NCBI GenBank assembly: GCA_964409365.1
Contig: CAYPCX010000002.1
Location: forward strand, 160,984-224,983
Reading direction: 5' to 3'
Source of the DNA: an uncultured Planctomycetia bacterium
GTDB taxonomy: Bacteria > Omnitrophota > Gorgyraeia > Tantalellales > Tantalellaceae
DNA: 64,000 bases
Part shown: positions 1 through 64,000 of the stretch, piece by piece
Position numbering within the stretch: position 1 is the first letter of the stretch
How the letters are laid out: each line of letters begins with the position of its first letter
Program-made: the position numbers and the translations under genes
The notes under the pieces: generated by a model
Seen by the model: the letters and a program-made list of their open reading frames with translations, nothing else
The model's database searches: none
Told to the model about the DNA's origin: nothing

Positions 1-1
1 T

Positions 2-3000
2 TATGCCGATGCCGATAAACTCAAGAAGGAGATCGACAAGCTCACGGGCGAACTGGCGGAATACGTGCAGAAGGAATCGGCAGATCCCCTGACCGGTTTT
101 CATGATGTCCAGCGCAGGTGGGTGAGCAGTAATGACGAAATAGAGGATCGTCTCACGGGTAATGTCAGAGCCGCGCTTTCGGGGATCCTCGTTCAAAAAC
201 TTGGGGCTTCAGAAGAGACAGCAGAGACAGCAAGGGAAGTCCATATGGCCGTTATGGAAGGCAGATATAAGGATGCCCGCGAGACCATGATGCAGGAAGG
301 TATCGGAGAAGAACGGACCGTGGAAATACTTCAGGCCGTGATAGCTTTGATGGAACACGATTATACCGAAGCGGAACAGGCTTTGACAAAGCAGGATATT
401 TCAGAGAGTGCTGCCAAAGAAATGGTGAACAGATCAAAGCGCGCCCGGGACGCCCTGCGGGTCATGACCGCGGTAAGAGGGCGCAGGTATGACGAAGCCG
501 AGTATATCCTGGTTGAAAGGTATAAAATAGACGCGACAACAGCCGGGAGTATAATTGACGGCCTGAAGGCGGGTCAGAGTGACGCGATAATCGAGCTTAC
601 TGGTGTGTTGAAGACCTCTGATGTGGCAGCCAGAGCGGAGACCGCGGATGAGATCAAAAGCGCGGTACGGGAACGCGAGGCGCTGGAGCTGGAATGGAAA
701 GTGTACACTGAAGCGGCAAAAAGGGAAAAAGAACGCCAGAACACGATGGTAAGGAAGAACCAGGATAAGCGGATCACGATAAAGGAACAGTCCAGGATAG
801 ACGCGATGATAAGGTCCATAACCGGGGATGACCAGAAGCTCGCTAATTACGCAAAGAATTTCTTCTATTTTGAGGCCTCAGGGCTTGTCCAGCTGGCGCT
901 TGAGCGGGCCGGTTTGACCTGGAAAGACTGCCTGGCCGACAGGAGGAACGAGCTGAAGTTCCTGGAACAGTTGTCGGAGGTATTACACGGTCAGTATGGT
1001 ATAACGTTGGAAGATGGTTTCGTGTTCGAGAATATACTGAGCGATCTGAGGAAAAAAGACCTGATCTGGATGCCGGGGATACGGAAAACGCGAAGAGACC
1101 AGATCGAGCAGAAAGATATAGTGACTTTCATAACCGAGTTCATTGTTCCCGAGTCCCGTTACTATGACCCGGAGACGCTGAAAGATTACATGCAGGCCGT
1201 AAAATCCGACTATTTCGAGAAAGAACGGGACAAGAAAGGCGCGGCGCGCTGGTGGCATGGTGTTAAGATGAGAGCATGGCTGGGTCTGGACTTTCTTGAC
1301 AGGGGAAAGGGCCTGGCAAAGGAAGCCGCCAAGTTAAGCGTGAAGAAAAGACAGGCTGAGTTTACCGAGAAAAAACGCGCCGCGAAAATGGAAAAACTGG
1401 CTAAAGAGATGGGCATAAGCGTGGATGAGTTGGTAAAAAGGTATAAGGATGCCTTGAGTAACGCCTTTCTGGACACCAAGGGCCTGGACAGGCCCTTGAC
1501 GAAAGTTCTTGGTGAACTGACAGAGGACCTTGATGTAGAATCCACGGTTCCCGGGTCCGGGGAGGAACTGAAGAACAAGCTCAGGGAAAAAGCGCATTCC
1601 GAAGGCGCTTTCAAACTCCTGGTATGGGTAGAGCGTCTTGACGCGAGTGGGAAGAACGCCGAGGAGTTTTATGAAATGGCGGAAGCTGAAGCGGGCAAGT
1701 TCGACAGGGAAACGAAGACGGACAAGGAGACGGACATCTCCGCGGAGGATGTGGGAAGCACGCAGCGCGCGGTTGAAGAAAGAAAAATTACCAGGTACGC
1801 GCACGAGCGCGGTGAGCATCTGAGAGTAGCAAGGACCGCGAAGCGGGCGGAACTTCCCGTAATAGAGCTGCCGGTGAAGAAAAAGGAAGGTGAAGAGGAA
1901 CAGGCGGTGAGGGAAGAGGAACCGCCGGCGCGTGATACGACAGTTGAATTGAAGTTTCAGGCACAGGAACAAAAGGCGAGAGAGACGCCCGAACCGGATA
2001 AAGCTATCGTGTACGGAAAGGAAGAACTTGGCGAGAAAGAACTGCCGGAGGTATCGGCGAAAAGAGACGACGCTGTCAAGGATAAACGGATCGATGCGCA
2101 GAAAAAGGAGGTCGAGGCAAGCGGTGAAAAGCAGGAGGTGATGGACAAGGCGACCGAAATAAAGGTGGAGATAGACGGAAAAGAGGTCATTGTCCCGACG
2201 GTGCTGCTGGAAGAAACGGAAGGCCCGGCAGCGGCCGCCCGGGCCATGGTCGCCGCCCAGGCCAGGGCATATGAAAAAGCTCATGCCGCGGGGCTTCCCG
2301 TGCCGGGGCCGCCTGAGGAAAGCCACGTGGTCTTTGTGGGTAAAGCCGCCAAGGCGTTCGAAGAACTTGATGAGGAACGCCAGAAGGAAGCGGTGAAGGA
2401 AGCCCTTTCCTGCGAGGAAGTCCGGGAAGCTCCGGAAGATCTCCGGAAATACGTTGTAGTGAAAGACCTTACACAGGTAGAGACCACGAGTGAAGAAGGC
2501 GAAGAGGTCGGATATCACCGGGAGTATGGTGTCGTGGCGGCAAGCCCGGAAACCGCCAGTGAGATGATGCAGGTATGGGGCGAGTGGACCAAAAGCGGCC
2601 GGGAGGACGCGGCCGCGGCAGCAAAGAAGTTCAACGGCCTTTTCGGTAAAAGATCGGGATATGCGGATGTTCTGGGAGGGCATTTCTTCTACCGTTCCGA
2701 AAGTGCAAGGACGCTCGATGAAGGAAGTGTTAAGGCCTGGAGCCTTATCGACGGGGAAAAACGCGACGCCGGTTTTAGGCGGTATACGGGCCAGCTCGCT
2801 GTTATACAACAGGCCGGCGCGGCAAAACTGAGGGAACACGCCAGGCAAAAGGAACGGGGGGAAGCCCCCGACCGGCCGGATTGGGACGTCGTCCTTGCCA
2901 ATCCCTACATGAGGAGGATCGTTGAATCGAAAGACGAGGTGAAGATCGAATTCAACGCTGAAGGAAAGGTCAGGGTCGGCGAATCGGGCTGGCTCGATGA

Positions 3001-6000
3001 GAAGAGTTTCAGGGATGAGGTCGAGAAAATGGAAAAAGGCGTTAAATACCCGGGAATAGGGGCTTTTGAGCTCAAGGGGCCTGATTGGTGGGAAAGGGTC
3101 CTGAACTGGGTGCGGAATGAAGGGTTCGGATCCCGGAAGTGGTTAAGCGCGGAAGTTATCCCTATCGGTGGGCTCACGGGCACGGCGCTGATAGTTACAG
3201 GTTCTATCCTGACCGTTTTGTGTTCATGGTGGGGTATCGCCGCGATCCTTCTGGGCGTGGCGGTAGGCATGATGCTGGGAAACGTGCGCGTTTCTATGGT
3301 CTCGGTGATAGGCTTTTTTATCCTTTTGAGCAAAGCTTTCTGGGATTTTGGGGTGTTCGTGTTCAAGGATACGCTCTGGAAAAGAGGCGGGGTCAGGATC
3401 CTGCAGAGTTTAAGAGAGGCAAGAACGGATGAAGGATTACTGCGGGAATATTATGCCCCGGAGGAATTCAGCGGGTGGGAGAAGCAGGATGAGGCGAATA
3501 GGGATAGAAGCATAAATGCCTTCTCCGCGCGGATAGATACAGAGTTCACGGTGGAAGAGAAAAATAAACTGGCAGGATGCGGCACGTCGGCTGAGCTTTA
3601 CAGGGAGTCGGCTAAAATACTGGAAAGAGACGCCCTCCATCCGGACTGCAGTTCCGCCCGCAGGGAACGTCTTCTCGAACAGTCTTACCGCTTAGCGATG
3701 GTATCTCACTTGTCGGACGAAGAAGATAAAGAGACCCTGCGCGTTCTGGCGCGGATCTCGGGGGAACGGGGGGACTATGATAATGTCATAAAATTCGGCG
3801 AAAAGGCGCTTGGTCCTGAACGGGAACAGATCGGCTTCGTCGGTGGCGTTTTTGCCGAGCTCCGGGACAGGGTCGGCTTCATCGGTATCCCTCCGGAGGC
3901 TCAGGATATAGCGGCGGTGTTGTACGAAGCTTATACCAGGAAAGGTAAGATGCGGCAGAGGGAGAAAATAAAGAAGGGGATGACCCGTAAAGCTCTCAGG
4001 CAAGGTGTGGAGAGGGTCAGGGCGATACCGGAAGAAGAGAAAGAAGAAGCGGGGTTCTGGAAGAGGTCTTACCAGAATTCGCTTTTGACCAGGAGGATAA
4101 CGGGATTTTTCAAAAAGTATTCCAGCTGGGAATCTTTTAAAGGACTTCTTGGGAATCGACACTTCCAAGCAGGAATGGGTATATTTTCCCTGATATCATG
4201 GATAGCATGGGCGTTCGGCTTGAAGTTGTTAACGGCCGCGGCGTTTTTGTTGCTGGGGAAGGTCGTGCTGGCAGCCGCGTGCGTTATTGCGGTGATCGAC
4301 TTCATCGTTTTACCTTTCTGGCGCTGGTACCGCGCTTTTTCCATGGATTGGGCCACTGCGGGTTACAGGCAAGAGGCCCTGATGATATTGCGAGGGGAAG
4401 ACGTAAGGACAGCCGTGGAATTGGCCGAACAGAACCAGGATGAAGCCGATCAGATACTGGATGCGTTCGATTCAACGCTCGTATCCGGGGCGGGACGCTT
4501 CTTTTTCTGGCTGGCGCCTTTCTTTTTTGACGAGAAGACGGTCTCTTCCATCCTGAATTCGGCGGAATATTATCTTAACCATATCGAGGACAGGGAAGCG
4601 GGCATGAACAGGGCCGAGAAACTGCTTCGGCCGCTGCAGACAATAGGCGGCAGGGCGTTTATCCTTAGGCCCGGGAACCGGGAATTGCGCGAGAGGTTGG
4701 ACCTGCTTGAAGGTCTGGTCCGCATCAGGAAGGGAGAGACGGATATCGTCGTCGCCGGCAGGCCGCTTTCCGGCGTGACGGGCGAGTTTTTCGACGATAA
4801 AGGTAAATTAAAAGATGATATCAATGCGGAGACGCTCGGGGTTCTCGCCCAGGCCTTTGAGGCCCAGGCGCGGGAAGAAGAGCGTGAAACGGTCATCGGC
4901 AAGCTGGAAGGATTACGCGACGTGTTTTTGCCCAAGCCGGACGAGGAAGAGGTGGTCGGCGGAGACGGTAAGGTAATAAGCGAGGATAAAAAAGCGTATG
5001 TAACGGGACGGGATATACGGTCTGAAGAAAAAAGAAAAGAGTTCGACAGTCTGAACAATATGGTAGCGAGGCTCAGAAAAGGCGAAAAGGGAGAGGAGAC
5101 CATTAAAGGGAAAGAAGAGGGGTCGAAAAAGGCCACGGATGCCCGCGCCGGGGTGGAGAAAAGGGAAGAAGTGAGCGTTCCCGAGGCCGAGGAGGAACCC
5201 GCAAAACCGGAGATAGTCCGTTCTGCCGGGGAGCTTGAAGAAGAGCGAAAGATCCTTGAGGCGAAGTACAGGCAGGCCCCGGGTGATATGGATACGAGGA
5301 AAGAGCTTGTAAAGGTCCACAGGGACCTCGCGAAAGCTTACGCGAAAGAGGAAGAGACCGCATGGTTCCCGCGCCGCTGGTGGAGACGGCTAAGGGGGAT
5401 AAGGCAGTGGAACCTTGAGGAAGCGGTAAGGCTGGCAAGGGAAGGCGACACGTATATTGACGGTGGATTGGCCGCCGAAAGGCTTATAGAGCACGGTATC
5501 GATCATGTTTACGGCGCGCCGTGGTACAGGCGTTTTTACGAAGGCAGGCTTATAAAGGACATGGGACTTATCCGGGAAGCGCTGGACACGGTCAGACAAA
5601 AAATAGAAAGCAGAGAGCCTCTTTCCGATGAGGAAAAGGAACTCATGGCGGTCGCGTTCTCGAACCTTCAAAAATTGACGGCAATGCTGCTGGATACCCG
5701 GTGGGCCAGGGATCTTCACCATCCCCGGGCGGGTCCCATCAAGGTACTTCTGGTAGAGGGGTTATCGCCGGTGCTTGAATTCTTTGCCTCCCGGGCGCCT
5801 ACGGAGGAGATCACTGCCGAGACGATAGATGCGGCTAAAGAAATGAAAAACGTAGTAGATGAAAAACTTAAAGAGGATCTTAGTAACCTGCGGCCGTGGT
5901 GGTGGCAGAGGATAGGGCTAAGGTACGGCTTGTGGTCTCTGGGGCGCAGGCTCGGGAAGGTCCAAAGGGCGATAGATGACGCCAAGCGCGATCAGAAGGT

Positions 6001-9000
6001 CGAGGGCATAGATAGAACGCGGGATATTGAAGGTTTCAATGACGAAAAAAGAAAAATATTGGAAGTGACCGCGAAAACCCGGCTCCACCTTTTGGTCATA
6101 AACGCGAGCAGGGCTAAAGCGATCGAGAAGGATCCGGCAGAAGCATGGGGTTTTATCGTGAGGGTCCTTGGCGGAGACATTGATAAATGCGTGGGAGAGT
6201 GTACCGCCAGCGGAGCCATATATACGGATCATGATAAATTCATGGAGATGATCGAAAATAAGGTCGCGGAAGCGGAAAAGGAGGCCGGGGTCGAGGTCCC
6301 CGATATCGTTAAGGCGATGTTCCTGCGCCGCTTTGAAGTGGCCTGGGCTGAAGCCAACCGCAGGCAGTATAGCGATAAACAACTTGAAGACATGAAAAAA
6401 AGACTCGTTGAGTTAACGACAGAAGAACGGAAAAGAGCGAGCAAGGAGATAACGGGAGAGGAGGAGAGGATAAAAAGGTTAACTAAAGCGCCGCTGGGAG
6501 AGATATTCATCGCGCCGGTACCGGATCCGGACCTGCCGGACGCGTTTAAGGCATGGTTATCGCAGAGAAGGGAGCAGTTTTTGGAAAAAGCCGGTAATGT
6601 TATACTGAATAAGATGCTGGGTGAGGTGGAGAAACTTCTGAAGAAACAACCTGAAGATATCGGCTTGCTGGCCCTGAGAAAGGATCTTCTCAGGAGGATC
6701 TACGTGGGGACCGCCATGGAAGAAGCGAAAACCGAAGAAAGGGATGTCGTAGTTACGGATAGAATAGAGGACTTTATCGATACGTGTCTTTTCATAATGG
6801 AGCTTTCCGATGACCCCGCTCAAAGGGAAGAGGTGCGGGATGAGCTCAGAGATCTTCTCTCGAGGATGCCCCCGGGTGAAAGGACAAAATTCAGTGACAA
6901 GGTCCAGAAGAGGATCAAGGAAGCCCGCAAAGAGGCTGAACGCCCCGATGCGATGAAAAAGGATATAGACAGGTACGCCGGTTTCCTGGGGGCGGCCTTT
7001 TATCTTGTTGATGAGATACCTGTGAAAAGGGAGATCGTCCAGGAGCTGTTCGAACTGGCGAGGGAAAAGGACGATCCGGGTGTTCTCGCGATAGCCGAAG
7101 AGACCGGGAAAAGCCTTCTGGATCTGAATTTTACCGGACAGCCGGACCAGCTTAAGGAGTTCGTGAAGTTCCTTCTTTTGACCTACCCTGAAGGTGATCC
7201 CGACAGGGCTATATCCGTGTTCGATTTCCTGAAGGGTACGATCAAGGGGTTGAGGCAAAAAGCGATCGAAACGGCACGTGTCGATCTTGATAAGGTTTTC
7301 AGGTTCGAGACGATCAGGATCATCGGGGAGGTCCTGACCGATGAAGCGAACACCGGAAGTTTGATAAGCATGGCCCCGGGACCGTTACCGGAAAAGGACA
7401 GGTATCTTTCTTCTTTGCATAACCTCTATATAAGCCTGGAAAAGACGGAGTCCGATATCTCGGCTGAAAAAGAAAGACTGGAAACGGAGCCGGCCAGGCT
7501 TCAGGCATTCGAGGATAAGGTGAAAGGCCTGGTCAGCGTGCTTGAGGAGTGTAAAAAGCGCCTCGGTAAAAAGGAGAGAACAGAGAAGGGTATCGCTGTT
7601 TATACTCCCGGTTCTATCAAGGAAACGCTTCATGATACGAGGAGGGAAATAGAGCTCGAGGCAAGACGTGGATATTGGCAGGCCTTGCGTAACGATGCCG
7701 AGGCTTCCTACAGGGAGGGAGAGAATAAGGCCGCGGCGGATGACGAAGAGGGTTCGGAGAAAGCTTATGAGGCGGCTATAGAGACCGGCAAGAAAATGAT
7801 CAAGGACGGCCGGGAGACCGGGTACATAACGGGACGGGGCGGAGTCGCGGACGATGTTGATAAAGAAACAGCGGACATGGCCCGGGATGTCAACGACAGG
7901 ATCATACTCTCCTACAGGGGGCTTATAAGGTCCCTTGAAAGGCAGGGAAAACCCGCCGAGGCGGCCGAAAAAGAGTTCGAGATGCGGCACTGGGCGGCAG
8001 ACAACAACAATACCCTCCAGAACGTGCCCGGCGACGAACGTGTCGCCGCCGAAAAGGCCAGAGAGCGGATGATACGCATGGAACCCGATAAAGCGGAACT
8101 TTTCCGCGACGCGGCGAAGGCGAGAAGCTCTTTGCACGAAGACACGTACAAGGCCGCCAGGGCTAAAGGGAAGGAGCTGGACGAGACGCGAAAGAAAATA
8201 GACGAGACGGCAAAAGAAATAAGCGCTTCCCGCAAGAAAGCGGACGGGATACGGCAGGATATTAAACAGCGGGAAGCGGAAGAGAAAACCTTCCGGGACA
8301 GGATCAAAGACATAAGGGCGCGGATAGCGAAGAACCTGGCAGGGGGGGAGTCCATATTACAGCAGGAGCCTTTGTTCCAGGAGGCGTTGAAGGAGCAGTT
8401 CAGGCTGGAAGAGAAACGGGAAGAGTTGAAAAAGCTGAGGGAACAACTTGATGAAGAAGAAAAGAAGGTCGAGGAGCAGCGCAAGGGAAAAGAAGACCTT
8501 GAGGGCACGTTAGAAAAACAGAAATTGGAGCTGGAACTTATCGAAGACCGGCAAAAAGCCGAATCCGCGAACATGAGCGTGCCTATCGATTTCGGCGAGG
8601 AGAGGGACAGTTTCCAGCGATCCACCATTGATTATATCCGTGCTATCGAGCTGGCGGAGAAAGATAAGCAGGATATCGCCGACGGCGCCGCCGAAGGGCT
8701 GGTATATTTGAGCGGTACGCCGGAAAACACCGGGTTCATCCTCGGCCGGGTGCAGCAGTCCCTGGATTCGCTGGATGAGAGGATCAGGGACAGGAAGAAA
8801 AGGAGGCTCGCCCGCCAGCGGCTGGAGAAGGCGAAGATCGGGATCCTGCAGGGTCTTTTGGAGACAAAAGAAAAGAGCGGCCGGGAAGCGCTCATGGACG
8901 AGATGAGGACCGTGACCGAAGAGACCGCGCAGGTCACTGTCACGGTCGAAGGAAAACCGTTCACGGTCACGGTGGACAGTGTAGAGCTTCTGGAGTTCCT

Positions 9001-12000
9001 GACGGAAGAGAAAGACTACGCCTCGGCGGAACTGCTGGTCTCCGTCGCCGGGAACAACCGGGAAAATATCCCGGGGGTCATTGCCAGGCAGAAACTCCTT
9101 CAACGGATGCATGAGGATACGGGGCTTGCCGAAGAGGTCGACGTCGGGCCGGACGGGTCCCTGTTTGAAGAATTCGCCTACGCGACCACCAAAGACGAAG
9201 AAGAAGACATAGAAGATCCCTTTGAAAGGGGCGGTAAGGTCAATGATAAGAAGAACGCCCTGGCCCGGAGTTTGGGGGGACTTTTCGGGTTCAAAGAACT
9301 CGTGGACGCGGTGAGGGCCAGGCACGCCGCTGAAACGCCCTGGGAGAAAATGGACGAGGGAGTGCAAAGGGAACTGGTCGCGGATTCTCTTTCTTTTGCC
9401 GCGCTGAATTCATGGATCGATACCGGCGGGAAGGTGACCCCTGAGCTTAAAAGCGAACTTGCCGGTGCGGAGGATTTCGCTGAACTGGGGTCCCGGATCG
9501 ACAGGGAAAGGGAAGCGCCGGAAGAGCTCAGATCGGAACTGTTCCGGCAGGAGACCGAGCTTGCCATGCTGAAGTCAAGGGTCAGCAGGAGGATGAACGT
9601 CGCGGAAGAGATCAGGGCCGAAGCTGACAGGGTGAACTTGAGCGTCGAAGCCCGCGACCGGGCAAAAGCCCTCGGTCTTTACGAGGAGGCTATAGAGGCC
9701 GGGCTTGACAGCAGGTCTGAAACCATGGTGCATTTCCAGATGGGGGATACGTACGAAAGGATGAAATCTCGCAGTAATGCCATAGAATCTTACAAGAAGG
9801 TACTTGAAAAAGGCGGGGATGAGGATGAAGTCCTGAGGAACAGGGCTTACCGTCATCTTATCGACCTGTATGGCGAGCTTGACATGCCGCTGGACGTTCT
9901 TACGCTGCACGAGTCCCGGGCGCGTTCTCTCCATGAGATGGCCGAGAAGGCCGAAGATCTGAGGATCAAGAGGGACGCCCTGGGGAAGGCACTGGTCGCG
10001 GTCGACAGGGCCCTTGCCCTTGAGCCCGTTGACGGAACGAGCCTGGCGCTGAAGGCGCGCATATTGAATTCCCAGGCGGATCTTTTCCGGGATGAAGGAC
10101 GAATGAACCGGGCGTTCAGGATCTGCGAAGAGGTGCTGTTCAGGCCGGACGCGAATCTGGCATGGTGGTCGCGTTTATATAACGGCATTTTCCAACGGGC
10201 AAAGATGAAAGCCGTATCCAGGACCGAGGAGGCCGAACTGGAAGCGCGTAAGGTCAGGGCGGAGATACACGCGATGAAGGGGAATGAAAGAGAGGCTTAC
10301 CGGGATGCCCAGCGCATCGAGGATATGGGTGAACCCACGGTCAAGACCCATATGATAGCGGCTGATACGGTCCAGAAACCCATTCCCGGGCTGAAATTCC
10401 TGGGCATGTTCCTGAAGTATGGCTGGCCCGTTATATTGACCGCGGTCCTGGCGTTCCTTATTCCGCAGCTTGGCGCTATGGGAAGCTTTTTAGGAAAGCT
10501 TCCCGGATGGGCAAGTTTTCTTTCCAGGTGGATGCCGTGGATCTCGATAACAGTGTTCGCGGGAGTGGGAGAGGTCGGTTCTTTGTGGGCCAGGAGGAAT
10601 AAAGCCCAGCTTGAGAAGGCGAAGGAGCACTTGCTCAGGGCTGTAGAAGCGGAACCGAAGAACGCGGAGGCAAATGACCGGCTTTTTGAGGTCATGAAGG
10701 AACTTAAAGATCACGAAGGTATAGAAGAGCAGTGTAAAAAGGAAGAAGAAGTGATCAAGGACGACCGGACCAAAAGGGACAGGCTGGATGTCCTGAAAAG
10801 GAGGAGGGCGGTCGCGCTTTTGCGCCGGCAGCAGGATCGCATCCGCGAATGCGTGGATGATCCGGAGGCGGCCGGGGAAGTTAAAGAAGCTATAGAAGAA
10901 GCGAGGAAAATAGTAAAAGACACGACCGATACCGAAGGTGTTGAAAATGAGATAAAAGGGCTTGGCAGTATGATGCCGATGAGGCGTCCGCCGAGGACCA
11001 GGATGGTTTCCGTCATGGGTTTCTGGGTCCGTAGAACAAGGGATCCCGGGGAGCACAACACCCACGAATTGCAGCTTGCTTCCCTGCTTCAGGCCCTTGG
11101 CAGGCAGGACGAGGCCAGAAAAAGGATGGAAGAGCTGGTCCTTAGAGAGGATGTCAGCGAAAACACCAGAGAAGAGGCAAAGAAGGCCCTGGCGGAAGAT
11201 TACAAGGCAAGGGCCGCGGAAGAGACAGAAGAAAGCAAGGCTATAGATATGTATTCCGAAGCTCTTGCCCGCGACCCGAATAACGCGGAAGCCCTTTTGG
11301 AACGCGGGATACTTTTGAGTAAAAGAACGGGTTTTGAGGATCTGGCCAGGGATGATATCGCCAGGGCGCTTGAGATGGGCCAGCCCCTGGAGAAGGAGAA
11401 GGCTGATGAAGGCTACCGGTTCCTGGAAGGATATTATTTCGAGCACGGTGATTATGAATCATGGCTGGACGTAAGGGAAAAGACGCGCGTGAAATGGGAA
11501 GGCTTCGAGGCGGGCAGGCCCGGGATAGCCGAGGCTCAAAAGGTCAATACCGAAGCTGACAGTATGGTCGAAAATATAGGCAAATGGGGCCGGGCGCGTT
11601 CAAGGATAGCGGAGCTGGAAAGGCGGAAAGAAAGAAGGGGCGAGGCCTTTGAAGCGGAATATGAGGCGGAGATCAGGTCTTTGCGGGGGATAAGGAATCC
11701 TCTCGAGGGCCGGGGTGATGACCTTGATCTAGTGAACAGGCTACTGGCCCTTGCCCAAAAATTCGCCAATGAAGGGGAGACAGATAAAGCGATAGATATC
11801 CTTAATGCCGTCGTGGAAGCCGCCAGAGGGAAGCCGCTTGAAGTGCGCGCCCGTTTTGTCCTTGCCGGCGTATATGAGAAAGCCGACCGGGGCGGGGAAC
11901 TCGACGCGGAAATAGAAGATCTGAAGAAACTGGAAGACGGGATGTCGGCAAATGAAAAAGTCGGCCTTATGTTAATGGAGGCAGCCAGAAGAGCGAAGGC

Positions 12001-15000
12001 GGATACCGGTAAGGGGATACGGGAAGGTTTCGAGATACTAAGGGAAGTGATAAGGCTGGGATTGATACATAATGATAAAATAGCCGGCGAATGGTTCGCG
12101 GCAATGGACAGGCTTATAAACGCTCACAGGGCATGGCAGCAAAGGGAAGATAAAGAGGAAACCGACGAGTATAGTGACAGGGCTTTACACACCAATATTT
12201 CCTATACCATGACGGTAATAGGTGAAGAGTCTCAAAAAGGCCCCGCCCACAGGGTGATTCTGTCGCCGGAAAATGTCCGGAAGATGTCTGATATTATCCT
12301 GAGTGACGACATGCCCGTGGTCAGCAGGGACGTGGCCGAGTCGCTTCTATTCGAAGGCAACGAACTTGTCCCCGACGAGAGCCGGGTCGCGGTCTTCGAA
12401 CACCTGGGGCAACGGTTCCAGAAAGCGATCACAGAAGGAGAGAGCTTCGATAAGGATTCTTACAGGGAGCTTTTCAGTAAGTGGAGGGCGCGGGACCGTT
12501 TCAAGGATGTTTGCGGGAAGGGCCTGGGCCTTATTTATGCGAGCAAAGGGAGTAGTATATTCGCCTGGTGGTATCTGGGCAGGAAAGGGCTCAGGGAAAG
12601 CGGGATGACGGCGTTCAATGATTACATGAGGGCGCGGAGATACGAGAGTTTGATAGGCCCGTGGTATCCCAATGCCATAGTGCATGCCGTCAGGAACTAT
12701 GAAAAGGCCCTGCGTGGCGGTATCAGGCAAAGAGAAATACACATGAGGCTGGCCGGACTTTACGGCAGGTTGAACAATGAAAAGAAGGTCTTTGAGCATT
12801 CCGAGAAGGTCCGCGAACTGAGCGAGACCGACAAAGAGAAGGCCGCGGCGGAAACGGAACTGGCGAATGCCTATTTTAACCGGATAAAAGGGTGGTGGTT
12901 CGGTTTGCGCAGGAGAAGGAACGCTATTGCCCTCTTTGACGATGCGGAAAAGATGCTGGATCTTACCGGCGACAGAGGGTTGGACGAGGAAACCGCGAAG
13001 GTTGTTATCGGCAAGCTTGGGAGCGCGGAAAAAGTGTTAAAGAGAAGCTATACCGGCGACGGTTTCCTGTGGCGGAAGAAAGCATGGCGCTGGGTCACGG
13101 GAAGTCCCGCGCCGCGCGTGCCGAGGGATGTAAGGATCCGCGGGATGTATCTGAAAGGCCAATGTTATCTTGCCCTGAATACGGAGGAAGGGACACGGGA
13201 GGCATGGGAACAGTTTGATGAGATCAATAAGATAGACGGCAGGGATGAACGCGGCCTCATGGGGTTGAGGGAATGTGCCTTGAGGGATGGGATGGAGAAC
13301 GAAGCCATGAGGTATCATGAACAGGCCCTGGCACTGGGCTCGTCCCTTGCGCAGGAAGAGTCCAAGGATATGGCGGCGATCTATAAAAACAAGGCCGATA
13401 AAGGGAAGGATATAACGGTGAGGATGCCGCTGGAACAGGAGCCGGTCCCCCTTACTCCTTTAGACTGCCTGGAAAGGGCGGCTTCCCTGGATCCCGAAGA
13501 CGAAGAGCTCAAACTTGTCCTTGCCGAAGCCAGATTTGAGAACGGTGAAGTTCAAAAGTCCCTGGAAGTGTTGAACGCCCTGCGGGACAAGGAAGAACCC
13601 GGGGGGTTCGAAGGGTTGCGGGAAAGGACCCAGAAAGCCGGTAAGGACGGAGCTGTTATCGCGGTACGCGCCCAGGAGCTGAACGACAGGATATCGGGAA
13701 GGGTCGCGAGGGAAGAGGAAAGGGACAGGATCACGGGTAAGTACCCGGTGAAAGGCGGGGTTGAGATCTATACAAGGACCGTTGAACAGCTTGCCGAGGC
13801 GGAAGGTAAAGCCAGGGATATTGACGTAAAAGTTCGCGAGATCGCGACTGCGCGAGCTGAAATTGTGAGCAAGGGAGAAACCGTATCCCCGGAACAGCTG
13901 GACGAATGGAGGAGGGACGTTATCGCTTTCGGACTGCCCGGCAGGATCACGAAAAGTGACGTGGAAAAGATGGGAACGGATGAGCTTCTGCTTCAGCTCG
14001 AGGAAAGGAAAAACGAGCTGGCGCGCGCCGCGCGGGTCCATGAACAGAAACTCTCGGGGATAGATATAAGTGCCGTTCCTTCGGTTGTCGCGAAAAGGTT
14101 GTTGAACCTGGCGCAGAGCGTCCGGGAGGCAGGAAAACCGCATCAAGCGCTCGTGATAGCACGGAGTGCGGAAAAGATCAAAGGCGTAAGTCCCGATATC
14201 GGGATCGATATCAAGTTTACCATGGCATCATGCCATGCGGATCTGAACCAATTTAAAGAAGCGAAGGATATTTATGGGGACCTGCAAAAGCGCCCGGACA
14301 GCTCGGGTATCAGGGCCCGTTTGGCTCTCATGGGCCTTGAAGACAATAAAGCCCGGTCCGGTATCTCGAAATTAGAACAGGATAAGACCATTACCGACGC
14401 TGACAGAACGGCGAGGATCAAGACCGTAAGGATAGAAAGGGACCGCGCGATAATCAAGCTGGGAGAAGGTCTACCCGGGGAGTTCGCTAATTTAGCGGAG
14501 GAAGAAAAGACAAAGTTCAGGGAAAACGCTGACCTCAACAAGGAGCTTATACAGGGGTTCAGGAGGTTCTTTGAGGTTCTCCGCGGGCGCGGTGGCAGCG
14601 AGGACATAGCGGCGATCATTGAGCAGTTATCCAATATCGCTTCAATATTCAACCTGGGGACCCTCAGCCAAGACGTGAACTTTAAGGAAAACGCGGAAAT
14701 AGGCAATTTTATCCTTTCCGAACTTAACATGATATTGAGTAACGAAAGCCTTAAGAGTGAAGTGGATATGGAAGCCGGGCATTTCAAAAAGCTGGCCGGG
14801 GCATTGAACAACATGGCCATCTATTCAATGAACACGGCCGTTATGATCGCGTTGATCGATTTCTTTTTGAATTCCGATGGTAAGTTTAAAGGGATACTGT
14901 TCAACGTTCTGTCAACCCAGAAGAAGGCTTTTACGCAGGAGCAGTCTTTCAAGGTGGCCGATCGATTGGATGGACGCCTGAGAGACAGGAAAGAGACCGG

Positions 15001-17530
15001 ACTTAACGAAAGTCTGGACAGCCTCACGGAGTTCTATAGAAGGTCATTGGAGACGCTCGAGAAGACTTCCGAAGAAGTGGATGAACGCCTACAAAGGACG
15101 CTCTTTTCGGGCCTGGGCATTGTCGAGTTCAAGCAGGGGGAAAGCCTTAGAGCCGAAGGGAAAGATGAAGAGGCCCGGAAAGAGTACAAAAATGCCGTGG
15201 GCCACCTGAAAAAAGGAGACGGCACGCTTTCCTCGCGTTCATATTTGGTCAAATCCCGTGTTCGCTCGGGGAGGGGGCCCGTGAATTCATTCAGGGCCCG
15301 GTGGACGGCTTTCGGCATGTGGAGGGAAGCATCCGCTTCCACCCTCACGAAAGAATCGTTGAAAGAAACGGGGTTCGCGGGAGCCGTTTTTGCCGTTTCC
15401 GCCGCTTTTGCGGTAGGCCTCTTCTCGGGTTTCATGGCCCTGAATTATTTCAGTTTTCCGTGGTGGGCCAGCGTAACGAGCGGCATCCTGGGAGGGATCG
15501 TTCTGGGAAGCGTCAGCATGTTCGTGCCCATGCCGGCGATCGCCGGGAAGCCGCCTAAAAAGGTCGCCGCGTTCGAAACGCTGGAGTTCGATATGGATAA
15601 ATTGAGCGCCGAAGACAGGGGATATTTCAACAGAGATAATGATATTACCGTAGGCGATGACTCGGTCTCCAGGGATGAGGTGACGCCGGAGAAAGTTGAA
15701 AAATTCAGGAAATATGTTAGAGACACCAGAGGGACAGAAAAGATAACGCACGCGGAGACGGGTGTTGTTTTTGAGGTCGATAAGGGTATTACTGACAAAT
15801 TGGGGATCGAGGGGGTTACGGATATCCTGAACACTTCCATGCGGAAGCTGATAGAGACCCATCTGGCAAGGGATGGACTTGAGGGAAGGCCCATATTCGT
15901 CTCCATCCTCGACTCCTCGCCACACCTCTTCGAAGACTGCGTTGAGAACGATTTCATAGGAATAAACAGATATATTATTGACAAGATAGATGAGATAGGC
16001 GCCGAAACGGCGAAAGACCTTCTTATCCTGGGCATAAGCCATGAATTATATCATGAAATAGGGCCCAAACCTGCGCTGGAACCTGCCGCATTGAGGTTCA
16101 GCCAGGATGTATTCAGGGATTTTGCCCCTGCCCGGCAGCAGGAGATCCTGGCACAACTGGGGAAAGTATGTGCGGATAGAAATCTGGCCCGGCTTACTTC
16201 CCGCCTGATGATAGGTATTGTGGATAGAGAAGATCTGAATAAGTTGCGCGAGAAGTATTCGGACCTGGAAAAGTATCCTGGTATGCGGGATATACAATTT
16301 GTGGAAGTTGCTGGAACGAACCTCGATGAAAGGGCCGCATATCTGGAGAGAATGCCGGGATTACCGGCCCGTATTATCGCCGATATGTCCTTGAGTGAAA
16401 TAGAAACCAATATTGGAAATATTACCAAGCAGCTCCGGTTACAGTCCTTCGTGATCATGTCCCCGTACCTGGCGGCTTTAGATGCCGAGGGTATCAGCAG
16501 TTTGAATGACGAAGATCTTAATAGCGCGATGAAGGCGATACGGGAAGCGTTGCCCGCAGAAGTGCCCTTTGATGTGGATAATATCCTGGGATCCCTTTCC
16601 GCGGCGTATGCGCCTGAGGCGGATATGTCCAAGCTTGCGGATAGCGTAAGCGAGAGGCCGGAGATCGAAGACGTCTGGGTACGGGAAAATGTAGGAGCGT
16701 TAAAGGCATACAGCGCTGACAGGAGCAAAGAGAACGCGAACAGGCTGTTGGCTTTACGGGCGAAATTCGGCGAATTTCTGAGCGGGAAGACACTTAAGCA
16801 GATCGGCCGGATCATGGTGAGGGCCCGCAACATTGCCCTGGCCCAGAGCATGGAAGACCAGGGTCTGGGCCTTCTTGGCAAGTTAAGGGGCAGGGAGGTC
16901 GTTCCGGAGGAACGGGTTTCCGGCCAGCAGGCCATAGTGGTAGATACACGCAGAGATTCAAAATTGAACTTGAAAGCGATGCTACCCACACTGGTGGACT
17001 TTGCCCGCAGGGATAACAAGCTGCAGGTATTTGCGATTACAGACGAAGAAGGCGATCTGATGCGGGATATGGCTGAAGTTCTTCCCGGTGTGGAGAAACC
17101 CGATAATCTGAAAGAAGTGCCAGGGTTGACGAGAGAAAACCTCATTGAAAGGCTTAAGGAATTAGGCATACCTATGTCGGCTGTTTCAATAGCTACCGGA
17201 GATTCCGCGTTCATAAAAGATAATGTTATACCTTATGTGAAGGCGGAAGGGGCGAAGAGCGCGAATTTCGTGATAGCCGGAAGACCCGATGATGAGGCGA
17301 CTAACAGGTTCGTTCCGTCAACGATGGTCATGGGTCTTGTCCAGCGTGCCGCGGACGAAAATAATACGCCCAGCATAATAGCGCTGGGTAAGGTCGCGGA
17401 GGCCCTGGAAGGCAGATTAAACGGCCTTTCGCGAGAAAAGCTTATACATTTTACGAGGATAACGAAGATAGATTTCGGCGAGATCAGGCAGCAGATAAAC
17501 GCGATTATCCAAACCGCCATCGCCCTGTAA
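2..17530 (+). CDS. Giant membrane-associated protein, 5'-truncated by the window edge (at least 5,821 aa). TPR-like and coiled-coil rich, with four clusters of TM helices and a C-terminal HExxH-containing module.
   Basis: The reading frame is open from position 2 (no in-frame stop before the tracker's GTG at 65) to TAA at 17528-17530. Composition is Lys/Glu/Arg-rich and helical. TPR-like stretches lie at ~9650-10180 and ~11200-11400. Hydrophobic TM clusters lie at ~3160-3370, ~4170-4340, ~10390-10590 and ~15360-15545. HELYH is at 16040-16054. Codon usage matches the neighbouring giant ORF. Confidence 0.8.
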   Translation, partial: YADADKLKKEIDKLTGELAEYVQKESADPLTGFHDVQRRWVSSNDEIEDRLTGNVRAALSGILVQKLGASEETAETAREVHMAVMEGRYKDARETMMQEGIGEERTVEILQAVIALMEHDYTEAEQALTKQDISESAAKEMVNRSKRARDALRVMTAVRGRRYDEAEYILVERYKIDATTAGSIIDGLKAGQSDAIIELTGVLKTSDVAARAETADEIKSAVREREALELEWKVYTEAAKREKERQNTMVRKNQDKRITIKEQSRIDAMIRSITGDDQKLANYAKNFFYFEASGLVQLALERAGLTWKDCLADRRNELKFLEQLSEVLHGQYGITLEDGFVFENILSDLRKKDLIWMPGIRKTRRDQIEQKDIVTFITEFIVPESRYYDPETLKDYMQAVKSDYFEKERDKKGAARWWHGVKMRAWLGLDFLDRGKGLAKEAAKLSVKKRQAEFTEKKRAAKMEKLAKEMGISVDELVKRYKDALSNAFLDTKGLDRPLTKVLGELTEDLDVESTVPGSGEELKNKLREKAHSEGAFKLLVWVERLDASGKNAEEFYEMAEAEAGKFDRETKTDKETDISAEDVGSTQRAVEERKITRYAHERGEHLRVARTAKRAELPVIELPVKKKEGEEEQAVREEEPPARDTTVELKFQAQEQKARETPEPDKAIVYGKEELGEKELPEVSAKRDDAVKDKRIDAQKKEVEASGEKQEVMDKATEIKVEIDGKEVIVPTVLLEETEGPAAAARAMVAAQARAYEKAHAAGLPVPGPPEESHVVFVGKAAKAFEELDEERQKEAVKEALSCEEVREAPEDLRKYVVVKDLTQVETTSEEGEEVGYHREYGVVAASPETASEMMQVWGEWTKSGREDAAAAAKKFNGLFGKRSGYADVLGGHFFYRSESARTLDEGSVKAWSLIDGEKRDAGFRRYTGQLAVIQQAGAAKLREHARQKERGEAPDRPDWDVVLANPYMRRIVESKDEVKIEFNAEGKVRVGESGWLDEKSFRDEVEKMEKGVKYPGIGAFELKGPDWWERVLNWVRNEGFGSRKWLSAEVIPIGGLTGTALIVTGSILTVLCSWWGIAAILLGVAVGMMLGNVRVSMVSVIGFFILLSKAFWDFGVFVFKDTLWKRGGVRILQSLREARTDEGLLREYYAPEEFSGWEKQDEANRDRSINAFSARIDTEFTVEEKNKLAGCGTSAELYRESAKILERDALHPDCSSARRERLLEQSYRLAMVSHLSDEEDKETLRVLARISGERGDYDNVIKFGEKALGPEREQIGFVGGVFAELRDRVGFIGIPPEAQDIAAVLYEAYTRKGKMRQREKIKKGMTRKALRQGVERVRAIPEEEKEEAGFWKRSYQNSLLTRRITGFFKKYSSWESFKGLLGNRHFQAGMGIFSLISWIAWAFGLKLLTAAAFLLLGKVVLAAACVIAVIDFIVLPFWRWYRAFSMDWATAGYRQEALMILRGEDVRTAVELAEQNQDEADQILDAFDSTLVSGAGRFFFWLAPFFFDEKTVSSILNSAEYYLNHIEDREAGMNRAEKLLRPLQTIGGRAFILRPGNRELRERLDLLEGLVRIRKGETDIVVAGRPLSGVTGEFFDDKGKLKDDINAETLGVLAQAFEAQAREEERETVIGKLEGLRDVFLPKPDEEEVVGGDGKVISEDKKAYVTGRDIRSEEKRKEFDSLNNMVARLRKGEKGEETIKGKEEGSKKATDARAGVEKREEVSVPEAEEEPAKPEIVRSAGELEEERKILEAKYRQAPGDMDTRKELVKVHRDLAKAYAKEEETAWFPRRWWRRLRGIRQWNLEEAVRLAREGDTYIDGGLAAERLIEHGIDHVYGAPWYRRFYEGRLIKDMGLIREALDTVRQKIESREPLSDEEKELMAVAFSNLQKLTAMLLDTRWARDLHHPRAGPIKVLLVEGLSPVLEFFASRAPTEEITAETIDAAKEMKNVVDEKLKEDLSNLRPWWWQRIGLRYGLWSLGRRLGKVQRAIDDAKRDQKVEGIDRTRDIEGFNDEKRKILEVTAKTRLHLLVINASRAKAIEKDPAEAWGFIVRVLGGDIDKCVGECTASGAIYTDHDKFMEMIENKVAEAEKEAGVEVPDIVKAMFLRRFEVAWAEANRRQYSDKQLEDMKKRLVELTTEERKRASKEITGEEERIKRLTKAPLGEIFIAPVPDPDLPDAFKAWLSQRREQFLEKAGNVILNKMLGEVEKLLKKQPEDIGLLALRKDLLRRIYVGTAMEEAKTEERDVVVTDRIEDFIDTCLFIMELSDDPAQREEVRDELRDLLSRMPPGERTKFSDKVQKRIKEARKEAERPDAMKKDIDRYAGFLGAAFYLVDEIPVKREIVQELFELAREKDDPGVLAIAEETGKSLLDLNFTGQPDQLKEFVKFLLLTYPEGDPDRAISVFDFLKGTIKGLRQKAIETARVDLDKVFRFETIRIIGEVLTDEANTGSLISMAPGPLPEKDRYLSSLHNLYISLEKTESDISAEKERLETEPARLQAFEDKVKGLVSVLEECKKRLGKKERTEKGIAVYTPGSIKETLHDTRREIELEARRGYWQALRNDAEASYREGENKAAADDEEGSEKAYEAAIETGKKMIKDGRETGYITGRGGVADDVDKETADMARDVNDRIILSYRGLIRSLERQGKPAEAAEKEFEMRHWAADNNNTLQNVPGDERVAAEKARERMIRMEPDKAELFRDAAKARSSLHEDTYKAARAKGKELDETRKKIDETAKEISASRKKADGIRQDIKQREAEEKTFRDRIKDIRARIAKNLAGGESILQQEPLFQEALKEQFRLEEKREELKKLREQLDEEEKKVEEQRKGKEDLEGTLEKQKLELELIEDRQKAESANMSVPIDFGEERDSFQRSTIDYIRAIELAEKDKQDIADGAAEGLVYLSGTPENTGFILGRVQQSLDSLDERIRDRKKRRLARQRLEKAKIGILQGLLETKEKSGREALMDEMRTVTEETAQVTVTVEGKPFTVTVDSVELLEFLTEEKDYASAELLVSVAGNNRENIPGVIARQKLLQRMHEDTGLAEEVDVGPDGSLFEEFAYATTKDEEEDIEDPFERGGKVNDKKNALARSLGGLFGFKELVDAVRARHAAETPWEKMDEGVQRELVADSLSFAALNSWIDTGGKVTPELKSELAGAEDFAELGSRIDREREAPEELRSELFRQETELAMLKSRVSRRMNVAEEIRAEADRVNLSVEARDRAKALGLYEEAIEAGLDSRSETMVHFQMGDTYERMKSRSNAIESYKKVLEKGGDEDEVLRNRAYRHLIDLYGELDMPLDVLTLHESRARSLHEMAEKAEDLRIKRDALGKALVAVDRALALEPVDGTSLALKARILNSQADLFRDEGRMNRAFRICEEVLFRPDANLAWWSRLYNGIFQRAKMKAVSRTEEAELEARKVRAEIHAMKGNEREAYRDAQRIEDMGEPTVKTHMIAADTVQKPIPGLKFLGMFLKYGWPVILTAVLAFLIPQLGAMGSFLGKLPGWASFLSRWMPWISITVFAGVGEVGSLWARRNKAQLEKAKEHLLRAVEAEPKNAEANDRLFEVMKELKDHEGIEEQCKKEEEVIKDDRTKRDRLDVLKRRRAVALLRRQQDRIRECVDDPEAAGEVKEAIEEARKIVKDTTDTEGVENEIKGLGSMMPMRRPPRTRMVSVMGFWVRRTRDPGEHNTHELQLASLLQALGRQDEARKRMEELVLREDVSENTREEAKKALAEDYKARAAEETEESKAIDMYSEALARDPNNAEALLERGILLSKRTGFEDLARDDIARALEMGQPLEKEKADEGYRFLEGYYFEHGDYESWLDVREKTRVKWEGFEAGRPGIAEAQKVNTEADSMVENIGKWGRARSRIAELERRKERRGEAFEAEYEAEIRSLRGIRNPLEGRGDDLDLVNRLLALAQKFANEGETDKAIDILNAVVEAARGKPLEVRARFVLAGVYEKADRGGELDAEIEDLKKLEDGMSANEKVGLMLMEAARRAKADTGKGIREGFEILREVIRLGLIHNDKIAGEWFAAMDRLINAHRAWQQREDKEETDEYSDRALHTNISYTMTVIGEESQKGPAHRVILSPENVRKMSDIILSDDMPVVSRDVAESLLFEGNELVPDESRVAVFEHLGQRFQKAITEGESFDKDSYRELFSKWRARDRFKDVCGKGLGLIYASKGSSIFAWWYLGRKGLRESGMTAFNDYMRARRYESLIGPWYPNAIVHAVRNYEKALRGGIRQREIHMRLAGLYGRLNNEKKVFEHSEKVRELSETDKEKAAAETELANAYFNRIKGWWFGLRRRRNAIALFDDAEKMLDLTGDRGLDEETAKVVIGKLGSAEKVLKRSYTGDGFLWRKKAWRWVTGSPAPRVPRDVRIRGMYLKGQCYLALNTEEGTREAWEQFDEINKIDGRDERGLMGLRECALRDGMENEAMRYHEQALALGSSLAQEESKDMAAIYKNKADKGKDITVRMPLEQEPVPLTPLDCLERAASLDPEDEELKLVLAEARFENGEVQKSLEVLNALRDKEEPGGFEGLRERTQKAGKDGAVIAVRAQELNDRISGRVAREEERDRITGKYPVKGGVEIYTRTVEQLAEAEGKARDIDVKVREIATARAEIVSKGETVSPEQLDEWRRDVIAFGLPGRITKSDVEKMGTDELLLQLEERKNELARAARVHEQKLSGIDISAVPSVVAKRLLNLAQSVREAGKPHQALVIARSAEKIKGVSPDIGIDIKFTMASCHADLNQFKEAKDIYGDLQKRPDSSGIRARLALMGLEDNKARSGISKLEQDKTITDADRTARIKTVRIERDRAIIKLGEGLPGEFANLAEEEKTKFRENADLNKELIQGFRRFFEVLRGRGGSEDIAAIIEQLSNIASIFNLGTLSQDVNFKENAEIGNFILSELNMILSNESLKSEVDMEAGHFKKLAGALNNMAIYSMNTAVMIALIDFFLNSDGKFKGILFNVLSTQKKAFTQEQSFKVADRLDGRLRDRKETGLNESLDSLTEFYRRSLETLEKTSEEVDERLQRTLFSGLGIVEFKQGESLRAEGKDEEARKEYKNAVGHLKKGDGTLSSRSYLVKSRVRSGRGPVNSFRARWTAFGMWREASASTLTKESLKETGFAGAVFAVSAAFAVGLFSGFMALNYFSFPWWASVTSGILGGIVLGSVSMFVPMPAIAGKPPKKVAAFETLEFDMDKLSAEDRGYFNRDNDITVGDDSVSRDEVTPEKVEKFRKYVRDTRGTEKITHAETGVVFEVDKGITDKLGIEGVTDILNTSMRKLIETHLARDGLEGRPIFVSILDSSPHLFEDCVENDFIGINRYIIDKIDEIGAETAKDLLILGISHELYHEIGPKPALEPAALRFSQDVFRDFAPARQQEILAQLGKVCADRNLARLTSRLMIGIVDREDLNKLREKYSDLEKYPGMRDIQFVEVAGTNLDERAAYLERMPGLPARIIADMSLSEIETNIGNITKQLRLQSFVIMSPYLAALDAEGISSLNDEDLNSAMKAIREALPAEVPFDVDNILGSLSAAYAPEADMSKLADSVSERPEIEDVWVRENVGALKAYSADRSKENANRLLALRAKFGEFLSGKTLKQIGRIMVRARNIALAQSMEDQGLGLLGKLRGREVVPEERVSGQQAIVVDTRRDSKLNLKAMLPTLVDFARRDNKLQVFAITDEEGDLMRDMAEVLPGVEKPDNLKEVPGLTRENLIERLKELGIPMSAVSIATGDSAFIKDNVIPYVKAEGAKSANFVIAGRPDDEATNRFVPSTMVMGLVQRAADENNTPSIIALGKVAEALEGRLNGLSREKLIHFTRITKIDFGEIRQQINAIIQTAIAL

Positions 17531-17546
17531 CACAAAGGAGGTGGCG

Positions 17547-17580
17547 AAGGGGTGGGTACCCCTCGGGGCGCCCACCCCTT
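17547..17580 (+). terminator. GC-rich hairpin (10-bp perfect stem AAGGGGTGGG / CCCACCCCTT) 17 nt after the gene-1 stop; possible terminator or RNA structure
   Basis: The inverted repeat is read directly. It is not followed by a clean T-tract, so intrinsic-terminator status is uncertain. Confidence 0.35.
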
Positions 17581-17670
17581 GAAGTGTACACACCCGAAGT
17601 GTACACACCCGATGTGTAGGCACGGTTAATGATCCAAACCGCCATCGCCCGGCAACACAAGGAGGTGGCG

Positions 17671-17705
17671 AAGGGGGGTGCCCCTATGGAGCACCCCCTT
17701 CTTAT
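17671..17705 (+). terminator. Second GC-rich hairpin (AAGGGGGgTGC / GCACCCCCTT) followed by the T-rich ttcttatat; possible intrinsic terminator
   Basis: The inverted repeat has one bulged G and a T-rich 3' tail. It belongs to the duplicated copy of the gene-1 3'-end module. Confidence 0.4.
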
Positions 17706-17774
17706 ATACACACCCGGTGTATACACCCGATGTGTGAGGATGGTTAAGGTGGAAAATAGTTGGATAATAGGGTA

Positions 17775-17802
17775 TTGACGTATTCTGAAAATGTGGTAAA
17801 AT
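17775..17802 (+). promoter_or_regulatory. Putative sigma70-type promoter P1 with extended -10 (TTGACG, 16-nt spacer, TGgTAAAAT)
   Basis: TTGACG at 17775-17780 and TAAAAT at 17797-17802, with TGG immediately 5' of the -10. It lies in an AT-rich intergenic region upstream of the 18039 ORF. Confidence 0.45.
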
Positions 17803-17810
17803 GAGATATC

Positions 17811-18034
17811 GGTTAGGAAAATAGAAAGCCTAGTTAGATAGAGGTTAGGGTGAAACAGGGTATCAGAAGATTAGGTTTTTTATTTTATCTTTGAAAAGTT
17901 AAGGTACAAAATAGCCAGAAATAACACATTGACTAATGTTAAAAATGTGTTAAAATAGGTTATATGTGGTTAGGCTAAAAAAAAGCCAATAAGGTTAGGT
18001 TAGGGTTAGGTTGAGTAAGTAAAGGCAGGTTAGG
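17811..18034 (+). repeat. Dispersed and tandem GGTTAGG (TTAGGG-like) heptamer repeats in the leader of the 13,091-aa gene
   Basis: GGTTAGG at 17811, 17843, 17968, 17993 and 18028. The tandem run ggttaggttagggttaggtt lies at 17993-18012. Related GATTAGG/AGTTAGA copies occur at 17831 and 17871. Confidence 0.6.
17929..17956 (+). promoter_or_regulatory. Putative sigma70-type promoter P2 with extended -10 (TTGACT, 16-nt spacer, TGtTAAAAT), a near-duplicate of P1
   Basis: TTGACT at 17929-17934 and TAAAAT at 17951-17956. The core aaaatgtgttaaaat is almost identical to aaaatgtggtaaaat in P1. It lies ~85 bp upstream of ATG 18039. Confidence 0.45.
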
Positions 18035-18038
18035 TATT

Positions 18039-21000
18039 ATGGACGCTTGGCAAATAATAAAGACTTGGCAAACAAAAAGACGCTTGGCAGATCATGACCG
18101 CTTGGCAGAGCATGGCCATGATGGCTTGGCACAAAAGAAGGCTTGGCAAACTATGAATACAAAGAACGCTTGGCAAAGTGATAAGAAATATTACATAGGG
18201 GAAGAAGATTCCATACAGGGCGTAGCGACTTGGCGTAAGCGCTATGCCTTTTTTCTTAAAATAGTCAGCATTATACTCATAGCTATATTCACCCACCAGC
18301 AGATCGGGTGGACGCAAGACGGACAACCGGTCTGGGCGCAAGCCAAGCTTTACAATAACACCTACTCCCCGGGCAATGTGAATGTCGACGGGATAGACGT
18401 GCCATATGACATAGCCAACAAGACCGAGGTCGTCATCAACGGCGGCAAGGAAAAGGTCATACACATCCAGGACGCGCACGCCTCGCTCGCGGCGCAGGAA
18501 TCCATAGTCAAGCTCCTGGATTCGCTGGTAAGCAACTATGACCTGAGCCTGATAGCCCTTGAGGGCGCCGAAGGCTACCTGGATACGTCCATTTTGAGCA
18601 CCTTCCCGGACAAGGATATCCGTGACGATACGGCGGCCCACCTGATGAGGGAAGGCCGGATGAGCGCCGGCGAGTTCTTCGCCGTCACGCGCGATACCGC
18701 CGATATCTGCCTTTACGGCGTGGAAAAAGACGAGCTTTACCGCAAGAACCTGGAAAGCTTCCGCGAAGTCGCCGCCGAACGCGCGAGCCTGGTAGGCCAT
18801 ACCAACGCGTTCCTCAGGCAGCTGAAAGCCCTGGAAGAGAAGATATATTCGGACGACCTGCGCCTTTTGAACGATAACGCCACCCTGCACAAGGACGGCA
18901 AGATCAGTTTCCTGGATTACTGGAAGAAGATCAAAAGCCTGGCCGAAAGGTTCAAGATAGATACAGGCGAATACGGTCAGCTTAACAGGCTCCTGGAGAC
19001 GATCGAGCTGGAACAGGAGATAGACTTCACCGAGGCTAATATCGAGCGGCGCAAGCTTGTCGACGAACTAAGCGGCAGGATGAACGAAAAAGAGCTCGAA
19101 GGCCTGGTACTGAAATCGGTGGCTTTCAGAGAGAACAAGGTTTCCCAGGCCGATTTTCATAATTACCTGGTCTCTCTGGCCGAGAACCACGAGGTCCCCC
19201 ACGAGGGATACGCGAACCTCATCAAGTTCGCGCAGTACGTCGCCCTGTACGAGACGATCAACATAATCGGGCTGTATCACGAGGTAGCCCTTTTCGAGGA
19301 CGCCATAAGGGAAAAGCTCTACCGCAACGACGACGAGCGCCGGCTGTACGAAATAGCCATCATGACGTGCATGCTGAAACGGCTGTATAACATGGAGATG
19401 ACCAATGGCGATTACGCTTTCATCAACGCTTACCGCAAGAGTTACAATGCCCGCGAGTTTGCCGGGTTCGCGAAGGACAAATGCCGCAAATACAAGGTCG
19501 CCATCGAAGGCGATTATGACCTTTCCGAGATGCTTTCGGGCATGGATGGAGCGATAGAGTTTTACAGGCTGGCCGAGAGCCGTGACCAGACCATGCTGGC
19601 CAATACCGTAAGGCACATGAGGGCCGAAGGTAAGCACGTAGCGGCGCTTATCACCGGTGGTTACCACACAAAGGGCCTTACGAAGCTGATGAAGGAAAAG
19701 GGCCTTTCGTATCTCGTCATAGCCCCCAAGTTCGAGGAAGGGAAGGAACGTCCGTACATAGCGGTCCTCACCGGCAAGAAGAAGCCTTACCAGAAGCTTC
19801 TCGAGTCCGGCAAATACCAGCTGGCGGTGGAGGCGTATTTTTCGGCGGAGAACTTCGAGGAAAAACTCGTAGATCTCAAAGAGATCATTTCCCGGAACCT
19901 TGCCATAAAAATGGCCGAGATCAGGGATGACAAGAAGATCCGGGGGGCGGAGGAAAGAAATTCCAAAATACAAGAGGGTTTGGACCGGACGAGGCGGTCC
20001 TGGATAGAGCTTTTCAGTCAAAGGTATGAGGCGCACTTTGGAGGGCTGGAGGGCCAAAAGCGGCTGGAAACAATGAACGTGAAACCGATCACCCCGGAGG
20101 AATTCGCGCGCACCATTAATGATGGCATCAAACTGAGCTATAGCTATGGAACAGATATAGTAATAGTGTTTCATGAAGATGAAGCTGAAGCTGAAGAAAA
20201 GGCTGTCATGGCGATAAAGGGACGCGACGGCCAGTATGAACAAGCCGATGAAGTTACCCCCGAAGACATCAAAAAGCTGAGCCCGAGCTCCCGGAGATTT
20301 TCTCCTGTGAAGAGTGCCAGCGAAGAAAAGGCAGGTAAAGAAGGCGGGGAAGTGCTGTATGAAGCCGACCTGTCGACATCCAGAGGAGAGCCGGTGGATA
20401 GAAAACTTCTTAAGAGAGCTTTTTGGAAGTCTCGTGGAGTTCCTCCGATTCCGTGGGGCAGGGTCTTCGAGAAATACGGACTAGAGTACGAAAAGGATTC
20501 CTTTGAGGACCTTAGAGATAGTCTCCCGGAAGCGCAAAAAGCGGACAGGGATCTAAATAAAATACTTGAGCTTGAAGAGATCGACAGACTTACCGACAGC
20601 CATATAGAGATCCTCAGCGGCGCGTTCGATACTATTACTTCCGGGTTGTATGAAGCCCATGTTTACAGCCAGCAGATCAATATTAAGCGGGGTATGAACA
20701 GCTTGCTCGAGCTTACCCCGGAAGGTGAACTGGAACTGGACATCTGTCTTCTGCGAGCGATCGATAAAGAGGTGAAAGGAAATGCGGAGAATATAGGAAA
20801 ATATATTAATGCCCTGGCATGGATGCTCGAGCATGAGCTCTGGCATATCCTTATCAGGTCCGATGACGTGATCGCGGAAGAGCTTGCGGTTATCGCCCTG
20901 AATGTTCATGACTTCCTTATCATGGAACCGGAGACCCAGGAGGCGCTTCTCTGGCTTATGGACAATGCGAATAAGAACGACATAGACGGCAAGAACTTCG

Positions 21001-24000
21001 ACGTGATCCTGAAAGACGCGAGGGCAGCTTTTGAGGCCCAGGGCGGTGATGCGGAGGACGAGGAGAAAGCACGGCAGGTAGCCCTGGGAAGTTTAGGAGA
21101 ATATTTTGATTATCTTGTCAGGATAGGTTCTGTTTCTCGTGAAGATGCCGCAAACAGGGACCCTAAAGTGGAAACGGCCCGGGGTTTATATGACGATCTG
21201 GAGAAGATCGCAGTGTCCCGGAGGGTAAATAAAATAAAGATCTCGGCGCAGAAAGAACTGGCCACTGTAGAAGAACTGGAAGCCGCCGGTAAAAAGCTTA
21301 AGAATGATGCGATGATCCAGAGGGTCGTAAAGCCGGTCTTGGAACTGAAAGAGGCTGCGAGAAAGGCAGGAAAGAGGATAAGCGAGGACGACGAAGGGTT
21401 GGTGTGGGACTATAAAGCGGCAGAAGCGAGTGTAGTGTCGGGTATTGCGTTCATCGAGCGCCGGGAGAAGATCAGGGCCGCGATAACGTTGGCAGAGGCA
21501 GGAACGTCGACCCTGGATGATCTTAAAGACGCTCATAAAGATCTCACGGGACCGGAGATGGCAGATATGTTCAAAGGTTCCATGACAAGAAAATATGAGG
21601 ACTTGGCAAGAGATTATCAGAAAGCGGTGACCGGCCTGGAAGAAGCTATTGCTAAAGCGGAAGCAGCTGGAGAAGAGGTAACAGCTGATGAAGTGAAGGC
21701 AGCCGGTGAAGCATCGGAGGCAGCGCTTCAGGCGATACAAGAGATACAAAGTGCGGAGACAGCACTTCAGGCGCAAGCGTTACGGACGATAGGGGAAATA
21801 AGAAGTCGTATAGTAAAAGCTGAAGAACTGACTATAGGGGAGCTCGAAGTTCTCAAGGGCAAGCTTGAAACCGATCCAACGATCCAGTCGGCTCTTGAGA
21901 AATACCCGGAGAAAATAAAAGGAGAGTATAGATACGCAGAAATATTTATCGAAAGCAATATTAAATTCGTCGAGATCCAGGAGAAGGTAAGGGCTGCAGC
22001 GGCCTTAATAGATAACAAAGAAGGGAGAACTCTTGAGGCGCTTGGAGCGGCTCAAAGAGAGCTCGCCGGTATCAGCATGCCCCGTGATCCGCGATCCCCG
22101 AAATACATAAAACTGAAAAAAGAATGGGAGAACGCGAAAAATAGGGCACAAGCGTTCCAGGCGATAGGGGAGATACGGAACAAGGTATCAATGGATAAAA
22201 AGCCGACCGCAAGGAAACTTGAAGAAGTCAGGGAGGACCTGGAAGGGCTTATGGAAGAACCTGCGTTCCGGAAAGCTGTCGGGGAATACCCGGATGTAAG
22301 CGAGGAATATAAATTGGCGAAAATAATGATCGGCAACGATATCGACTTCGTCAAGACCGGGGACCAGATAATGGCTGCGATAGAATCGGCAGGATCGGCA
22401 GTGAGCGCAAGTAAAAGTGAGAGCGGAATGTCGGCCTTGGAAACACTTGAAGCCGCTCGACAAAAGCTTGAAGACGTCCCGAAGGTCCACATGCCCGACT
22501 CAAGATACAAGACCCCGAGGTACGCGGAACTGGCGGGATTGTTGAGGGACGCGGAAACCGCGGTGGTGGACGCCATTAAAGAAAAGAAGGAAGCAGAGGT
22601 CGCCTGGGCCAAAGGCGAAATGCGGGATATAAAGGCATGGATAAATGCTGTTGTTGGAAGCGCCGAGAATCCGTCCGCAGTCGATCTTGGAGAGGTTGAA
22701 AAGGTATTTGAAAAATTGGGAGAAAATGATAGGTTTGAGGCAGCCGGGGCAATGAGTGGAGATGTGAAGGCGGAATATAATGGAATACAGGAGGAAATCG
22801 CAAGCCTGAAAGATAAGATCAGAAAACTGAAAGTGGCAGAGGACCTTAGAAAGACGGAGGAGCAGCAAGAGCGGTTTGATCGGGAAGAAGCGGAAGAAAA
22901 GCGTCAGCAAGAGATCCAGGACATGCTTGTTCGGATAGATACAACTGATGATCTGGAAGAGCTTACGGGTATAAGAAGCAGTGGAGAGTATCAGGAAGTC
23001 AGGTCAGATAACGTCCCGGGAAGCACAGACACTGTGGAGGACATATTTGAAAGAAAAAGAAGGAGTGTGGAAGAAGCGGATATCTACTGGGCACTTGGTG
23101 CGATAGATGCAGCCAATGAGATGGCTGAGCTTGTCAAGTTAGGGCTCAGCTCCAGGTTCAGGGCGGTCCAGCGTAAGGAGATTCCTTCCGCGATGAGAGA
23201 ACCTGTTGATGAAACAGTAGCAGAGGGCAGGAAAGAAGCGGAAAAAGGAATGGTGATAAACAGGTATAATCACAGGAAAAATGAGATAGAAGGCATCGTA
23301 AAAAGCACCGAGAAAGGCACCGAGCGCATGGAACAGGAAGAGGCCGAATTTGCGGCAGATGCAGCGAAAAGCGAACAAGACAGAAGAGAAAAAGAGATCG
23401 CCTGGGCCAAGGGTGAAATACAGAATATAACAACGGCGATGGGTGTCGCTATCAATGAAGTTGTTGGCGAGGCCGGGAGGATAACTTTTGATTCTTCGCC
23501 AGCCGCAAGAGACATTATTACCGGGGCTGCGGATGCGCTTAATAACTTAGAAGAGAATAAGAGGTTTAACACGATCCTGGAAAACAACCAGGACGTGATG
23601 AATGGGTATAATGAGGCGTTTGATAAAGTTAGAGCCCGGGCTGCCGAGATAATGGGAATAGAGATCGCGTGGGCCGAAGAGAGAATATCGGATATAAGAT
23701 CTTTGATGAGTAACATTGTTGGCGGAACCAAGAGGTCGGATTTAGGTCTTAACGGAGTTTTGGCCGAGTATGAAAAGTTGGGAAAGAACGAGGATTTCAA
23801 GGCGATCAAAGAAAGAAGCGCGGATATAGCTGCGGAGTACGAGAAAATACGCGGGGGAATCGTGTCCTTGCAGGAAGAAATTAAAAGATTGGAAGAAGCG
23901 AAAAAGCGTCGCCAGCTTGCCCAGGATGAATTGGTAAGCATATCATTGGAACTTGATAGAATACGCGAAAAGGGACAGGTAAGTCTGGCTGATTTTGATC

Positions 24001-27000
24001 CTGTTGTGGCTGCCCTTAATGCGTTCCCGTTAAAGCACGAAGAGATCTTTGATATTAGGAATAAAAGCCGAGAGAACGATGTCATATATAATATGCACCT
24101 GTGCTTATCAAGAATGGTATTAGAAGAGATAGACAGAGTGAAGCAAGAGATCGAGGGGCGTAAGAAAGAGGCGGAAAAAGCAAAGACTGCATTAGAGCAA
24201 ATAAGTGGATCGGTAGCCACGCTCGAAGGTATGACGTATGGGGAGCTCAGGAACGCCCGGCAATCTCTTGTTGATTTTAGGGATAAGTTTCGAGATGTTA
24301 TTGCCGAAGATGACCAGTTAAGAAAAGGTTACGAGGCCATTAAGGAAAAGGTGGACGGTGCTATCGGGAGGATAGAGACGGCCATTTTCGGTGATACCGT
24401 AGAAAATATAGAAGCCGGAGTGAAGGAGCAGACCGGGGTCGATGTAGCTGCGGGGACCAAGCGCTCTCCGATTCAGAAAGGCGATGGTACTGACGAAAAT
24501 ATGGAACTGAAACAGCAGCTTATAGAAAGCCATAATGAAACTTACTGGGAAAAGTGCATAAGCTTGGCTAAAGAGGCAGGAAAAGAATTGGATAAGACAA
24601 TAAACCCGAAGTTTGTCAAAACGGTTTTTTATTCGTTTTATGACGCTTCTACCGGAGATGTGGAAAACCTGAGTCTGGAAGAGGTGACCGATTTGTGTGA
24701 AAAAAGATCGATCGTTACCAGTGATGCTGAGACTACGGCCAAGGATAGGATCAGGAACTTGCAGGTCATAAGCGACCGTAATGTTGAGATCAAAATGGTG
24801 TATGGAGAAGTGTGCGCGGAATGTGAGAGGTCGATCAACGCGTTGATAGGGTTTTTGCAAAGGATCGGAGGCGAAGATGAAAGTGACGTCCTTGGCGTGG
24901 ATTCAAATTTTACGCCGGTCAATGGTTTTCTTATTTCCTCTTCGGACGATAACCTGGTATGCCCCCTTCAGCACTTGGACGGAATATATGAGCGGAACAT
25001 AGCCAGATTGAAGGCTACCCTGGAGAGCCAGCTGGGAAGTAAGGAGCACACGGCCAAAGTGGCGCTTATAGGGCGTTACAATAAGAGGATAAGAGGAAGA
25101 TGCGAAGAGCTCGCGAACGATCTGGGGATAGCACCTGGATACGGCAGTGCGATCGCCGAGGAGTTCTATAGCATAGATCCGTCCTTCCAAGAGCGGGGAG
25201 TAAATGCGGTCATAGCGGAGTGCGAGGCAAAGTCGAACGCCGTAAAGAATGAGGGAGAGGTCCGCAAACGCATAGCGAACAAGAAACTCATCGATGACAG
25301 CAACAGCAGGATAGAGGCGGAATATGGCGGGTATCTGAACGCGTTAAGGGAAGAATGCGGCCAGGCCGCGCATGCCGCATTTGGAACGGTCAATGTTGAG
25401 GATTTTTATGTCGCCGATTCCGCGGAAAACCTGGATCTGCCTGAGCAGGAATTACAAGCCGTGGTTGAAGGTAAACAGAGTGAACTGGCAACTACAGTAG
25501 ATAGGTTTATCCAGAGGAAAAGAGAGATCGATAGAGCGAATGCGACGATCAGGGCGGCGTTCATCATTTGCAATCCAGGGCTTACAGACGCTGAAAAGGA
25601 GAATCTCGAGGCAACCAACCCTCTTAATTTTATTGACGCGAGTAACCCTGAATTTTATCAGGCAAATGTGAATGTAGACGTATTGTGCGGTCTTCATATA
25701 GTAAGCGTTCCGTTAGCCGCTTCGTCTGACCAGGCAACTGAAGCGGCGGATGCCACGAAAGAAATGTTGAAGCAGATTCTCGCGGATGAGTTCGCCAAGA
25801 ATTATAGCGAGAAAACCAAAGAAGAGTGGCCGGATGAAGTGAGTGCCCCAGAAAGTTTTCTTATCACCGCCGATGATGTCGAGGAAAGGGAAAAGGCACT
25901 GGGAGCAGAGATTACGCAAGAGGATCTTGCAATTTTATGGGTAGAAAAGAATACCGTGATCTCGGAATATTTTGCAGGAAGATCAGCCGAGGAAATAAAA
26001 GAGGAATTTGCTCAGTACATCGCCGAGGCGAAGCCGCAACCCGCACAGACAGCACCGGCCCCCGCGCCGGCTCCGACACCGACACCAGTCCCCACGCCGA
26101 CACCGGCGTCCGCGGCAGCGGTAACTTCCGAAAAAGTCATAGCCGAAACGGTTAATGGGTATATTGAGCCCGCCAATGGAATGACTGATGCGGTTTTCCA
26201 TGTGCAGTATAGGAGAAAATATGGTATTGAATTGCCGAAGGGACCGGAAGGAGTTAAGAAAGCACCGCGGTTTCATATTACGAAAGAAGACAAAGAGATT
26301 CAGGAATTTATAGATGAACTTAAAGCGAGACCGGAATTGATGCTGGAACAATTAAAGAATGAGGCACTATCCTTTGTAACCGGTCTTCATGGAGCGCGTA
26401 GCGGCCAAATCGAGTCTTATTTCAACCTTATAGAAGGTGTTAATACGGACCTTGTCGAGATCTGGGGAAAATGTGTAGAACAGGCCGGAGAGATCCCGGA
26501 GATGCTCCTTGTTACAGAAGATGATGCCCTGGCATGGGCGACAACGCCGGAGTTTGCTAAGACCGATGTGCATGAAATTATCGCCGAAAAAGTGAACGAA
26601 ATAGAGATGTGGGCGCCTTGGCTTAATCCGGTCAGATTGGTGAGCACGCCGGAGAGATTAGGGGATATCCAGCCGTCGGATGACGCGGGCGGCGAAGGCT
26701 ATGGCGAAAGGGCATATCCGAACCAGAATGCCAGGATTATAGATGAACATAATGTGGCGGTCAGGGCACTGCATGATGAGTATCTGGAACAGGTGGGGTC
26801 TGAAGGAGACAGTCTTAACGGGCTTTGGGAAACTTTCCCGGAGGGTGGAATAACGGATGAGGAAAAAAGAAGGGTTATCAATGTCGCTTTCGGGACATAT
26901 TTATACATGCAGCCTACGGAGGACCTCTTGGGAGAGATGGATGAAGAGGCTCTGGAAAACTTAAGGCAGGACTGCGAGCAAAGAATGAAGGATGCCGCTA

Positions 27001-30000
27001 ATCCGGGCGCGGTCTTTGGGATCGTCCAGGAAGTGGTCGCCAAGCTCGAACTTATCGATAATTATAGAAGGCAAGTCAAGGGGATGATAGATGACTTGAA
27101 TCAGTCTTTGAAAGGGCTCTCTCCGGAAGAGAGGGAGGCGAAGAAGGAACAGGCCGCGGAACTTCTTACCTTGGATGTGGATAAACATTCCCAGGGGAAC
27201 ATGGAAGAACATATAGATGCGATAGTGGAAAGGGTGAACGCCAGGCGTGACGCGATCAACGAAGCGGTCGCTGAAATAAAGGGAACGGAGAAGGTCGAAA
27301 TGGCACCGCTGGTGGCTCCGCCGCTTAGGGCGCCGCCCGTTGCGGAAGAGCCGGCCCCTGCCCCCGCAGAAGAGCCGACCCCTGCCCCCGCGGCAGAACC
27401 GACTTCTGCTCCAACGCCACACGCACCAGCTGAACCTTCAGCACCGACACCGCCACCGGTGCAACCGCCCGCGCCTCCGACAACACCGCCTGCGGCGTCA
27501 ACACCGCCCGCACCGGGAGCCGACGGGCTTAACCAGACCGAACGCGACCTGCTTAACGCGGCAAATACAGTAACGGACGGGAAGATAACTTCCTACAGAA
27601 AAGGCCAGGTCGATGCCATGCGCCTCCTTAAACAGGGTACGTTCGTGGAATTAAGAACAGGAGGCGGTAAGACGCTTACCCTTGGTGGGGCCGCGCTTTC
27701 GCGGTTCAAGGAAACAGGGGAATCGGTCTTTATTATGACCCATGAAGACGACCTGACCAGACAGGCCATGGAAAAGGACCAGATGGGAGAGATCCTAAGC
27801 AAGTGCGGGGCCAAAACAGGGTTTATAGTCAAAGATGCAAGAGGTAATGAACGAGGGTATATCTACGAGAACGGTACAGGAAGATTCGCGAAAGAGGTGG
27901 AAGAGGTTTACGAAAACTGCGATATCATATACGCGAAATGGGATATAGTCGTCCACCGTCATCTGCGCGAGAAGATAGGCGGCGATGACGTCAGAAAGGT
28001 GCTGAGCGGCAAAAAGCGTTTTAACCTGTTCGACGAGGCGGACCTCATGCTGGTCTTCGGCTCCGCGACGCCGGCCGTTATCCAGGGCGATGAGCTGGAA
28101 GGAACGGACAAGCGCCTTCGCGTGCGCGAGATAATAGACAGGGTGGCCGCCGAGATGGTGGAGAAAAAGGAAGGTTATCACGAGCGGGAAGAGAGCGAAG
28201 AAATATTCTTAGACTACGACGGCAAGACCAAAAGCAAGATAGACGATGCTTTCAGCGGGTACAGGAACGATCAGGTGATAATGAACATGGTGGAGACGGA
28301 ATGGGACTTTTTCCTGATCGACGCGATCAAAGCCCACCGTTTTTATAAAGAAGGAGAGCGTTACAAGATCGGCGAGCCGGACGAATCCGGGAACAGGGAA
28401 GTGATCGTCATTGATGAGCAGACCCAGGCTCCCAAACCGGGAATGACGTTCGGTGAAGGCCTGCACCAGGCGGTAGCCATAAAGGCCGCGGCGGAACACA
28501 AAAACCTCAGCATTAATATCCCCGCTGAGACGTATACCGGCATGTCGGAGACCATAGTGCAGTTCCTGAACAGCGACGTCGTCAGCGATTTTGCCGGAGC
28601 CAGCGGTACGATGGAGATCCCCAGGCTGGAAAGCATATATCCCGGCAAGAAAGTCGAACAGGTCAAAGGTATAGACGAAAAGCTGAAAAATGAAGGATAT
28701 AAAGGTTTTGAGACCAAGGCCGAAAAATGGCAGGGTATCCTGGAAAGCCTGAACAGGCGGATCGCCGGGAATCACCCGGTCCTGATCAAGGTCGAATCGG
28801 ACGTCGAGACCGAAAAATTAAGGTACTTTATCTGGACGGGCGTTCTCGGCATGACATATGACCTTGATCCGGAGCTGAGGGAAAGACTGGAGAAGGATAA
28901 AGACCTGCAGGACATGATACGGGAGGCAAGAAAGAACAGGCAGCTTGTAGACCAGCTGAGAGAGAAGTTCATAGAAAAAAGCGTTATTATCAACACGGCT
29001 GACGCGAGGCATCCCGGGGAATTCGCCAGGGCGATCGATCAGGCGGGGTACGCGAACGTTATCACTATAGCCACGAACATGGCTCATAGAGGAATAGACA
29101 TAGAGATAAAAGGCAAGTATCTTAACGCGGACGGGACCGAGGGTGTTGAAGTACCCCCCGTGGAAGAATTGTCGCCGGGGCTGCACGTCATATCGGCTTA
29201 TCTCGACGAATCGGAGGCCTTCGAGATCCAGACGATGGGACGCGCCGACAGGGGCGCGCACCAGGGGTCATGGGAAGGCCTGTTCTCGCTCCCGGAAACA
29301 AAAGGCCGTTTTGGCGCCGAGAGGACCGAAAGGATATTTATCGCGCACGAGACGCTTTTAGAGCAGCAGATCAGCGGGTTAAGGGCTGCCGTGAAGAACG
29401 ACGACAAAGACGCGATAAAAGGACTCATAGGCGAGATCAGAGATCGTATCGTGAGCGAACAGAACGAGAATGACAGGAAAAGGCGAAAGCATGAAGACCG
29501 CGTTTTCGGTTACCAGGAAGAACTTTTGCATTATGGCGAAGTAATAGCCGAAAACACAGAGTCTTTCAGGATCTTTCTTGTCGATATAAACGCGGTAGAC
29601 GCGGCTACAGCTGTTGAGATGCGGGATGAAGATGTGGAGGAATTAAGAAAGATATTCCTGGAACTGATCAGGAAGGAGCTGCAGAAGTTCCAGACCGAGC
29701 AGCAGATCAGCAGGAACCGCCTGGACAGGCTGGCTGCCGAGGCGGCGATCGGCTGGAAAGGGGCCTTCGGCCAATACCAGAGCGAATCGGACAAGATCAT
29801 CAGCGCGGGGCAGAACCTTGACGACAGGCTGAATAACGTTATAGAGGATTTGAGTATAGCAATAGCTAATAGCATGAAACGCCCCCTTTCCGAGGTCAGG
29901 GAAACGGAAAGGAGGCCGCTTATCTCGGATAAAGGGCTTCAGCAGGTAAAGGCTATCTTCCTGATAGTCGGGTTGTGCGCGTTCCTCGCGTTTGTCGGGG

Positions 30001-33000
30001 TAGGGCCCGTAAGAGGGATGCTGTTACCCGCCCTGAACGCTTTCGTGAGGGCCCACCCGGCACTTGCGGGCGTGATCGCGGTCACTCTTTTCATACCGAC
30101 GGTCCACCTCAGGCAGATCTACGCCAAGAAGATAGGGGCCGTTGATGAGACCACCGAGAGGCTAATGCCTTTTACGGCCGGTTACGGCGAAGGCGATCTC
30201 AGGAAGTCTTTTCAGGGCTGGGCGATCGTGAACCTTTTGCGTATCCTGGCGGGGCCGAGCCTTTATGCGGGGGCGGGCATGGTGATAGTTTCGATAACCC
30301 ATCCTATCCTGACCACGGCGTCACTGGCGGTCCCCGTGATGCCGATGGCCGTCGCGCTTATTTCCATTGGCCTGGCCATCGCGGCCAATATCGCGCTGAT
30401 ACAGATGTTCAAACCCGAATTTGAGAAGAGGGCAAAACATGTAACTGCGGATTCCGACCAGCTGCAGAGCGGTTTCAACGCTTTTGTCAGGACGTTGGTC
30501 ATAGGATTGGGGATACTGTTCGCCATCCAGATCGGGGACGGCATGGTAGTAAAGACGCTCCTGTCGGTAGCGGCGGTAGCTCTTTCCGCTTACGTTGCCA
30601 GGACCATAAGGATGAAGGCGGACGAAGGTTATTACAAATCGGCCGGGCATATACATACCGGTGTTATCCTCGGGCTGGGCGCCACGATAGCCGTGCTCGT
30701 AGCCGCGTCGCTTCTGGGAGGAGCCGCCATAGCCGGGTACGCCCACCCGATAATGAAAGGTGTCGTGGCGGTCCTAGCAATAGGCACGATCATATCCCAG
30801 TTCGTCCTCGCGGGCAAGCTGGCCAAAGAAGCGAGAAGGCCTCTTATCAAGGAAGGAAAGGCCGAAAAAGCCAGGTGGCGCGGCCGGGCCGCTTTTATCA
30901 GGTCGTTTGTCCCGAATGCCCGCACCGTGTTCATGTATGGCGCTATTATATGGAGTTTTTACCAGTGCGGGGGGATCGTTCCGATGCTGCTGTACGTGGG
31001 TATCCCGGCCGCTATCGTCACTTACCTGGTCCATAGGTACAGCGTAAAGATCGAGAGAAGGTTCGGGAAACGGGTCTCGAGGATAGTTACCAGTATCGGG
31101 AATAAGATGGTCATGGCATCCGCCGTGGTCACGCCCATTGTCCTTTACCCGGCTGCCGCTTACGGGGCGGAAGAACTGAAGAAGAAGCTTGCCGTAAGGC
31201 AGGAAGACAAGGTCGAGGCCCTGCTCAGGCAGCAGGAATATTCACCGGAACAGCTCGCCGGTTTAAAACGTTTGCGCAAGAATATAGGCAGGGTCTTTGA
31301 TAAGGTTAAATCCGGCAGCTGGCAGAGGGCGGTCGAAAAAGACAAGGCAAGGGAGATCGCCGCGAAAGTGACCGCGGTCGAAAAACTTATCGAAGAAGCC
31401 AAAAGTGAGCGAGAGATCAGGAAGATAAAGATGCCCAAGGACATCCCCGCCGAATTCCGTGCCCATCTGAGAGAAGTGAAACTCGAGAAGCTCAAGAAAC
31501 TGAAGACCAGCCTGGTCCTCGCCGAGCAGATGGCCGCGAAAGCCCTGGCGGAACTTGATCCTATAGAGGTGCCCGGTTCGTATCCCGTAAAGTGGAAACA
31601 GCGCATCGAGGATATATGGAACGGCAAGGATCCCGAAGTGGGCATACACGACGTGACCCTGTTGATGGCGACAGGCGTTTTGGATATCATGGCCAGGGCC
31701 AAGACCCCGGAAGAGATTGACGCCGTAGGACTTCCGGCCTTTTTCTCCCCAGAGGTGGAAAAGTTCGTGGAAGAAGTCAAAGCCGATAAGCAGAATTACA
31801 GAAAGATAGTGGACATGCTTCTCGCTGCGAGAGCCAACCGCGCCAACGATATATTTGGGACGGTAAAAGTGCCTGTAGGTATCCCGGTCGACTGGGCACG
31901 GCGCGTCAACGGCGTAAGACTGGACCAAAAGGAGTTAGGAAAGACCCTGAACAGGATACTGTCCGCGGAGACCGAAAAAGACCTTGACCGGATACACGTT
32001 CAGCCGGGGGAATTACCCATGGCCTGGACCGATTCCCTGTATGAAATGAAGCCCGAACAGCTGGCATTAAGAAAGATCATGCAGCGCATAAAGAGCGCCA
32101 AGACACTGGAAGAGCTCGAAAAGGTGGATGTGGCCGGCGGGATCCCCCCGAAATGGAGAACGCGCGTGGAAAAGATGAAAGCGGACCTTATAAAGGTCAG
32201 GAAAGCCCTCACGTTCGTTATCGAGGCCGAGACCCTGGAAGAGCTCCAGCGCATGAAGATACCGGAAGACCTTCCTGAAGAATGGAAGGAGGACATCAAA
32301 AAGATAAGGGATGACCAGATCGAGCTAAGGAAGGTCCTTGCCCGGATCAGGGACGTGGAGAAATATGAGGATTTCGAAGCGCTCGAAGCCGTAGAGGTCC
32401 CGATCAGCCTTCCTGATGAACTGAAGGAACGCGTTGAAAAAGTCCGAGATGATCAAAAGAAACTGCTCGAGGCGGAATTCGCCCTGGGCAGGCTCAGGGC
32501 CGCGGAAACACCGGAAGACCTTGCGCAAATACGGGAAGACCTTGAGATGCAGGAAGTGCTGAAAGATTTCCCCATTCATATCGAGAAGGGAGAGCACCTG
32601 GCCTACGAGATCAAATCTTTGCTCGCGTCGAAGAAGAAGAGGCTGGAAAACGCGACTTCCAGGAAGAAAGCGGTGATAGATAAACTGGTAGAAGGGTTAT
32701 ACAAAGAAACGGTCGCTTTCGGGAAAAACATTGATGCGAGTTTCAAGGAGACCGTGGAAACGTTGGAAGAAAACCAAAGGTCCGCAGTGAGACGGTTGGC
32801 CCATATAGATCTGGCCAAAGGATATGGCGGGAAGTTAGCGGAGGTCATGAAAACTATAGCGGCCGCAGAAGATCAGGATAAACTCGACAGGATAAAGATC
32901 CCCGCGGGTATCGCTGCCGAAGATAAATATGAACTCGAGCAATCCAGAAAAGAGCAGATGGAATTAATTAAGATCCGTGCCAGGGTAAAAGGCGTCGCGA

Positions 33001-36000
33001 CGTCGGTGGACTTTGTTCAGGAGAGACTTGAAAAGCTCGAAAAAACGGTGCCCGAAGAGCTTGAGAACGCGGCAGCAGGCGTTGCGCGCGAGATACACGC
33101 CAGGGTCCTGGAGGTCCTGCAGGAGGCCAGAGATGCCGTCAGCAAGAAGGACTTTGACGGGGCCACGGAAAAGATGCAGCATGCCAAGTATCTGACCAAC
33201 GTACTGGTGGTCTTTATGGAATCCGGTTTACGTATTGAAGGACTGGACACCAAAAGCCTGCTCGGAGAGCTGGAAGCCGTTAACAAAGGCAGACGAGCGG
33301 CGTTCGAAGGTAAAGAGGCGAAGGAGGATATCAAACTGCTGAATAAAGAGACCGAGAGGGAAAGAAAGGCCATTGACGAAAGCAAAAAGAGACTGGACGC
33401 CGCCAAGTACGAGTTCAGGGCGAAAGAGATAAGACTCGAGAGCGAAAGACGGAGCATCAGGGAGCGTCTGGAGAAGGCCGGGCTCGGGAAGATCGAGAGT
33501 CCGACGGGAGCGGGGTATGAGATAGGCGGCATGTTCGGCATGGTGCTTACGGCCGGTCCCGGAGATTCGGGCAAGATCGAGGAAATTGAGCACTACAGGG
33601 CCGCCGGCGCCCTCATGGGGGAAGAACTCGACAAGCTGATAAAGGAGAAGAAGGTAAAGTTCTATTATAAAAAGGATGGCAAAAAAGAATATGTAACACC
33701 CGACAAGGCGATCGCGTTCTCTATGGCCACCCACGCGGAATATATGAAAAAGACCTATAAGGTGCACCGCGGGTCGCCGAGCGAGCCGCTCTGCGTCCTG
33801 AAGAGGCAGCTTGGCGGAAAACCCGGCAGGGCAATGATCGTGATGGATAAGAGAACGCTGCTTGAGCTTTACAAGAGGGATTTCAGATTTTTCGATAAAG
33901 AAGGCAAAAGGATATACATGCGGCAGATGTGGCGCCGCATCCAGGGCGATTTCATAGTGACGGAGGACGAGAAAGTCCCGGTCAGGCCGACCAGAGAATA
34001 TTACGGTGAGAAGTTCGAGGACAGGAAGACCAGGAAAAAGATCACGGAACATTCCACTTTCATATGCCCCGAGGAAGGCGGAACCTTCAAGGTCGCGGTA
34101 GCTCAGAAGCTGGATTGGTTCGAGGACTACAATGGCCTGAAACGGGAACATGTGGTGTTTGACGGCCGGAACAGTCCCGCTTTTTCCTTTCCCCTGGATG
34201 ATACCGTCACTTATTACGATGGCGAAGATTATGAGATCGGCACGGGCGACGTGTTCGACCTGGAGATGTACGCCAGTGTTTACAAGAAAGGCGATGTCCA
34301 GTATGACCTGGTTGACGCTTACATGGTCGAGTTAAGGTACAAGATGGAAGGCGGCAAGAAGAAGTTCGACCGCATTCGCGTGTTCCGCAGTGAAGAAGAA
34401 GCGAAGAAAAGAAGGGCCGAGTTCGGTAACGATTTCCGCGACGCGAAAACGAAAGAGACGGCTTACCCGCAGGAGAAAAAGATCCCGGGTCTGAAGAGAA
34501 AGCCGGTCTTCGACCTGAAGGCGAGAGGTGTCTCCGGGATAATGAGGGACGAGTTCATCTGGGGAGCCAGGAAGTTCGAAGATTTCCATTACGGCTTATC
34601 GCTGGGCGGGGAAGGTCCGATAGCATACGGCGAAAAGGGGTGGTTCGGCGAAGAGAAGAAGGTGTTCAAAGTCGCGGAACAGCAGGAATATCACAAAGCG
34701 GGATGGAGTTTTTACAATAAAGAAGATGAAATAATAGATCATAATGATCCGGAACTCTTCGCCGAAGCCGTCAAGGCGCGCGATGCCCACGGCAGGGAAT
34801 GGAAGCTGAAGCCTACCATTTTTATAGCCGCCACGGAAAAAGACGAGAACGGCAACAGAGAGTACAGGGTTGCCGGCACCCTCGAGGAATTCGTACAGAC
34901 GTTCGGCAAGTCGTTCTTCTCAGATTCAAAATTCACGGATAAACACGGGAAGGAAGTCTCTATAGCTCCGTTGCAGGAAGCGTATCTGAACTCTTTCGAA
35001 GGCGCGAAGATGAAGGAACTACAGATGACGCTGAACCTGTTCTACACGGGTCAGGAGATATCCAGGGTCAGGGGTGTCGTTGACGGGCAGGAGAGGGAGT
35101 ACGAGGTCTATCACGGGGAGGAAGCGAGGGAAAAAAGACAAGAACTAGTGAAAAAATATCCGGAGTACTATAAACCTTTAAAGGACGGAAAAGTGCCCAA
35201 GATGCTGTGGGTATGGAAAGGCAAAGGGGAAGACGGGCAGGGGCTGATGGCCGCGATCACGATCTGTGACATCGAAGACGTGCTGGGGTACTTGAAGAAT
35301 AAAAGGCTCAATCTTGTGCCGCTGTATGAATACACGGGATTCGATGAAGAAGGCAAAAAGGTGAAGAAGTATGCCGAGATATTCACCGAGGAACAACTGA
35401 AAGATATCCGGAAAAAGGACAGCTGGAAGAAGTTCGAAAAGATCAACGCCATGATCGAGGTCGCGAGAGCGAGATACAAGGTACGGGAAAAACAGAGGAT
35501 CTTGAATGCGCGAACGGAAGGTCTTACCCTGGAGGACGCGGTCGTTTTGGGCGCCATATACGGCCCGGACGCGCGGAAAGACCTTTTGAGCTACTGGCAG
35601 AGCGTTGCCGGTATAACACTGGAGGGATCCGGTGTGTTCAACATCATAGCGAAACTGAGTTTTACCATACCGCAGTTCGAGAACGCCGCGGGGGTCGACA
35701 TTTTCTTCAGGATAGATCCCGGCAGGGACGCCAGGATAGCCAATGCCAGGGAGATGGCCAACGCGCACAGGCACAGGTTCCAGAGAAAGCAGCAGATCAG
35801 GGCGCTTGATGTCGTTGATCTCTTCATGGAGATGCAGATCAACCGGGCACGTAAGGAATATGACGAAAAATCCATGAAGATATTCAGGGCCCAGCTCAGG
35901 CGTTGGGGACTGACGGACGAGCACCTCAGAAGGATCGAAGAAGGAAAGAACTGGAATGACGCTACTAATTTAGTGAAGAGCATTATAGGAAACAAGGGGA

Positions 36001-39000
36001 CACCCTCTGAACAGAGGGTGCTCAGCGAGATCAACGCGTGGATGGTAGCAAAGGCCAAGATGAAAGAATGTGACAGGAGGCAATCGGCCCTCCAGTCCAG
36101 GTTGAGCTCTCTGGGAGTGAATGTCGGAGAGATCAGCGAGAAAGACATGGACAAGTTATTGGATGGTCTGGAGGGTATGACCCCGGACAAGATCATTGCC
36201 ATGTTCGAGGCAAACGGCATTGTAGATAAAGGGGATAAACTTTCCCTTGACCTGCTGAGGGAGGAAGCGCGCAGGCGGGCGATGAGATGGAAGATCGAAG
36301 AAGCGCGCAAAGGGCCGTGGGTCTATTATCTCGGCGTGAGTTTCGGCATGCCTTATAAGGTCAAGCCGCTCTTCGGCATGGAAAGAAAAGGCGACCTCAA
36401 CAATTTTGAGCTGACCGTTCCCATGGCCAAGATACAGAAGAAACAGCGGGATATCGCCTTTTTGAGGGCGGTGAAGAGCCACAGGGAAGAAAAAGAGCTC
36501 CTGGAAGAGGTTATCCCCCAGATGGAGGAGATGATCGCCGCCATGGACGCTTATCTCGACGATCTTAACCAGGGCGTGAGGGACGTAACGGGAGCTTCAA
36601 GGAAGGGAAGGTTAGAGGAAAACGCCCGTAACGAGTTCATCGGCAAGGCGGAAAAGGTCTGGAGGACATTGAACAGCCTCAAGAAAGAGATGGCGAGGAC
36701 CATAGAGGATTATAAGATACGGCTTGAAGACCTTGAGGAATTCGTCGCTCCTGAGGAGGAAAGAGAACTGGTGCCCGGAAAGTACACCCGTGACATGGCG
36801 AAACGCGACGCTATTGTCAAGGCCGAAAAAAGCGGGGCCCTGGCTTCGGCGGAAGCCGATGAAGACAAGGCGCGCAGACTGTATCAGGAAGCCAGAGAAA
36901 AGCCGGCCCTTCTCATTACAAGGCTGGGGTATACGGGAGGAGGACCGAAGAACATAGAAACCAGTTTCCAGTTAAAGGGCCCGGGATGGAAGCATCTTGA
37001 GAAGTTCCTGGAGCTGGATGTCAGGATAGCGAAGCTTCAGAAGAAATATGTGAAAGAAAGACTGCCGTATGAAGTCCAGAAAGCTTACAGGAGGTGCCTG
37101 AGCGCGAAGGCGCGGGTAAAGAACCTGAGGATAGCCGTGGAAAAATGGGAAACGGCGCTTAAAGCCGCCGAAAAGCGCGGCGAAGTGGGTAAAGCAACAA
37201 AGATAAAATCCGAGATGGGAGAATGCGAGGTATTGCGCCGCACTGCTGAAAATAATCTTAAGAACGCCAGGATGGCCCTCGAGCATCTTACAGGCAAGAA
37301 GTTCGAGGAGCTTGATCCTTCTTCGCTGGATAAGCCGCTGAGGAAGCCCAACCCCAACCTGCGGCTGGAGATACTCAAGCTCAGGAAACAGCAGGCAGTG
37401 GAGATACTGAAGATGAGGGAGGACAACAGCCTGATCACCGCCCTGTTCAAGATGTGCTTTTCCAGTTTCAAGCAGGGAGAGGACAAGGATAATTTCGGCC
37501 TTACTTTTTCGGGAGATGTTTTTGAGTTCATCCAGAACGTGGATACCAGCCCCGAAGGTTTCGACGCTTTCCTGAAGAAGCAGAAGGTCCTGATAAGGAA
37601 GTGGGACAACCAGATCGACATGGAACGGGCCAGGGTCCGGGACTTTAAAGCGCAGAACGAAGCCGAACTTGACGCAGCAAGAGGGAACCTGAAGACCGCC
37701 ATTGCCGAAGTCGAGGCCGACAGGAAATATCTCGACAGCCTGTACAGGCTGTCGCTGGATCTCAGGTATGCCGGGGTGAGCCTGTACAATGAGATACTTT
37801 TCATGGAGGCCAAGCTTCAGAATTCCGTTAACAGCATGGAAGACGCGGTATACAGGTATCTCGATGCCCTTGATGATTGTGGTATGACCATGAACGCGGG
37901 CGTGATCCTCAGGAATTTTGCCCAGCGGTCCGGTCTGGCCCCGTCCGCTTATAACGCGTGGCGCGCGAGGCTGGAAAAACGGCTGTTCTTCTACAACATG
38001 GGTCTTTCCGTGCGTTTCCAGATCTCCAAGTTCTTCGGCGCCGGTTCCCCGATAAAGAACCAGCTGGCCGCCCGCGACAACGCCATTTTCTGGGTTGACA
38101 GGTTATTGCACAAGATGGCCGGGGACGCCCAGTGGAAACAGTTCAGATATTACGACCCGGTAACCGGCCGTGCCAAGCTGAAGGACGATCATATAAACGC
38201 GTATCTGTACAACCAGAAGCTGGTATCACACATCGACATGATGAACGACCTGATGAGGACGGAAGAAGAGATCAGAAGGGCCGAGGCCAGGGCCGGCATA
38301 GAGCTGGGTAAATACAGGCCCAAGCCGACGTTCCCGACAATGCTTATAAACATCAAATTCAATCTTTTCAAGGACCCACTCAAGCAGGAGATAAAGGGTC
38401 ATATCGTAGAGCAGGAAGAAGCCCGCATGGCCGAGGAGGAATTGCGCGACGAGTCCAGGCTCGTGAACGTCGCCACGCAGTATGAAAATTCCAGACAGCA
38501 GGAGAACAGGTTAAAAGGGGAAATAAGGGAACTGGATATGGTGATCAGTTCCGCGGAAGATACCATAAAGCACCGCGATGAGACATCGTCCGAGAGAGGG
38601 ATCTACAGGCTCAAGACACTGAAACTCGAGAAGGAAAAGCAGCTGGCCAGGGCGGAGATGATGACGAAGTTCTTCCAGGGACAGCTCAAGGAAGAGATGA
38701 AAGGTCGCGCCGTGTTCGTCCTGGAAGACGGAACGCCGGTGGACGTCACTAAGATCGATGATGCCCAATTTAAGCGGTTATGGATCAAGTTCAGGAGAGG
38801 GTATTCGGCCCTCAAGGACCTGGATGCCGCTGTAAGGGAGTGGGAGGAAGTAAGCGCCCAGGTGGTCGCGGCCCACCCCGCCCTCAAGAGGATGAAGGCC
38901 CTGGTCAAGGAAGCGGAAGGCAATTACAAGCTGGCGGGTTTCTGGATGAAATTCAGCCCGGATGTAAGGATATGGTTCGGCCTGCCGCTTTCTTCGCCGT

Positions 39001-42000
39001 CGATAGGAGGGATTTCTATTGAGATACCCCTGGTCACCGATCATAAGAGGGAAACCGAGAATGTCATGGCTTATCTCAGCATGTCACAGGCGGAAGAGGG
39101 GGTATTGGACCTGTCGGAGCAGATGCGGGCGGAATTGAGGCAGTACAAGGACGCTATTTTTCACACAAGAGGACTGCTGGAAGACCGGGCCCGTTCACTG
39201 AGGCTCACTGCCGGGAATTTTGTGCTGACTTTCAACAAGTATGAAAGAAATGATACCAATATCGATGATGTACTTGAAAAGGCGCAGGAATGGGCGAACG
39301 CCCGTCAGGAGTTCATGAAGCTCACGACCAGTTACAACCGCCAGGTCAGGGAACTTTCGGCCATTTTACGCAAACTTGACGTGACGGTTCCCCGTGCTCC
39401 CGCCGCGTCCGGGCTTAAAGGTCTGGAAAAAGACAGGGGTTTTATAGCGGCCGTGGGGAATTTCATGGACAACCTGCCCAGGCCGGACGCGGCAAGATCC
39501 GCCGAATTCAGCAAGCTGACCCGGGACAGCCAGGTCCGCGCGTGGGCCCTGGTCTGCAGGGACCTTAAGCACAAGGACAGGGAAGAGGCCATAAGGTACA
39601 TGGAAGAGCTGACCGACAGGTTGCGCGAAGAACAGGAAATGCCGTTTGAAGAGGACCAGGGGATCAGGACCCCCGAGATGACCGATATAATGGGACTGGA
39701 AGAGGATCCATATTTCAATAAAGCGGTAGAAAGGTTTTTGCAAGTACTTGGCCCGCAGGCCACGAAAGTCATTTCACAAAAGAAAGGTATTACCCGGAAG
39801 GAATGGGTGCGCATGCTTGCCCAGCTTTGTAACACCCATCGATGTAAAACAAGGGAAGAGGCTGTACTTCACGTGCACGGAATGGCCATGTGGGCTTCTT
39901 CGCTTCTCAAGCGGTACAGGATGGTAGAGGGGAACAAGGAAAAGCTGCACAGGACGTTCCCGGATTTCCTGGGGACGTTCATCTACCCGCTCACGACGCA
40001 GGAGAAGTCCGGCCTTGTCAACCACCCGGAACGGGGCACGTACCCGTACCTGTTCAATATGTTAGGCCTTGCGGATTGGCTGGCGTTCTCCGATCATGTC
40101 AGGATGGATGTATGGGGTGAGGATGAGCAGACGGCGCGTAACAGGACGAGCGCGCACCTTTATGATCTGTTCGATAAACTTTCCGGAAAGGATTCTTCCG
40201 ATGACCGTTGGATAAGGATATTCAAGGAGGGCTTGAACAAGCTGGGAATGGACCTTACGGATGAAGACGTGAGACAGGCCAGATGCGGCGTGGCGGAAGA
40301 AACCTCCGGATTCATGGGGAAGCCGTACGAGGTAGGCAGTCCCGCGAACGCGAGGGTGCTGGATGTGTCCTTCCGGTTCAAGAACCTGGCGAGGATGAGC
40401 GATGAAGAGTTCGATAAAGCTATGCCCAAGCTTGAAAGGTTGCGCCCGATCGCCGAAAAGCATTTTACCCCGCGCCCGGGCACGCCCGAGTTCTACCGGC
40501 ACGAAGAGGCCGAGAGGCTCAGGGTCCTCATGAAGGACAGGGACACGCTCAAAAAGGTCGAAGATCCCAGCGATAAAGACCGCACCAGGCTTGAGAGGCT
40601 GGAGAAGCTTATCGAGGCCGAGAAACAGACCGTTTATGATTCCATACTGGCCATCAATCTTTTCAAGCTGTATACCGGGATAACGGAAGGATGCCGGAAT
40701 GAATGGGATTTCGAAGATAACGTGAGGTATCTGGAGGAAAAGATCCTTCCCCAGATGGAGGACGATAAAGGCGAGTTCCTGGCTGATTATGACGACCCGC
40801 TGTTCAACGCCCTCTATTTCGTAAATCACCGAGGGGAAGCATATCCCGCGAAGCAGAACGGCAAGCGCGTGACCTGTTATGTGGATGCCGCGAAAGGAGA
40901 GGTCTCGATCAATCGCGGCATGGATATATTCCCGTACGAAGTATGGAAAGGCGTTTTTGACGAAGAGGATTGGACGATAAAAGGAGAAAAGGACGAAGAC
41001 GGCAACTGGACCAGGCCCTGGCGCTTTCAAAAATGGGGTAAAGCGACAAAACTCCGTAATTTCCTTTTCCGACTGCCCGACGGCAGCAGGAAGGTCACGA
41101 TAAGGTCGGGCTACAGGCTCCCCCTGACCGAATACAACAAGGACGGGTCGGAAGCCAAGAAAGGATATATCTTCAAGGAAGAGGACAAGAACCGTCTGGT
41201 GGTCACCAGCGAGACCATAGAGACGGAAGAGTTGAAGCACAGGAAGGTCGAGGAAACGTGGGTGACTTTCTTTGATGATGATGAGAAGATCACCGTCTCC
41301 GAGGGCTGGGTCGCCGGCATAAAAGGCGAGGGTGAAAGCCTGAAGGCGGCGAAAGGGTTTGACGCTCCCATCAAGAGGGAAGAGTTCAGGCGCGTTTATG
41401 GCTGGAACAGGATCGAGGCTGAAATAGAAAGGATGAGGGACGAGAGGATAGCCCAGATCGGCGATCCCAACGTGAGAAGGGCCTTGAAAAGGGCCGTCAA
41501 GAAAATAGAGGACGTGGAGAGAAGGCTGTGGGAAGAGAAGGTTGACAGGACGAAGAGAGCGGAAGGCGAGGTCGAGAAAGACGTCCGGACGCGGACGGGT
41601 GCGAAGATACGGGCTTTAAAGGGCGAGATAGAGGAGCTTGAGGACGATGAAAAGTTCCAGACCAGAAGGAAAGAGGCTCTTATCGAGGCCAGAAGGGAAC
41701 TGCAACAGGTACGGGAAGAGAGAAAGAAGAAAGCGGAAGAGATCAAGAAGAGAAAAGAAAAAGAGAAAGCGCAAACAGACGAGGAAAAACGCAAAGAAGA
41801 AGAGACAATAAAACGCCTGGAAGGGGAGATAACGGTTCTTGAGGAACAGATCGAAAATAAGGAGGCCGCCGCGAGGAAGCTGCAGGAAAAGATAAAAGAG
41901 GCGACTCCCGTGACGACCGCGGCCGGATCCGGGGTTAGCGTCAACCTGCCCTGGAGGCATTACGGCGAGGACGTCGGGAACTATCCGGGTGCGACGCACA

Positions 42001-45000
42001 AGGGCTTCAGTTCAGACGTAGGCAGGAGATTCCTTGATGCCCGGTTCAATGAGATGAAGGAAGCCGGAATAACGCAAACGCGCGTATTCCTCTTCAGCAA
42101 CTTCATGCCAGGCATAGTGGAGAATAATGACGGGACGTTCTCTTTCCAGCCGGAAGTAAATAAAGATATAGACGCTTTGCTGGAAACAGCGGATAAGTAC
42201 GGTATCGGACTTTCCCTGGTGCTTTATAATCATGACTTTAGTGATGGGAGGCCGACGAACGATGACGGCGAGAAGGTCGGAGAAAAACCGGAACTGCTTA
42301 TAGGGAAAAAGGACGAATTCCTAAAGCTCACGAAAGAACTCGTGGGACGCCTGAAGAACCACAAATATGCCCATGTAGTGAAAGCCATAGAGCCGTTCAA
42401 CGAACCGCGGGCGATAAAAGATGCCAAGTATAACTTTGTGAAAAAGGCCATGCACATTGTTACCGGGATCCCCATGGACGCGAAAGACGAGCAAGGCAAT
42501 AACAAACTGGATGAAGCGATGAAGAAACAGTGGCCTGACGCTCATGCCGAAGCATCGGGTTACGCGACCGACGCGCAGAAGGGCAGTATCGCGAAAAGAG
42601 CTGAAGAACTCAGGGAAAAGGGACAGAACGATGCCGCTGGAGAGCTGGAAAAAGCCGACAGGATAGCGGGATTTGACGCGGTACGGGATTTCGCGTCCGA
42701 AGTAGCAGAGGCGGCAGGCGATATACCGGTCGTGATAAGTTGTATGGATAAGGACGACCTGTGGTATAACTGGGCGAAAGAATCTCCCGAGATCCTGGCT
42801 AAGAAGAATGTCGCGGTGGAGATGCACTATTACGTGCCTGTTTACCGCACGGATAAGGACCTGGCCGGGCTGGTGGGAGAATTCCCGAGCGCGGGTGATC
42901 TCCGGGACATGTTGAAGGGTGCAGCGGGAAGAGATGTTCCCGTCGGGATAGGCGAGGTTGGAGTTTATCGCTCAAAGGATAAAGCTGGAACACCTTCCGC
43001 GGCGGAGATGGAAGCTATCGTAACAGGTTTTCAGGCAAAAGGTTACGAGGGAATCAGCTTCTGGAAGGATTATAAAGTGGAAGAAGGGAGGGTTTACCCC
43101 GGTGCTACCAATACTAATATCAGCGAATTGGGAGAGGTCATTATAAAAGCGGCAAAACCCGTAAAGCCCGAAAAAGAGGAACCCGCACCTGCCCAAAAAG
43201 AAGAACTGGCAAAGATGAAAGAAGCCCTGGCAAAACAGCAGGAAGAGATAAAGAAGATAGAAGAGGCAAAAGGAAAACTGGAAGAGCAGAAAAGATCGCT
43301 CGCGAAGGATGAGGTAACGGTAGAAGAGGAAGAAAAGGAATTGCAGGAACTGGATAGAGAGATCAAAGAACTGGAAGAGTGGCAAAAAGGAATAGTGGAC
43401 GATAAGGAAGCGGAAAAATGGAGAAGAGAAGCCATAAAGGAAAGAAAGGACCAGATCGAGGAAGCGAAAAGATACCGGGATGAGCGCATAGCGGCTATAG
43501 CGAAAGGCGATATAGGCAGATTGCGGGAGGAAGTGCGCGCCCTGGAGAGCGAGAAGAGGAAAGAGAAAGACGCCGGAGAGAGGGCGAAAATACAGGAAGA
43601 GATAGAGGACAGGAAGGTCGTCCTGTTGTCGGAAGAGCTTGTGGTAAGCCTTGAAGAGGACCTGAAGACATCGGAAGAGAACGTGAAACTTCTGGAAGAA
43701 GCCGCAAGAGGAATGGAAAAAGACGCGAGGCAGGTCCGCGGCGAAAAAGCAAGAGCTAAAAGACAGAAAGAGATAGCGGATAAAAAAGCCGAGATCGCGA
43801 GAAAAAAGAAGGAAATAATAAGAAAGAAAAAAAGAATAGCGGCGAAGAAGAGTGAAAAGGACAAACTCCTTTACAAGATAAAACAGGGGCGCATAGCGAG
43901 AATAGATGATGATATCCGCAGGAAAAAGGAAGCCGCGATAGCCGGGATAATAAAAGAAGAGGGCTCCTCGGACCAACTGAAGCAGGCCCTGGCCGACACG
44001 ATAGGGGATATAGAAAGGATAAGGAGGATAGCCGAGAAAGCGCACGAGAAAGCGTTCGATAAAAGGCTGGAAGGCAGTATATATGTCCTTGAAGGGCGGC
44101 AGTGGAATATCCTGACGGGAAGGATGGATTATCGCCAGAACCGCCTGGAGGACGAGAAAAAGGTCCTTCTCTGGGACCAGGTGCGGGACTCGTCCAAATC
44201 CCCCGGGTATACGATCGAGACGGTCTACATGAGGGACCCCGAAACGGACTTTATAGTCGAGAAAAGGTACAAGATATTCCATTTCGGCGAGAACAAAGGC
44301 GTGAAACATTTTTATTATAAAGCGGGATTCCAGTTCCAGGGTCTGAAGGACGGCAGAGAGCTCTGGGAAAGGAAGTATTTTGTCAATTATGACACCGGCG
44401 TATGGGAGGAAGTCCTGCCGCCGAAGATAGAAAAAGGCAAGGAAATACCCAGGGAGAGGGGAAGGGATGAGAAGGGCAGGAATTTCACCAGGACGGGAGG
44501 AGCGATACGTTATCATCTTTACAGGGACGAGAACGGCACTACCGTGATATCCAGGAAGCTGATGCTCGGGCAGATCACCGAAAGATATGATTACGCGTTC
44601 GACTATCTGACCGAGCTTGAATACGACGGCACCACATCCTACTCCGCGGTGATCGACCCGGGCAGGACCGTCGAGCTCAAACCCGTGATCCTCAAGCCCA
44701 GCCGCGCGGAAAGGAACGGCGTGAACCTTTTGAAACCCGAATACAGGAAACAAAGGACCATAGAGGACGGCACCACGTTCGACGGCAGGGTTTTTACTTT
44801 TCCGTCTAAATTGATCCAGGGGGGAACTTTATCGTCGCGGGATTTCCCGGAAGGTTTGACGTACAGGCCCGCGCAGGAGGTGCAGTATAAGTTCCATATC
44901 GAATGCAAGTACGATCATAACGAGCAGAGGATCCTGGTCGCGAGGGAAGAGCGTATCATCACGAACATGGATGGGCGCCTGCTGTTCAAGGTCACGCTGG

Positions 45001-48000
45001 ACCGCGAGACGAACCGCGTGAAGATCCTCAGATTTCATAAGACCAAAGAGATCGACGGTAAAAAATACGATAACGTCATGGAAACGTTCGTTTATGACCG
45101 GGAGACGAACGAACTGGTCGAGAAAATGAGCCACCGGATAGTTTTCGATGAATACCTCAGGGAGAACGACAGGTGGGATCTCGTAAAGTCCTGGGCGATC
45201 GTTGAGGAGAAGCAGGATAATTTCGCGGACCTGGAGAACGTCGACGTGAGAAGGACTTACGAAGTGGCGAAAAAGATAGAGTATCACGAGGATGGCACTA
45301 CGACCGAGTTCATGACCAAAAAGAGCAAAGACGACGAATGGCCGAAGATAGACATGGAAGTGACGACCGAGAAGAATAAATACGGCATTCCCGTGGAAGT
45401 GGTCTCTTCCGGCACCCGCCAGGATTCAAAGAGTGAGGAAGAAAGGCCCTTCGTTCCGGTGATATTCGAACCCCATGCCATTAAGAGGGCGACGGGCCCC
45501 TTAATGAGGTACCGGAGTTCTGACGGGAAAAAACTGGATAAGCCGGTAAAGATCGGCCTTCTTTCTTACGATGAGAAAGAAGGCACTCTTAACGCCGTGT
45601 TTGCCAGGCCGGACGGTACTCTTGACATTGTCAAGGTGCCGGAGGACGCGAGGATAATAGAACTGGTCGAGCGGGAAGCCACGAAGACGCACGTGTCTTT
45701 CGGTATCTACGATGTTTACGGGAAGCCCTTGTACCAGGACAGGATGACACACCAGAGGGGCAACGGGGCTATCCACCATATATTGCATTACACTCCCGTT
45801 TCGGGCCGCAGCAAGGAAGAGGATATTAGACGGGGCGAGGTAGATGATTCAAGCCGGAGCGATGAATATTATGGTTATATTCCCAAGGAAGGCGACGGGA
45901 AAGAGGTGCGGGTGCTTTTGAAAGAATCGACTGTGATAAGGAACACCGATACCGAGAAAAACGACCTGTACCTGGTAGAAAATGAAAGGTCCCAATTCAA
46001 GAGATACAGGAAGGAATACGAATATAACCTTTACAGGGCGATAAGCGGGCTTCCGACCAGCGATAAACCGATAGCTAGCAAGGCCTGGAGATTGACACCG
46101 GAAGGGGAAGATTACCCGAAGCCGTACGAGATCGTCGTATACAGGTTCGACCTGGAGAACGAACAGCGGCTTATCATTTCCATGTATGACCGAAAATATC
46201 CGGATGGCACTGATGTGCCTGCCAATGCGCCGCTGGAGGAAGGACAGATAGTGACCGGCCTTCTTACCACTTCGCTGAAGTCGGGTATCGAATATGAGTC
46301 GGAAACATGGCGGGCGCCTCTCGTGAAAGCAGAAGGCAAACTTCACCTGGATTTTGCCAAGGGCAGCCTTATCGCCAGGAGGTACCGCATGCCCGAGACC
46401 GACCGGTTCATCACTATCCACCTGGAAAGGGACGAAAAGACAAAAGAGTATTCGGTCAAGGGCGTGTTCGAAGGAGAAGGAGTTATCGAGCTTTTCGGCA
46501 TCTTCCCGGACAAGAAGGTAAGAGAGTTCTGGGGCCTTGACCCCAAAAGGGTCGTTATAGATCCGGAAACGGGCGAGTTCACAGGGCTCGGCGACACACC
46601 GGACAAATGCGTAAAGATCGATAACGATAATTTTAATGAAGGGATCGCGAGGAACCGGGTAAAAAGATACGTGTATGACCCCCGGAACCCGGACTATGTA
46701 TACTCCATACCCTGGCGAAGCGATCCTGACTACGTGAAAGGGCGTTTTTATCTCAGCCAGAAAGAAGGCATCAGGAAAAGCCGGCTTGTGGCGAGTTTCA
46801 GACGGAGCCCGGGTGTCAGTTTCGAGGATATGATCAGGAACGCACAGACCACCAAGCCGTGGGACAGGAAGACATCGGAGGTGACCCGCATAAGGGCCGA
46901 GGATGCCGAGTTGGACATGATCTACACCTATACAGGAACGAATTACCGCGCGCATGCCGCCAAGGACAGGGGAACTGAACCCGCCGTATTCACGGTGAAA
47001 AAGGACGGGGATACGTGGGAGATATACGAGTATCCCGTCGAGAATGAGAAAACGGGCGAGATCGATAGCCTGCGCGGGACACAATACCGTGTCAGCACCA
47101 CGGAGCCTAAAAAGAAAGACGGGACCAAAGAAGAAGGATGGGTGAAAGTAACACTTGATATCGGGAAGGTCGTCAGGAACATAGCTTCCCTTTCACCGAA
47201 GATGAAGATGGCCGACGGCACTCTTTTACAGGACACTAAAAATCTTCCTGACTCGAAGACCTTCTGGCTGAAGGAAGTGTATCACTGGAAAGGCGTAAAG
47301 AAAAAGGACGGGACGATCGAAAGGGTCATGTTCAATCCCCAGGGTGTCCAGGTAAAGAGGACATATGATCCCGGCGAGAACAAGACGCTGAGGGAGAACA
47401 TCGATGAGCTCATCAAGGATGTCGGGAAAGAACACCGCGAGAGGGAAAAAGCCAGGAAGAAAGCTGAAGAAGCCCGGCTCCATCTGACGGAGAGGGTCCA
47501 TGCCGCGGATCGCAAAGAAGCCGAGGAGATCGCCGCCGAGGATCCCCTTTTCAGCGACACATGGCGCAACGAGATGGTGGACGCGATCTATAACAAGGTA
47601 AGGAACAAGGAAGCCAAGGGCGAGAAGCTGAGTTCAGCTCAGCTGAAGGCCCTTTTAAAAAGAAGCCCAAAGGTGCTGGCCACGTTCGAAAAAGTGCTGG
47701 AAAGGTTCGGCCTGTCCGCCGATTATTCAGATCCGGAACTGCGTAACCTCGTGCTGGACTGGACGTTGATGACCGACAAGGAAAAGGGCGTGTCGGAATG
47801 GACGCTGGTGACCGGCAAGGAAAAAGAGGTGGATTTCGGTGATAGCGCGCAGATGGAAGAGTTCCTCGGGTATGTCGTCGCCGTTTCAAGGATCCCGGAG
47901 TTCAGGGAACTGGTAGAGAATTCACCGCGGATAACGAAACTGAACAAACGCCCGAAACGCATAAAGATAATAAAGAAGGCGATCCTTTACGCAAAGGATA

Positions 48001-51000
48001 AGAACAGGGGATTGACCGACAGGGATATCGGCGCCAAGCTGGAGTACGAACTGGTTTCCGACAAGAAGGAAGAAGGTGCGGCAGACAGGTATTACGAAAG
48101 AGATAGTCGGAATATGCTCAGGGAGACTGTTGAAAAGTCGGCTTGGGTGTTCGCTCTTGCAGTTGCGGCGTTTGCGACCCTTGTGGTCATTGTGAGATTG
48201 CGAAGGGCAAGAAGGGGAAAAGTATTGGCAACAAGAAGGTTTGTTCCGAGAGGGACAGGAACCGGGACTGGAGATGACGAGGCGGAAGGTGATGATGAGC
48301 CCGGCCCTGCCCGTCACGACAGGCCGCACGACGGCACGCACGCCTTCAAGCCGATAACGGCTCTTGCCGCGCCGCTTCTTTTGACACTCGCGATGGGATT
48401 GGTCTATCTGGCCGGGGTCTATCCGCAAGGGCTCTTATGGAATACGATCCTGATCGTTCTTGCCGGACATGTGCTTTTAAGGTCGATATATCTGCTGATG
48501 GGGGGCATATATGCGACGGATTCTCTGACGGTCCCCCTGGCCCTTTCAGATGGCACGAAGACGGCGGCATATAGCCAACTGCCTTCCAAAGCGCAGCGTT
48601 ATATCGACAGACACGAACTTATCCATGTCTTTACAGGCGGGTTATTGGCCGGGATACTGAACGATCTTATAGCTCTGCCCGCGCTTTATTTTCCCGTGTA
48701 TGACAGGATCATAAACTGGCTCCTTTACCGCGCGCCTCAGGAAGGAATGGGCGGCGCGGTCCGGCAGAGAGAACTGCCACAGGATAAGCCGGTCAAGATC
48801 GATGCGACCGCGAATCTTCTGCAGCCCGGCGGCGGTGACAGGCGCATGGCGCTGGCCGATGACCTGCTTGATACGGGTAGAGATCCGGATAGGACCGGCC
48901 TGGCCGAAAGGATCTGGGACAGGGCCCACGGCAAGCGGAGTGACAGGAAAGACGACGGGATGAAGGGGCACATCCATGACGAGTTGATGAAACTGGAGAA
49001 AGTAAGGGTTTTCAGGAACGGAGGCAAACCCGCCGTCAGGGAGATATGGTCGAATATCGGTATAGTGAGCCTGGTCCTGGCCGGATGGATCTTTAGGGGG
49101 GCTTACGTGTATGCCAGGTGGGATATTGGTCTTGCTCTGCTTGGTCTTGTGTTCCTGGTCTTCGGCGTGTTCCTGAACAGATACGTCATTTTGGAGTTCT
49201 ATAATAAGGTCATCAACAAGCGTCAGCGTGCCACTGATCAACAAGATACTATAAGAGGTCTGAGAGGAAGGCTTGCGGAAGCGAGAGAGAATCTCGCGGA
49301 GCTCAGGGAGGAATACGGCCGGCATTTGACCAACGAAGGCTGGAACACGCTCATGACAATGACGGTCCAGCCCGCTTTTGATCATCCGGACAGCTATATA
49401 GAGGCAAAGGCGCAGAACATAAATATCCTACAGTATATTGAATACTGCGATCACTGGCTCGAGTTCATCCAGGACAACCCCGAGGGCTACAAACTGTTCG
49501 CCAGGTTCCAGGGCCCCGACTACGGTTTCAGCCCGAAATACGTGCCGACCCTGTACGTGAAGGGCGAGCATTTTACCCGGCTCGTTTCCCCCGACGGGGC
49601 GTGTCTGCTCATGCCGGGTAAGGTGTCCGATTACCAGGATGATCCGGTATACAGCGGGTGGGGATACAGGGAAGTGTCGGATGACGCCCTTTATAACGGG
49701 CCCATGACCTATAATAACGCCGTCCATTTCGCGCCTATAAACAACCTGCCGAAATACATGGACACGCTGGCTTATAAGGTAAAGACCATCGGCCGGGAAC
49801 TGAAGATAGACGAGTATCGTAACAGGACCGAAGGCACGCCCAGGCGTGAGCTGTATGAAGTGATAAACGACATAAGCGATTACGATCACAGGGTCACGGA
49901 GGACAAGACCGAAAGGACATCCGGCGGTATCGGGACGGATCCCGCCCGTTCGAGTTATATGCACGGTATCATCAGGCACGGATTATTCCTTGTTTTGACG
50001 TTGGCAGTGATGACCCTGTTGATCTTTGCTTACTATAGTGTTTCTCCGTGGCTCATCGCGGCGAAGCCGGTCGTTCCCACGGGTCTAGGTTGGGTGGCAG
50101 CCGTGACCGTTACCATGGGGCCGCTGTATTTTGTCAACATCGCGAATTTGCAGAAGCTTTTCTTCCTTATCGTACGGTTCAAGGGAAGGGACGAGACCGC
50201 CGAGGACGAGGACCATATCATGAGGTTCGTCCCCGAGAACATTATAGAGCAGGCCATATATGATGCGGTGGCAGACATGCGCCAGGATGGCCAGGGCGAT
50301 AGAGTGCCCGGTTTTCTGGCGGATTGGCTCCACGGACACCGGGGAGATATGGACGTCAAAGGTCTTTTACAGGCGATACGCAAAGACTACCAGGAAAATT
50401 ACAGGATCCTGGCGATAGAAGGCATGTCACCCAGCGACCACCCGTATTACCGCCTGCTTCTCCATCACGGGCTGTTGCAAGCCCTTTTCCTCTCGACGAT
50501 GGAAAGGGAAGAACTGGTAGACAAGTTAAGGAATATCGCCAGGGAGGACGACAGGGTGCGGGAGTGGATAGGCCTGGCGATCGATGATGACGACGCGTGG
50601 GAAGCGTTCAAGGAAGAGAATAGAGACTGTTCCTGTACGGATATCATCGAGCGGTTAGGTAAGGAAGGAGTACTTCACCTGATAGGCAACCACCCCGGCG
50701 TGTTCCCCGACATCTATCTTTTGCTTACGATATTCGGAAAATTTTCCCCCAAGGACCGCCAGACCACCAAGAACAAGTTCAGGAGGCTGGTGACGACCCT
50801 TCTTGACTTTTATCCCGGCACGGCGAAAGTAGAAGACGTGAAAGACCTTCCCGCGAGGGTCGTCCCCTGTATAGACGATAACGACAGGAATCTTTTCCAG
50901 GCAGTTGAGGAATTGTTCGGTGTGGAATGGGACGAAGGTTCCGGCAAGAACATAGACGGTGTGAACTTCAGGGACTACCTGGAGAAGCTCATGCTCGACG

Positions 51001-54000
51001 CCACCGGCGACGAAGGCGCCAACTACGGCAAGAATCAGCCAAAGCTTACCATGAAACCGAACCTGAACACCAGAGCTGTTTCATCCCTCCAGTATAAACT
51101 TGGTAAAAATAACATACCGCTTCCGAGGTACATCGAGCTGGTAGACGAGGAGGACATGCTTCAGCCGCTCCTCGCGATCTCCAAACAATGTGTCCTGAAC
51201 ATGAGGAGCAGGGCCATAAGAGCGCAGCTCAAGGCCAAGGAGGAGAACGAGGACGATAACGTGGCGCAGGAACTTGACAAGGAAGCGTGGGGTATAGACA
51301 TAGACAGGCAGAGACCCGAGCTGGAGAGAGATTTTAACGTGAAACTGGAAGGTTTGTGCTCCCTCGCGGGGGTCTCGGAGGATGATCTGGGCGCGTTCAT
51401 GGATGAGTTCGAAGAGACCATGACCGGCGGCCGTGACGCGCGCGGCCTGGCCATGGATAACGGCATACGGATTATTGAACGGCAGATGCTGTCGTTAAGG
51501 GATGGTATTTCCGCGGCGGAAGGACAGTTAAGGGTCCTCAAGGGCATGCTCATGAGCGAGAATAACGCGAATCGGAGAAAACCGATCAAAGACCGTATCG
51601 CCGAGAAAGAGGCCGAGATAAGAAGAGCGCGGGGCGAGTTGCAGGTAAGGGAACTGGAAAGGAGGGAGATATACGCCGGGAAGTGCGCGGATTCTCCCGA
51701 GGCGATAGACAGGTCCAGATACATGCTGTACGCGTTCCTGAGGTCACTGACTTATGATATCAAGACCGGCGAGGAAGAGACCAACGAACGCGAGAACGTG
51801 AGAAGCATTGCGAAAAGGAATTACATCAGGAACGAGTTCGAGGCGAGGAACACACCGGATGTCATCCAGTCGGAGCTCCGACTCATCACCATGGACGTGC
51901 CTAACTGGTCCAAGTGGTCATTCGTCGATTATTTCGCGTGGCATAACGCTATACAGATAGGCCAGACAAAAACAGGGTTCCTGTTCCTCGGCGGGACGGG
52001 TAACGGATTTCTCTGGAAGAACCTGGCCGGCACGGAGTTTGTTTTCAGTAAAGAAGGAGAGATGATAGGCCAGGCGCCGCTTCAGTGGAGAGCGGAGCTG
52101 ATGATGTCGTTGAAACCCATGAGGGACAGGGTCTTCAAGGAGGAAACGGAAAGAGAAGAGAAGCTCAGGGGCGAGGGATTTATCTACAGGGCATGGTACA
52201 GGCTTTCCAGGCTTATCTGGACCGACCGGGATATGCAGAAGATCCTGCTCCCGTCCAAAGGCTTTTTCAACTACCTGAACGACCTCAGGTTGGCGGGCGC
52301 CTGGGACCCGTATAACCAGATCGAGGACGCGGAGAGAGGAAGCCGTCTCGCCCTGTTCAAGCTCATGGCCACGCGCCTTGTGGGCAAATTCAGCCAGGTC
52401 CTTGAAGAGGCCCTGCCGGCGCTCGGTCCGGGATGGTGGAAGCAGAGGCAGCGCTGGATCATCCTGCAGGCGTTCTGGGTCATAGTTTCCTATCCTCCGG
52501 CTCTCATGATGTTCGTGGGACAGATATTCATGGCGGGATTAGGGTGTTACGTGGTGAGCGCCTCTTCCGGTGTTCTTTTGGGCGTATTCGTCGGCGGCCC
52601 GCTGGGCTTTATACTGGGTGCCCTGGTGTTCTACTGGCTGGGGCAGCTGATCTACCATGGCCTCATGATCAGGACCGGGATGTCGAGGAACTATCAGTGG
52701 CAGCAGGACCCGATATTCTCGATAGGAGGCCCCGGCGTGAAAGGCTGGTTCAAGGGCCTATGGATCTTACAGAACATGGCGTTCCTTTCCGCCTCATCCC
52801 TGATACTGACATTGGCCTTCGCGGTAGGGGTGTTCATAACCCTCCTGTACGGCGGGTCTGTTTTCGTCCTTGCCGCGGGCGTCGCGGTGAAGGGGACCAG
52901 CGGTATTTACATCCTGGGGATACTGGGTATCGCCTTCCTGATCAAGGCTTTTTATAACAGGGTCGTGAAACCCGTAGCTGCGATCCCGGCGAAACCGACA
53001 CCAAAAGATCTTGAAGGTATAGAGAAAGATATGGGAAAAATGGGAGTCCTGGCCGGTCTTTTGACCAGGCTGTTCCTTGGGCGTTCTCCGAAGCTCCGTC
53101 TCTGGTTCCTGGTCAGCGCGATCGGTACGATCGCCATGCTTGTTTTCGGGGCGCTGTTCTACGGTATGCCGAGGATAACCCCCGCCGCTATATTGGGAGG
53201 ACTGGCCGCTTTGGCTATCGTCTCTTTGTGGGACGCGTATGCGAAACAGGAAATTTATGAGCGTGTCGAGTCCGGATATCGGAGGACGGCTCTTATAGTG
53301 ATAACAGGTATCGCGGCCTTTGTCGTAGCGCTTCTGGTCTTCTATCTGGCGGTCTCATACCTTGGACCCGCTTTTGGCACCGGTAACGCGGCGGGTGAGA
53401 TACTCGTAGCGGACGCCCAGAACCTGAACGACAGTATAACCAGGCTGGATTATTTTCTGCCCGTGTGGTGGGCCGGCGCGCTTCTCATGATCTGGCAGCC
53501 TCTGGTCATCGTGGGAGTGGCCTTCGTGTCACTGGTCCGTTTCGCGATCGAGAACGAAGAATCCATAAGTGAAGGCGCGATAAGGGACCTGGTGGACGAT
53601 GAGTTCAGCTACCTGAAGGGTTTCAAGGGACCGATAAAAGATGAGAATACCGATACGGTAAGAGAAGAAGACGCGGGCAAAGCCTTTCTTGAGCAGAGAA
53701 GGACCAAACTGGAGATATGGGGAAGGACCCCGGACGGAACGGACGGGTACACTTATGTCAATATCAAGGACACGGACGCTATTGTCGGGTTACTGGACGA
53801 ATATAAAGACTGGCTTGATCAACAGGCTGATAATTATTTGGATACACCGCAGGAAATATATCTGGGCGAGGATCAAAAGGAGGATAAATTCGGATCCGGG
53901 GATACAGCATATGGGATACGTCCTGACGATGGCATAACGATCATGGACATCAAGAAAGAGGGAAGGACAGTTTACAGCATAGGATTGGATAACGGTAATA

Positions 54001-57000
54001 TCGTGGAGTTCACGAGTATTGAAGAGGACGGCAGACAGAACGTCGTATCCGTAAGTTCCGTCAATAGCAGCCCCATACTTGATGCCGCGGGCAATGTGAT
54101 AGACGGCGCGATCCATATATATGATAACAATAATAGTGAAAGGATAACGGTAATTTTTGGCGCTAATTCCATACGGATAAGGAAAATGAACCCGCAATCC
54201 TGTGCGCACAGACGGGCCATCGTGGAGCACATCAAGAAGTTCGCGTCCATGGCCCAGCAGGATATACAAGGTGTTTACCGTCTTTCCTGGATGGCATGGG
54301 CGGTAGGGTTGATCCTGACATTACTGGTCCCGTATCTTCTGTATGTCCAGCTTGGGGTGACGCTGTTGGTCGCCCATATCCCCATGGTGATAGGCGCTTT
54401 TATACTGGCTGTTTGCGGGTTCGAGAGGGCATATATGTGGTGGCATAAAGAACCTGGTAAGGCTCCAGAAAGCCCTTACAGGTTCGGGAGGTTCGCCCGT
54501 CATATGCTGAAATATCTCCTGCCGATCGCGGTCCTCATGGATTATTACAACCAGATGTACGAGCCCGCCAGAAGGTGTGTCGCGAGATGCTGGTTCGTCA
54601 TGGCGCTGTGGTGGGTTGCTGAAGGGTTCTGGACAAGGGGTAGGACCGACGCAGTGCAGATAGGGCTGGGGGAATCCTTGGCGGACGCGAAGATCCTGCA
54701 TGAAAAAGCCAAGAGCTGGGTTTCCTTCAGGGGGCCGATCGCGACCGTTACGATCTTAGTGATCGTTATCATCCTTATACTCCCGGTCATATTTTTCGGC
54801 CAGCTGATCCGATTGGAGATCGACAGGGCGCATGGCTTGCTCGACAGCGATCTTAACAGGTATGTAGCCGGGGATATCAGTGATGAAGGTATCCTTAGAG
54901 AGAATTATAACCGCCAGGAGCACGGCAAAGGGGCCGGATGGGTCGCTAAGTGGATATGGGGACGTTACAACACGAAAAGGTCCGTCGAGCAGCGTGTCGG
55001 TTACCTGCGCGCGAAAATAGAAGAGCTTGGAAGAGCGAACGAGCGCGGTGAAAGCGAGAGCGAGAAAGAAAGGCGCAAGAAAGGCGTCCGTGTATGGGTG
55101 GAAGAATTCGAAAAAGACATGCGCAGGCTGGTCAGGAGGAACCCGAACCTCAGAAGTTACGCCTGGGGCCGTATCCTTGAATTATACAGGGCGCTGGATA
55201 ACGCCGAGTGCGGAGGGATGGAAAAAGGCGGGTACCTGCCCCTGCCTGCTGAAAACGGTGAAGCCGGAATGCCTGCAGGAAAACCCGAAGCTGACGCCGG
55301 TAGAACAGAAGAAAAGGACGACAAGGCTCCAAAAGGCGAATACCTGGTGCAGCTGGACAAGCAGAACCCGGAGCAGGGTTTTGATTTTGAACCTGACAGC
55401 AAGAATAATGTCTTGCGGGTCGATCTGAGGTTCCCCGATTCGCTGGACGGGTGCCGTCTCGCGGCCGATATTTCTGTCGGCGGGAAGGGACTCGAGACGG
55501 TCTTGATAGGCCCGAACACCAAACCCCTTCTTGAAAGGAACTGGGCCGTGATCTCGGAGAAAAGGATCCACTCGCTCGGTTACGAGAAGACCACTGAAAA
55601 GTGGGTAACGTATTATATCGTCCGGAAGGACGGGGGCCCGCTGAAAAAAGCCAGGGTGACGATCAGGATCACCGCTCCCGGGGACAGAACGGCTCCCATA
55701 GGCAGCGAGATCATGGGAAGGATCGGGATAAGAGGCCCGAGAACCCAGAAGCTGAAATTCAAGCCGTTCGATGATGGAGGAAAGGAGGGTCCGCCCCAGG
55801 TACGGGAGAGCAAGCGTCCGCCTAAAGATAAGCACCGTTTTGACAAGAAAGAAGAGAAAGCCAGACGGACCGGTATGAGGGTTCCCAAGAAGAAAGAGAA
55901 GCGGGGCATCGCGCCTCTCCCGCAGAAACGACCCCAGCCAAGGGGACGGCAGAAAGGGTTTACGCTTAAACATCTACTGCTTCTTGTGGCGGCTCCCGGT
56001 CTGATGATGATCGCGTGGTTCAATCCGGGGCTTTTCCTGGCGGTCGTGGCGGGCGTCTCGATAAGTTTCTTTGTCGGGATGGCGGCGATGAGGCCGGCCC
56101 GGTATTATGATATATCCGGGATGGAACTGCGTCTCTATATCCCGGAAGATATACGCACTGAGCTCGCCCTTACGAGGGACGTGGACATGAGACTGATCAA
56201 TGAGAGTGGAGTTGAACTGGTGGCGGTCGCCGGTCATGACAGGGAAGCCATGATAGAAAAGATCAACGAAGAGACCAGGGGTGAAAAGGTTCTCTGCGCC
56301 GTTCTGGACAGCACCGCGATAGATAGCGGGTTCAGGACGTCGGATGGCGAAGTGGATACTGAAAAGCTCGGGGAACTCATGCAGGAATTCGCCAACCAGG
56401 CACAGAGAGACATCATCAGGCTCATGCATCCGGAGCTTGAGGATCTGGATGTGCCGGGTGTAGAAGAGATCATGAAAGCCGGACGGATCCGTGACGTCGC
56501 GGTCCTGTACGCGAGATTGTTGGAAGATATAGAGTCCATGGAACTTGCCAGTAAGAGCATCGCCGATATGAGATTGAACAAGCTTCATGTTGACCTCCTG
56601 CCGGAAAAAGTGGCCGGGGTGGACAGGTATGTCGCCGAGCTCGAGCAGAGGGATAAGGCTAAACATATAAGCGTGAGGGCCAGGGGCCTTGCCGACCTGA
56701 AGTTCATCGCCAACGCCATAGCGGGCATGGGACTTGACAGTGATGCCGGGGAGGCCAGGGAGAACGCGTCGAAGTTCATACAGGTAAGGCTTACCGACCA
56801 GAACGTGAAGACGAAAGATGACCTGGTCAAATACATGAAAGATACGGGCCTGGACCGATACCTGAACGTGGACAACGTTGTGCTTGTAACACCAGAAGAC
56901 GATACCTCGCTCAAGGGCACGCTCGAGATGGTGAAACGCACCTTCGCGGACGCCCGGGATCACCAGATCGCCATAGGTGATATAGTTACGGAGGGCGACG

Positions 57001-57314: not shown

Positions 57315-57331
57315 TACAGAACCTAACCTGT

Positions 57332-57395
57332 GAACGCCCCCGATCCCTTCCGGCTTTGCCAAGCGAGCCGGGGGAGGGGGCGTTTCACTTTTACA
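57332..57395 (+). terminator. Rho-independent terminator of the 13,091-aa gene
   Basis: Long imperfect hairpin GAACGCCCCC...GGGGGCGTTtC (57332-57386) with an inner CCGGCT/AGCCGG pairing, followed by the T-tract cacttttac. It begins 18 nt after the TAA. Confidence 0.55.
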
Positions 57396-57481
57396 GTAAA
57401 TCTTTACCATGTAATAAGTTATGTATTTATCCACATCTTCTCCCGGATATAGTTAGGTTTTAAAATAGTTAGATTAGGTGG

Positions 57482-57510
57482 TTGACATTATTATATAATA
57501 TGTTAATATA
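57482..57510 (+). promoter_or_regulatory. Candidate promoter region for the third giant gene (TTGACA at 57482-57487 in a very AT-rich stretch; -10 ambiguous)
   Basis: ggTTGACAttattatataatatgttaatatataaac. Several TATAAT-like hexamers occur at non-ideal spacing, and GTTAGG-like motifs lie immediately upstream (57453, 57473). Confidence 0.25.
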
Positions 57511-57693
57511 TAAACATATAATTAGCATATTAAAAAGTCAGAAATTTACCGTTTTAGGAGATGCGTTGATAATAGTATTATTATGCGATATTTAGACAAC
57601 GGGAAGGGATTTGTGCAGTTCGGGTAAGTGAACTTGTTTAATAAGATAGTTATATATTGTGATAAGTAATACAAAACTGAGAATATAAGGGTT

Positions 57694-60600
57694 ATGAGGC
57701 AAAACAGAGCATTTCTTAAGATCATAGCGGTTATCGTAGCGGGTGTTTTCCTGCACCAGCAGATTGTGTGGGCGGCGGGGGATATGACAGGTCCGGTAAA
57801 GCCGGTTCCCGCGCGCGCCAATACAGCCCGTTCGGAAGTCGTTCACGATATTCGCGTTCCCAGCGACCTTGCCCAGCTGGACGAGATCGGCATGAACGGC
57901 AGCCGAGATCTCATAATAAATATCCAGGATTGCCATTCTTCGCTTTCCGCCCAGTATTCTATCGTGGAGATACTGAAACGCCTTCTCCAGGACTACAGCG
58001 TTGATGTAGTGGCCATAGAAGGCGCGACAGGATATGTCGACACGTCCATCCTGAAGACCTTCCCCGATACCGGTATCAAGGAGAAAACGGCCGATTACCT
58101 GATGAAAGAAGGCAAGCTTTCCGCGGGCGAGTTCTTCACGGTCACCTCGAACGAGGATATCGCGCTGTACGGAGTGGAAGATAACGGTCTTTACCGGGAG
58201 AACGTGAAAGTCTTCCGCGATATCTATTCGAAGAACCGCGAAAGCATAGACACGCTCGATCTTATCCTGGAAAAGCTCAGGAAGAAGGAAGACAAGGTAT
58301 ATCAGGAGGACTTGAGCCGCATGGTGTATAAGTCCCGCCTTCACCGCGACGGCAAGATGAGCTTTGATGTCTACTGGGATTTTCTCGAGGAGATTTGCAG
58401 GGAGAGGGGCGTTCCCACCGGGGGATACCCGGCCATCAACGGTTTCATGGACTGCGTCAGCCTGGAAAGGACGATAGGCTTCAGTGAAGCCACTTCCCAG
58501 AGGAAAGAGCTGATCGATGAGCTGATGGAAGGGGCCGCGAAGGAAGATCTTGAAGAAATGGTGCTTAAGTCCCTTTCGTTCGAGAAAGGAAAGATCACGG
58601 AACTGGCGTATCACACCTGGCTTCTGGACCTCGCCGCGAGAAAAGGCGCCCGGACGGAAAAATATACGCAGCTTTACAGGTATGTAGACTACATCGAACA
58701 TTATCAGCGGCTTAACATCATCGGTCTCCAGAAAGAACTGGATCGTATAGAAGAGAAAGTGCTTGAGGAGCTGTTCTCCTCGCAGGAAGAGCGAGAACTT
58801 TACAGGCTGGTCACCCTGGTAGAGCTTGTGAGGGCGCTTTTTGAGATAAAACTTTCGGGAGAGGACGTATCCCGCCTGTCCAGGAACATGGATAAAGTAA
58901 CGGTGGATGAGGTCATGAGCTTTATTGGAGGTAAGGGCACAAATGACGATCAGGATGCCGTCCTGGATATCAAAAGGCGTTTGGAGATGCTTCTCCCGGA
59001 AGCTAAAAAGGCGCTCAGGTTCTACAAGCTGGCTGAGAAGCGCAACAAGGCGATGTTGGCGAATACGGCATCCACGATGCGCAGAGAAGGCAAGCATGTA
59101 GCCGCCCTTATCTCGGGCGGACACCATTCCCGCGGCCTTACCGAACTCATGAAAGAGAAAGGCCTGTCCTATCTTGTCCTCATGCCTAAATTCTCTTCTG
59201 ACAGGTCCCGCCCGTATATCGCGGTCTTGACGAAAAAGACCGGCCCGTACAGAGAGCTTGCCACGAGCGGCGCGTATGACCTCGCGCTCGAAGCTTATTT
59301 CGACAAAGGGGACCTCGACGCGCTGGAGGAGACGCTGGCCTTCGCCGTGGGGCAGAGCGTCCTGGCCGGGAAGTATACAAAGGTCGAGATAGGAGAGTGG
59401 CTTAAAGCTTACGAAAAGGCTTACGAGGAGCTCGAAGGAAGCGAAAGAGAGCAGGCGCTGGCCGCCAAGGCGATAACGCCGGAAGACCTCAGGGAACGTC
59501 TCGAGAGGCTGGATGTCGTAAGCGTGGATGATGGCGCGTGTGAGATCAAGATAAACGGCAATAGTTACCGCGTGACCGGCGAGGATGTGGAACTTATACA
59601 GCCCGCCATAGAGGGTTTGGAGGTAAGGGCAAAAAAATACCCGGTCCAGGCTTTCAGGATGATGAAAGACCGCTTCGAAAGGGCGAAGGCGGCATGTGAG
59701 GAAATACTGCCCGCCGCGTTCATAGACACGGTCTCAAGATCGGCCGAGAGAGGAAGGATCTTCAAGAACACGATCTCAGTCCTGAAAGCCGGTGCCGGGA
59801 CAGGCTTGACCGAGGCGCTGGGCGGCGTAGCGCTTGCCTGGGCGGCAAGAAAGCAGCGTTCTATACCGATCGCGGGAACGGGTGACCGCGTCCCTGGCGC
59901 ACCTGTATCGTTTGATGATGTAAAAATGATGTCTCCCGACAAATTCCAGGAACTTGTATCTTTTTATAAGTTTCGGGTCGTTTCGGGAAGAAAACATGCC
60001 GTGGTCCTGGCGCATGACGACCTTGATTTCGTGATAAAGATGAGGAACGAGCCGGTCCCGGAAACCGGTGAGGGAGATATAAACGGATCGTTCTACAACT
60101 ACGGGAAGTACGGGAAGATGTCCGGCGTCGGCAGGGCCGAATATTCTATGGCAGGCAATTTGACGGTTTCCCTGGAGAATGGGGTCCAGCTTAGCGATGA
60201 AAATGCCGTACTCCAGGAAAAGACGGATTCATTAGCCGAACTGATTCGCGAGGATGTCGAAGCGGGAAGGATAAAAGAAGCCAAGAATAAGCTTGACGCT
60301 TTCGCGGAAGTGCATGAAAGTGTCGCCGGAGAAGGTCTGGTCGACAAACTCTTCCTGACCGGTCCCGGTAAAAGTACGAGGGAATACTTTACGAACATAG
60401 GGCGGAGCAGGAGGAGCGGGAAGTGGGTCCACGTCGATACCGCCGACCTTACACATGAAGTGCCCCCGGCCGGTGTTCCTGAAGGCGGACTTGATAATGT
60501 CAGAAGCTGGTTCCCTTTCAAAGATAACCCGGAACTGGCAGATCATTTTGACAACCAGATCATGCCGCGGCTGGCAAAACTCGGCAGTAAACTTGACAGC

Positions 60601-63600
60601 GGTCCCCAGCCGTCGCGGCGGTCCATATTACTCCTTGTCGGAGCGGCGGTGTTAGGGTTGGGGATGATCCGCGGCGCTACGGCGCAGGAAAAAGCGCCGA
60701 GACCCGCGGAAGGCGAAAAAAAGCCGCCCATAGTTGCCACGAAAGAGAAGAAAAAAGAGATCCCCAGGCACATTTTAAAAGTAGCCAAGGAAGTGAGAGT
60801 GCCGCGCGAAATCATAGGAGAAAATGAAGAAACCTTCAGGGCCTTTTTGGAGCCTGCGACCTATCTTGTCGACAGGGTTCTTGAATGTACCGATAGCGGA
60901 ATGAGCGCGGGATACAAAAAGGACGTCCGGTTTCTCCTGCTCATGACGGCCCTTTCCGAAAGCTATCTCCAGGGAGAGGCGGCGATCAGGCCCCTGGTCA
61001 AATTTACGCCTTCCACCGCGAAGTACCTTCTGGGTCGTATCGATGCCAGATCCTGCAATCCCGTGTTCGAACAGGCGGCGGACAGGAATTTCTGCGATAA
61101 CTGGAAGGAACTCGTATACCACCTGCCCCCTTGGGAGATAGTGGCGAAAATGGAGGAGAAGGCAAAAAAAGAAGGCAGGAAGTTATTCGCCTATGGTTCA
61201 CATTATCGCGAGTTCGAGACTTTCCTCATGAGCTGGAAAGTCAGGGAGCTTATAGAAAGCGCGCTGGATATGGATTGGAAAGATATTGTTGCCATGCCGG
61301 AAGACGACATAATGGTTACACTGGCAGGCAATGACCTTTTCAATATGATAATGACCAGGTATTATTTTTGGCTCAAACCTGCTCCCGTGCCCAGCTGGAA
61401 AAGGCCGCCGGAAGTATATAAGTATTATGTAGATGTCTTGGGGCCCGGGTCTCCGCTTCCTACCGGGAGATTTGATGAACTAGCCAACCGGGTGAGCAAG
61501 AGCGGTGTTCTTGATGGCATCAAAGGGAGCGTAAGGGAAAAGATAGAGGCCGAGGCGCGGGAGCTGTTAAAGAAAGAGCTCGCGGCAAGAAAACCGAAAG
61601 AAGCAAAAAGACCAGAAGAGGCGAAAAAACCGAGCCCCGTGCAACCCCGGGGGTTAAAACCGGCAAGACCGGAACGTGTTCCGGGAAAAGGGCTATTATG
61701 GGTGCTGGCGGCGCTGGGAGTGGTCGGATTCATTTGCATTATCATATTTTTTGTATGGCAGCCGAAGAAGGCCGGCTCTGCTTCGGGACAGCCGGAAGTC
61801 CACAGGAAATTCGCGGCCGAGGAAAACCTGCGGTGGAAAATAGGGGACCTGTATAAAAAAGAACGGTTCCCGCACCATTTCTGGGAGACGGAACTTGCCG
61901 TGAAGATAGCCGAAGAGATGGGGCTGAAGGATGAGGCGGTCTTTCTGGCTGTAGCGCTGTACGCGCATCATCTCGGCCATGAACCCAGAAAGCGGTATAA
62001 AGCTAAATTTAAGAATATGGATGATATCTTGTCTGAACAATATCCTGATCCTGAACCTGGATCAGGGAAACCATGGCACATACGGGACAAGGTAAGATGC
62101 CTGTTGAAGGATAAGGGTGTCGATGATGCCGCGGAACCCGAACAGAAGTTCGAGGTCTTCTGCGGCGGGATGGCCGGGCTGATGGGAAAGGGCTCTCTCG
62201 ACGGTGAAGAAAAGGAAGTGGCCGCGTCAATGGTCAGCGCCAATTTCTGCGCGCGGAAGATGTTGAAAGAAGCAGATGTAAAACTTCCGGAGGAAGCAGA
62301 GCTGATGCTTGACTATTACGGCAGGTACGGAAAATTCCAAAAAGCGTATGAAGCGGAGCAGGAGCCTATCCGGCAGAGGTGTCCGTCTATCGAGCCCGAG
62401 AACGTGGCTAAGCTTATCGCCGTTATCAGGGTGGCGAGCACGTTCATGAACAGGATAGACCCGGCGGTTCGCGGCGGGCAAAGGGGCGAAGGGACCGACA
62501 CTTTCTATGAGGCGCTGAAATTCGTTATCAAAGATATTGAGGAACAACAAGAGACGGATGGCGTGACTTCCGACGCTGTGGGCAAGCTGCTCATGTTGTT
62601 CAAAGAGCAGGACGAGATCATCAAGTTCACCCTGGCCCAGTACAGGGACGGGGGTGAGAGGCCGGCCATGTCCATACTGCAAAGCGACGGGAGATTTTTG
62701 AGATTTTTGACATATACCAATTATCATCTTATAAAACGCAACATGGACTTGATAGAGAAATATGAAGATTATCAGGAGGGTGTGACTGCGAAATTATACC
62801 GCGACTGGGCAAGAAATATAAGAACCAAGATCATCACAAAGGGCGTAGGCATGTTCGTCGCGGGGCTAGTCTATATCGTGATATTCGCCTGGTTTTATCA
62901 TGTAAGCCCCTTAAACCTCTCCTGGGTGGTCGTAGCCTTGTTTTTAAGCTGTTTCCTGGTGTCGATGGGCTTGTATGAACTTTTCTCGTACTGGTGGTAC
63001 TTGCGGATAGCCTGGCATATCGAAAAGGCCTATGAAGAATCTATGGCCGATCATGCCAGGTCGATCTATCCTGCAATGATAGCCGAGTTGAAAGAAGCGT
63101 GCGGCGAGGCCGATGTAAGCAAGGCAATTAAAACGCTCGTAGAAAAAGGCGGCGGGAAAGACATGGACGATTCCGCAAAAGAGAAGATCTTCGTGGAAGA
63201 GATGCGAAAGATCGCCACGCCTGAAAAACTCGAGGCAAGAGGTGTATCTTATGACAGGGAAGAGTTAGTTGAAAGGCGTAGGGATGATTATATTTGTGAC
63301 GCGATAGCCGTGCGCATTTTCGGCATGCATTTACAGGTTACGCACGGCGGGGATGATTGGGCCAAGCTGGAAGAAAATTTCATGGAACGTTCGATCCATG
63401 GTTTGGTCAGAGATGCCTTGGTGAACATGCACTACCTGAAGATCCGGGAGAAGTCCAGCAAAAAGGTCGCCGAATGGACACAGGAACCGACCATGGAGGA
63501 AATAGGACAGGAGCAGTCCGTTTATGACGTCAGGCTGGCTGAAAAACTCTTTCAGGAAGAAAAGGAAAAATTTCCGATCGCCTGGAGGAATGAAAAAGGA

Positions 63601-64000
63601 AAGTTCGTGAAAACCGAAACCGGTGCGTGGGAGAAACTGCCGCCTATAGTGCGGCAAATAATAGGATGGCACGACCTTTTCGACGATGCGGCAACATACA
63701 TGTTCAGGGCGTCATGGCCATTTTGTTATTTTTATGCCTTTTTTATAGGTGAAAGATTGGAGGTCGACCGCTATAACAAGATACTGAAAGGTACGATGCA
63801 CGACATGCAACCGGTAGCGACATATGCAAACGTTCGCCAGAGCTTAAAACGCGGAGGGGGCAGACGTAATGAGATGAGGTTTGATACAGGCAGTAGGACA
63901 TGGGTCTGGAAGGAAGGGGACGGCGCGGCCCTTACGGCCGGCATAAGCGATGAGCCCAGGGGCAGTGAGCTCAGGCGAACCGTCGTTTCGATCCAGGAAA
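57694..64000 (+). CDS. Third giant-protein gene, 3'-truncated by the window edge (at least 2,100 aa). Its N-terminal module is paralogous to that of the 13,091-aa protein.
   Basis: ATG at 57694 in frame 1. The frame was checked open at 60601, 61681, 62641 and 63961, with no stop before the window end. N-terminus MRQNRAFLKIIAVIVAGVFLHQQIVW aligns with FFLKIVSIILIAIFTHQQIGW of the upstream gene. About 55% identity continues over the following ~480 aa (INIQDCHSSLSAQYSIV vs IHIQDAHASLAAQESIV; AALISGGHHSRGLTELMKEKGLSYLV vs AALITGGYHTKGLTKLMKEKGLSYLV). Confidence 0.75.
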   Translation, partial: MRQNRAFLKIIAVIVAGVFLHQQIVWAAGDMTGPVKPVPARANTARSEVVHDIRVPSDLAQLDEIGMNGSRDLIINIQDCHSSLSAQYSIVEILKRLLQDYSVDVVAIEGATGYVDTSILKTFPDTGIKEKTADYLMKEGKLSAGEFFTVTSNEDIALYGVEDNGLYRENVKVFRDIYSKNRESIDTLDLILEKLRKKEDKVYQEDLSRMVYKSRLHRDGKMSFDVYWDFLEEICRERGVPTGGYPAINGFMDCVSLERTIGFSEATSQRKELIDELMEGAAKEDLEEMVLKSLSFEKGKITELAYHTWLLDLAARKGARTEKYTQLYRYVDYIEHYQRLNIIGLQKELDRIEEKVLEELFSSQEERELYRLVTLVELVRALFEIKLSGEDVSRLSRNMDKVTVDEVMSFIGGKGTNDDQDAVLDIKRRLEMLLPEAKKALRFYKLAEKRNKAMLANTASTMRREGKHVAALISGGHHSRGLTELMKEKGLSYLVLMPKFSSDRSRPYIAVLTKKTGPYRELATSGAYDLALEAYFDKGDLDALEETLAFAVGQSVLAGKYTKVEIGEWLKAYEKAYEELEGSEREQALAAKAITPEDLRERLERLDVVSVDDGACEIKINGNSYRVTGEDVELIQPAIEGLEVRAKKYPVQAFRMMKDRFERAKAACEEILPAAFIDTVSRSAERGRIFKNTISVLKAGAGTGLTEALGGVALAWAARKQRSIPIAGTGDRVPGAPVSFDDVKMMSPDKFQELVSFYKFRVVSGRKHAVVLAHDDLDFVIKMRNEPVPETGEGDINGSFYNYGKYGKMSGVGRAEYSMAGNLTVSLENGVQLSDENAVLQEKTDSLAELIREDVEAGRIKEAKNKLDAFAEVHESVAGEGLVDKLFLTGPGKSTREYFTNIGRSRRSGKWVHVDTADLTHEVPPAGVPEGGLDNVRSWFPFKDNPELADHFDNQIMPRLAKLGSKLDSGPQPSRRSILLLVGAAVLGLGMIRGATAQEKAPRPAEGEKKPPIVATKEKKKEIPRHILKVAKEVRVPREIIGENEETFRAFLEPATYLVDRVLECTDSGMSAGYKKDVRFLLLMTALSESYLQGEAAIRPLVKFTPSTAKYLLGRIDARSCNPVFEQAADRNFCDNWKELVYHLPPWEIVAKMEEKAKKEGRKLFAYGSHYREFETFLMSWKVRELIESALDMDWKDIVAMPEDDIMVTLAGNDLFNMIMTRYYFWLKPAPVPSWKRPPEVYKYYVDVLGPGSPLPTGRFDELANRVSKSGVLDGIKGSVREKIEAEARELLKKELAARKPKEAKRPEEAKKPSPVQPRGLKPARPERVPGKGLLWVLAALGVVGFICIIIFFVWQPKKAGSASGQPEVHRKFAAEENLRWKIGDLYKKERFPHHFWETELAVKIAEEMGLKDEAVFLAVALYAHHLGHEPRKRYKAKFKNMDDILSEQYPDPEPGSGKPWHIRDKVRCLLKDKGVDDAAEPEQKFEVFCGGMAGLMGKGSLDGEEKEVAASMVSANFCARKMLKEADVKLPEEAELMLDYYGRYGKFQKAYEAEQEPIRQRCPSIEPENVAKLIAVIRVASTFMNRIDPAVRGGQRGEGTDTFYEALKFVIKDIEEQQETDGVTSDAVGKLLMLFKEQDEIIKFTLAQYRDGGERPAMSILQSDGRFLRFLTYTNYHLIKRNMDLIEKYEDYQEGVTAKLYRDWARNIRTKIITKGVGMFVAGLVYIVIFAWFYHVSPLNLSWVVVALFLSCFLVSMGLYELFSYWWYLRIAWHIEKAYEESMADHARSIYPAMIAELKEACGEADVSKAIKTLVEKGGGKDMDDSAKEKIFVEEMRKIATPEKLEARGVSYDREELVERRRDDYICDAIAVRIFGMHLQVTHGGDDWAKLEENFMERSIHGLVRDALVNMHYLKIREKSSKKVAEWTQEPTMEEIGQEQSVYDVRLAEKLFQEEKEKFPIAWRNEKGKFVKTETGAWEKLPPIVRQIIGWHDLFDDAATYMFRASWPFCYFYAFFIGERLEVDRYNKILKGTMHDMQPVATYANVRQSLKRGGGRRNEMRFDTGSRTWVWKEGDGAALTAGISDEPRGSELRRTVVSIQE
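57830..59240 (+). other. Paralogous copy of the TraB/Tiki-like N-terminal domain in the third giant gene (TM helix at ~57712-57770)
   Basis: INIQDCHSSLSAQYSIVEIL ... VAIEGATGY ... HVAALISGGHHSRGL. It is ~55% identical to the gene-2 copy across the domain. Confidence 0.4.

Follow-up and report, generated by a model that had tools for sequence, protein, structure and literature searches.

Three giant genes of probable Omnitrophota type in a 64-kb stretch of DNA

The 64-kb stretch of DNA that was analysed, here called the window, is filled by three co-directional stop-free frames on the + strand in the order g1, g2, g3. We consider it likely (probability about 0.7) that these frames are real giant genes, each transcribed on its own in an Omnitrophota bacterium, and that they encode multi-pass envelope proteins of a class known there; their identity as real giant membrane-protein genes of the Omnitrophota type, taken by itself, is very probable. 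Giant genes of this kind have already been described in tiny, probably predatory Omnitrophota, and the locus is a further example of this known type. As far as the literature on Omnitrophota giants was searched, it does not mention the conserved N-terminal header domain and the conserved gene neighbourhood described below.

The three frames and the regions between them

2-17530, + strand: g1, giant open reading frame of 5,842 codons plus stop, 5' end beyond the window
18039-57314, + strand: g2, complete giant gene, 13,091 aa from ATG
57694-63999, + strand: g3, giant open reading frame of at least 2,102 aa, 3' end beyond the window

Counting g1 from its first in-frame GTG gives 5,821 aa. The g3 frame is open from 57670 to 63999 (2,110 codons), and its likely start is the ATG at 57694. 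An earlier note on this DNA had described three co-directional giant frames occupying the window, and this description holds, a run of 13,091 stop-free codons having a chance probability of ~1e-286 at the base composition of the window. If the frames were an artefact of assembly or annotation, that is, of collapsed repeats, chimeric joins or the wrong genetic code, the real genes would be of ordinary size. This is extremely improbable on several grounds, 1) the 64 kb are nearly devoid of DNA repeats (TRF reported only 8 micro-arrays, each of at most 2.5 copies, and there are only 3 short direct repeats), so that repeat collapse is unlikely to have created the frames, 2) base composition (GC ~52%) and purine skew are uniform across the window, 3) the start of g2, its internal blocks, its exact C-terminus and a g3-like next gene are kept in a second species and 4) most related header frames are at least 3,800 aa long and open to the end of the fetched DNA.

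The products of g1-g3 are rich in Glu, Lys and Arg. AGG and AGA together account for 62% of the Arg codons and ATA for 46% of the Ile codons, in agreement with the codon bias and the Lys/Glu-rich composition noted earlier. Separate hydrophobic clusters, as judged by Kyte-Doolittle hydropathy only, were seen in every gene (g1 has 4, g2 has at least 6, and g3 shows them at 4 positions), as the earlier note had said. The internal tandem repeats that it had also claimed were not recovered, either in the DNA or by a sensitive self-BLASTP of the proteins. At the protein level, repetition is confined to two OEP repeats in g2 and the TPRs of g1.

9731-14305, + strand: scattered TPR region of g1, aa ~3244-4768 (TPR_17, TPR_19, TPR_14, TPR_11, TPR_6)

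This region also matches designed CTPR proteins. Otherwise g1 is almost without detectable relatives, and no SecA-like domain was found in the part of it visible within the window.

17504-17753, + strand: 125-bp tandem duplication of the last g1 codons plus terminator hairpin (repeat spacing 125)
17775-17802, + strand: promoter-like site P1 for g2, TTGACG-16-TAAAAT, TG extended -10
17929-17956, + strand: promoter-like site P2 for g2, TTGACT-16-TAAAAT, TG extended -10
57330-57388, + strand: terminator-like hairpin after g2 (-40.5 kcal/mol, z -5.2), T-rich tail behind
57482-57509, + strand: promoter-like site for g3, TTGACA-16-TAATAT, TG extended -10

All three promoter-like sites match the sigma-70 consensus at 10/12 positions. 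The duplication behind g1 holds two strong hairpins (~17537-17595 and ~17640-17701; -36.2 and -37.5 kcal/mol). The hairpins behind the g1 and g2 stop codons are GC-rich (z -3.7 for g1), and neither was called by a consensus terminator scan because their T-tails are weak. These sites and hairpins are consistent with the earlier proposal that the intergenic regions have their own promoters and terminators.

The header module, its neighbourhood and the origin of the locus

18216-20138, + strand: header module of g2, aa 60-700, predicted TIKI/Ere/ChaN/TraB-type alpha/beta core with a ~300-aa helical insertion
18243-18299, + strand: N-terminal signal-peptide-like or anchor helix of g2, aa 69-87, from hydropathy
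57694-59553, + strand: header module of g3, IQDCH at aa 77, GGHH at aa 475

Both g2 and g3 open with a signal-peptide-like helix followed by a header of ~600 aa, and the two headers are 37% identical over 625 aa. The N-terminal module said earlier to be shared by the genes was thus present in this pair; the N-terminus of g1 lies outside the window. Header homologues comprise 65 protein matches and at least 570 loci in species-representative genomes. D145, H147, E175, R515 and H543 (g2 numbering) are invariant.

The AF2 model of the header (pLDDT 86) suggests an enzyme-like domain of the TIKI/erythromycin esterase (Ere)/ChaN/TraB-PrgY-GumN superfamily, which includes HopBA1 and the RRSP of MARTX toxins. 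The features in common are a parallel beta-sheet core, an acidic-x-His after strand 1, a Glu 28 residues further on after strand 2 and a G-G-x-His after a late strand; the D-x-H, the E at +28 and the later H fit the superfamily's 2His/2Glu set and its His85-Glu113 spacing. The header differs from these proteins in that Asp replaces the first Glu, the core is split by the helical insertion, the domain is N-terminal on giant membrane proteins behind a signal-like helix, and there is no significant sequence-profile match. A Foldseek comparison of the model with the PDB gave no significant match (best superfamily member, E 0.6), no member of the superfamily turned up when PDB sequences were searched with a profile, and Pfam gave sub-threshold matches only (ChaN family, E 0.068, 2/42 members).

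The gene order recurs elsewhere. A stitched contig of another species carries three consecutive co-directional giant frames, of which the middle one (7,014 aa) matches g2 collinearly at the header (49%) and in the C-terminal blocks to the last residues; the gene after it has a g3-like header (51%). In relatives, what precedes a header gene is either another giant gene or an OEP-MFP-RND-RND operon, and in 17 related species the complete operon stands immediately before the first header gene. These operons resemble those of tripartite RND pumps (MdtABC-TolC-like) and are syntenic with header genes in relatives, but no RND, MFP or separate OEP gene is present within the 64-kb window.

This operon might suggest, as might the structural likeness of the header to RRSP, an effector domain of MARTX toxins, that the products are RTX/MARTX-like toxins or adhesins, secreted in one piece by a TolC-dependent system of type I or RND type and not integrated into the membrane. 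We regard such a role as very improbable. The dozens of strongly hydrophobic, clustered helices point to membrane integration, neither an ABC exporter nor a C39 domain was found in the window, its genes gave no match to adhesin repeats of the RTX, dockerin, TSP3, cadherin or Ig-like kinds, and protein export by RND pumps is not known.

An Omnitrophota origin of the locus is supported by homologues at no more than 57% identity. All header relatives that carry a source name are labelled Omnitrophota/Omnitrophica, and the Omnitrophota sources of related proteins and loci include Ca. Omnitrophus magneticus and one complete Omnitrophota chromosome. The best 80 of the at least 570 loci come mostly from Omnitrophota MAGs; a smaller share belongs to 'binchicken' MAGs, for which NCBI gives the label 'uncultured Planctomycetia'. 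These labels, which many related MAGs carry, could indicate another phylum of the PVC group, such as Planctomycetota or Verrucomicrobiota, in which long proteins also occur, and the GC content is not diagnostic. However, the labels stem from one automated MAG series ('binchicken' or SRP/ERP-run isolate names), and the genes of the MAGs so labelled are interleaved in similarity with Omnitrophota genes. A source in another PVC phylum is consequently very unlikely, and Omnitrophota remains the preferred assignment.

The SecA-like motor, membrane block and C-terminal part of g2

26028-26138, + strand: Pro/Thr/Ala-rich linker 1, aa 2664-2700
27396-27536, + strand: Pro/Thr/Ala-rich linker 2, aa 3120-3166, directly N-terminal of the SecA-like motor
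27603-29300, + strand: SecA-like ATPase motor (NBD1, preprotein-binding domain, NBD2)
29316-31628, + strand: helical linker and ~9-helix membrane block, aa 3760-4530 (TM cluster aa 3973-4331)
37011-37295, + strand: TolC-type OEP repeat 1, aa 6325-6419 (38.1 bits, cut-off 22)
38844-39368, + strand: TolC-type OEP repeat 2, aa 6936-7110 (27.7 bits, cut-off 22; full-length Pfam model)
48138-56108, + strand: C-terminal polytopic region, aa 10034-12690, with about 24 hydrophobic helices that form 5 clusters
56124-57311, + strand: conserved C-terminal domain, aa 12696-13091, aligning to the extreme C-terminus of giant frames of other species

The motor of g2 matches Pfam SecA_DEAD, PP_bind and P-loop_SecA, as well as PDB chains of SecA and SecA2 (E down to 1.6e-16), and its motifs are intact (LRTGGGKT, LFDEAD, TNMAHRGIDI, GRADRGAHQG). 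Like canonical SecA, it has NBD1, PPXD and NBD2 with Walker A (its Lys being K3211), DEAD box and arginine-finger motifs. Unlike SecA, to which it is about 23% identical, it lies 3,190 aa into a giant protein, is fused to its own membrane block and lacks the C-terminal domains; no helical scaffold or wing domain was found in it. The NCBIfam SecA models align with it only over their positions 88 to 590 of 814, scoring 99 bits where the cut-off is 814. Its closest relatives are Omnitrophota fragments.

The membrane block matched no known family and has only 20 relatives among 1.84 billion representative proteins; the motor was directly N-terminal of it in 4/4 relatives tested. Within the cassette of motor and block, 5 loci align at the block with 37-41% identity over ~1,300 aa. 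The cassette is missing from the 7,014-aa orthologue of g2 and is therefore not essential to all family members.

The stretches between header and motor and between block and C-terminal region are variable. The latter is rich in Glu, Lys and Arg and holds the two OEP repeats. These score above the Pfam cut-off and resemble TolC/OEP (PF02321), a trimeric protein of ~450 aa; in g2, by contrast, the repeats lie mid-chain in 13,091 aa, their fold is putative, and the model of the TolC-like region reached a pLDDT of only 45, too low to be of use. A profile built from the OEP proteins of the operons gave no match to this region. The C-terminal polytopic region is partly kept in the 7,014-aa orthologue.

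The alternation of conserved blocks with poorly conserved spacers (across relatives, header and motor are 270 to ~2,460 aa apart) would also suit a polyprotein, divided by the header hydrolase or some other protease into numerous proteins of ordinary size, so that the cell would hold no protein of 13,091 aa. A TIKI/Ere-type catalytic set is present in the header, the superfamily includes the endopeptidases Tiki and RRSP, and PT-rich linkers flank the SecA-like motor; such linkers, claimed earlier for every gene, were found in g2 and not in g1 or g3. [quoted passage not shown] On the other hand, neither cleavage sites nor motifs recurring at the junctions were found, an exported header would be on the wrong side of the membrane for many junctions, and the superfamily also contains esterases and haem binders, so that membership does not imply protease activity of the header. 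Processing into ordinary-sized proteins appears unlikely. It is partly compatible with the reading preferred here, that of giant multi-pass envelope proteins.

Proposed mechanism and comparison with published giant proteins

The mechanism proposed for the giant proteins as a whole is tentative, at somewhat below even odds. The giant polypeptide would be stitched many times into the cytoplasmic membrane, and the built-in SecA-like motor with its attached membrane block would export the protein's own huge extracytoplasmic loops, a cis-acting translocase as put forward by West-Roberts et al. (2023, bioRxiv 10.1101/2023.11.21.568195). The TolC-like segment of g2 may extend toward or into the outer membrane. 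The header, if it is an active TIKI/erythromycin-esterase-type hydrolase as predicted (peptidase or esterase), may process the giant protein itself or a partner, and the assembled array could serve an epibiotic or predatory life as a surface coat or as an apparatus for attachment. By hydropathy only, header and ATPase are separated by an even number of hydrophobic helices in 7/7 proteins, which places both on the same side of the membrane. The topology is contradictory, since the N-terminal helix is export-like, yet the header is on the side of the ATPase, which needs the cytoplasm.

That proteins above 10,000 aa are very rare, as the earlier note argued, is true across prokaryotes but not within Omnitrophota. 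There, proteins of at least 10,000 aa occur on about 24-28% of classified contigs, and 5,761 proteins of at least this length were clustered in one study (Nielsen & Lui 2026, bioRxiv 10.64898/2026.06.07.730766). Consequently, the rarity argument overstates the surprise.

The genes share giant size, richness in TM helices, the SecA-like motor of g2 and, very probably, the phylum with 'Archaeovorin' (type: the 39,678-aa protein of Velamenicoccus archaeovorus) and the 'Dockerin-type'. However, Pfam gave no glycosyltransferase, methyltransferase, glycoside hydrolase, NUDIX or peptidase domain for the genes of the window, and these absences, with that of dockerin and TSP3 repeats, place them outside both subtypes. 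In addition, g2 is small relative to the published giants, where the focus has been on proteins above 30,000 aa. Published giants have a type II/IV secretion cluster before and PilZ genes after them, in contrast to the giant genes or OEP-MFP-RND-RND operon found here and in relatives, and their N-terminal regions generally have no identifiable domains except C39 and S8 peptidases, in contrast to the TIKI/Ere-like header.

The published hallmark is a TM-rich giant with a divergent SecA motor that lacks scaffold and wing (West-Roberts 2023, bioRxiv 10.1101/2023.11.21.568195); Omnitrophota giant membrane proteins with a SecA-like domain were also reported by Seymour et al. (2023, PMC10066038) and form the 'PF07517 architecture cluster' of Nielsen & Lui (2026, bioRxiv 10.64898/2026.06.07.730766). 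The likeness to Omnitrophota giant-gene loci proposed in the earlier note is borne out by the mostly Omnitrophota relatives and by g2 itself, which, like these SecA-type giants, exceeds 10,000 aa, has many TM clusters, few recognisable domains and a poorly conserved sequence, and carries a SecA_DEAD and preprotein-binding motor of this reduced form beside TM helices.

Reading frames and spacers

The window had been described in an earlier note as an array of three co-directional giant genes, and three stop-free frames, designated g1, g2 and g3, were indeed found on the plus strand. The frames and the promoter-like sites assigned to g2 and g3 were located as follows:

2-17530, + strand: g1, 5,842 stop-free codons, running past the left end of the window
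17775-17802 and 17929-17956, + strand: promoter-like sites for g2, sigma-70 type with a TG extended -10
18039-57314, + strand: g2, complete, ATG start, 13,091 aa
57482-57509, + strand: promoter-like site for g3, sigma-70 type with a TG extended -10
57670-63999, + strand: frame of g3, 2,110 codons, likely ATG start at 57694 (MRQNRAFLKI...), at least 2,102 aa, running past the right end

In one unbroken frame, g2 exceeds the 10,000-aa mark, while g1 and g3 were truncated by the window. The probability that a frame of 13,091 codons would remain free of stops by chance was about 1e-286 at the base composition of the window. The internal tandem repeats that the earlier note had ascribed to each protein were not recovered; TRF reported eight micro-arrays, none above 2.5 copies, the 64 kb contained only three short direct repeats, and a sensitive self-BLASTP comparison detected no internal repeats. 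One such array (18 bp x 2.5 copies) encodes a degenerate AWQ peptide repeat (DAWQ, KTWQ, KAWQ, NAWQ) at the cytoplasmic N-terminus of g2, beginning at residues 2-17 (18042-18089) and continuing to about residue 45.

An error of assembly could in principle have produced the giant frames, but three observations make this extremely improbable: 1) the window contains nothing repetitive that could collapse, 2) ORFs with the same header, the conserved N-terminal module of about 600 residues in g2 and g3, are likewise very long in related loci, and 3) a contig from another species, CAZNEE010000003.1, retains the giant ORF boundaries and their order. In most of the 80 loci fetched from other genomes, the header ORF was at least 3,800 aa and reached the end of the fetched DNA.

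The codon bias and the Lys/Glu-rich composition were as previously claimed, with AGG and AGA accounting for 62% of the arginine codons, ATA for 46% of the isoleucine codons, and Glu, Lys and Arg all abundant. The coding strand was 59.6% A+G, GC skew was positive in all 2-kb windows and AT skew in all but one. Because the coding strand is purine-rich, many long antisense ORFs (150-593 aa, minus strand, for example 42972-44753, 57592-59127 and 1334-2848) overlap the giant genes; they lack independent support and are best read as shadow frames.

The spacers carried the promoters and terminators that had been proposed for the individual genes. The three sigma-70-type sites were near consensus, and each stop codon was followed by a stable GC-rich hairpin (-36 to -40 kcal/mol, z -3.7 and -5.2). 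At 17504-17753, the last 27 or so bases of g1 and the terminator hairpin were tandemly duplicated with a period of 125 bp (32-nt seed repeat, 91% identity), and consequently two strong hairpins follow g1. The window contains nine GGTTAGG copies, and seven of them were clustered in the 224 bp at 17811-18034, downstream of both g2 promoters. This motif was not enriched upstream of the header genes in 23 related loci, so a role as a general regulator site was dropped and the cluster looks lineage-specific. Rfam and tRNA scans of the window returned nothing, and phage, plasmid and defence-system readings were set aside, as the domain content gave no pointer to any of them.

The header module

The header occupies the N-terminal part of g2 and recurs in g3:

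g2 aa 69-87, + strand: N-terminal helix, signal-peptide-like
g2 aa 60-700, + strand: header, from an alignment of 42 sequences and an AlphaFold model

Since the g2 and g3 headers were only 37% identical, they are old paralogues and not the outcome of a recent duplication. Self-BLASTP revealed no significant sequence shared by g1 with g2 or g3; with likeness confined to the g2 and g3 headers, the three genes were ruled out as recent duplicates of one another.

Ten residues were invariant in the 42-sequence alignment (g2 numbering: Q144, D145, H147, Q153, E175, G176, R515, G540, G541 and H543). The AlphaFold model of the header (pLDDT 86, pTM 0.81) predicted a small core with a parallel beta-sheet, the core fold of the TIKI/Ere superfamily, interrupted by a helical insertion of about 300 residues. 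Judged by sequence position, the two histidines and acidic residues typical of the superfamily would be D145-x-H147, E175 and H543, invariant in 42 of 42 sequences. The acidic-x-His motif follows strand 1, the Glu lies 28 residues further on after strand 2, and the second His follows a late strand. The His-Glu spacing of 28 is that of the catalytic pairs in Bcr135 (His85/Glu113) and RRSP (His3902/Glu3930; PMC6254334). The header gave no match at E<0.01 to the family HMMs (PF01963, PF05139, PF04187 and related models), although two of the 42 members matched PF04187 below threshold (E 0.068); a Foldseek search with the model was not significant, and the header profile found no superfamily member among PDB sequences. 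The arrangement of the predicted core and of the invariant residues suggests, with moderate confidence, that the header is probably a TIKI/Ere-type hydrolase. According to West-Roberts et al. 2023, the N-terminal regions of giant proteins generally lack identifiable domains other than C39 or S8 peptidases, and TraB, Tiki and esterase are unmentioned in the two giant-gene papers.

Within the helical insertion (about 18800-19000), positions 199-256 and 290-341 of the header profile (consensus hrdGkisFseYw) weakly resembled troponin C EF-hand pairs (E about 4e-4). The calcium ligand positions were kept only in part, and the motif may be a degenerate EF-hand-like element or a chance match. Several header ORFs were closed at 367-1,150 aa (L016, L018, L040, L065, L075 and others among the fetched loci), so that the header is not confined to giant genes, unless these short ORFs are frameshifted or misassembled fragments.

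A search with the g2 header (aa 60-700) gave 65 protein matches with a best identity of 57%, and all of the named ones were from Omnitrophota/Omnitrophica. At least 570 header-encoding loci were found when one representative genome per GTDB species was scanned (best identity at most 56%). No near-identical sequence was thus present among the representatives, and exact 50-mer matching against JGI metagenomes gave 0 hits. Among the best 80 loci, the majority were from MAGs of Omnitrophota, with Ca. Omnitrophus magneticus and a complete chromosome of this phylum represented, and the remainder came from an automated MAG series labelled 'uncultured Planctomycetia' by NCBI. The genes under that label (L003, L004, L006, L007, L009, L012 and others) interleave with those of Omnitrophota in similarity, and the label may be coarse or wrong. 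As most named homologues are from Omnitrophota, the origin suggested in the earlier note is supported: the homologues point to Omnitrophota as the source of the locus, and derivation from some other phylum seems very unlikely.

The SecA-like motor and the remaining regions

Beyond the header, the following regions were delineated in g2:

after the header, + strand: variable region, about 2,460 residues of low conservation, with two PT-rich linkers at its end
aa 3189-3754, + strand: SecA-like motor (Pfam, PDB, NCBIfam, motifs)
aa 3760-4530, + strand: helical linker and membrane block of about nine helices, conserved
aa 6325-6419 and aa 6936-7110, + strand: OEP repeats, PF02321 (OEP, TolC-type outer membrane efflux protein)
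aa 10034-12690, + strand: C-terminal polytopic region, conserved in the giants of other species
aa 12696-13091, + strand: C-terminal domain, also conserved in the giants of other species

The motor matched Pfam SecA_DEAD, SecA_PP_bind and P-loop_SecA as well as SecA and SecA2 chains in the PDB (E down to 1.6e-16). The ATPase motifs were intact (Walker A LRTGGGKT, DEAD box LFDEAD, TNMAHRGIDI and GRADRGAHQG), and thus the Walker A, DEAD and arginine finger elements of canonical SecA are also present in g2. However, the motor covered only positions 88-590 of the 814 in the NCBIfam SecA model, scored 98.7 bits, far below the cut-off of 814, and lacked the helical scaffold, wing and C-terminal domains, with no match to PF07516. 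The SecA-like region was 45-47% identical to Omnitrophota fragments and about 23% identical to ordinary SecA. Pfam detected no SecA-like domain in the parts of g1 and g3 visible in the window.

The motor and the membrane block were 37-41% identical across about 1,300 aa in five other loci, and the distance from header to motor ranged from about 270 to about 2,460 aa among loci. An exhaustive search of 1.84 billion representative proteins found 20 relatives of the block, and a word-indexed protein database gave no matches. The SecA motor lay directly before the block in all four relatives tested. The block belonged to no Pfam family and had no meaningful match when its profile was compared with PDB sequences. 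A 7,014-aa orthologue of g2 on CAZNEE010000003.1 has the g2-like header and C-terminal blocks without the cassette of motor and membrane helices. Because this gene retains both ends of g2, the cassette appears to have been gained or lost within one orthologous gene.

The two OEP repeats scored 38.1 and 27.7 bits against the PF02321 cut-off of 22. A single-sequence AF2 model of the TolC-like region (g2 aa about 6325-7110) had a pLDDT of 45 and showed long helical hairpins at low confidence only. A profile of the OEP proteins encoded in the operons of related loci did not match g1, g2 or g3.

Strongly hydrophobic helix clusters were present in all three proteins by hydropathy, in accord with the earlier note; by Kyte-Doolittle hydropathy only, there were 33 hydrophobic segments in g2, nine in g1 and five in g3. 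The PT linkers attributed to every protein were found in g2 and were lacking in g1 and g3. A secreted RTX-like toxin or adhesin is a most improbable identity for these proteins, given their high transmembrane load and the lack of repeats of that type. In g1, transmembrane clusters and scattered TPRs were accompanied by almost no relatives, and a protein-based search with its first 500 residues gave no match. Relatives of g1 in the fetched loci were confined to one stretch that follows a transmembrane pair (15683-16063, aa 5228-5354); this stretch is 37% identical to an upstream giant ORF in L012 and 34% identical to the header gene of L064, and its roughly 130 residues may constitute a small shared domain. 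The visible part of g3 contained the header and four further transmembrane segments. PDB sequence searches with g1, g3 and the last two-thirds of g2 returned designed TPRs only.

Gene order, proposed function and relation to known giant proteins

Two overlapping loci, L058 and L079, were stitched exactly into one region of CAZNEE010000003.1 (120424-163300) that contains three co-directional giant ORFs in direct succession (at least 3,166 aa, 7,014 aa and at least 3,843 aa). The second of them was collinear with g2 in the header (49% identity) and in four C-terminal blocks, up to the last residues, and the gene that follows has a g3-like header (51% identity to g3 versus 40% to g2). The collinearity indicates that the order of g2 then g3 and the gene boundaries are conserved between species.

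Of 40 related loci in which the sequence before the header gene extended for at least 6 kb, 19 had a co-directional ORF (at least 1,500 aa) abutting that gene. In 17 species, the header gene was directly preceded by co-directional genes for a TolC-like OEP, an HlyD-type MFP and two AcrB-type RND proteins, the operon ending 200-400 bp short of the first giant gene with a header (L034:97-9643 (PLNN01000019.1), L003, L011, L020, L021, L022, L027, L032, L038, L041, L049, L051, L071, L072, L073, L075 and L076). On PLNN01000019.1, header genes with starts at about 19, 48, 80 and 90 kb lay downstream of the operon, with gaps between the fetched parts. The context is not universal, as one locus had a histidine kinase, a sigma-54 activator, RpoN, a TPR protein and EngA upstream. 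In contrast to the co-directional arrays found elsewhere, Ca. Omnitrophus magneticus (L025:2723-6702, JYNY01000197.1) has two header genes head to head on opposing strands. The window itself contained no RND homologue; if the pattern of the relatives holds here, the RND operon would lie upstream of g1. The neighbours reported in the two giant-gene papers are type II/IV secretion clusters, PilZ genes, glycoside hydrolases and mobile elements, and the terms RND, AcrB, efflux and HlyD are absent from their text.

In the proposed mechanism, the proteins would span the cytoplasmic membrane many times, with the built-in motor and membrane block helping to export the protein's own large loops; part of g2 would reach the outer membrane, and the header would process the giant protein or a partner. 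The array may in this way build a surface structure that serves a predatory or epibiotic way of life. A less likely alternative, in part compatible with this mechanism, is a polyprotein that is processed to proteins of ordinary size. The header-bearing giant genes may also form a distinct conserved type of locus, in which an OEP-MFP-RND-RND operon is followed by co-directional giants with active hydrolase headers, some with the SecA cassette and internal TolC-like repeats, that together make up a trans-envelope apparatus functionally coupled to the pump. The probability of this tentative reading was put at roughly one in five.

In the N-terminal helix, the n-region is positively charged (g3: MRQNRAF...VWA/AGD), which predicts that the header would be exported. 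The number of hydrophobic helices between header and motor was even in seven of seven proteins (0, 0, 0, 2, 4, 4 and 4), and therefore the header and the ATPase would be on the same side of the membrane. ATPase activity requires the cytoplasm. By hydropathy alone, the topology would be contradictory: the header should be exported, yet it should share the side of a cytoplasmic ATPase. West-Roberts et al. 2023 likewise remarked on implausible predicted localisations.

A role in attaching to other microbes and preying on them is ascribed to the giant genes of Omnitrophota, which have been described as poorly conserved and nearly devoid of domains, properties that block experiments. The locus offers conserved handles: 1) the header residue set, in at least 570 loci, 2) the rare motor-block cassette, 3) the internal TolC-type repeats, 4) the recurrent RND-pump neighbourhood and 5) the conserved gene order. 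The header, the cassette, the internal TolC-type repeats and the array/RND context are absent from the giant-gene literature consulted and are offered as leads. If the handles hold across complete genomes, a large subset of giant genes would become classifiable and the ideas of self-export and processing would be open to mutagenesis.

ORFs above 20 kb with scant annotated domains and low conservation occur in most Omnitrophota classes (Seymour et al. 2023, PMC10066038). The giants described by West-Roberts et al. 2023 reach 85,804 aa; all have many transmembrane regions and most a divergent SecA DEAD and preprotein-binding domain without scaffold and wing, and the authors proposed that the SecA-like domain exports the giant protein itself. 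Nielsen & Lui 2026 catalogued 916 proteins that reach or exceed 10,000 aa (maximum 147,155 aa), reported at least one protein of this size on 24-28% of classified Omnitrophota contigs, and recovered a 20-protein architecture cluster with SecA_DEAD as its only Pfam domain. Since published Omnitrophota giants are common and can be far longer, 13,091 aa is unsurprising in this phylum. The many transmembrane helices and the divergent SecA DEAD and preprotein-binding domains without scaffold or wing are shared by g2 and the SecA-like giants. Pfam scans of all 21,043 residues of g1-g3 detected neither the glycosyltransferase, methyltransferase, glycoside hydrolase, peptidase, SAM-dependent methylase and NUDIX domains of the Archaeovorin subtype nor the dockerin/TSP3 repeats of the Dockerin-type. 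The locus belongs to the known class of giants described from Omnitrophota and stands outside both named subtypes.

Follow-up and report, generated by a model that had tools for sequence, protein, structure and literature searches.

Proteins of the Ere, TraB, Tiki, and ChaN types share the fold of the TIKI superfamily. Among them, PrgY and Tiki are membrane-tethered and extracytoplasmic. The catalytic set of EreC consists of E47, H50, E78, R261, and H289 (PMC7979712). H85 and E113 are the residues described for Bcr135, and RRSP (DUF5), a TIKI-fold endopeptidase of MARTX toxins, has a "2His/2Glu" site composed of an E-x-H pair, a Glu 28 residues later, and a second His (E3900, H3902, E3930, and H4030; PMC6254334). 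Both EreC (PMC7979712) and RRSP (PMC6254334) are metal-independent. The structures 3B55, 5T09, and 2G5G also belong to this superfamily (PMC6254334).

In other giant proteins of Omnitrophota, a C39 or S8 peptidase lies adjacent to the N-terminal signal; cleavage of the giant protein itself or of other targets has been suggested for it, and apart from such peptidases the N-terminal regions "generally lack identifiable domains" (West-Roberts et al. 2023, bioRxiv 10.1101/2023.11.21.568195). Giant ORFs have been described as poorly conserved. Here, we analyzed a module located at the start of two consecutive giant genes. Its sequence and predicted structure suggest, with a probability of about 0.7, that the head domain is an exported, catalytically competent Ere/TIKI-like hydrolase and a conserved start of Omnitrophota giant proteins.

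Giant genes and their shared N-terminal module

The window, which is the whole stretch of 64,000 nucleotides analyzed in this study, contains three giant ORFs.

Enters from the left, ends at 17530, + strand: gene 1, 5′-truncated, at least 5,821 aa, with 5,843 aa compared within the window
18039–57314, + strand: gene 2, 13,091 aa
ATG at 57694, runs off the right end of the window, + strand: gene 3

The ATG at 18039 is the first in the ORF of gene 2, and the one at 18153 could serve as the start instead. Upstream of gene 2 and, separately, of gene 3, promoter-like sites were found that have an extended −10 element. An Rfam search of the window yielded no match.

When the proteins were compared as far as they lie in the window, the head module was the sole similarity between gene 2 and gene 3 at E ≤ 1e-5, and the part of gene 1 in the window matched neither of them at this threshold. 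BLASTP aligned aa 72–689 of gene 2 with aa 7–599 of gene 3 (37% identity, 625 aa, E = 5e-139), with both regions in frame, which bears out the proposal of the initial annotation that the two genes start with a common module. The regions delimited in that annotation, 18246–19790 and 57712–59240, shared 205 of 516 residues (40% identity, 63% positives, E = 2e-133), so that the identity between the copies is 37–40% instead of the ~55% first estimated. The boundaries were also revised: position 18246 is in an Ala codon inside the ORF, downstream of the first ATG, the start of gene 3 lies at its ATG and not at 57712, and the shared part extends ~100 aa further, to ~20105 in gene 2 and 59490 in gene 3. 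The four motifs quoted for the copies were all found as written, except that gene 2 reads MSAGEFF, not LSAGEFF.

From its sequence and the structural models, the module most plausibly comprises a signal peptide (or an uncleaved signal-anchor), an enzyme-like domain of ~500 residues, and a tail of ~100 residues, amounting to ~600 residues in all. Its parts are as follows.

18039–18233, + strand: N-terminal extension of gene 2 before the signal, with 6–8 CTTGGCA ("AWQ") repeats
18234–18314, + strand: putative signal peptide or signal-anchor of gene 2, with n-region RKRYAFFLK, short h-region IVSIILIAIFT, and conserved c-region HQQIGWT↓Q
18396–18758, + strand: N-terminal half of the alpha/beta core of the gene 2 head, delimited by AlphaFold2 (AF2) strands and helices and by invariant residues; it holds D145-x-H147 (18471–18479), E175 (18561–18563), SAGEFF, and LYGVE
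18759–19541, + strand: all-helical lobe of the gene 2 head from the AF2 model, ~260–300 aa between the candidate catalytic Glu and Arg, pLDDT mostly 83–96
19542–19778, + strand: C-terminal half of the core of the gene 2 head, delimited by the AF2 model and invariant residues; it holds R515 (19581–19583), N-T, AALITGG-Y-H543 (19665–19667), SYLVIxPKF, and RPY
19779–20105, + strand: conserved C-terminal extension of the module in gene 2, where the BLASTP alignment reaches aa 689; model confidence is low, with pLDDT <50 from model residue ~515
57694–57774, + strand: start and putative signal peptide of gene 3, MRQNRAFLKIIAVIVAGVFLHQQIVWA↓A
57775–59490, + strand: head domain of gene 3, delimited by BLASTP and the AF2 model; it holds D79-x-H81 (57928–57936), E109 (58018–58020), R450 (59041–59043), and H478 (59125–59127)

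Size and distribution of the family

A word-indexed search retrieved 39 relatives, and all the named ones were "hypothetical" proteins from Candidatus Omnitrophota MAGs without a Pfam domain. A family profile was built from 34 sequences and searched against 1.84 billion cluster representatives (clusters at 50% identity). It matched 9,889 representatives at E ≤ 1e-3 and 6,793 at E ≤ 1e-30, indicating that the module belongs to a wider family and is not confined to the two genes. In nearly all of the best 150 of the 9,889 matches, which included proteins of up to 7,834 aa, the match began in the first ~80 residues.

At least 483 copies of the head were found in one-genome-per-species contigs, all of them from Omnitrophota MAGs, including bins labeled "uncultured Planctomycetia". 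At 61 of 75 loci, no stop codon interrupted the ORF between the head and the point where the fetched DNA ended (up to ~3,900 aa). The length of the N-terminal extension varies in the family, with the upstream in-frame stop 8–106 codons ahead of the match and thus within 106 codons of the head at every one of the 75 loci. Several genomes carried three or more copies, and on at least three other contigs, two heads were located 29–42 kb apart on the same strand, in tandem as in genes 2 and 3. Such tandems lend indirect support to the possibility that gene 1, too, may start with a head, to the left of the window.

Sequence and profile searches

The TraB/GumN/Tiki likeness proposed for the module was not reflected in a significant profile match. 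Neither head had a significant match in Pfam and NCBIfam, and none of the 34 and 73 family members, the consensus, the spliced core, and eight stand-alone relatives scored above the thresholds of these databases. Against TraB_PrgY_gumN (PF01963), neither gene had a match, and the family consensus scored 9.5 bits (gathering threshold 26.8, E = 1.1), with the sub-threshold alignment covering the R...GGxH region. PF05139 (erythromycin esterase) was absent at E ≤ 10 from the Pfam tables, which for the 34- and 73-member sets comprise the 25 most frequent families. The most common sub-threshold matches of the 73 members to 24,736 Pfam models were DUF5682 (10/73) and PF04187, "Haem-binding uptake, Tiki superfamily, ChaN" (9/73). 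For PF04187, the best E-value was 0.013 and all nine matches were below the gathering threshold of 27.7 bits; the sequence P0306 aligned over its C-terminal GxxH region with 12.8 bits. On these sequence scores, the head cannot be assigned to PF01963, PF05139, or PF04187.

A search of PDB sequences with the full profile retrieved no TIKI protein and no Ere chain, and one with a core-only profile gave nothing relevant. Comparison by hhalign with an alignment of enterobacterial YbaP (TraB), which is narrow and not a diverse TraB profile since the YbaP search gave close relatives only, resulted in probabilities of 1–7%, with P ~ 0.01 solely under greedy settings. Under these settings, the RN and GxxH motifs were in register, and the Glu was in a register different from that of the motif-based mapping.

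In the helical lobe, the full profile gave marginal PDB matches to troponin C and EF-hand proteins (E = 0.0016). An EF-hand-like helix-loop-helix with weak matches to troponin C and EF-hand_7 is located at 18885–18923 of gene 2. As the Ca-ligand positions lack conservation, we regard this match as a resemblance confined to a local helix-loop-helix.

Predicted structure and candidate catalytic residues

The AF2 models of the gene 2 head (model 1; pLDDT 82.1, pTM 0.70) and the gene 3 head (model 2; pLDDT 87.5, pTM 0.78) both showed an alpha/beta core in which an all-helical lobe of ~300 residues interrupts the series of strands. Both were compared with 350,542 PDB chains using Foldseek. For model 1, EreC (6xcs) ranked first (probability 0.80, E = 0.05), and 3b55, 2rad (BcR135), 6xcq, and HopBA1 (5t09) were also found. 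For model 2, 6xcs had the highest probability and query TM-score, and 3b55, 2rad, 5t09, and ChaN (2g5g) were also found. None of these TIKI-type matches was individually significant (E 0.05–0.85, TM-score ≤0.26), and unrelated folds, such as hexokinase, TsaB, and long helical proteins, scored similarly. The fold evidence derives its weight from the fact that both searches retrieved the same very small superfamily, not from any single match.

The candidate catalytic residues are D145-x-H147, E175, R515, and H543 in gene 2 and D79-x-H81, E109, R450, and H478 in gene 3. In both genes, 28 residues separate the first His from the Glu, and 28 residues separate the Arg from the second His. Both spacings are identical to those of EreC (H50/E78 and R261/H289), and the first also recurs in Bcr135 (H85/E113) and RRSP (H3902/E3930). 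Both heads thus contain the 2His/2acid arrangement characteristic of the TIKI superfamily, namely, acid-x(1,2)-His, a Glu ~26–28 residues later, and a second His, as well as a basic residue 24–28 residues before the second His. In E. coli YbaP, the residues H41, E67, R228, and H252 give spacings of 26 and 24. Among 155 diverse heads, the D, H, R, and GG-x-H were invariant (155/155), and the Glu was found in 154. The catalytic-type set was also kept in distant stand-alone relatives. In both models, each His and Glu was located at or just past the C-terminus of a strand, with the Arg in the helix preceding the strand of the last His.

From the sequence and the models, the head very probably forms a new and divergent family within the TIKI superfamily, with the Ere branch as its nearest neighbor. 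The likeness to TraB/GumN/Tiki that was noted earlier thus holds at the superfamily level, as seen in the Foldseek results, the weak ChaN matches, and the residue spacings, whereas the closest branch appears Ere-like rather than TraB/GumN. Since EreC and RRSP do not depend on metals, this likeness does not imply a metalloprotease mechanism of the kind suggested before. Alternatively, the TIKI/Ere likeness may be coincidental, with the head representing a new alpha/beta-plus-helical domain that has other chemistry or a purely structural role. The sub-significance of all database similarities, the comparable Foldseek E-values of unrelated folds, and the displaced Glu in the hhalign comparison with TraB are consistent with such a coincidence. 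It is nevertheless improbable, given that five different TIKI-superfamily structures recurred in two independent searches, the two exact 28-residue spacings equal those of EreC, and the secondary-structure context of the His, Glu, and Arg residues fits.

Probable export signal and topology

The N-terminal segments of the 155 heads contained basic residues, with K/R at consensus position 12 in 148, and a hydrophobic run of 11–12 residues ending in F22, also in 148. The c-region followed the pattern H-Q-(Q/D)-I-(V/G/T/A)-(W/F)-(A/T/S/G)-Q-x-G-x-P-x-W; this region and the motif following it, in condensed form F..HQQ.(V/G)WA↓QGG.PVW, were unusually conserved. In agreement with the signal-peptidase rule, the position read as −3 was V/G/T/A/I/S in 146 of the 155 heads, and that read as −1 was A/T/S/G in 145. 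These column statistics present the features of a Sec (SPase I) signal, which are a basic n-region, an h-region of ~10–15 residues, and small residues at −3 and −1. Five stand-alone relatives of 428–582 aa started with typical cleavable signal peptides, after which came a related IW.KR motif, and the cleavage sites predicted for stand-alone relatives were AVA↓EE, AGA↓QE, and SYA↓ET. Two stand-alone relatives are located in a leuS-comEA-comEC-X-bamD-lptE-holA context.

The initial annotation had described the segment as a TM helix with an HQQIxW end. This motif is present, and according to the c-region statistics of the family, a Sec signal peptide (V/G-W-A↓Q) is more likely than a TM anchor; an uncleaved signal-anchor is possible. 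The signal pattern of the family and the signal peptides of the stand-alone relatives suggest that the head domain is most likely extracytoplasmic.

Gene 2 also encodes a SecA-like module (SecA_DEAD, SecA_PP_bind, and P-loop_SecA) at aa 3190–3694, with an intact Walker A motif (ELRTGGGKTL) and a DEAD-type Walker B motif. Since no TM or hydrophobic segment is predicted between the signal and aa 3973, this module and an exported head would share one side of the membrane. Such an arrangement of a SecA-like ATPase poses a topology problem and, as judged from the predicted segments, counts against the exported-head reading of gene 2; any model of giant-protein export must account for this contradiction. 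In the relatives, a crude hydropathy analysis predicted 0–5 membrane segments between the head and the SecA-like module. These inconsistent numbers indicate that simple topology rules do not settle the side of this module. Single-sequence phmmer detected the SecA-like domain in 6 of 177 family members, a count that is uninformative because the domains are highly divergent and many of the proteins are truncated.

Possible roles of the head

If the head is an exported hydrolase, it would leave the cytoplasm first, ahead of the rest of the giant protein. In the D-x-H pair, the His may act as a general base oriented by the acid, and the Arg (R515 in gene 2 and R450 in gene 3) may stabilize the oxyanion. 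In the periplasm or at the surface, water activated by the His would then cut an ester or peptide bond in a metal-independent manner, as in EreC and RRSP. The head could act in cis, in the processing or release of the giant polyprotein, by analogy with the C39/S8 heads, or in trans, on an envelope or prey substrate. Processing or release and attack on the envelope or prey are the most economical roles because the head is fixed at the start of giant proteins. We favor a peptidase or esterase whose targets would be the giant protein or direct partners of it. The exported hydrolase thus provides a concrete hypothesis for the processing or the targets of giant proteins, and the head, with the size of a soluble domain (~550 aa), offers a handle for the first biochemistry on these proteins.

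More speculatively, the head might be a universal starter unit, that is, a signal-led hydrolase that is exported first and cuts the giant precursor or detaches it from the anchor, perhaps in concert with the SecA-like motor in cis, which would thread the N-terminal ~3,000 residues out. We regard this extended scheme as unlikely; if true, it would mean a dedicated self-export and self-processing system for proteins of 10,000–100,000 residues.

The head may instead have the TIKI-like fold without being catalytic and serve as a binding, anchoring, or docking module, for example, between the nascent giant protein and a secretion machine. Precedents are the heme-binding ChaN, which is among the recurrent weak matches of the head, and the inactive C2 domain of the Pasteurella toxin (PMT), which belongs to the superfamily and yet has neither the catalytic motif nor the activity (PMC6254334), and the signal c-region and PVW motif are conserved beyond the need of a generic signal. 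The full Ere-type set of acid-x-His, Glu, Arg, and His, however, is near-invariant in the divergent heads and retained in the stand-alone relatives, a pattern expected of an active site and not of a scaffold, which makes a non-catalytic module rather improbable.

Age of the two copies

The heads of gene 2 and gene 3, judged by their sequence identities, are old paralogues. Both copies lie at the starts of neighboring genes with the same orientation, which would suit a recent event of local duplication or gene conversion, without wider meaning. Such an event was rejected as having a negligible probability because the copies are merely 39–40% identical and have closer kin in other genomes (55–61% identity of the gene 2 head to heads in other species and 53% of the gene 3 head to P0027), the family comprises thousands of members, as indicated by the 9,889 cluster representatives, and co-resident copies elsewhere are mostly 44–58% identical.

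Comparison with known systems

TraB and Tiki are not mentioned in two giant-gene preprints, including West-Roberts et al. 2023 (bioRxiv 10.1101/2023.11.21.568195; 0 occurrences), and a full-text literature search found no paper linking Omnitrophota with Tiki, TraB, or erythromycin esterase. Given this and the description of the N-terminal regions as free of identifiable domains, the head represents a very large family without annotation, which very probably places a known superfamily of enzymes in a new architecture. In contrast to the published picture, a strongly conserved family (~10^4 clusters at 50% identity) with a hydrolase-type site is located at the gene start, and it can be used as a sequence marker to find and delimit giant genes in fragmented assemblies.

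The Ere family (EreA–D and Bacillus cereus Bcr135/136; PF05139) resembles the head in its organization into two lobes, of which the major one is alpha/beta and the minor one helical. E47, H50, E78, R261, and H289 of EreC correspond to D145, H147, E175, R515, and H543 of gene 2, respectively. The orienting acid is at −2 in the head (D-x-H), as in RRSP, and at −3 in EreC. The helical lobe of the head is ~150 residues larger than that of EreC, with a Glu-to-Arg gap of 340 aa compared to 183 aa. Unlike Ere proteins, the head has an export signal and is fused to a protein of 10^3–10^4 residues. No significant sequence or profile match to the Ere family was found. A macrolide substrate is not expected for the head.

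TraB/PrgY/GumN and Tiki (PF01963) have the same order of motifs as the head, namely, strand-His, strand-Glu, R-N helix, and strand-G-x-G/G-H. The head contains QDAH where TraB has GTxH, its two spacings are longer than those of YbaP (28/28 and 26/24, respectively), and it has a large helical insertion, which TraB proteins do not have.

RRSP has no detectable sequence similarity to the head. Like the head, it belongs to a very large multidomain secreted protein (PMC6254334). RRSP differs from the head in that it is an internal effector freed by a separate cysteine protease domain and lacks a signal peptide, having instead an N lobe for membrane localization. Heads of the C39/S8 type in other giant proteins of Omnitrophota have folds unrelated to that of the present head and share with it the same placement by the signal.

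Junction and upstream regions of the giant genes

At the junction of genes 1 and 2, a tandem duplication of approximately 125 nt (window 17504-17750) takes in gene 1's final codons together with a GC-rich hairpin (17547-17580) and palindromic GTGTACACACCCG units. The duplication looks like a doubled terminator region separating the two giant genes. Further downstream, another tandem duplication of approximately 155 nt was found 5′ of gene 2, within window 17774-18034. It carries two promoter-like sites, and a single site of the same type was found upstream of gene 3.

Promoter-like sites with an extended −10 element
17775-17802, upstream of gene 2
17929-17956, upstream of gene 2
57482-57509 (in region 57440-57510), upstream of gene 3, single site

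GGTTAGG occurs nine times in the window, and seven of these matches were clustered at 17811-18034. In the 350 nt 5′ of the genes bearing the head, the N-terminal module common to genes 2 and 3, at 62 related loci, GTTAGG was observed 21 times against 1.8 expected and AGTTAG 31 times against 2.3 expected, an enrichment that is indicative only because the background was mostly coding DNA.

CTTGGCA(A/G) occurs six to eight times at the extreme 5′ end of the ORF of gene 2 (window 18038-18240), with a spacing of mostly 17-27 nt, and in the gene 2 frame these copies are read as repeated 'AWQ'. If the true start of gene 2 is ATG 18153, not the first start of the ORF (ATG 18039), most of the copies would lie in the 5′ leader. 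No enrichment of CTTGGC/TTGGCA was detected upstream of related genes. A terminator-like hairpin on the coding strand, GGCGTAAGCGCTATGCC followed by TTTTTTCTT (window 18231-18258), coincides exactly with the beginning of the signal-peptide coding region, and may be a chance occurrence or an attenuator.

Domains encoded by gene 2

The helical lobe, an all-helical insertion in the gene 2 head, contains an EF-hand-like helix-loop-helix, LHKDGKISFLDYW (window 18885-18923, aa 283-295), in which neither of the canonical Ca-ligand positions 1 and 3 is acidic. The family profile of the head matched troponin C with an E-value of 0.0016 and Pfam EF-hand_7 with an E-value of 0.0077.

Gene 2 also encodes a SecA-like motor at aa 3190-3694 (window 27606-29120; SecA_DEAD, SecA_PP_bind, and P-loop_SecA), with an intact Walker A and a Walker B of the DEAD type. 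No membrane segment was predicted between the exported head and this motor, and approximately six transmembrane helices were clustered after it, at aa 3973-4331. Two stretches within aa 6325-6419 (window 37011-37295) matched the OEP/TolC-like (outer-membrane efflux protein) family with an E-value of 1.1e-8.

Possibly unfused and stand-alone heads in other genomes

At locus L002 (10001-16995), from one low-coverage MAG, the head is an 855-aa ORF, overlapping by 22 nt a 1,483-aa ORF that carries the SecA-like domains and is followed by a third ORF that is 2,046 aa or longer. Either a frameshift has broken up a giant gene here, or the parts are genuinely not fused.

Stand-alone secreted homologues of the head
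L083 4164-5480, 438 aa
L085 6001-7287, 428 aa

These two homologues, located on two closely related contigs, have a shorter helical lobe and are flanked by comEC and a bamD-like/lptE/holA/rpsT block. Further stand-alone forms of 485-582 aa occur in different contexts, one of them directly upstream of a gene of >3,800 aa.

What the first reader, a model, noticed from the sequence alone, without database searches (positions are those of the whole stretch)
41560..44040. GH5-like glycoside hydrolase catalytic domain embedded in the giant protein, bracketed by coiled coils
The motifs EPFNEP (acid/base) and GIGEVG (nucleophile) lie ~185 residues apart. The surrounding segments are strand/helix-alternating (RVFLFSNF, GLSLVLYNH, VVISCMDKD, VAVEMHYY). 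These are the hallmarks of clan GH-A family 5 enzymes. A polysaccharide or cell-wall-degrading activity displayed on a giant tethered scaffold fits a role in attacking or remodelling another cell's envelope or a polymeric substrate. The ~280-aa coiled coil after it could act as a rigid stalk.
Basis: partly seen in the sequence, partly recalled or inferred. Interest (0 to 1): 0.6.

Follow-up and report, generated by a model that had tools for sequence, protein, structure and literature searches.

The report
GH5 mannanase-like domain in giant protein
The flagged stretch is a real, apparently intact sugar-chain-cutting enzyme domain (glycoside hydrolase family 5, closest to beta-mannanases) held between long charged helices inside a 13,091-residue membrane protein of an Omnitrophota bacterium, a kind of giant protein already described and already auto-annotated as "cellulase family" in relatives.

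Summary
Observation confirmed; interpretation largely supported. All six motifs lie where stated, in a 13,091-aa ORF (window 18039-57314, +). Residues 7960-8374 (nt 41916-43160) are a GH5 / clan GH-A (beta/alpha)8 domain. Pfam PF00150 passes only marginally (26.3 bits, cutoff 23.5). There are 158 homologues (best E=3e-32). A family profile built without the query scores it at 151 bits. The family profile hits solved GH5_10 beta-mannanases (2C0H, E=9e-41). The AlphaFold2 model (pLDDT 86, pTM 0.88) puts N8121-E8122 just after strand 4 and E8306 in strand 7. Its best PDB matches are the same mannanases. Arg, Asn-Glu, His-x-Tyr, Glu and Trp are near-invariant in 129 homologues and all are present here. 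The 184-residue Glu-Glu spacing is not a hallmark: the family median is 90, and the excess is a helical insertion of about 88 aa after the acid/base. Both flanks are charged helices with heptad periodicity in parts only. The host protein has SecA-like and TolC-like modules, and its relatives are Candidatus Omnitrophota giant proteins. NCBI already names some of them "cellulase family glycosylhydrolase" or "TolC family protein". This is a new member of a known kind. Substrate, topology and any role in predation remain inferred.

The parts
18039..57314 (+). Host gene g2: a complete 13,091-aa ORF encoding a giant multi-pass membrane protein
   Evidence: ORF list. SecA-like and TolC-like Pfam hits. 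Kyte-Doolittle TM clusters at aa 3973-4328 and 10034-12683. Relatives are Candidatus Omnitrophota.
41562..41903 (+). Upstream charged helical arm, aa 7842-7955 (three predicted helices)
   Evidence: AF2 DSSP helices 2-26, 31-69 and 75-115 of model m64bf77bc50dc. Over the aa 7870-7958 and 7900-7958 stretches measured: 58% charged, 17% hydrophobic. Heptad periodicity z=4.4 for aa 7900-7958.
41916..43160 (+). GH5 (clan GH-A) catalytic domain, mannanase-like, aa 7960-8374
   Evidence: PF00150 at E=6e-6. 158 homologues. Family profile hits 2C0H, 3VUP, 4OOU and 5Y6T at E=9e-41 to 3e-36. AF2 pLDDT 86.2, pTM 0.88, (beta/alpha)8. Foldseek top hits are GH5 mannanases.
41940..41978 (+). N-terminal family signature VNLPWRHYGEDVG (strand 1 and the loop after it)
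   Evidence: N10, W13 and Y16 are conserved in 118-124 of 129 homologues. The motif aligns with GANQAWVNYARDFG of 2C0H.
42081..42083 (+). Conserved Arg8015 (strand 2, RVFLF)
   Evidence: Arg in 125 of 129 homologues. Strand 54-60 in the model.
42399..42407 (+). N8121-E8122-P8123: predicted catalytic acid/base Glu (codon 42402-42404) at the C-terminal end of strand 4
   Evidence: N in 121 and E in 124 of 129 homologues. Strand 4 is domain residues 155-161, followed by N162-E163. The column aligns with MNEPE of 2C0H.
42411..42674 (+). Lineage-specific helical insertion of about 88 aa (aa 8125-8212) between the acid/base and helix 4
   Evidence: Gap in all 28 other rows of alignment A1. Glu-Glu spacing is 184 against a median of 90. 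Predicted helical with block pLDDT 83-94. Only the fragment P0022 shares part of it (51% identity).
42825..42833 (+). H8263-Y8264-Y8265: the GH5 His-x-Tyr motif on strand 6
   Evidence: H in 125 and Y in 120 of 129 homologues. Strand 299-308 in the model.
42954..42956 (+). E8306: predicted catalytic nucleophile, in strand 7 (GIGEVG)
   Evidence: E in 123 of 129 homologues. Strand 7 is domain residues 343-351 and contains E347. The column aligns with VIGEF of 2C0H.
43062..43064 (+). W8342: conserved Trp of strand 8 (SFWKD)
   Evidence: W in 127 of 129 homologues.
43188..44114 (+). Downstream charged helical region, aa 8384-8692 (six predicted helices, two of them about 70 residues long)
   Evidence: AF2 helices 544-580, 589-609, 616-648, 652-725, 729-799 and 804-852. 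53% charged. Heptad z=4.8 for aa 8385-8480 but about 0 over the whole region.
37011..39368 (+). TolC-like module in the same TM-free segment (OEP repeats at aa 6325-6419 and 6936-7110)
   Evidence: PF02321 at E=1e-8/2e-8 and 1.1e-5.
27603..29120 (+). SecA-like ATPase module (aa 3189-3694)
   Evidence: SecA_DEAD 6e-15, SecA_PP_bind 1.5e-7, P-loop_SecA 6e-11.
48138..48194 (+). First TM helix after the GH5-bearing segment (aa 10034-10052); its charge pattern suggests the preceding segment is extracytoplasmic
   Evidence: KD hydropathy 2.48. It is followed by RLRRARRGKVLATRR (8 K/R in 15), against a mixed-charge N-terminal flank. This is a positive-inside inference only.

Best explanation
Residues 7960-8374 of the 13,091-aa protein form a genuine and probably active glycoside hydrolase family 5 domain. 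It belongs to the beta-mannanase-like branch whose nearest solved relatives are the GH5_10 endo-beta-1,4-mannanases.

**Shown.** It has a (beta/alpha)8 barrel fold and the full GH5 catalytic constellation: R8015, N8121-E8122, H8263/Y8265, E8306 and W8342.

**Inferred from the established chemistry of clan GH-A.** It cleaves a beta-1,4-linked glycan, most likely with a mannan-type backbone, by the retaining double-displacement mechanism. E8306 would be the nucleophile and E8122 the acid/base.

**Inferred from context.** The domain sits in a TM-free segment of about 5,700 aa (aa ~4330-10033) between two clusters of membrane helices. That segment also carries a TolC-like module and is most likely extracytoplasmic. 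Charged helical arms of about 115 aa and about 310 aa hold the domain away from neighbouring modules. An extra helical subdomain of about 88 aa, inserted right after the acid/base, probably shapes the aglycone side of the cleft.

**Organism and role.** The organism is an Omnitrophota bacterium. The module recurs at different positions in related Omnitrophota giant proteins. The likely role is cutting an external or foreign surface polysaccharide while the enzyme stays tethered to the cell. This agrees with the published prey-attachment and cell-wall-degradation hypothesis for these proteins.
For: - **Motifs and frame.**
- **Pfam.** GH5 passes above its gathering cutoff on the isolated domain.
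- **Homologues.** 158 homologues, best E=3e-32. The leave-one-out profile gives 151.5 bits.
- **Solved relatives.** The family profile hits 2C0H at 9e-41, 3VUP at 6e-39, 4OOU at 2e-37 and 5Y6T at 3e-36. Other GH5 mannanases follow, and endoglucanases appear only at about 1e-4. 2C0H and 4OOU are GH5_10 (PMC5576741).
- **Model.** pLDDT 86.2, pTM 0.88. NEP follows strand 4 and E347 lies in strand 7. The Foldseek top hits are the same mannanases at E about 1e-10 to 1e-11.
- **Catalytic residues.** Conserved in 120-127 of 129 homologues, and all are present in the query.
- **Secretion.** Stand-alone homologues carry N-terminal signal or lipoprotein-like leaders.
- **Topology.** Positive-inside pattern at TM 10034-10052. 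TolC-like repeats in the same segment.
- **Recurrence.** The module recurs in Omnitrophota giants that share other g2 regions: P0021, P0037, P0078 and L023.
- **Flanks.** Helical.
- **Literature.** 10.1101/2023.11.21.568195 and 10.64898/2026.06.07.730766.
Against: - **No activity data.** No bacterial member of this branch has been characterised: PMC5576741 says none as of 2017, and I found none.
- **Weak direct matches.** The query alone finds no PDB chain by phmmer. It falls below Pfam detection when scanned in 900-aa or 5000-aa pieces.
- **Divergent C-terminal half.** It scores 17.5 bits against the leave-one-out profile.
- **Modest structural scores.** Foldseek TM-scores are 0.53-0.61 with rmsd about 8 A, partly because of the insertion.
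- **Insertion effect unknown.** The 88-aa insertion next to the acid/base could occlude or re-purpose the cleft.
- **Topology unresolved.** My hydropathy count gives 8 to 10 helices in the upstream TM cluster, so its parity is ambiguous.
- **Specificity can vary.** One GH5_10 enzyme is a xylanase (PMC5576741).
- **No neighbourhood clue.** Stand-alone homologues have no conserved gene neighbourhood that would point to a substrate.
Confidence: 0.78

Rival explanations
1. The GH5 module is a tethered foraging enzyme. It digests environmental beta-mannan, glucomannan or other hemicellulose-type polymers for uptake, like a cell-bound cellulosome component, and has nothing to do with predation.
For: The nearest characterised relatives are plant- or algal-mannan endo-mannanases. 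The same family occurs as small secreted enzymes in many non-predatory phyla such as Acidobacteriota, Chloroflexi and Planctomycetota.
Against: Omnitrophota giants have been linked to prey attachment: the V. archaeovorus giant protein rose 3-fold when the cell was attached to prey, as cited in 10.1101/2023.11.21.568195. No carbohydrate-binding module or sugar-import gene is visible in this window, which holds only three giant ORFs.
Confidence: 0.2
2. The module acts on the cell's own envelope or exopolysaccharide, trimming or remodelling it so that the giant protein and its TolC-like part can be assembled. This would be analogous to the matrix hydrolases encoded with exopolysaccharide systems.
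For: The domain shares one TM-free segment with a TolC-like outer-membrane module. Retaining GH5 mannanases can transglycosylate (abstract of PMC4237917).
Against: Stand-alone homologues are not consistently next to glycosyltransferase or polysaccharide-export genes: only 3 of 130 neighbouring ORFs hit GT2. Nothing in the window encodes polysaccharide synthesis.
Confidence: 0.12
3. The domain is a catalytically dead or re-purposed GH5 fold that only binds glycan, serving as a lectin-like adhesin on the scaffold.
For: The 88-aa insertion lies directly after the acid/base and is unique to this lineage. The C-terminal half is divergent. One giant-protein relative, P0012, has NEA instead of NEP.
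Against: Every catalytic and substrate-positioning residue of GH5 is retained in the query. Pseudo-enzymes normally lose at least one of the two Glu.
Confidence: 0.06
4. The GH5-bearing segment is cytoplasmic, and the enzyme processes an intracellular glycan.
For: The number of helices in the upstream TM cluster (aa 3973-4377) is ambiguous: 8 to 10 by hydropathy. West-Roberts et al. note that overlooked TM helices can flip predicted localisation.
Against: Homologues are secreted proteins with leader peptides. TolC-type modules are periplasmic or outer-membrane. The positive-inside pattern at TM 10034-10052 puts the preceding segment outside.
Confidence: 0.08
5. The motifs are a chance resemblance in a long low-complexity ORF, and there is no folded enzyme domain.
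For: The Pfam score is marginal and disappears in longer query pieces. The word-indexed homologue search found nothing.
Against: Homologues at E=3e-32. Leave-one-out profile at 151 bits. Confident barrel model. GH5 structural hits.
Confidence: 0.01

Closest known systems
GH5 subfamily 10 endo-beta-1,4-mannanases (Mytilus edulis Man5A 2C0H, Cryptopygus antarcticus CaMan 4OOU/4OOZ, Aplysia kurodai 3VUP, Eisenia fetida 5Y6T)
   Same: These are the best sequence-profile hits (E=9e-41 to 3e-36) and the best Foldseek hits. They share the N-terminal N-x-x-W-x-x-Y-x-x-D-x-G signature, NEP acid/base, H-x-Y, G-E nucleophile and strand-8 Trp. By counting along the alignment, the family's NEP and GE columns align with N162-E163 and E294 of the 2C0H chain. 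From memory of Larsson et al. 2006, these correspond to the catalytic Glu177 and Glu308.
   Different: Identity is only 12-17% in the structural alignments. The query carries an 88-aa helical insertion after the acid/base and is embedded in a 13,091-aa membrane protein rather than being a soluble enzyme of about 350 aa. CAZy subfamily membership could not be tested because no dbCAN tool is available here. No bacterial member has been characterised (PMC5576741).
Omnitrophota giant proteins auto-annotated 'cellulase family glycosylhydrolase' or 'TolC family protein' (e.g. MFH0764595.1, 7201 aa; MEW6170605.1; MBU1852100.1, 7866 aa)
   Same: They carry the same GH5-like module (33-36% identity in the N-terminal half). 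They also share other g2 regions: the N-terminal module at 43% identity in P0021, aa 10466-11631 at 26-39% in P0037, and the C-terminus in P0078. L023 shows the same pattern.
   Different: The GH5 module sits at quite different positions and in a different domain order (aa ~2600, ~1650 and ~6700 against 7960). These relatives lack the 88-aa insertion. Of the relatives examined, none except the small ENA-only fragment P0022 (51% over 75 residues) is more than about 40% identical in the GH5 domain. Their flanks are not unusually charged.
Giant Omnitrophota membrane proteins with divergent SecA domains (West-Roberts et al. 2023; 2026 complete-genome survey)
   Same: A very long single ORF, many TM helices, SecA_DEAD plus preprotein-binding domain with no Pfam hit to a scaffold/wing domain, glycosyl hydrolase content, and Omnitrophota origin.
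   Different: At 13,091 aa it is smaller than the >=30,000-aa proteins the 2023 paper focuses on. That paper reports GH76-like and SLT-like folds. Text searches of both papers found no mention of GH5, mannanase, cellulase or TolC.
Stand-alone bacterial homologues (300-450 aa secreted proteins in Acidobacteriota, Planctomycetota, Melainabacteria, Chloroflexi and others)
   Same: The same family and the same catalytic residues.
   Different: They have a signal peptide plus a single domain. They lack the helical arms and the insertion, their Glu-Glu spacing is about 90, and their motif variants differ (VTVGS / IGE-x-x-P / NGY-x-G-x-LFWS against VISC / IGEVG / KGYEGISFWKD).

Membership tests
Clan GH-A / glycoside hydrolase family 5 | (beta/alpha)8 TIM-barrel fold | tested here: met
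   The AF2 model (pLDDT 86.2, pTM 0.88) shows eight strand/helix alternations. 482 PDB matches at E<=1e-3; the 50 listed are clan GH-A enzymes, led by GH5 mannanases.
Clan GH-A / glycoside hydrolase family 5 | Acid/base Glu preceded by Asn (N-E-P) at the C-terminal end of strand 4 | tested here: met
   N8121-E8122-P8123 follows strand 155-161 of the model. The column is N in 121 and E in 124 of 129 homologues.
Clan GH-A / glycoside hydrolase family 5 | Nucleophile Glu at the C-terminal end of strand 7 | tested here: met
   E8306 (domain E347) lies in strand 343-351. E in 123 of 129 homologues.
Clan GH-A / glycoside hydrolase family 5 | Other GH5-conserved residues: Arg (strand 2), His (strand 3), His-x-Tyr (strand 6), Trp (strand 8) | tested here: met
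   R8015, H8263/Y8265 and W8342 are present and near-invariant in the family. The strand-3 His (H8065) is present in the query but is Phe or Tyr in most family members.
Clan GH-A / glycoside hydrolase family 5 | Score above the curated threshold of the family model (Pfam PF00150) | tested here: met
   26.3-26.5 bits against a cutoff of 23.5 on the isolated domain. This is marginal: there is no hit when the domain is scanned inside 900-aa or 5000-aa pieces. 8 of the 29 rows of alignment A1 (the query and 28 relatives) hit PF00150.
Clan GH-A / glycoside hydrolase family 5 | The two catalytic carboxylates about 5.5 A apart on the C-terminal face of the barrel | not testable with these tools
   Model coordinates are not exposed. 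Only DSSP and pLDDT were returned.
Clan GH-A / glycoside hydrolase family 5 | Glycosidic-bond hydrolysis with retention of configuration | not testable with these tools
   This needs an enzyme assay and product NMR.
GH5_10 / endo-beta-1,4-mannanase | Closest relationship to characterised GH5_10 mannanases rather than to other GH5 subfamilies | tested here: met
   The family profile hits 2C0H, 3VUP, 4OOU and 5Y6T at 9e-41 to 3e-36. The next-best mannanases score 5e-16 and weaker, and endoglucanases about 1e-4. Foldseek gives the same ranking. This holds at family level only: the query alone gives no PDB sequence hit.
GH5_10 / endo-beta-1,4-mannanase | Formal CAZy subfamily assignment (dbCAN-sub or phylogeny with CAZy members) | not testable with these tools
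   No CAZy or dbCAN library is available here. NCBIfam gave no hit for the query or for three homologues.
GH5_10 / endo-beta-1,4-mannanase | Activity on beta-1,4-mannan, glucomannan or galactomannan | not testable with these tools
   Bacterial GH5_10-like genes were uncharacterised as of 2017, and one beetle GH5_10 enzyme is a xylanase (PMC5576741).
Omnitrophota giant SecA-domain membrane proteins | Single ORF of more than about 7,000 aa with many transmembrane helices | tested here: met
   13,091 aa. About 27 hydropathy peaks of at least 1.7 fall in three clusters. This is a crude predictor.
Omnitrophota giant SecA-domain membrane proteins | Divergent SecA DEAD and preprotein-binding domains without a scaffold/wing domain | tested here: met
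   SecA_DEAD 6e-15, SecA_PP_bind 1.5e-7 and P-loop_SecA 6e-11 at aa 3189-3694. No other SecA family was reported.
Omnitrophota giant SecA-domain membrane proteins | Omnitrophota origin | tested here: met
   All named relatives of the g2 N-terminal module (50 hits in all, 23-57% identical, about half of them at 45% or more) are Candidatus Omnitrophota, as are the named giant relatives that carry the GH5 module. This is indirect: the window itself was not found in the genome, metagenome or viral collections, and it holds no marker gene.
Coiled coil (flanking arms) | Long alpha-helices with heptad (3.5-residue) hydrophobic periodicity | tested here: inconclusive
   The helices are predicted throughout. 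Periodicity is significant for aa 7900-7958 (z=4.4) and aa 8385-8480 (z=4.8) but absent over aa 8480-8680. Part of the upstream arm is 71% charged and 10% hydrophobic, which is more like a single stable helix.
Coiled coil (flanking arms) | Helix-helix pairing, either oligomeric or as an intramolecular hairpin | not testable with these tools
   No coordinates and no multimer prediction are available. The high pLDDT (82-91) of the two ~70-residue helices joined by a 3-residue turn hints at a hairpin.

The most novel reading that the evidence does not exclude
The GH5 module, its unique 88-aa helical lid-like insertion and the two charged helical arms could form a specialised 'enzyme on a stalk'. 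In this reading the giant protein exports it through its own TolC-like channel, about 850 residues upstream in the same TM-free segment. A single polypeptide would then span both membranes and present a mannanase-type blade on the cell surface to breach the glycan coat of prey cells. That would be a self-contained secretion-plus-effector machine with no separate secretion system.
Probability: 0.1. Interest if true: 0.7.

Novelty: new member of a known kind. Interest (0 to 1): 0.3.

Why it matters
It gives a concrete, testable catalytic module inside one of the otherwise largely unannotated giant proteins of Omnitrophota: domain boundaries, two catalytic glutamates to mutate, and a predicted substrate class (beta-1,4-mannan-type glycans).

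It also shows that standard whole-protein Pfam scans miss the module, which is found only when the domain is cut out. Glycoside-hydrolase content of giant proteins may therefore be under-counted.

The bacterial family uncovered here is the bacterial counterpart, or a close sister, of the animal GH5_10 mannanases, and none of its members appears to have been characterised.

The general idea is already published: giant Omnitrophota membrane proteins carry glycosyl hydrolases and may be used against prey envelopes. NCBI already labels relatives 'cellulase family glycosylhydrolase'. The finding refines the picture rather than changing it.

Tried and rejected
- **Word-indexed homologue search.** With the domain alone it found nothing. 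With the family alignment it returned only 2 proteins. The exhaustive HMMER search was needed.
- **Single-sequence PDB search.** phmmer gave only spurious HDAC6 matches at E about 2.
- **Locating the source.** I scanned genome contigs, metagenome contigs and viral contigs with the domain. The window itself is in none of them, so the organism had to be inferred from relatives.
- **First locus search with alignment A1.** I repeated it with the smaller alignment A2.
- **NCBIfam.** No family matched the query or three homologues.
- **Tiled Pfam scan of g2 aa 4301-10200.** It found only the TolC-like repeats. It did not recover GH5 in the 900-aa tile.
- **Neighbour-gene census.** Around 33 stand-alone homologues (130 ORFs) there is no conserved context that would point to a substrate.
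- **Second copy or internal repeats.** There is no second GH5 copy in the three giant ORFs and no internal repeats by BLAST.
- **Other Pfam checks.** No convincing hit on the shared N-terminal module or on aa 8688-10033: the only match was DUF4142 at E=0.42, 11.3 bits against a cutoff of 27.
- **Other clan GH-A families.** I rejected GH2, GH42, GH164 and GH113 as the best family. They appear only at much weaker scores than the GH5 mannanases.

Full report
**1. What is in the window**

The 64-kb window is almost entirely three co-directional giant ORFs on the + strand.
- g1 runs off the 5' end and stops at 17530. It is at least 5,821 aa and has TPR repeats in its C-terminal half.
- g2 is complete at 18039-57314 and encodes 13,091 aa.
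- g3 starts near 57690 and runs off the 3' end, giving at least 2,100 aa.

The flagged interval 41560-44040 lies inside g2 and corresponds to aa 7841-8668.

**2. Checking the observation**

| Motif | Position in g2 |
|---|---|
| EPFNEP | aa 8118 |
| GIGEVG | aa 8303 |
| RVFLFSNF | aa 8015 |
| GLSLVLYNH | aa 8057 |
| VVISCMDKD | aa 8231 |
| VAVEMHYY | aa 8258 |

The two putative catalytic Glu are E8122 and E8306, 184 residues apart.

**3. Is it a real domain?**

On the excised domain (nt 41916-43160), Pfam reports only Cellulase/GH5 (PF00150). The E-value is 6e-6 and the score 26.3 bits, against a gathering cutoff of 23.5. That is marginal. The hit vanishes when the same residues are scanned inside a 900-aa tile or a 5000-aa piece, probably because of the highly charged flanks.

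The word-indexed protein search found nothing. The exhaustive HMMER scan of 1.84 billion representatives found 158 homologues at E<=1e-3 and 25 at E<=1e-10. The best is a 2,272-aa protein at 3e-32.

I aligned the query with 28 of these relatives (alignment A1, 29 rows in all). A profile built without the query still scores g2 at 151.5 bits. It matches aa 7966-8131 and aa 8215-8346, the two halves on either side of an insertion. Chance is excluded.

**4. Which family**

The family profile hits solved structures of GH5 endo-beta-1,4-mannanases.

| PDB entry | Source | E-value |
|---|---|---|
| 2C0H | Mytilus edulis | 9e-41 |
| 3VUP | Aplysia kurodai | 6e-39 |
| 4OOU | Cryptopygus antarcticus | 2e-37 |
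| 5Y6T | Eisenia fetida | 3e-36 |

Other GH5 mannanases follow at 5e-16 to 1e-7. Endoglucanases and GH2 enzymes appear only at 1e-4 and weaker.

PMC5576741 identifies 2C0H and 4OOU as GH5 subfamily 10. It states that the characterised GH5_10 enzymes are endo-mannanases, with one xylanase exception, and that bacterial GH5_10 genes were uncharacterised.

In the HMMER alignment the family's NEP and G-E columns align with MNEPE and VIGEF of 2C0H. By counting along that alignment these are chain residues E163 and E294. With a 14-residue offset they match the catalytic Glu177 and Glu308 that I recall from the 2C0H paper. That recollection is a lead from memory, not a test.

**5. Structure**

AlphaFold2 with alignment A1 gives a confident model: mean pLDDT 86.2 and pTM 0.88. 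It has the strand/helix alternation of a (beta/alpha)8 barrel.
- Strand 4 is domain residues 155-161, immediately followed by N162-E163-P164.
- Strand 7 is residues 343-351 and contains E347.

Foldseek against the PDB returns the same GH5 mannanases first (E 4.5e-11 to 8e-9, TM 0.53-0.61). GH164 beta-mannosidases and further GH5 mannanases follow. The modest TM and rmsd values partly reflect the insertion. I could not measure the carboxylate distance because coordinates are not exposed.

**6. Catalytic residues across the family**

In 129 homologous domains the GH5 constellation is nearly invariant, and the query keeps every one of these residues.

| Residue (domain numbering) | Conserved in, of 129 |
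|---|---|
| Arg56 | 125 |
| Asn162 | 121 |
| Glu163 | 124 |
| His304 | 125 |
| Tyr306 | 120 |
| Glu347 | 123 |
| Trp383 | 127 |

That argues for an active enzyme rather than a pseudo-enzyme.

**7. What is unusual about this copy**

The Glu-Glu spacing is 184. In 121 homologues the median is 90 and the range is 78-136.

The excess is an insertion of about 88 residues (aa 8125-8212) directly after the acid/base. It is absent from all 28 other rows of A1 and is predicted as a bundle of short helices with block pLDDT 83-94. Only one 143-aa database fragment, P0022, shares part of it, at 51% identity over 75 residues. In GH5 enzymes the loop after strand 4 borders the aglycone subsites, so the insertion may act as a lid or specificity element. 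That is inference.

**8. The flanks**

Both flanks are 50-60% charged, about 20% hydrophobic and nearly free of Pro and Gly. Heptad periodicity of hydrophobic residues is significant for aa 7900-7958 (z=4.4) and aa 8385-8480 (z=4.8). It is not coherent across the whole 300-residue downstream region. Part of the upstream arm looks more like a charged single helix.

An 860-residue AlphaFold2 model (aa 7841-8700) predicts three helices upstream (aa 7842-7955). Downstream it predicts six helices (aa 8384-8692), including two of about 70 residues joined by a three-residue turn with pLDDT 82-91. 'Bracketed by long charged helices' is therefore shown. 'Coiled coil' is plausible for parts. A 'rigid stalk' is not demonstrated, and a helical hairpin is equally possible.

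**9. Context within g2**

- A SecA-like module (SecA_DEAD, SecA_PP_bind, P-loop_SecA) lies at aa 3189-3694.
- Hydropathy peaks cluster at aa 3973-4328 and from aa 10034 onward.
- The GH5 domain lies in the TM-free stretch of about 5,700 residues between these clusters.
- That stretch also holds two TolC-type OEP repeats, at aa 6325-6419 and aa 6936-7110.
- The first helix after the stretch (aa 10034-10052) is followed by RLRRARRGKVLATRR. By the positive-inside rule this puts the preceding segment outside the cytoplasm.
- Stand-alone homologues have signal or lipoprotein-like leaders.

Together these favour an extracytoplasmic location. The helix count in the upstream cluster is ambiguous, so the topology remains inferred.

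**10. Organism and relatives**

The window itself is absent from the genome, metagenome and viral collections.

The g2 N-terminal module (aa 95-620) is paralogous to the g3 N-terminus at 37% identity. It has 50 relatives, the closest about half of them 45-57% identical. Every one that carries a name is Candidatus Omnitrophota.

A degenerate-pattern scan of species-representative genomes found the GH5-like family in many phyla. In Acidobacteriota, Melainabacteria and others it is a stand-alone ORF of 300-450 aa. Inside ORFs of 1,000 to more than 3,900 aa it occurs mainly in Omnitrophota and Planctomycetia-labelled MAGs.

Several of these large proteins are true relatives of g2 beyond the GH5 module.
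- P0021 (7,201 aa) shares the N-terminal module at 43% identity.
- P0037 and L023 share g2 aa ~10440-11630.
- P0078 (7,866 aa) shares the C-terminus.

The GH5 module sits at a different position in each. NCBI already names these proteins 'cellulase family glycosylhydrolase' (MFH0764595.1, MEW6170605.1) or 'TolC family protein' (MBU1852100.1), all from Candidatus Omnitrophota.

**11. Comparison with the literature**

West-Roberts et al. (10.1101/2023.11.21.568195) describe Omnitrophota giant proteins with many TM helices and divergent SecA DEAD and preprotein-binding domains that lack the scaffold/wing. [quoted passage not shown] They also note that cutting sequences into shorter pieces was needed to detect domains.

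A 2026 survey (10.64898/2026.06.07.730766) catalogues 916 Omnitrophota proteins of at least 10,000 aa. It includes a SecA_DEAD architecture cluster and recurrent glycoside-hydrolase flanks.

Text searches of both papers found no mention of GH5, mannanase, cellulase or TolC. The general class is nevertheless the same.

**12. Mechanism and verdict**

The best-supported reading is a tethered, retaining endo-beta-1,4-glycanase of the mannanase-like GH5 branch. E8306 would be the nucleophile and E8122 the acid/base. It is displayed on helical arms in an extracytoplasmic loop of an Omnitrophota giant membrane protein.

The steps rest on different kinds of evidence.
- The fold and the catalytic residues are shown.
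- The chemistry follows from established knowledge of clan GH-A.
- The substrate class rests on the nearest characterised relatives.
- Location and biological target (prey glycans, environmental mannan or the cell's own envelope) are inferred and unresolved. A census of genes next to stand-alone homologues gave no clue.

The finding is correct but ordinary for this kind of protein: a new, divergent member of a known kind. Its one lineage-specific peculiarity is the insertion.

Noticed in passing
window 37011-37295 and 38844-39368 (g2 aa 6325-6419 and 6936-7110): Two TolC-type outer-membrane efflux protein (OEP, PF02321) repeats are embedded in the giant protein, about 850 aa upstream of the GH5 domain and in the same TM-free segment. 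A 7,866-aa Omnitrophota relative that carries the GH5 module is named 'TolC family protein' by NCBI. Text searches of the two giant-protein papers found no mention of TolC.
   Followed up: partly
window 18252-20105 (g2 aa 72-689) and 57712-59490 (g3 aa 15-607): g2 and g3 begin with a paralogous module: a TM anchor (FLKI..I...F.HQQI.W) followed by about 520 aa, 37% identical between the two. It has no Pfam hit even at E<=1. It has 50 database relatives, all named ones Candidatus Omnitrophota and many marked 'partial', so it looks like a conserved 'head' of this class of giant proteins. From memory, motifs such as HIQDAHAS and AALITGGYHTKGL recall TraB/GumN/Tiki-type folds. I did not test that.
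   Followed up: partly
window 27603-29120 (g2 aa 3189-3694): A divergent SecA-like ATPase module (SecA_DEAD, SecA_PP_bind, P-loop_SecA) lies immediately upstream of an 8-10-helix TM cluster (aa 3973-4377). This matches the published signature of Omnitrophota giant proteins.
   Followed up: partly
window 17775-17802, 17929-17956 and 57482-57509: Extended -10 sigma-70-like promoter matches (TTGAC-N16-TG-n-TAAAAT/TAATAT; 10 of 12) sit upstream of g2 (two copies) and g3. Each giant gene may therefore be its own transcription unit. The intergenic DNA is AT-rich with GGTTAGG-type repeats.
   Followed up: partly
window ~17500-17730: The last ~20 nt of g1 and the ~85 nt that follow it (ATCCAAACCGCCATCGCCC...GGAGGTGGCGAAGGGG + GC-rich hairpin + GTGTACACACCCGA repeats) appear twice in tandem, as an imperfect direct duplication of about 100 nt. 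I saw this by eye in the sequence print-out only.
   Followed up: no
L023 (CAYHAE010000043.1, MAG labelled uncultured Planctomycetia), locus 2-11044: An ORF open at both ends (at least 3,681 aa) shares three separate regions with g2: the N-terminal module at 52%, aa 10436-11631 at 26-37%, and the GH5 module. Their order differs from g2. Either such giant proteins also occur in Planctomycetia or the bin's taxonomy label is wrong.
   Followed up: partly
whole window, + strand: There is a strong and uniform purine excess on the coding strand: GC skew is +0.06 to +0.30 and AT skew is positive (up to +0.39) in every 2-kb bin but one (52001-54000, -0.01). This is consistent with the very high Glu/Lys/Arg content of the three giant ORFs.
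   Followed up: no
window 44115-48137 (g2 aa ~8693-10033): The ~1,340 aa between the downstream helices and the next TM cluster look rich in Tyr, Phe, Trp and Gly in the translation and have no credible Pfam hit (DUF4142 only, E=0.42, 11.3 bits against a cutoff of 27). The fold is unknown. It could be a binding or beta-helical region like those described by West-Roberts et al.
   Followed up: partly
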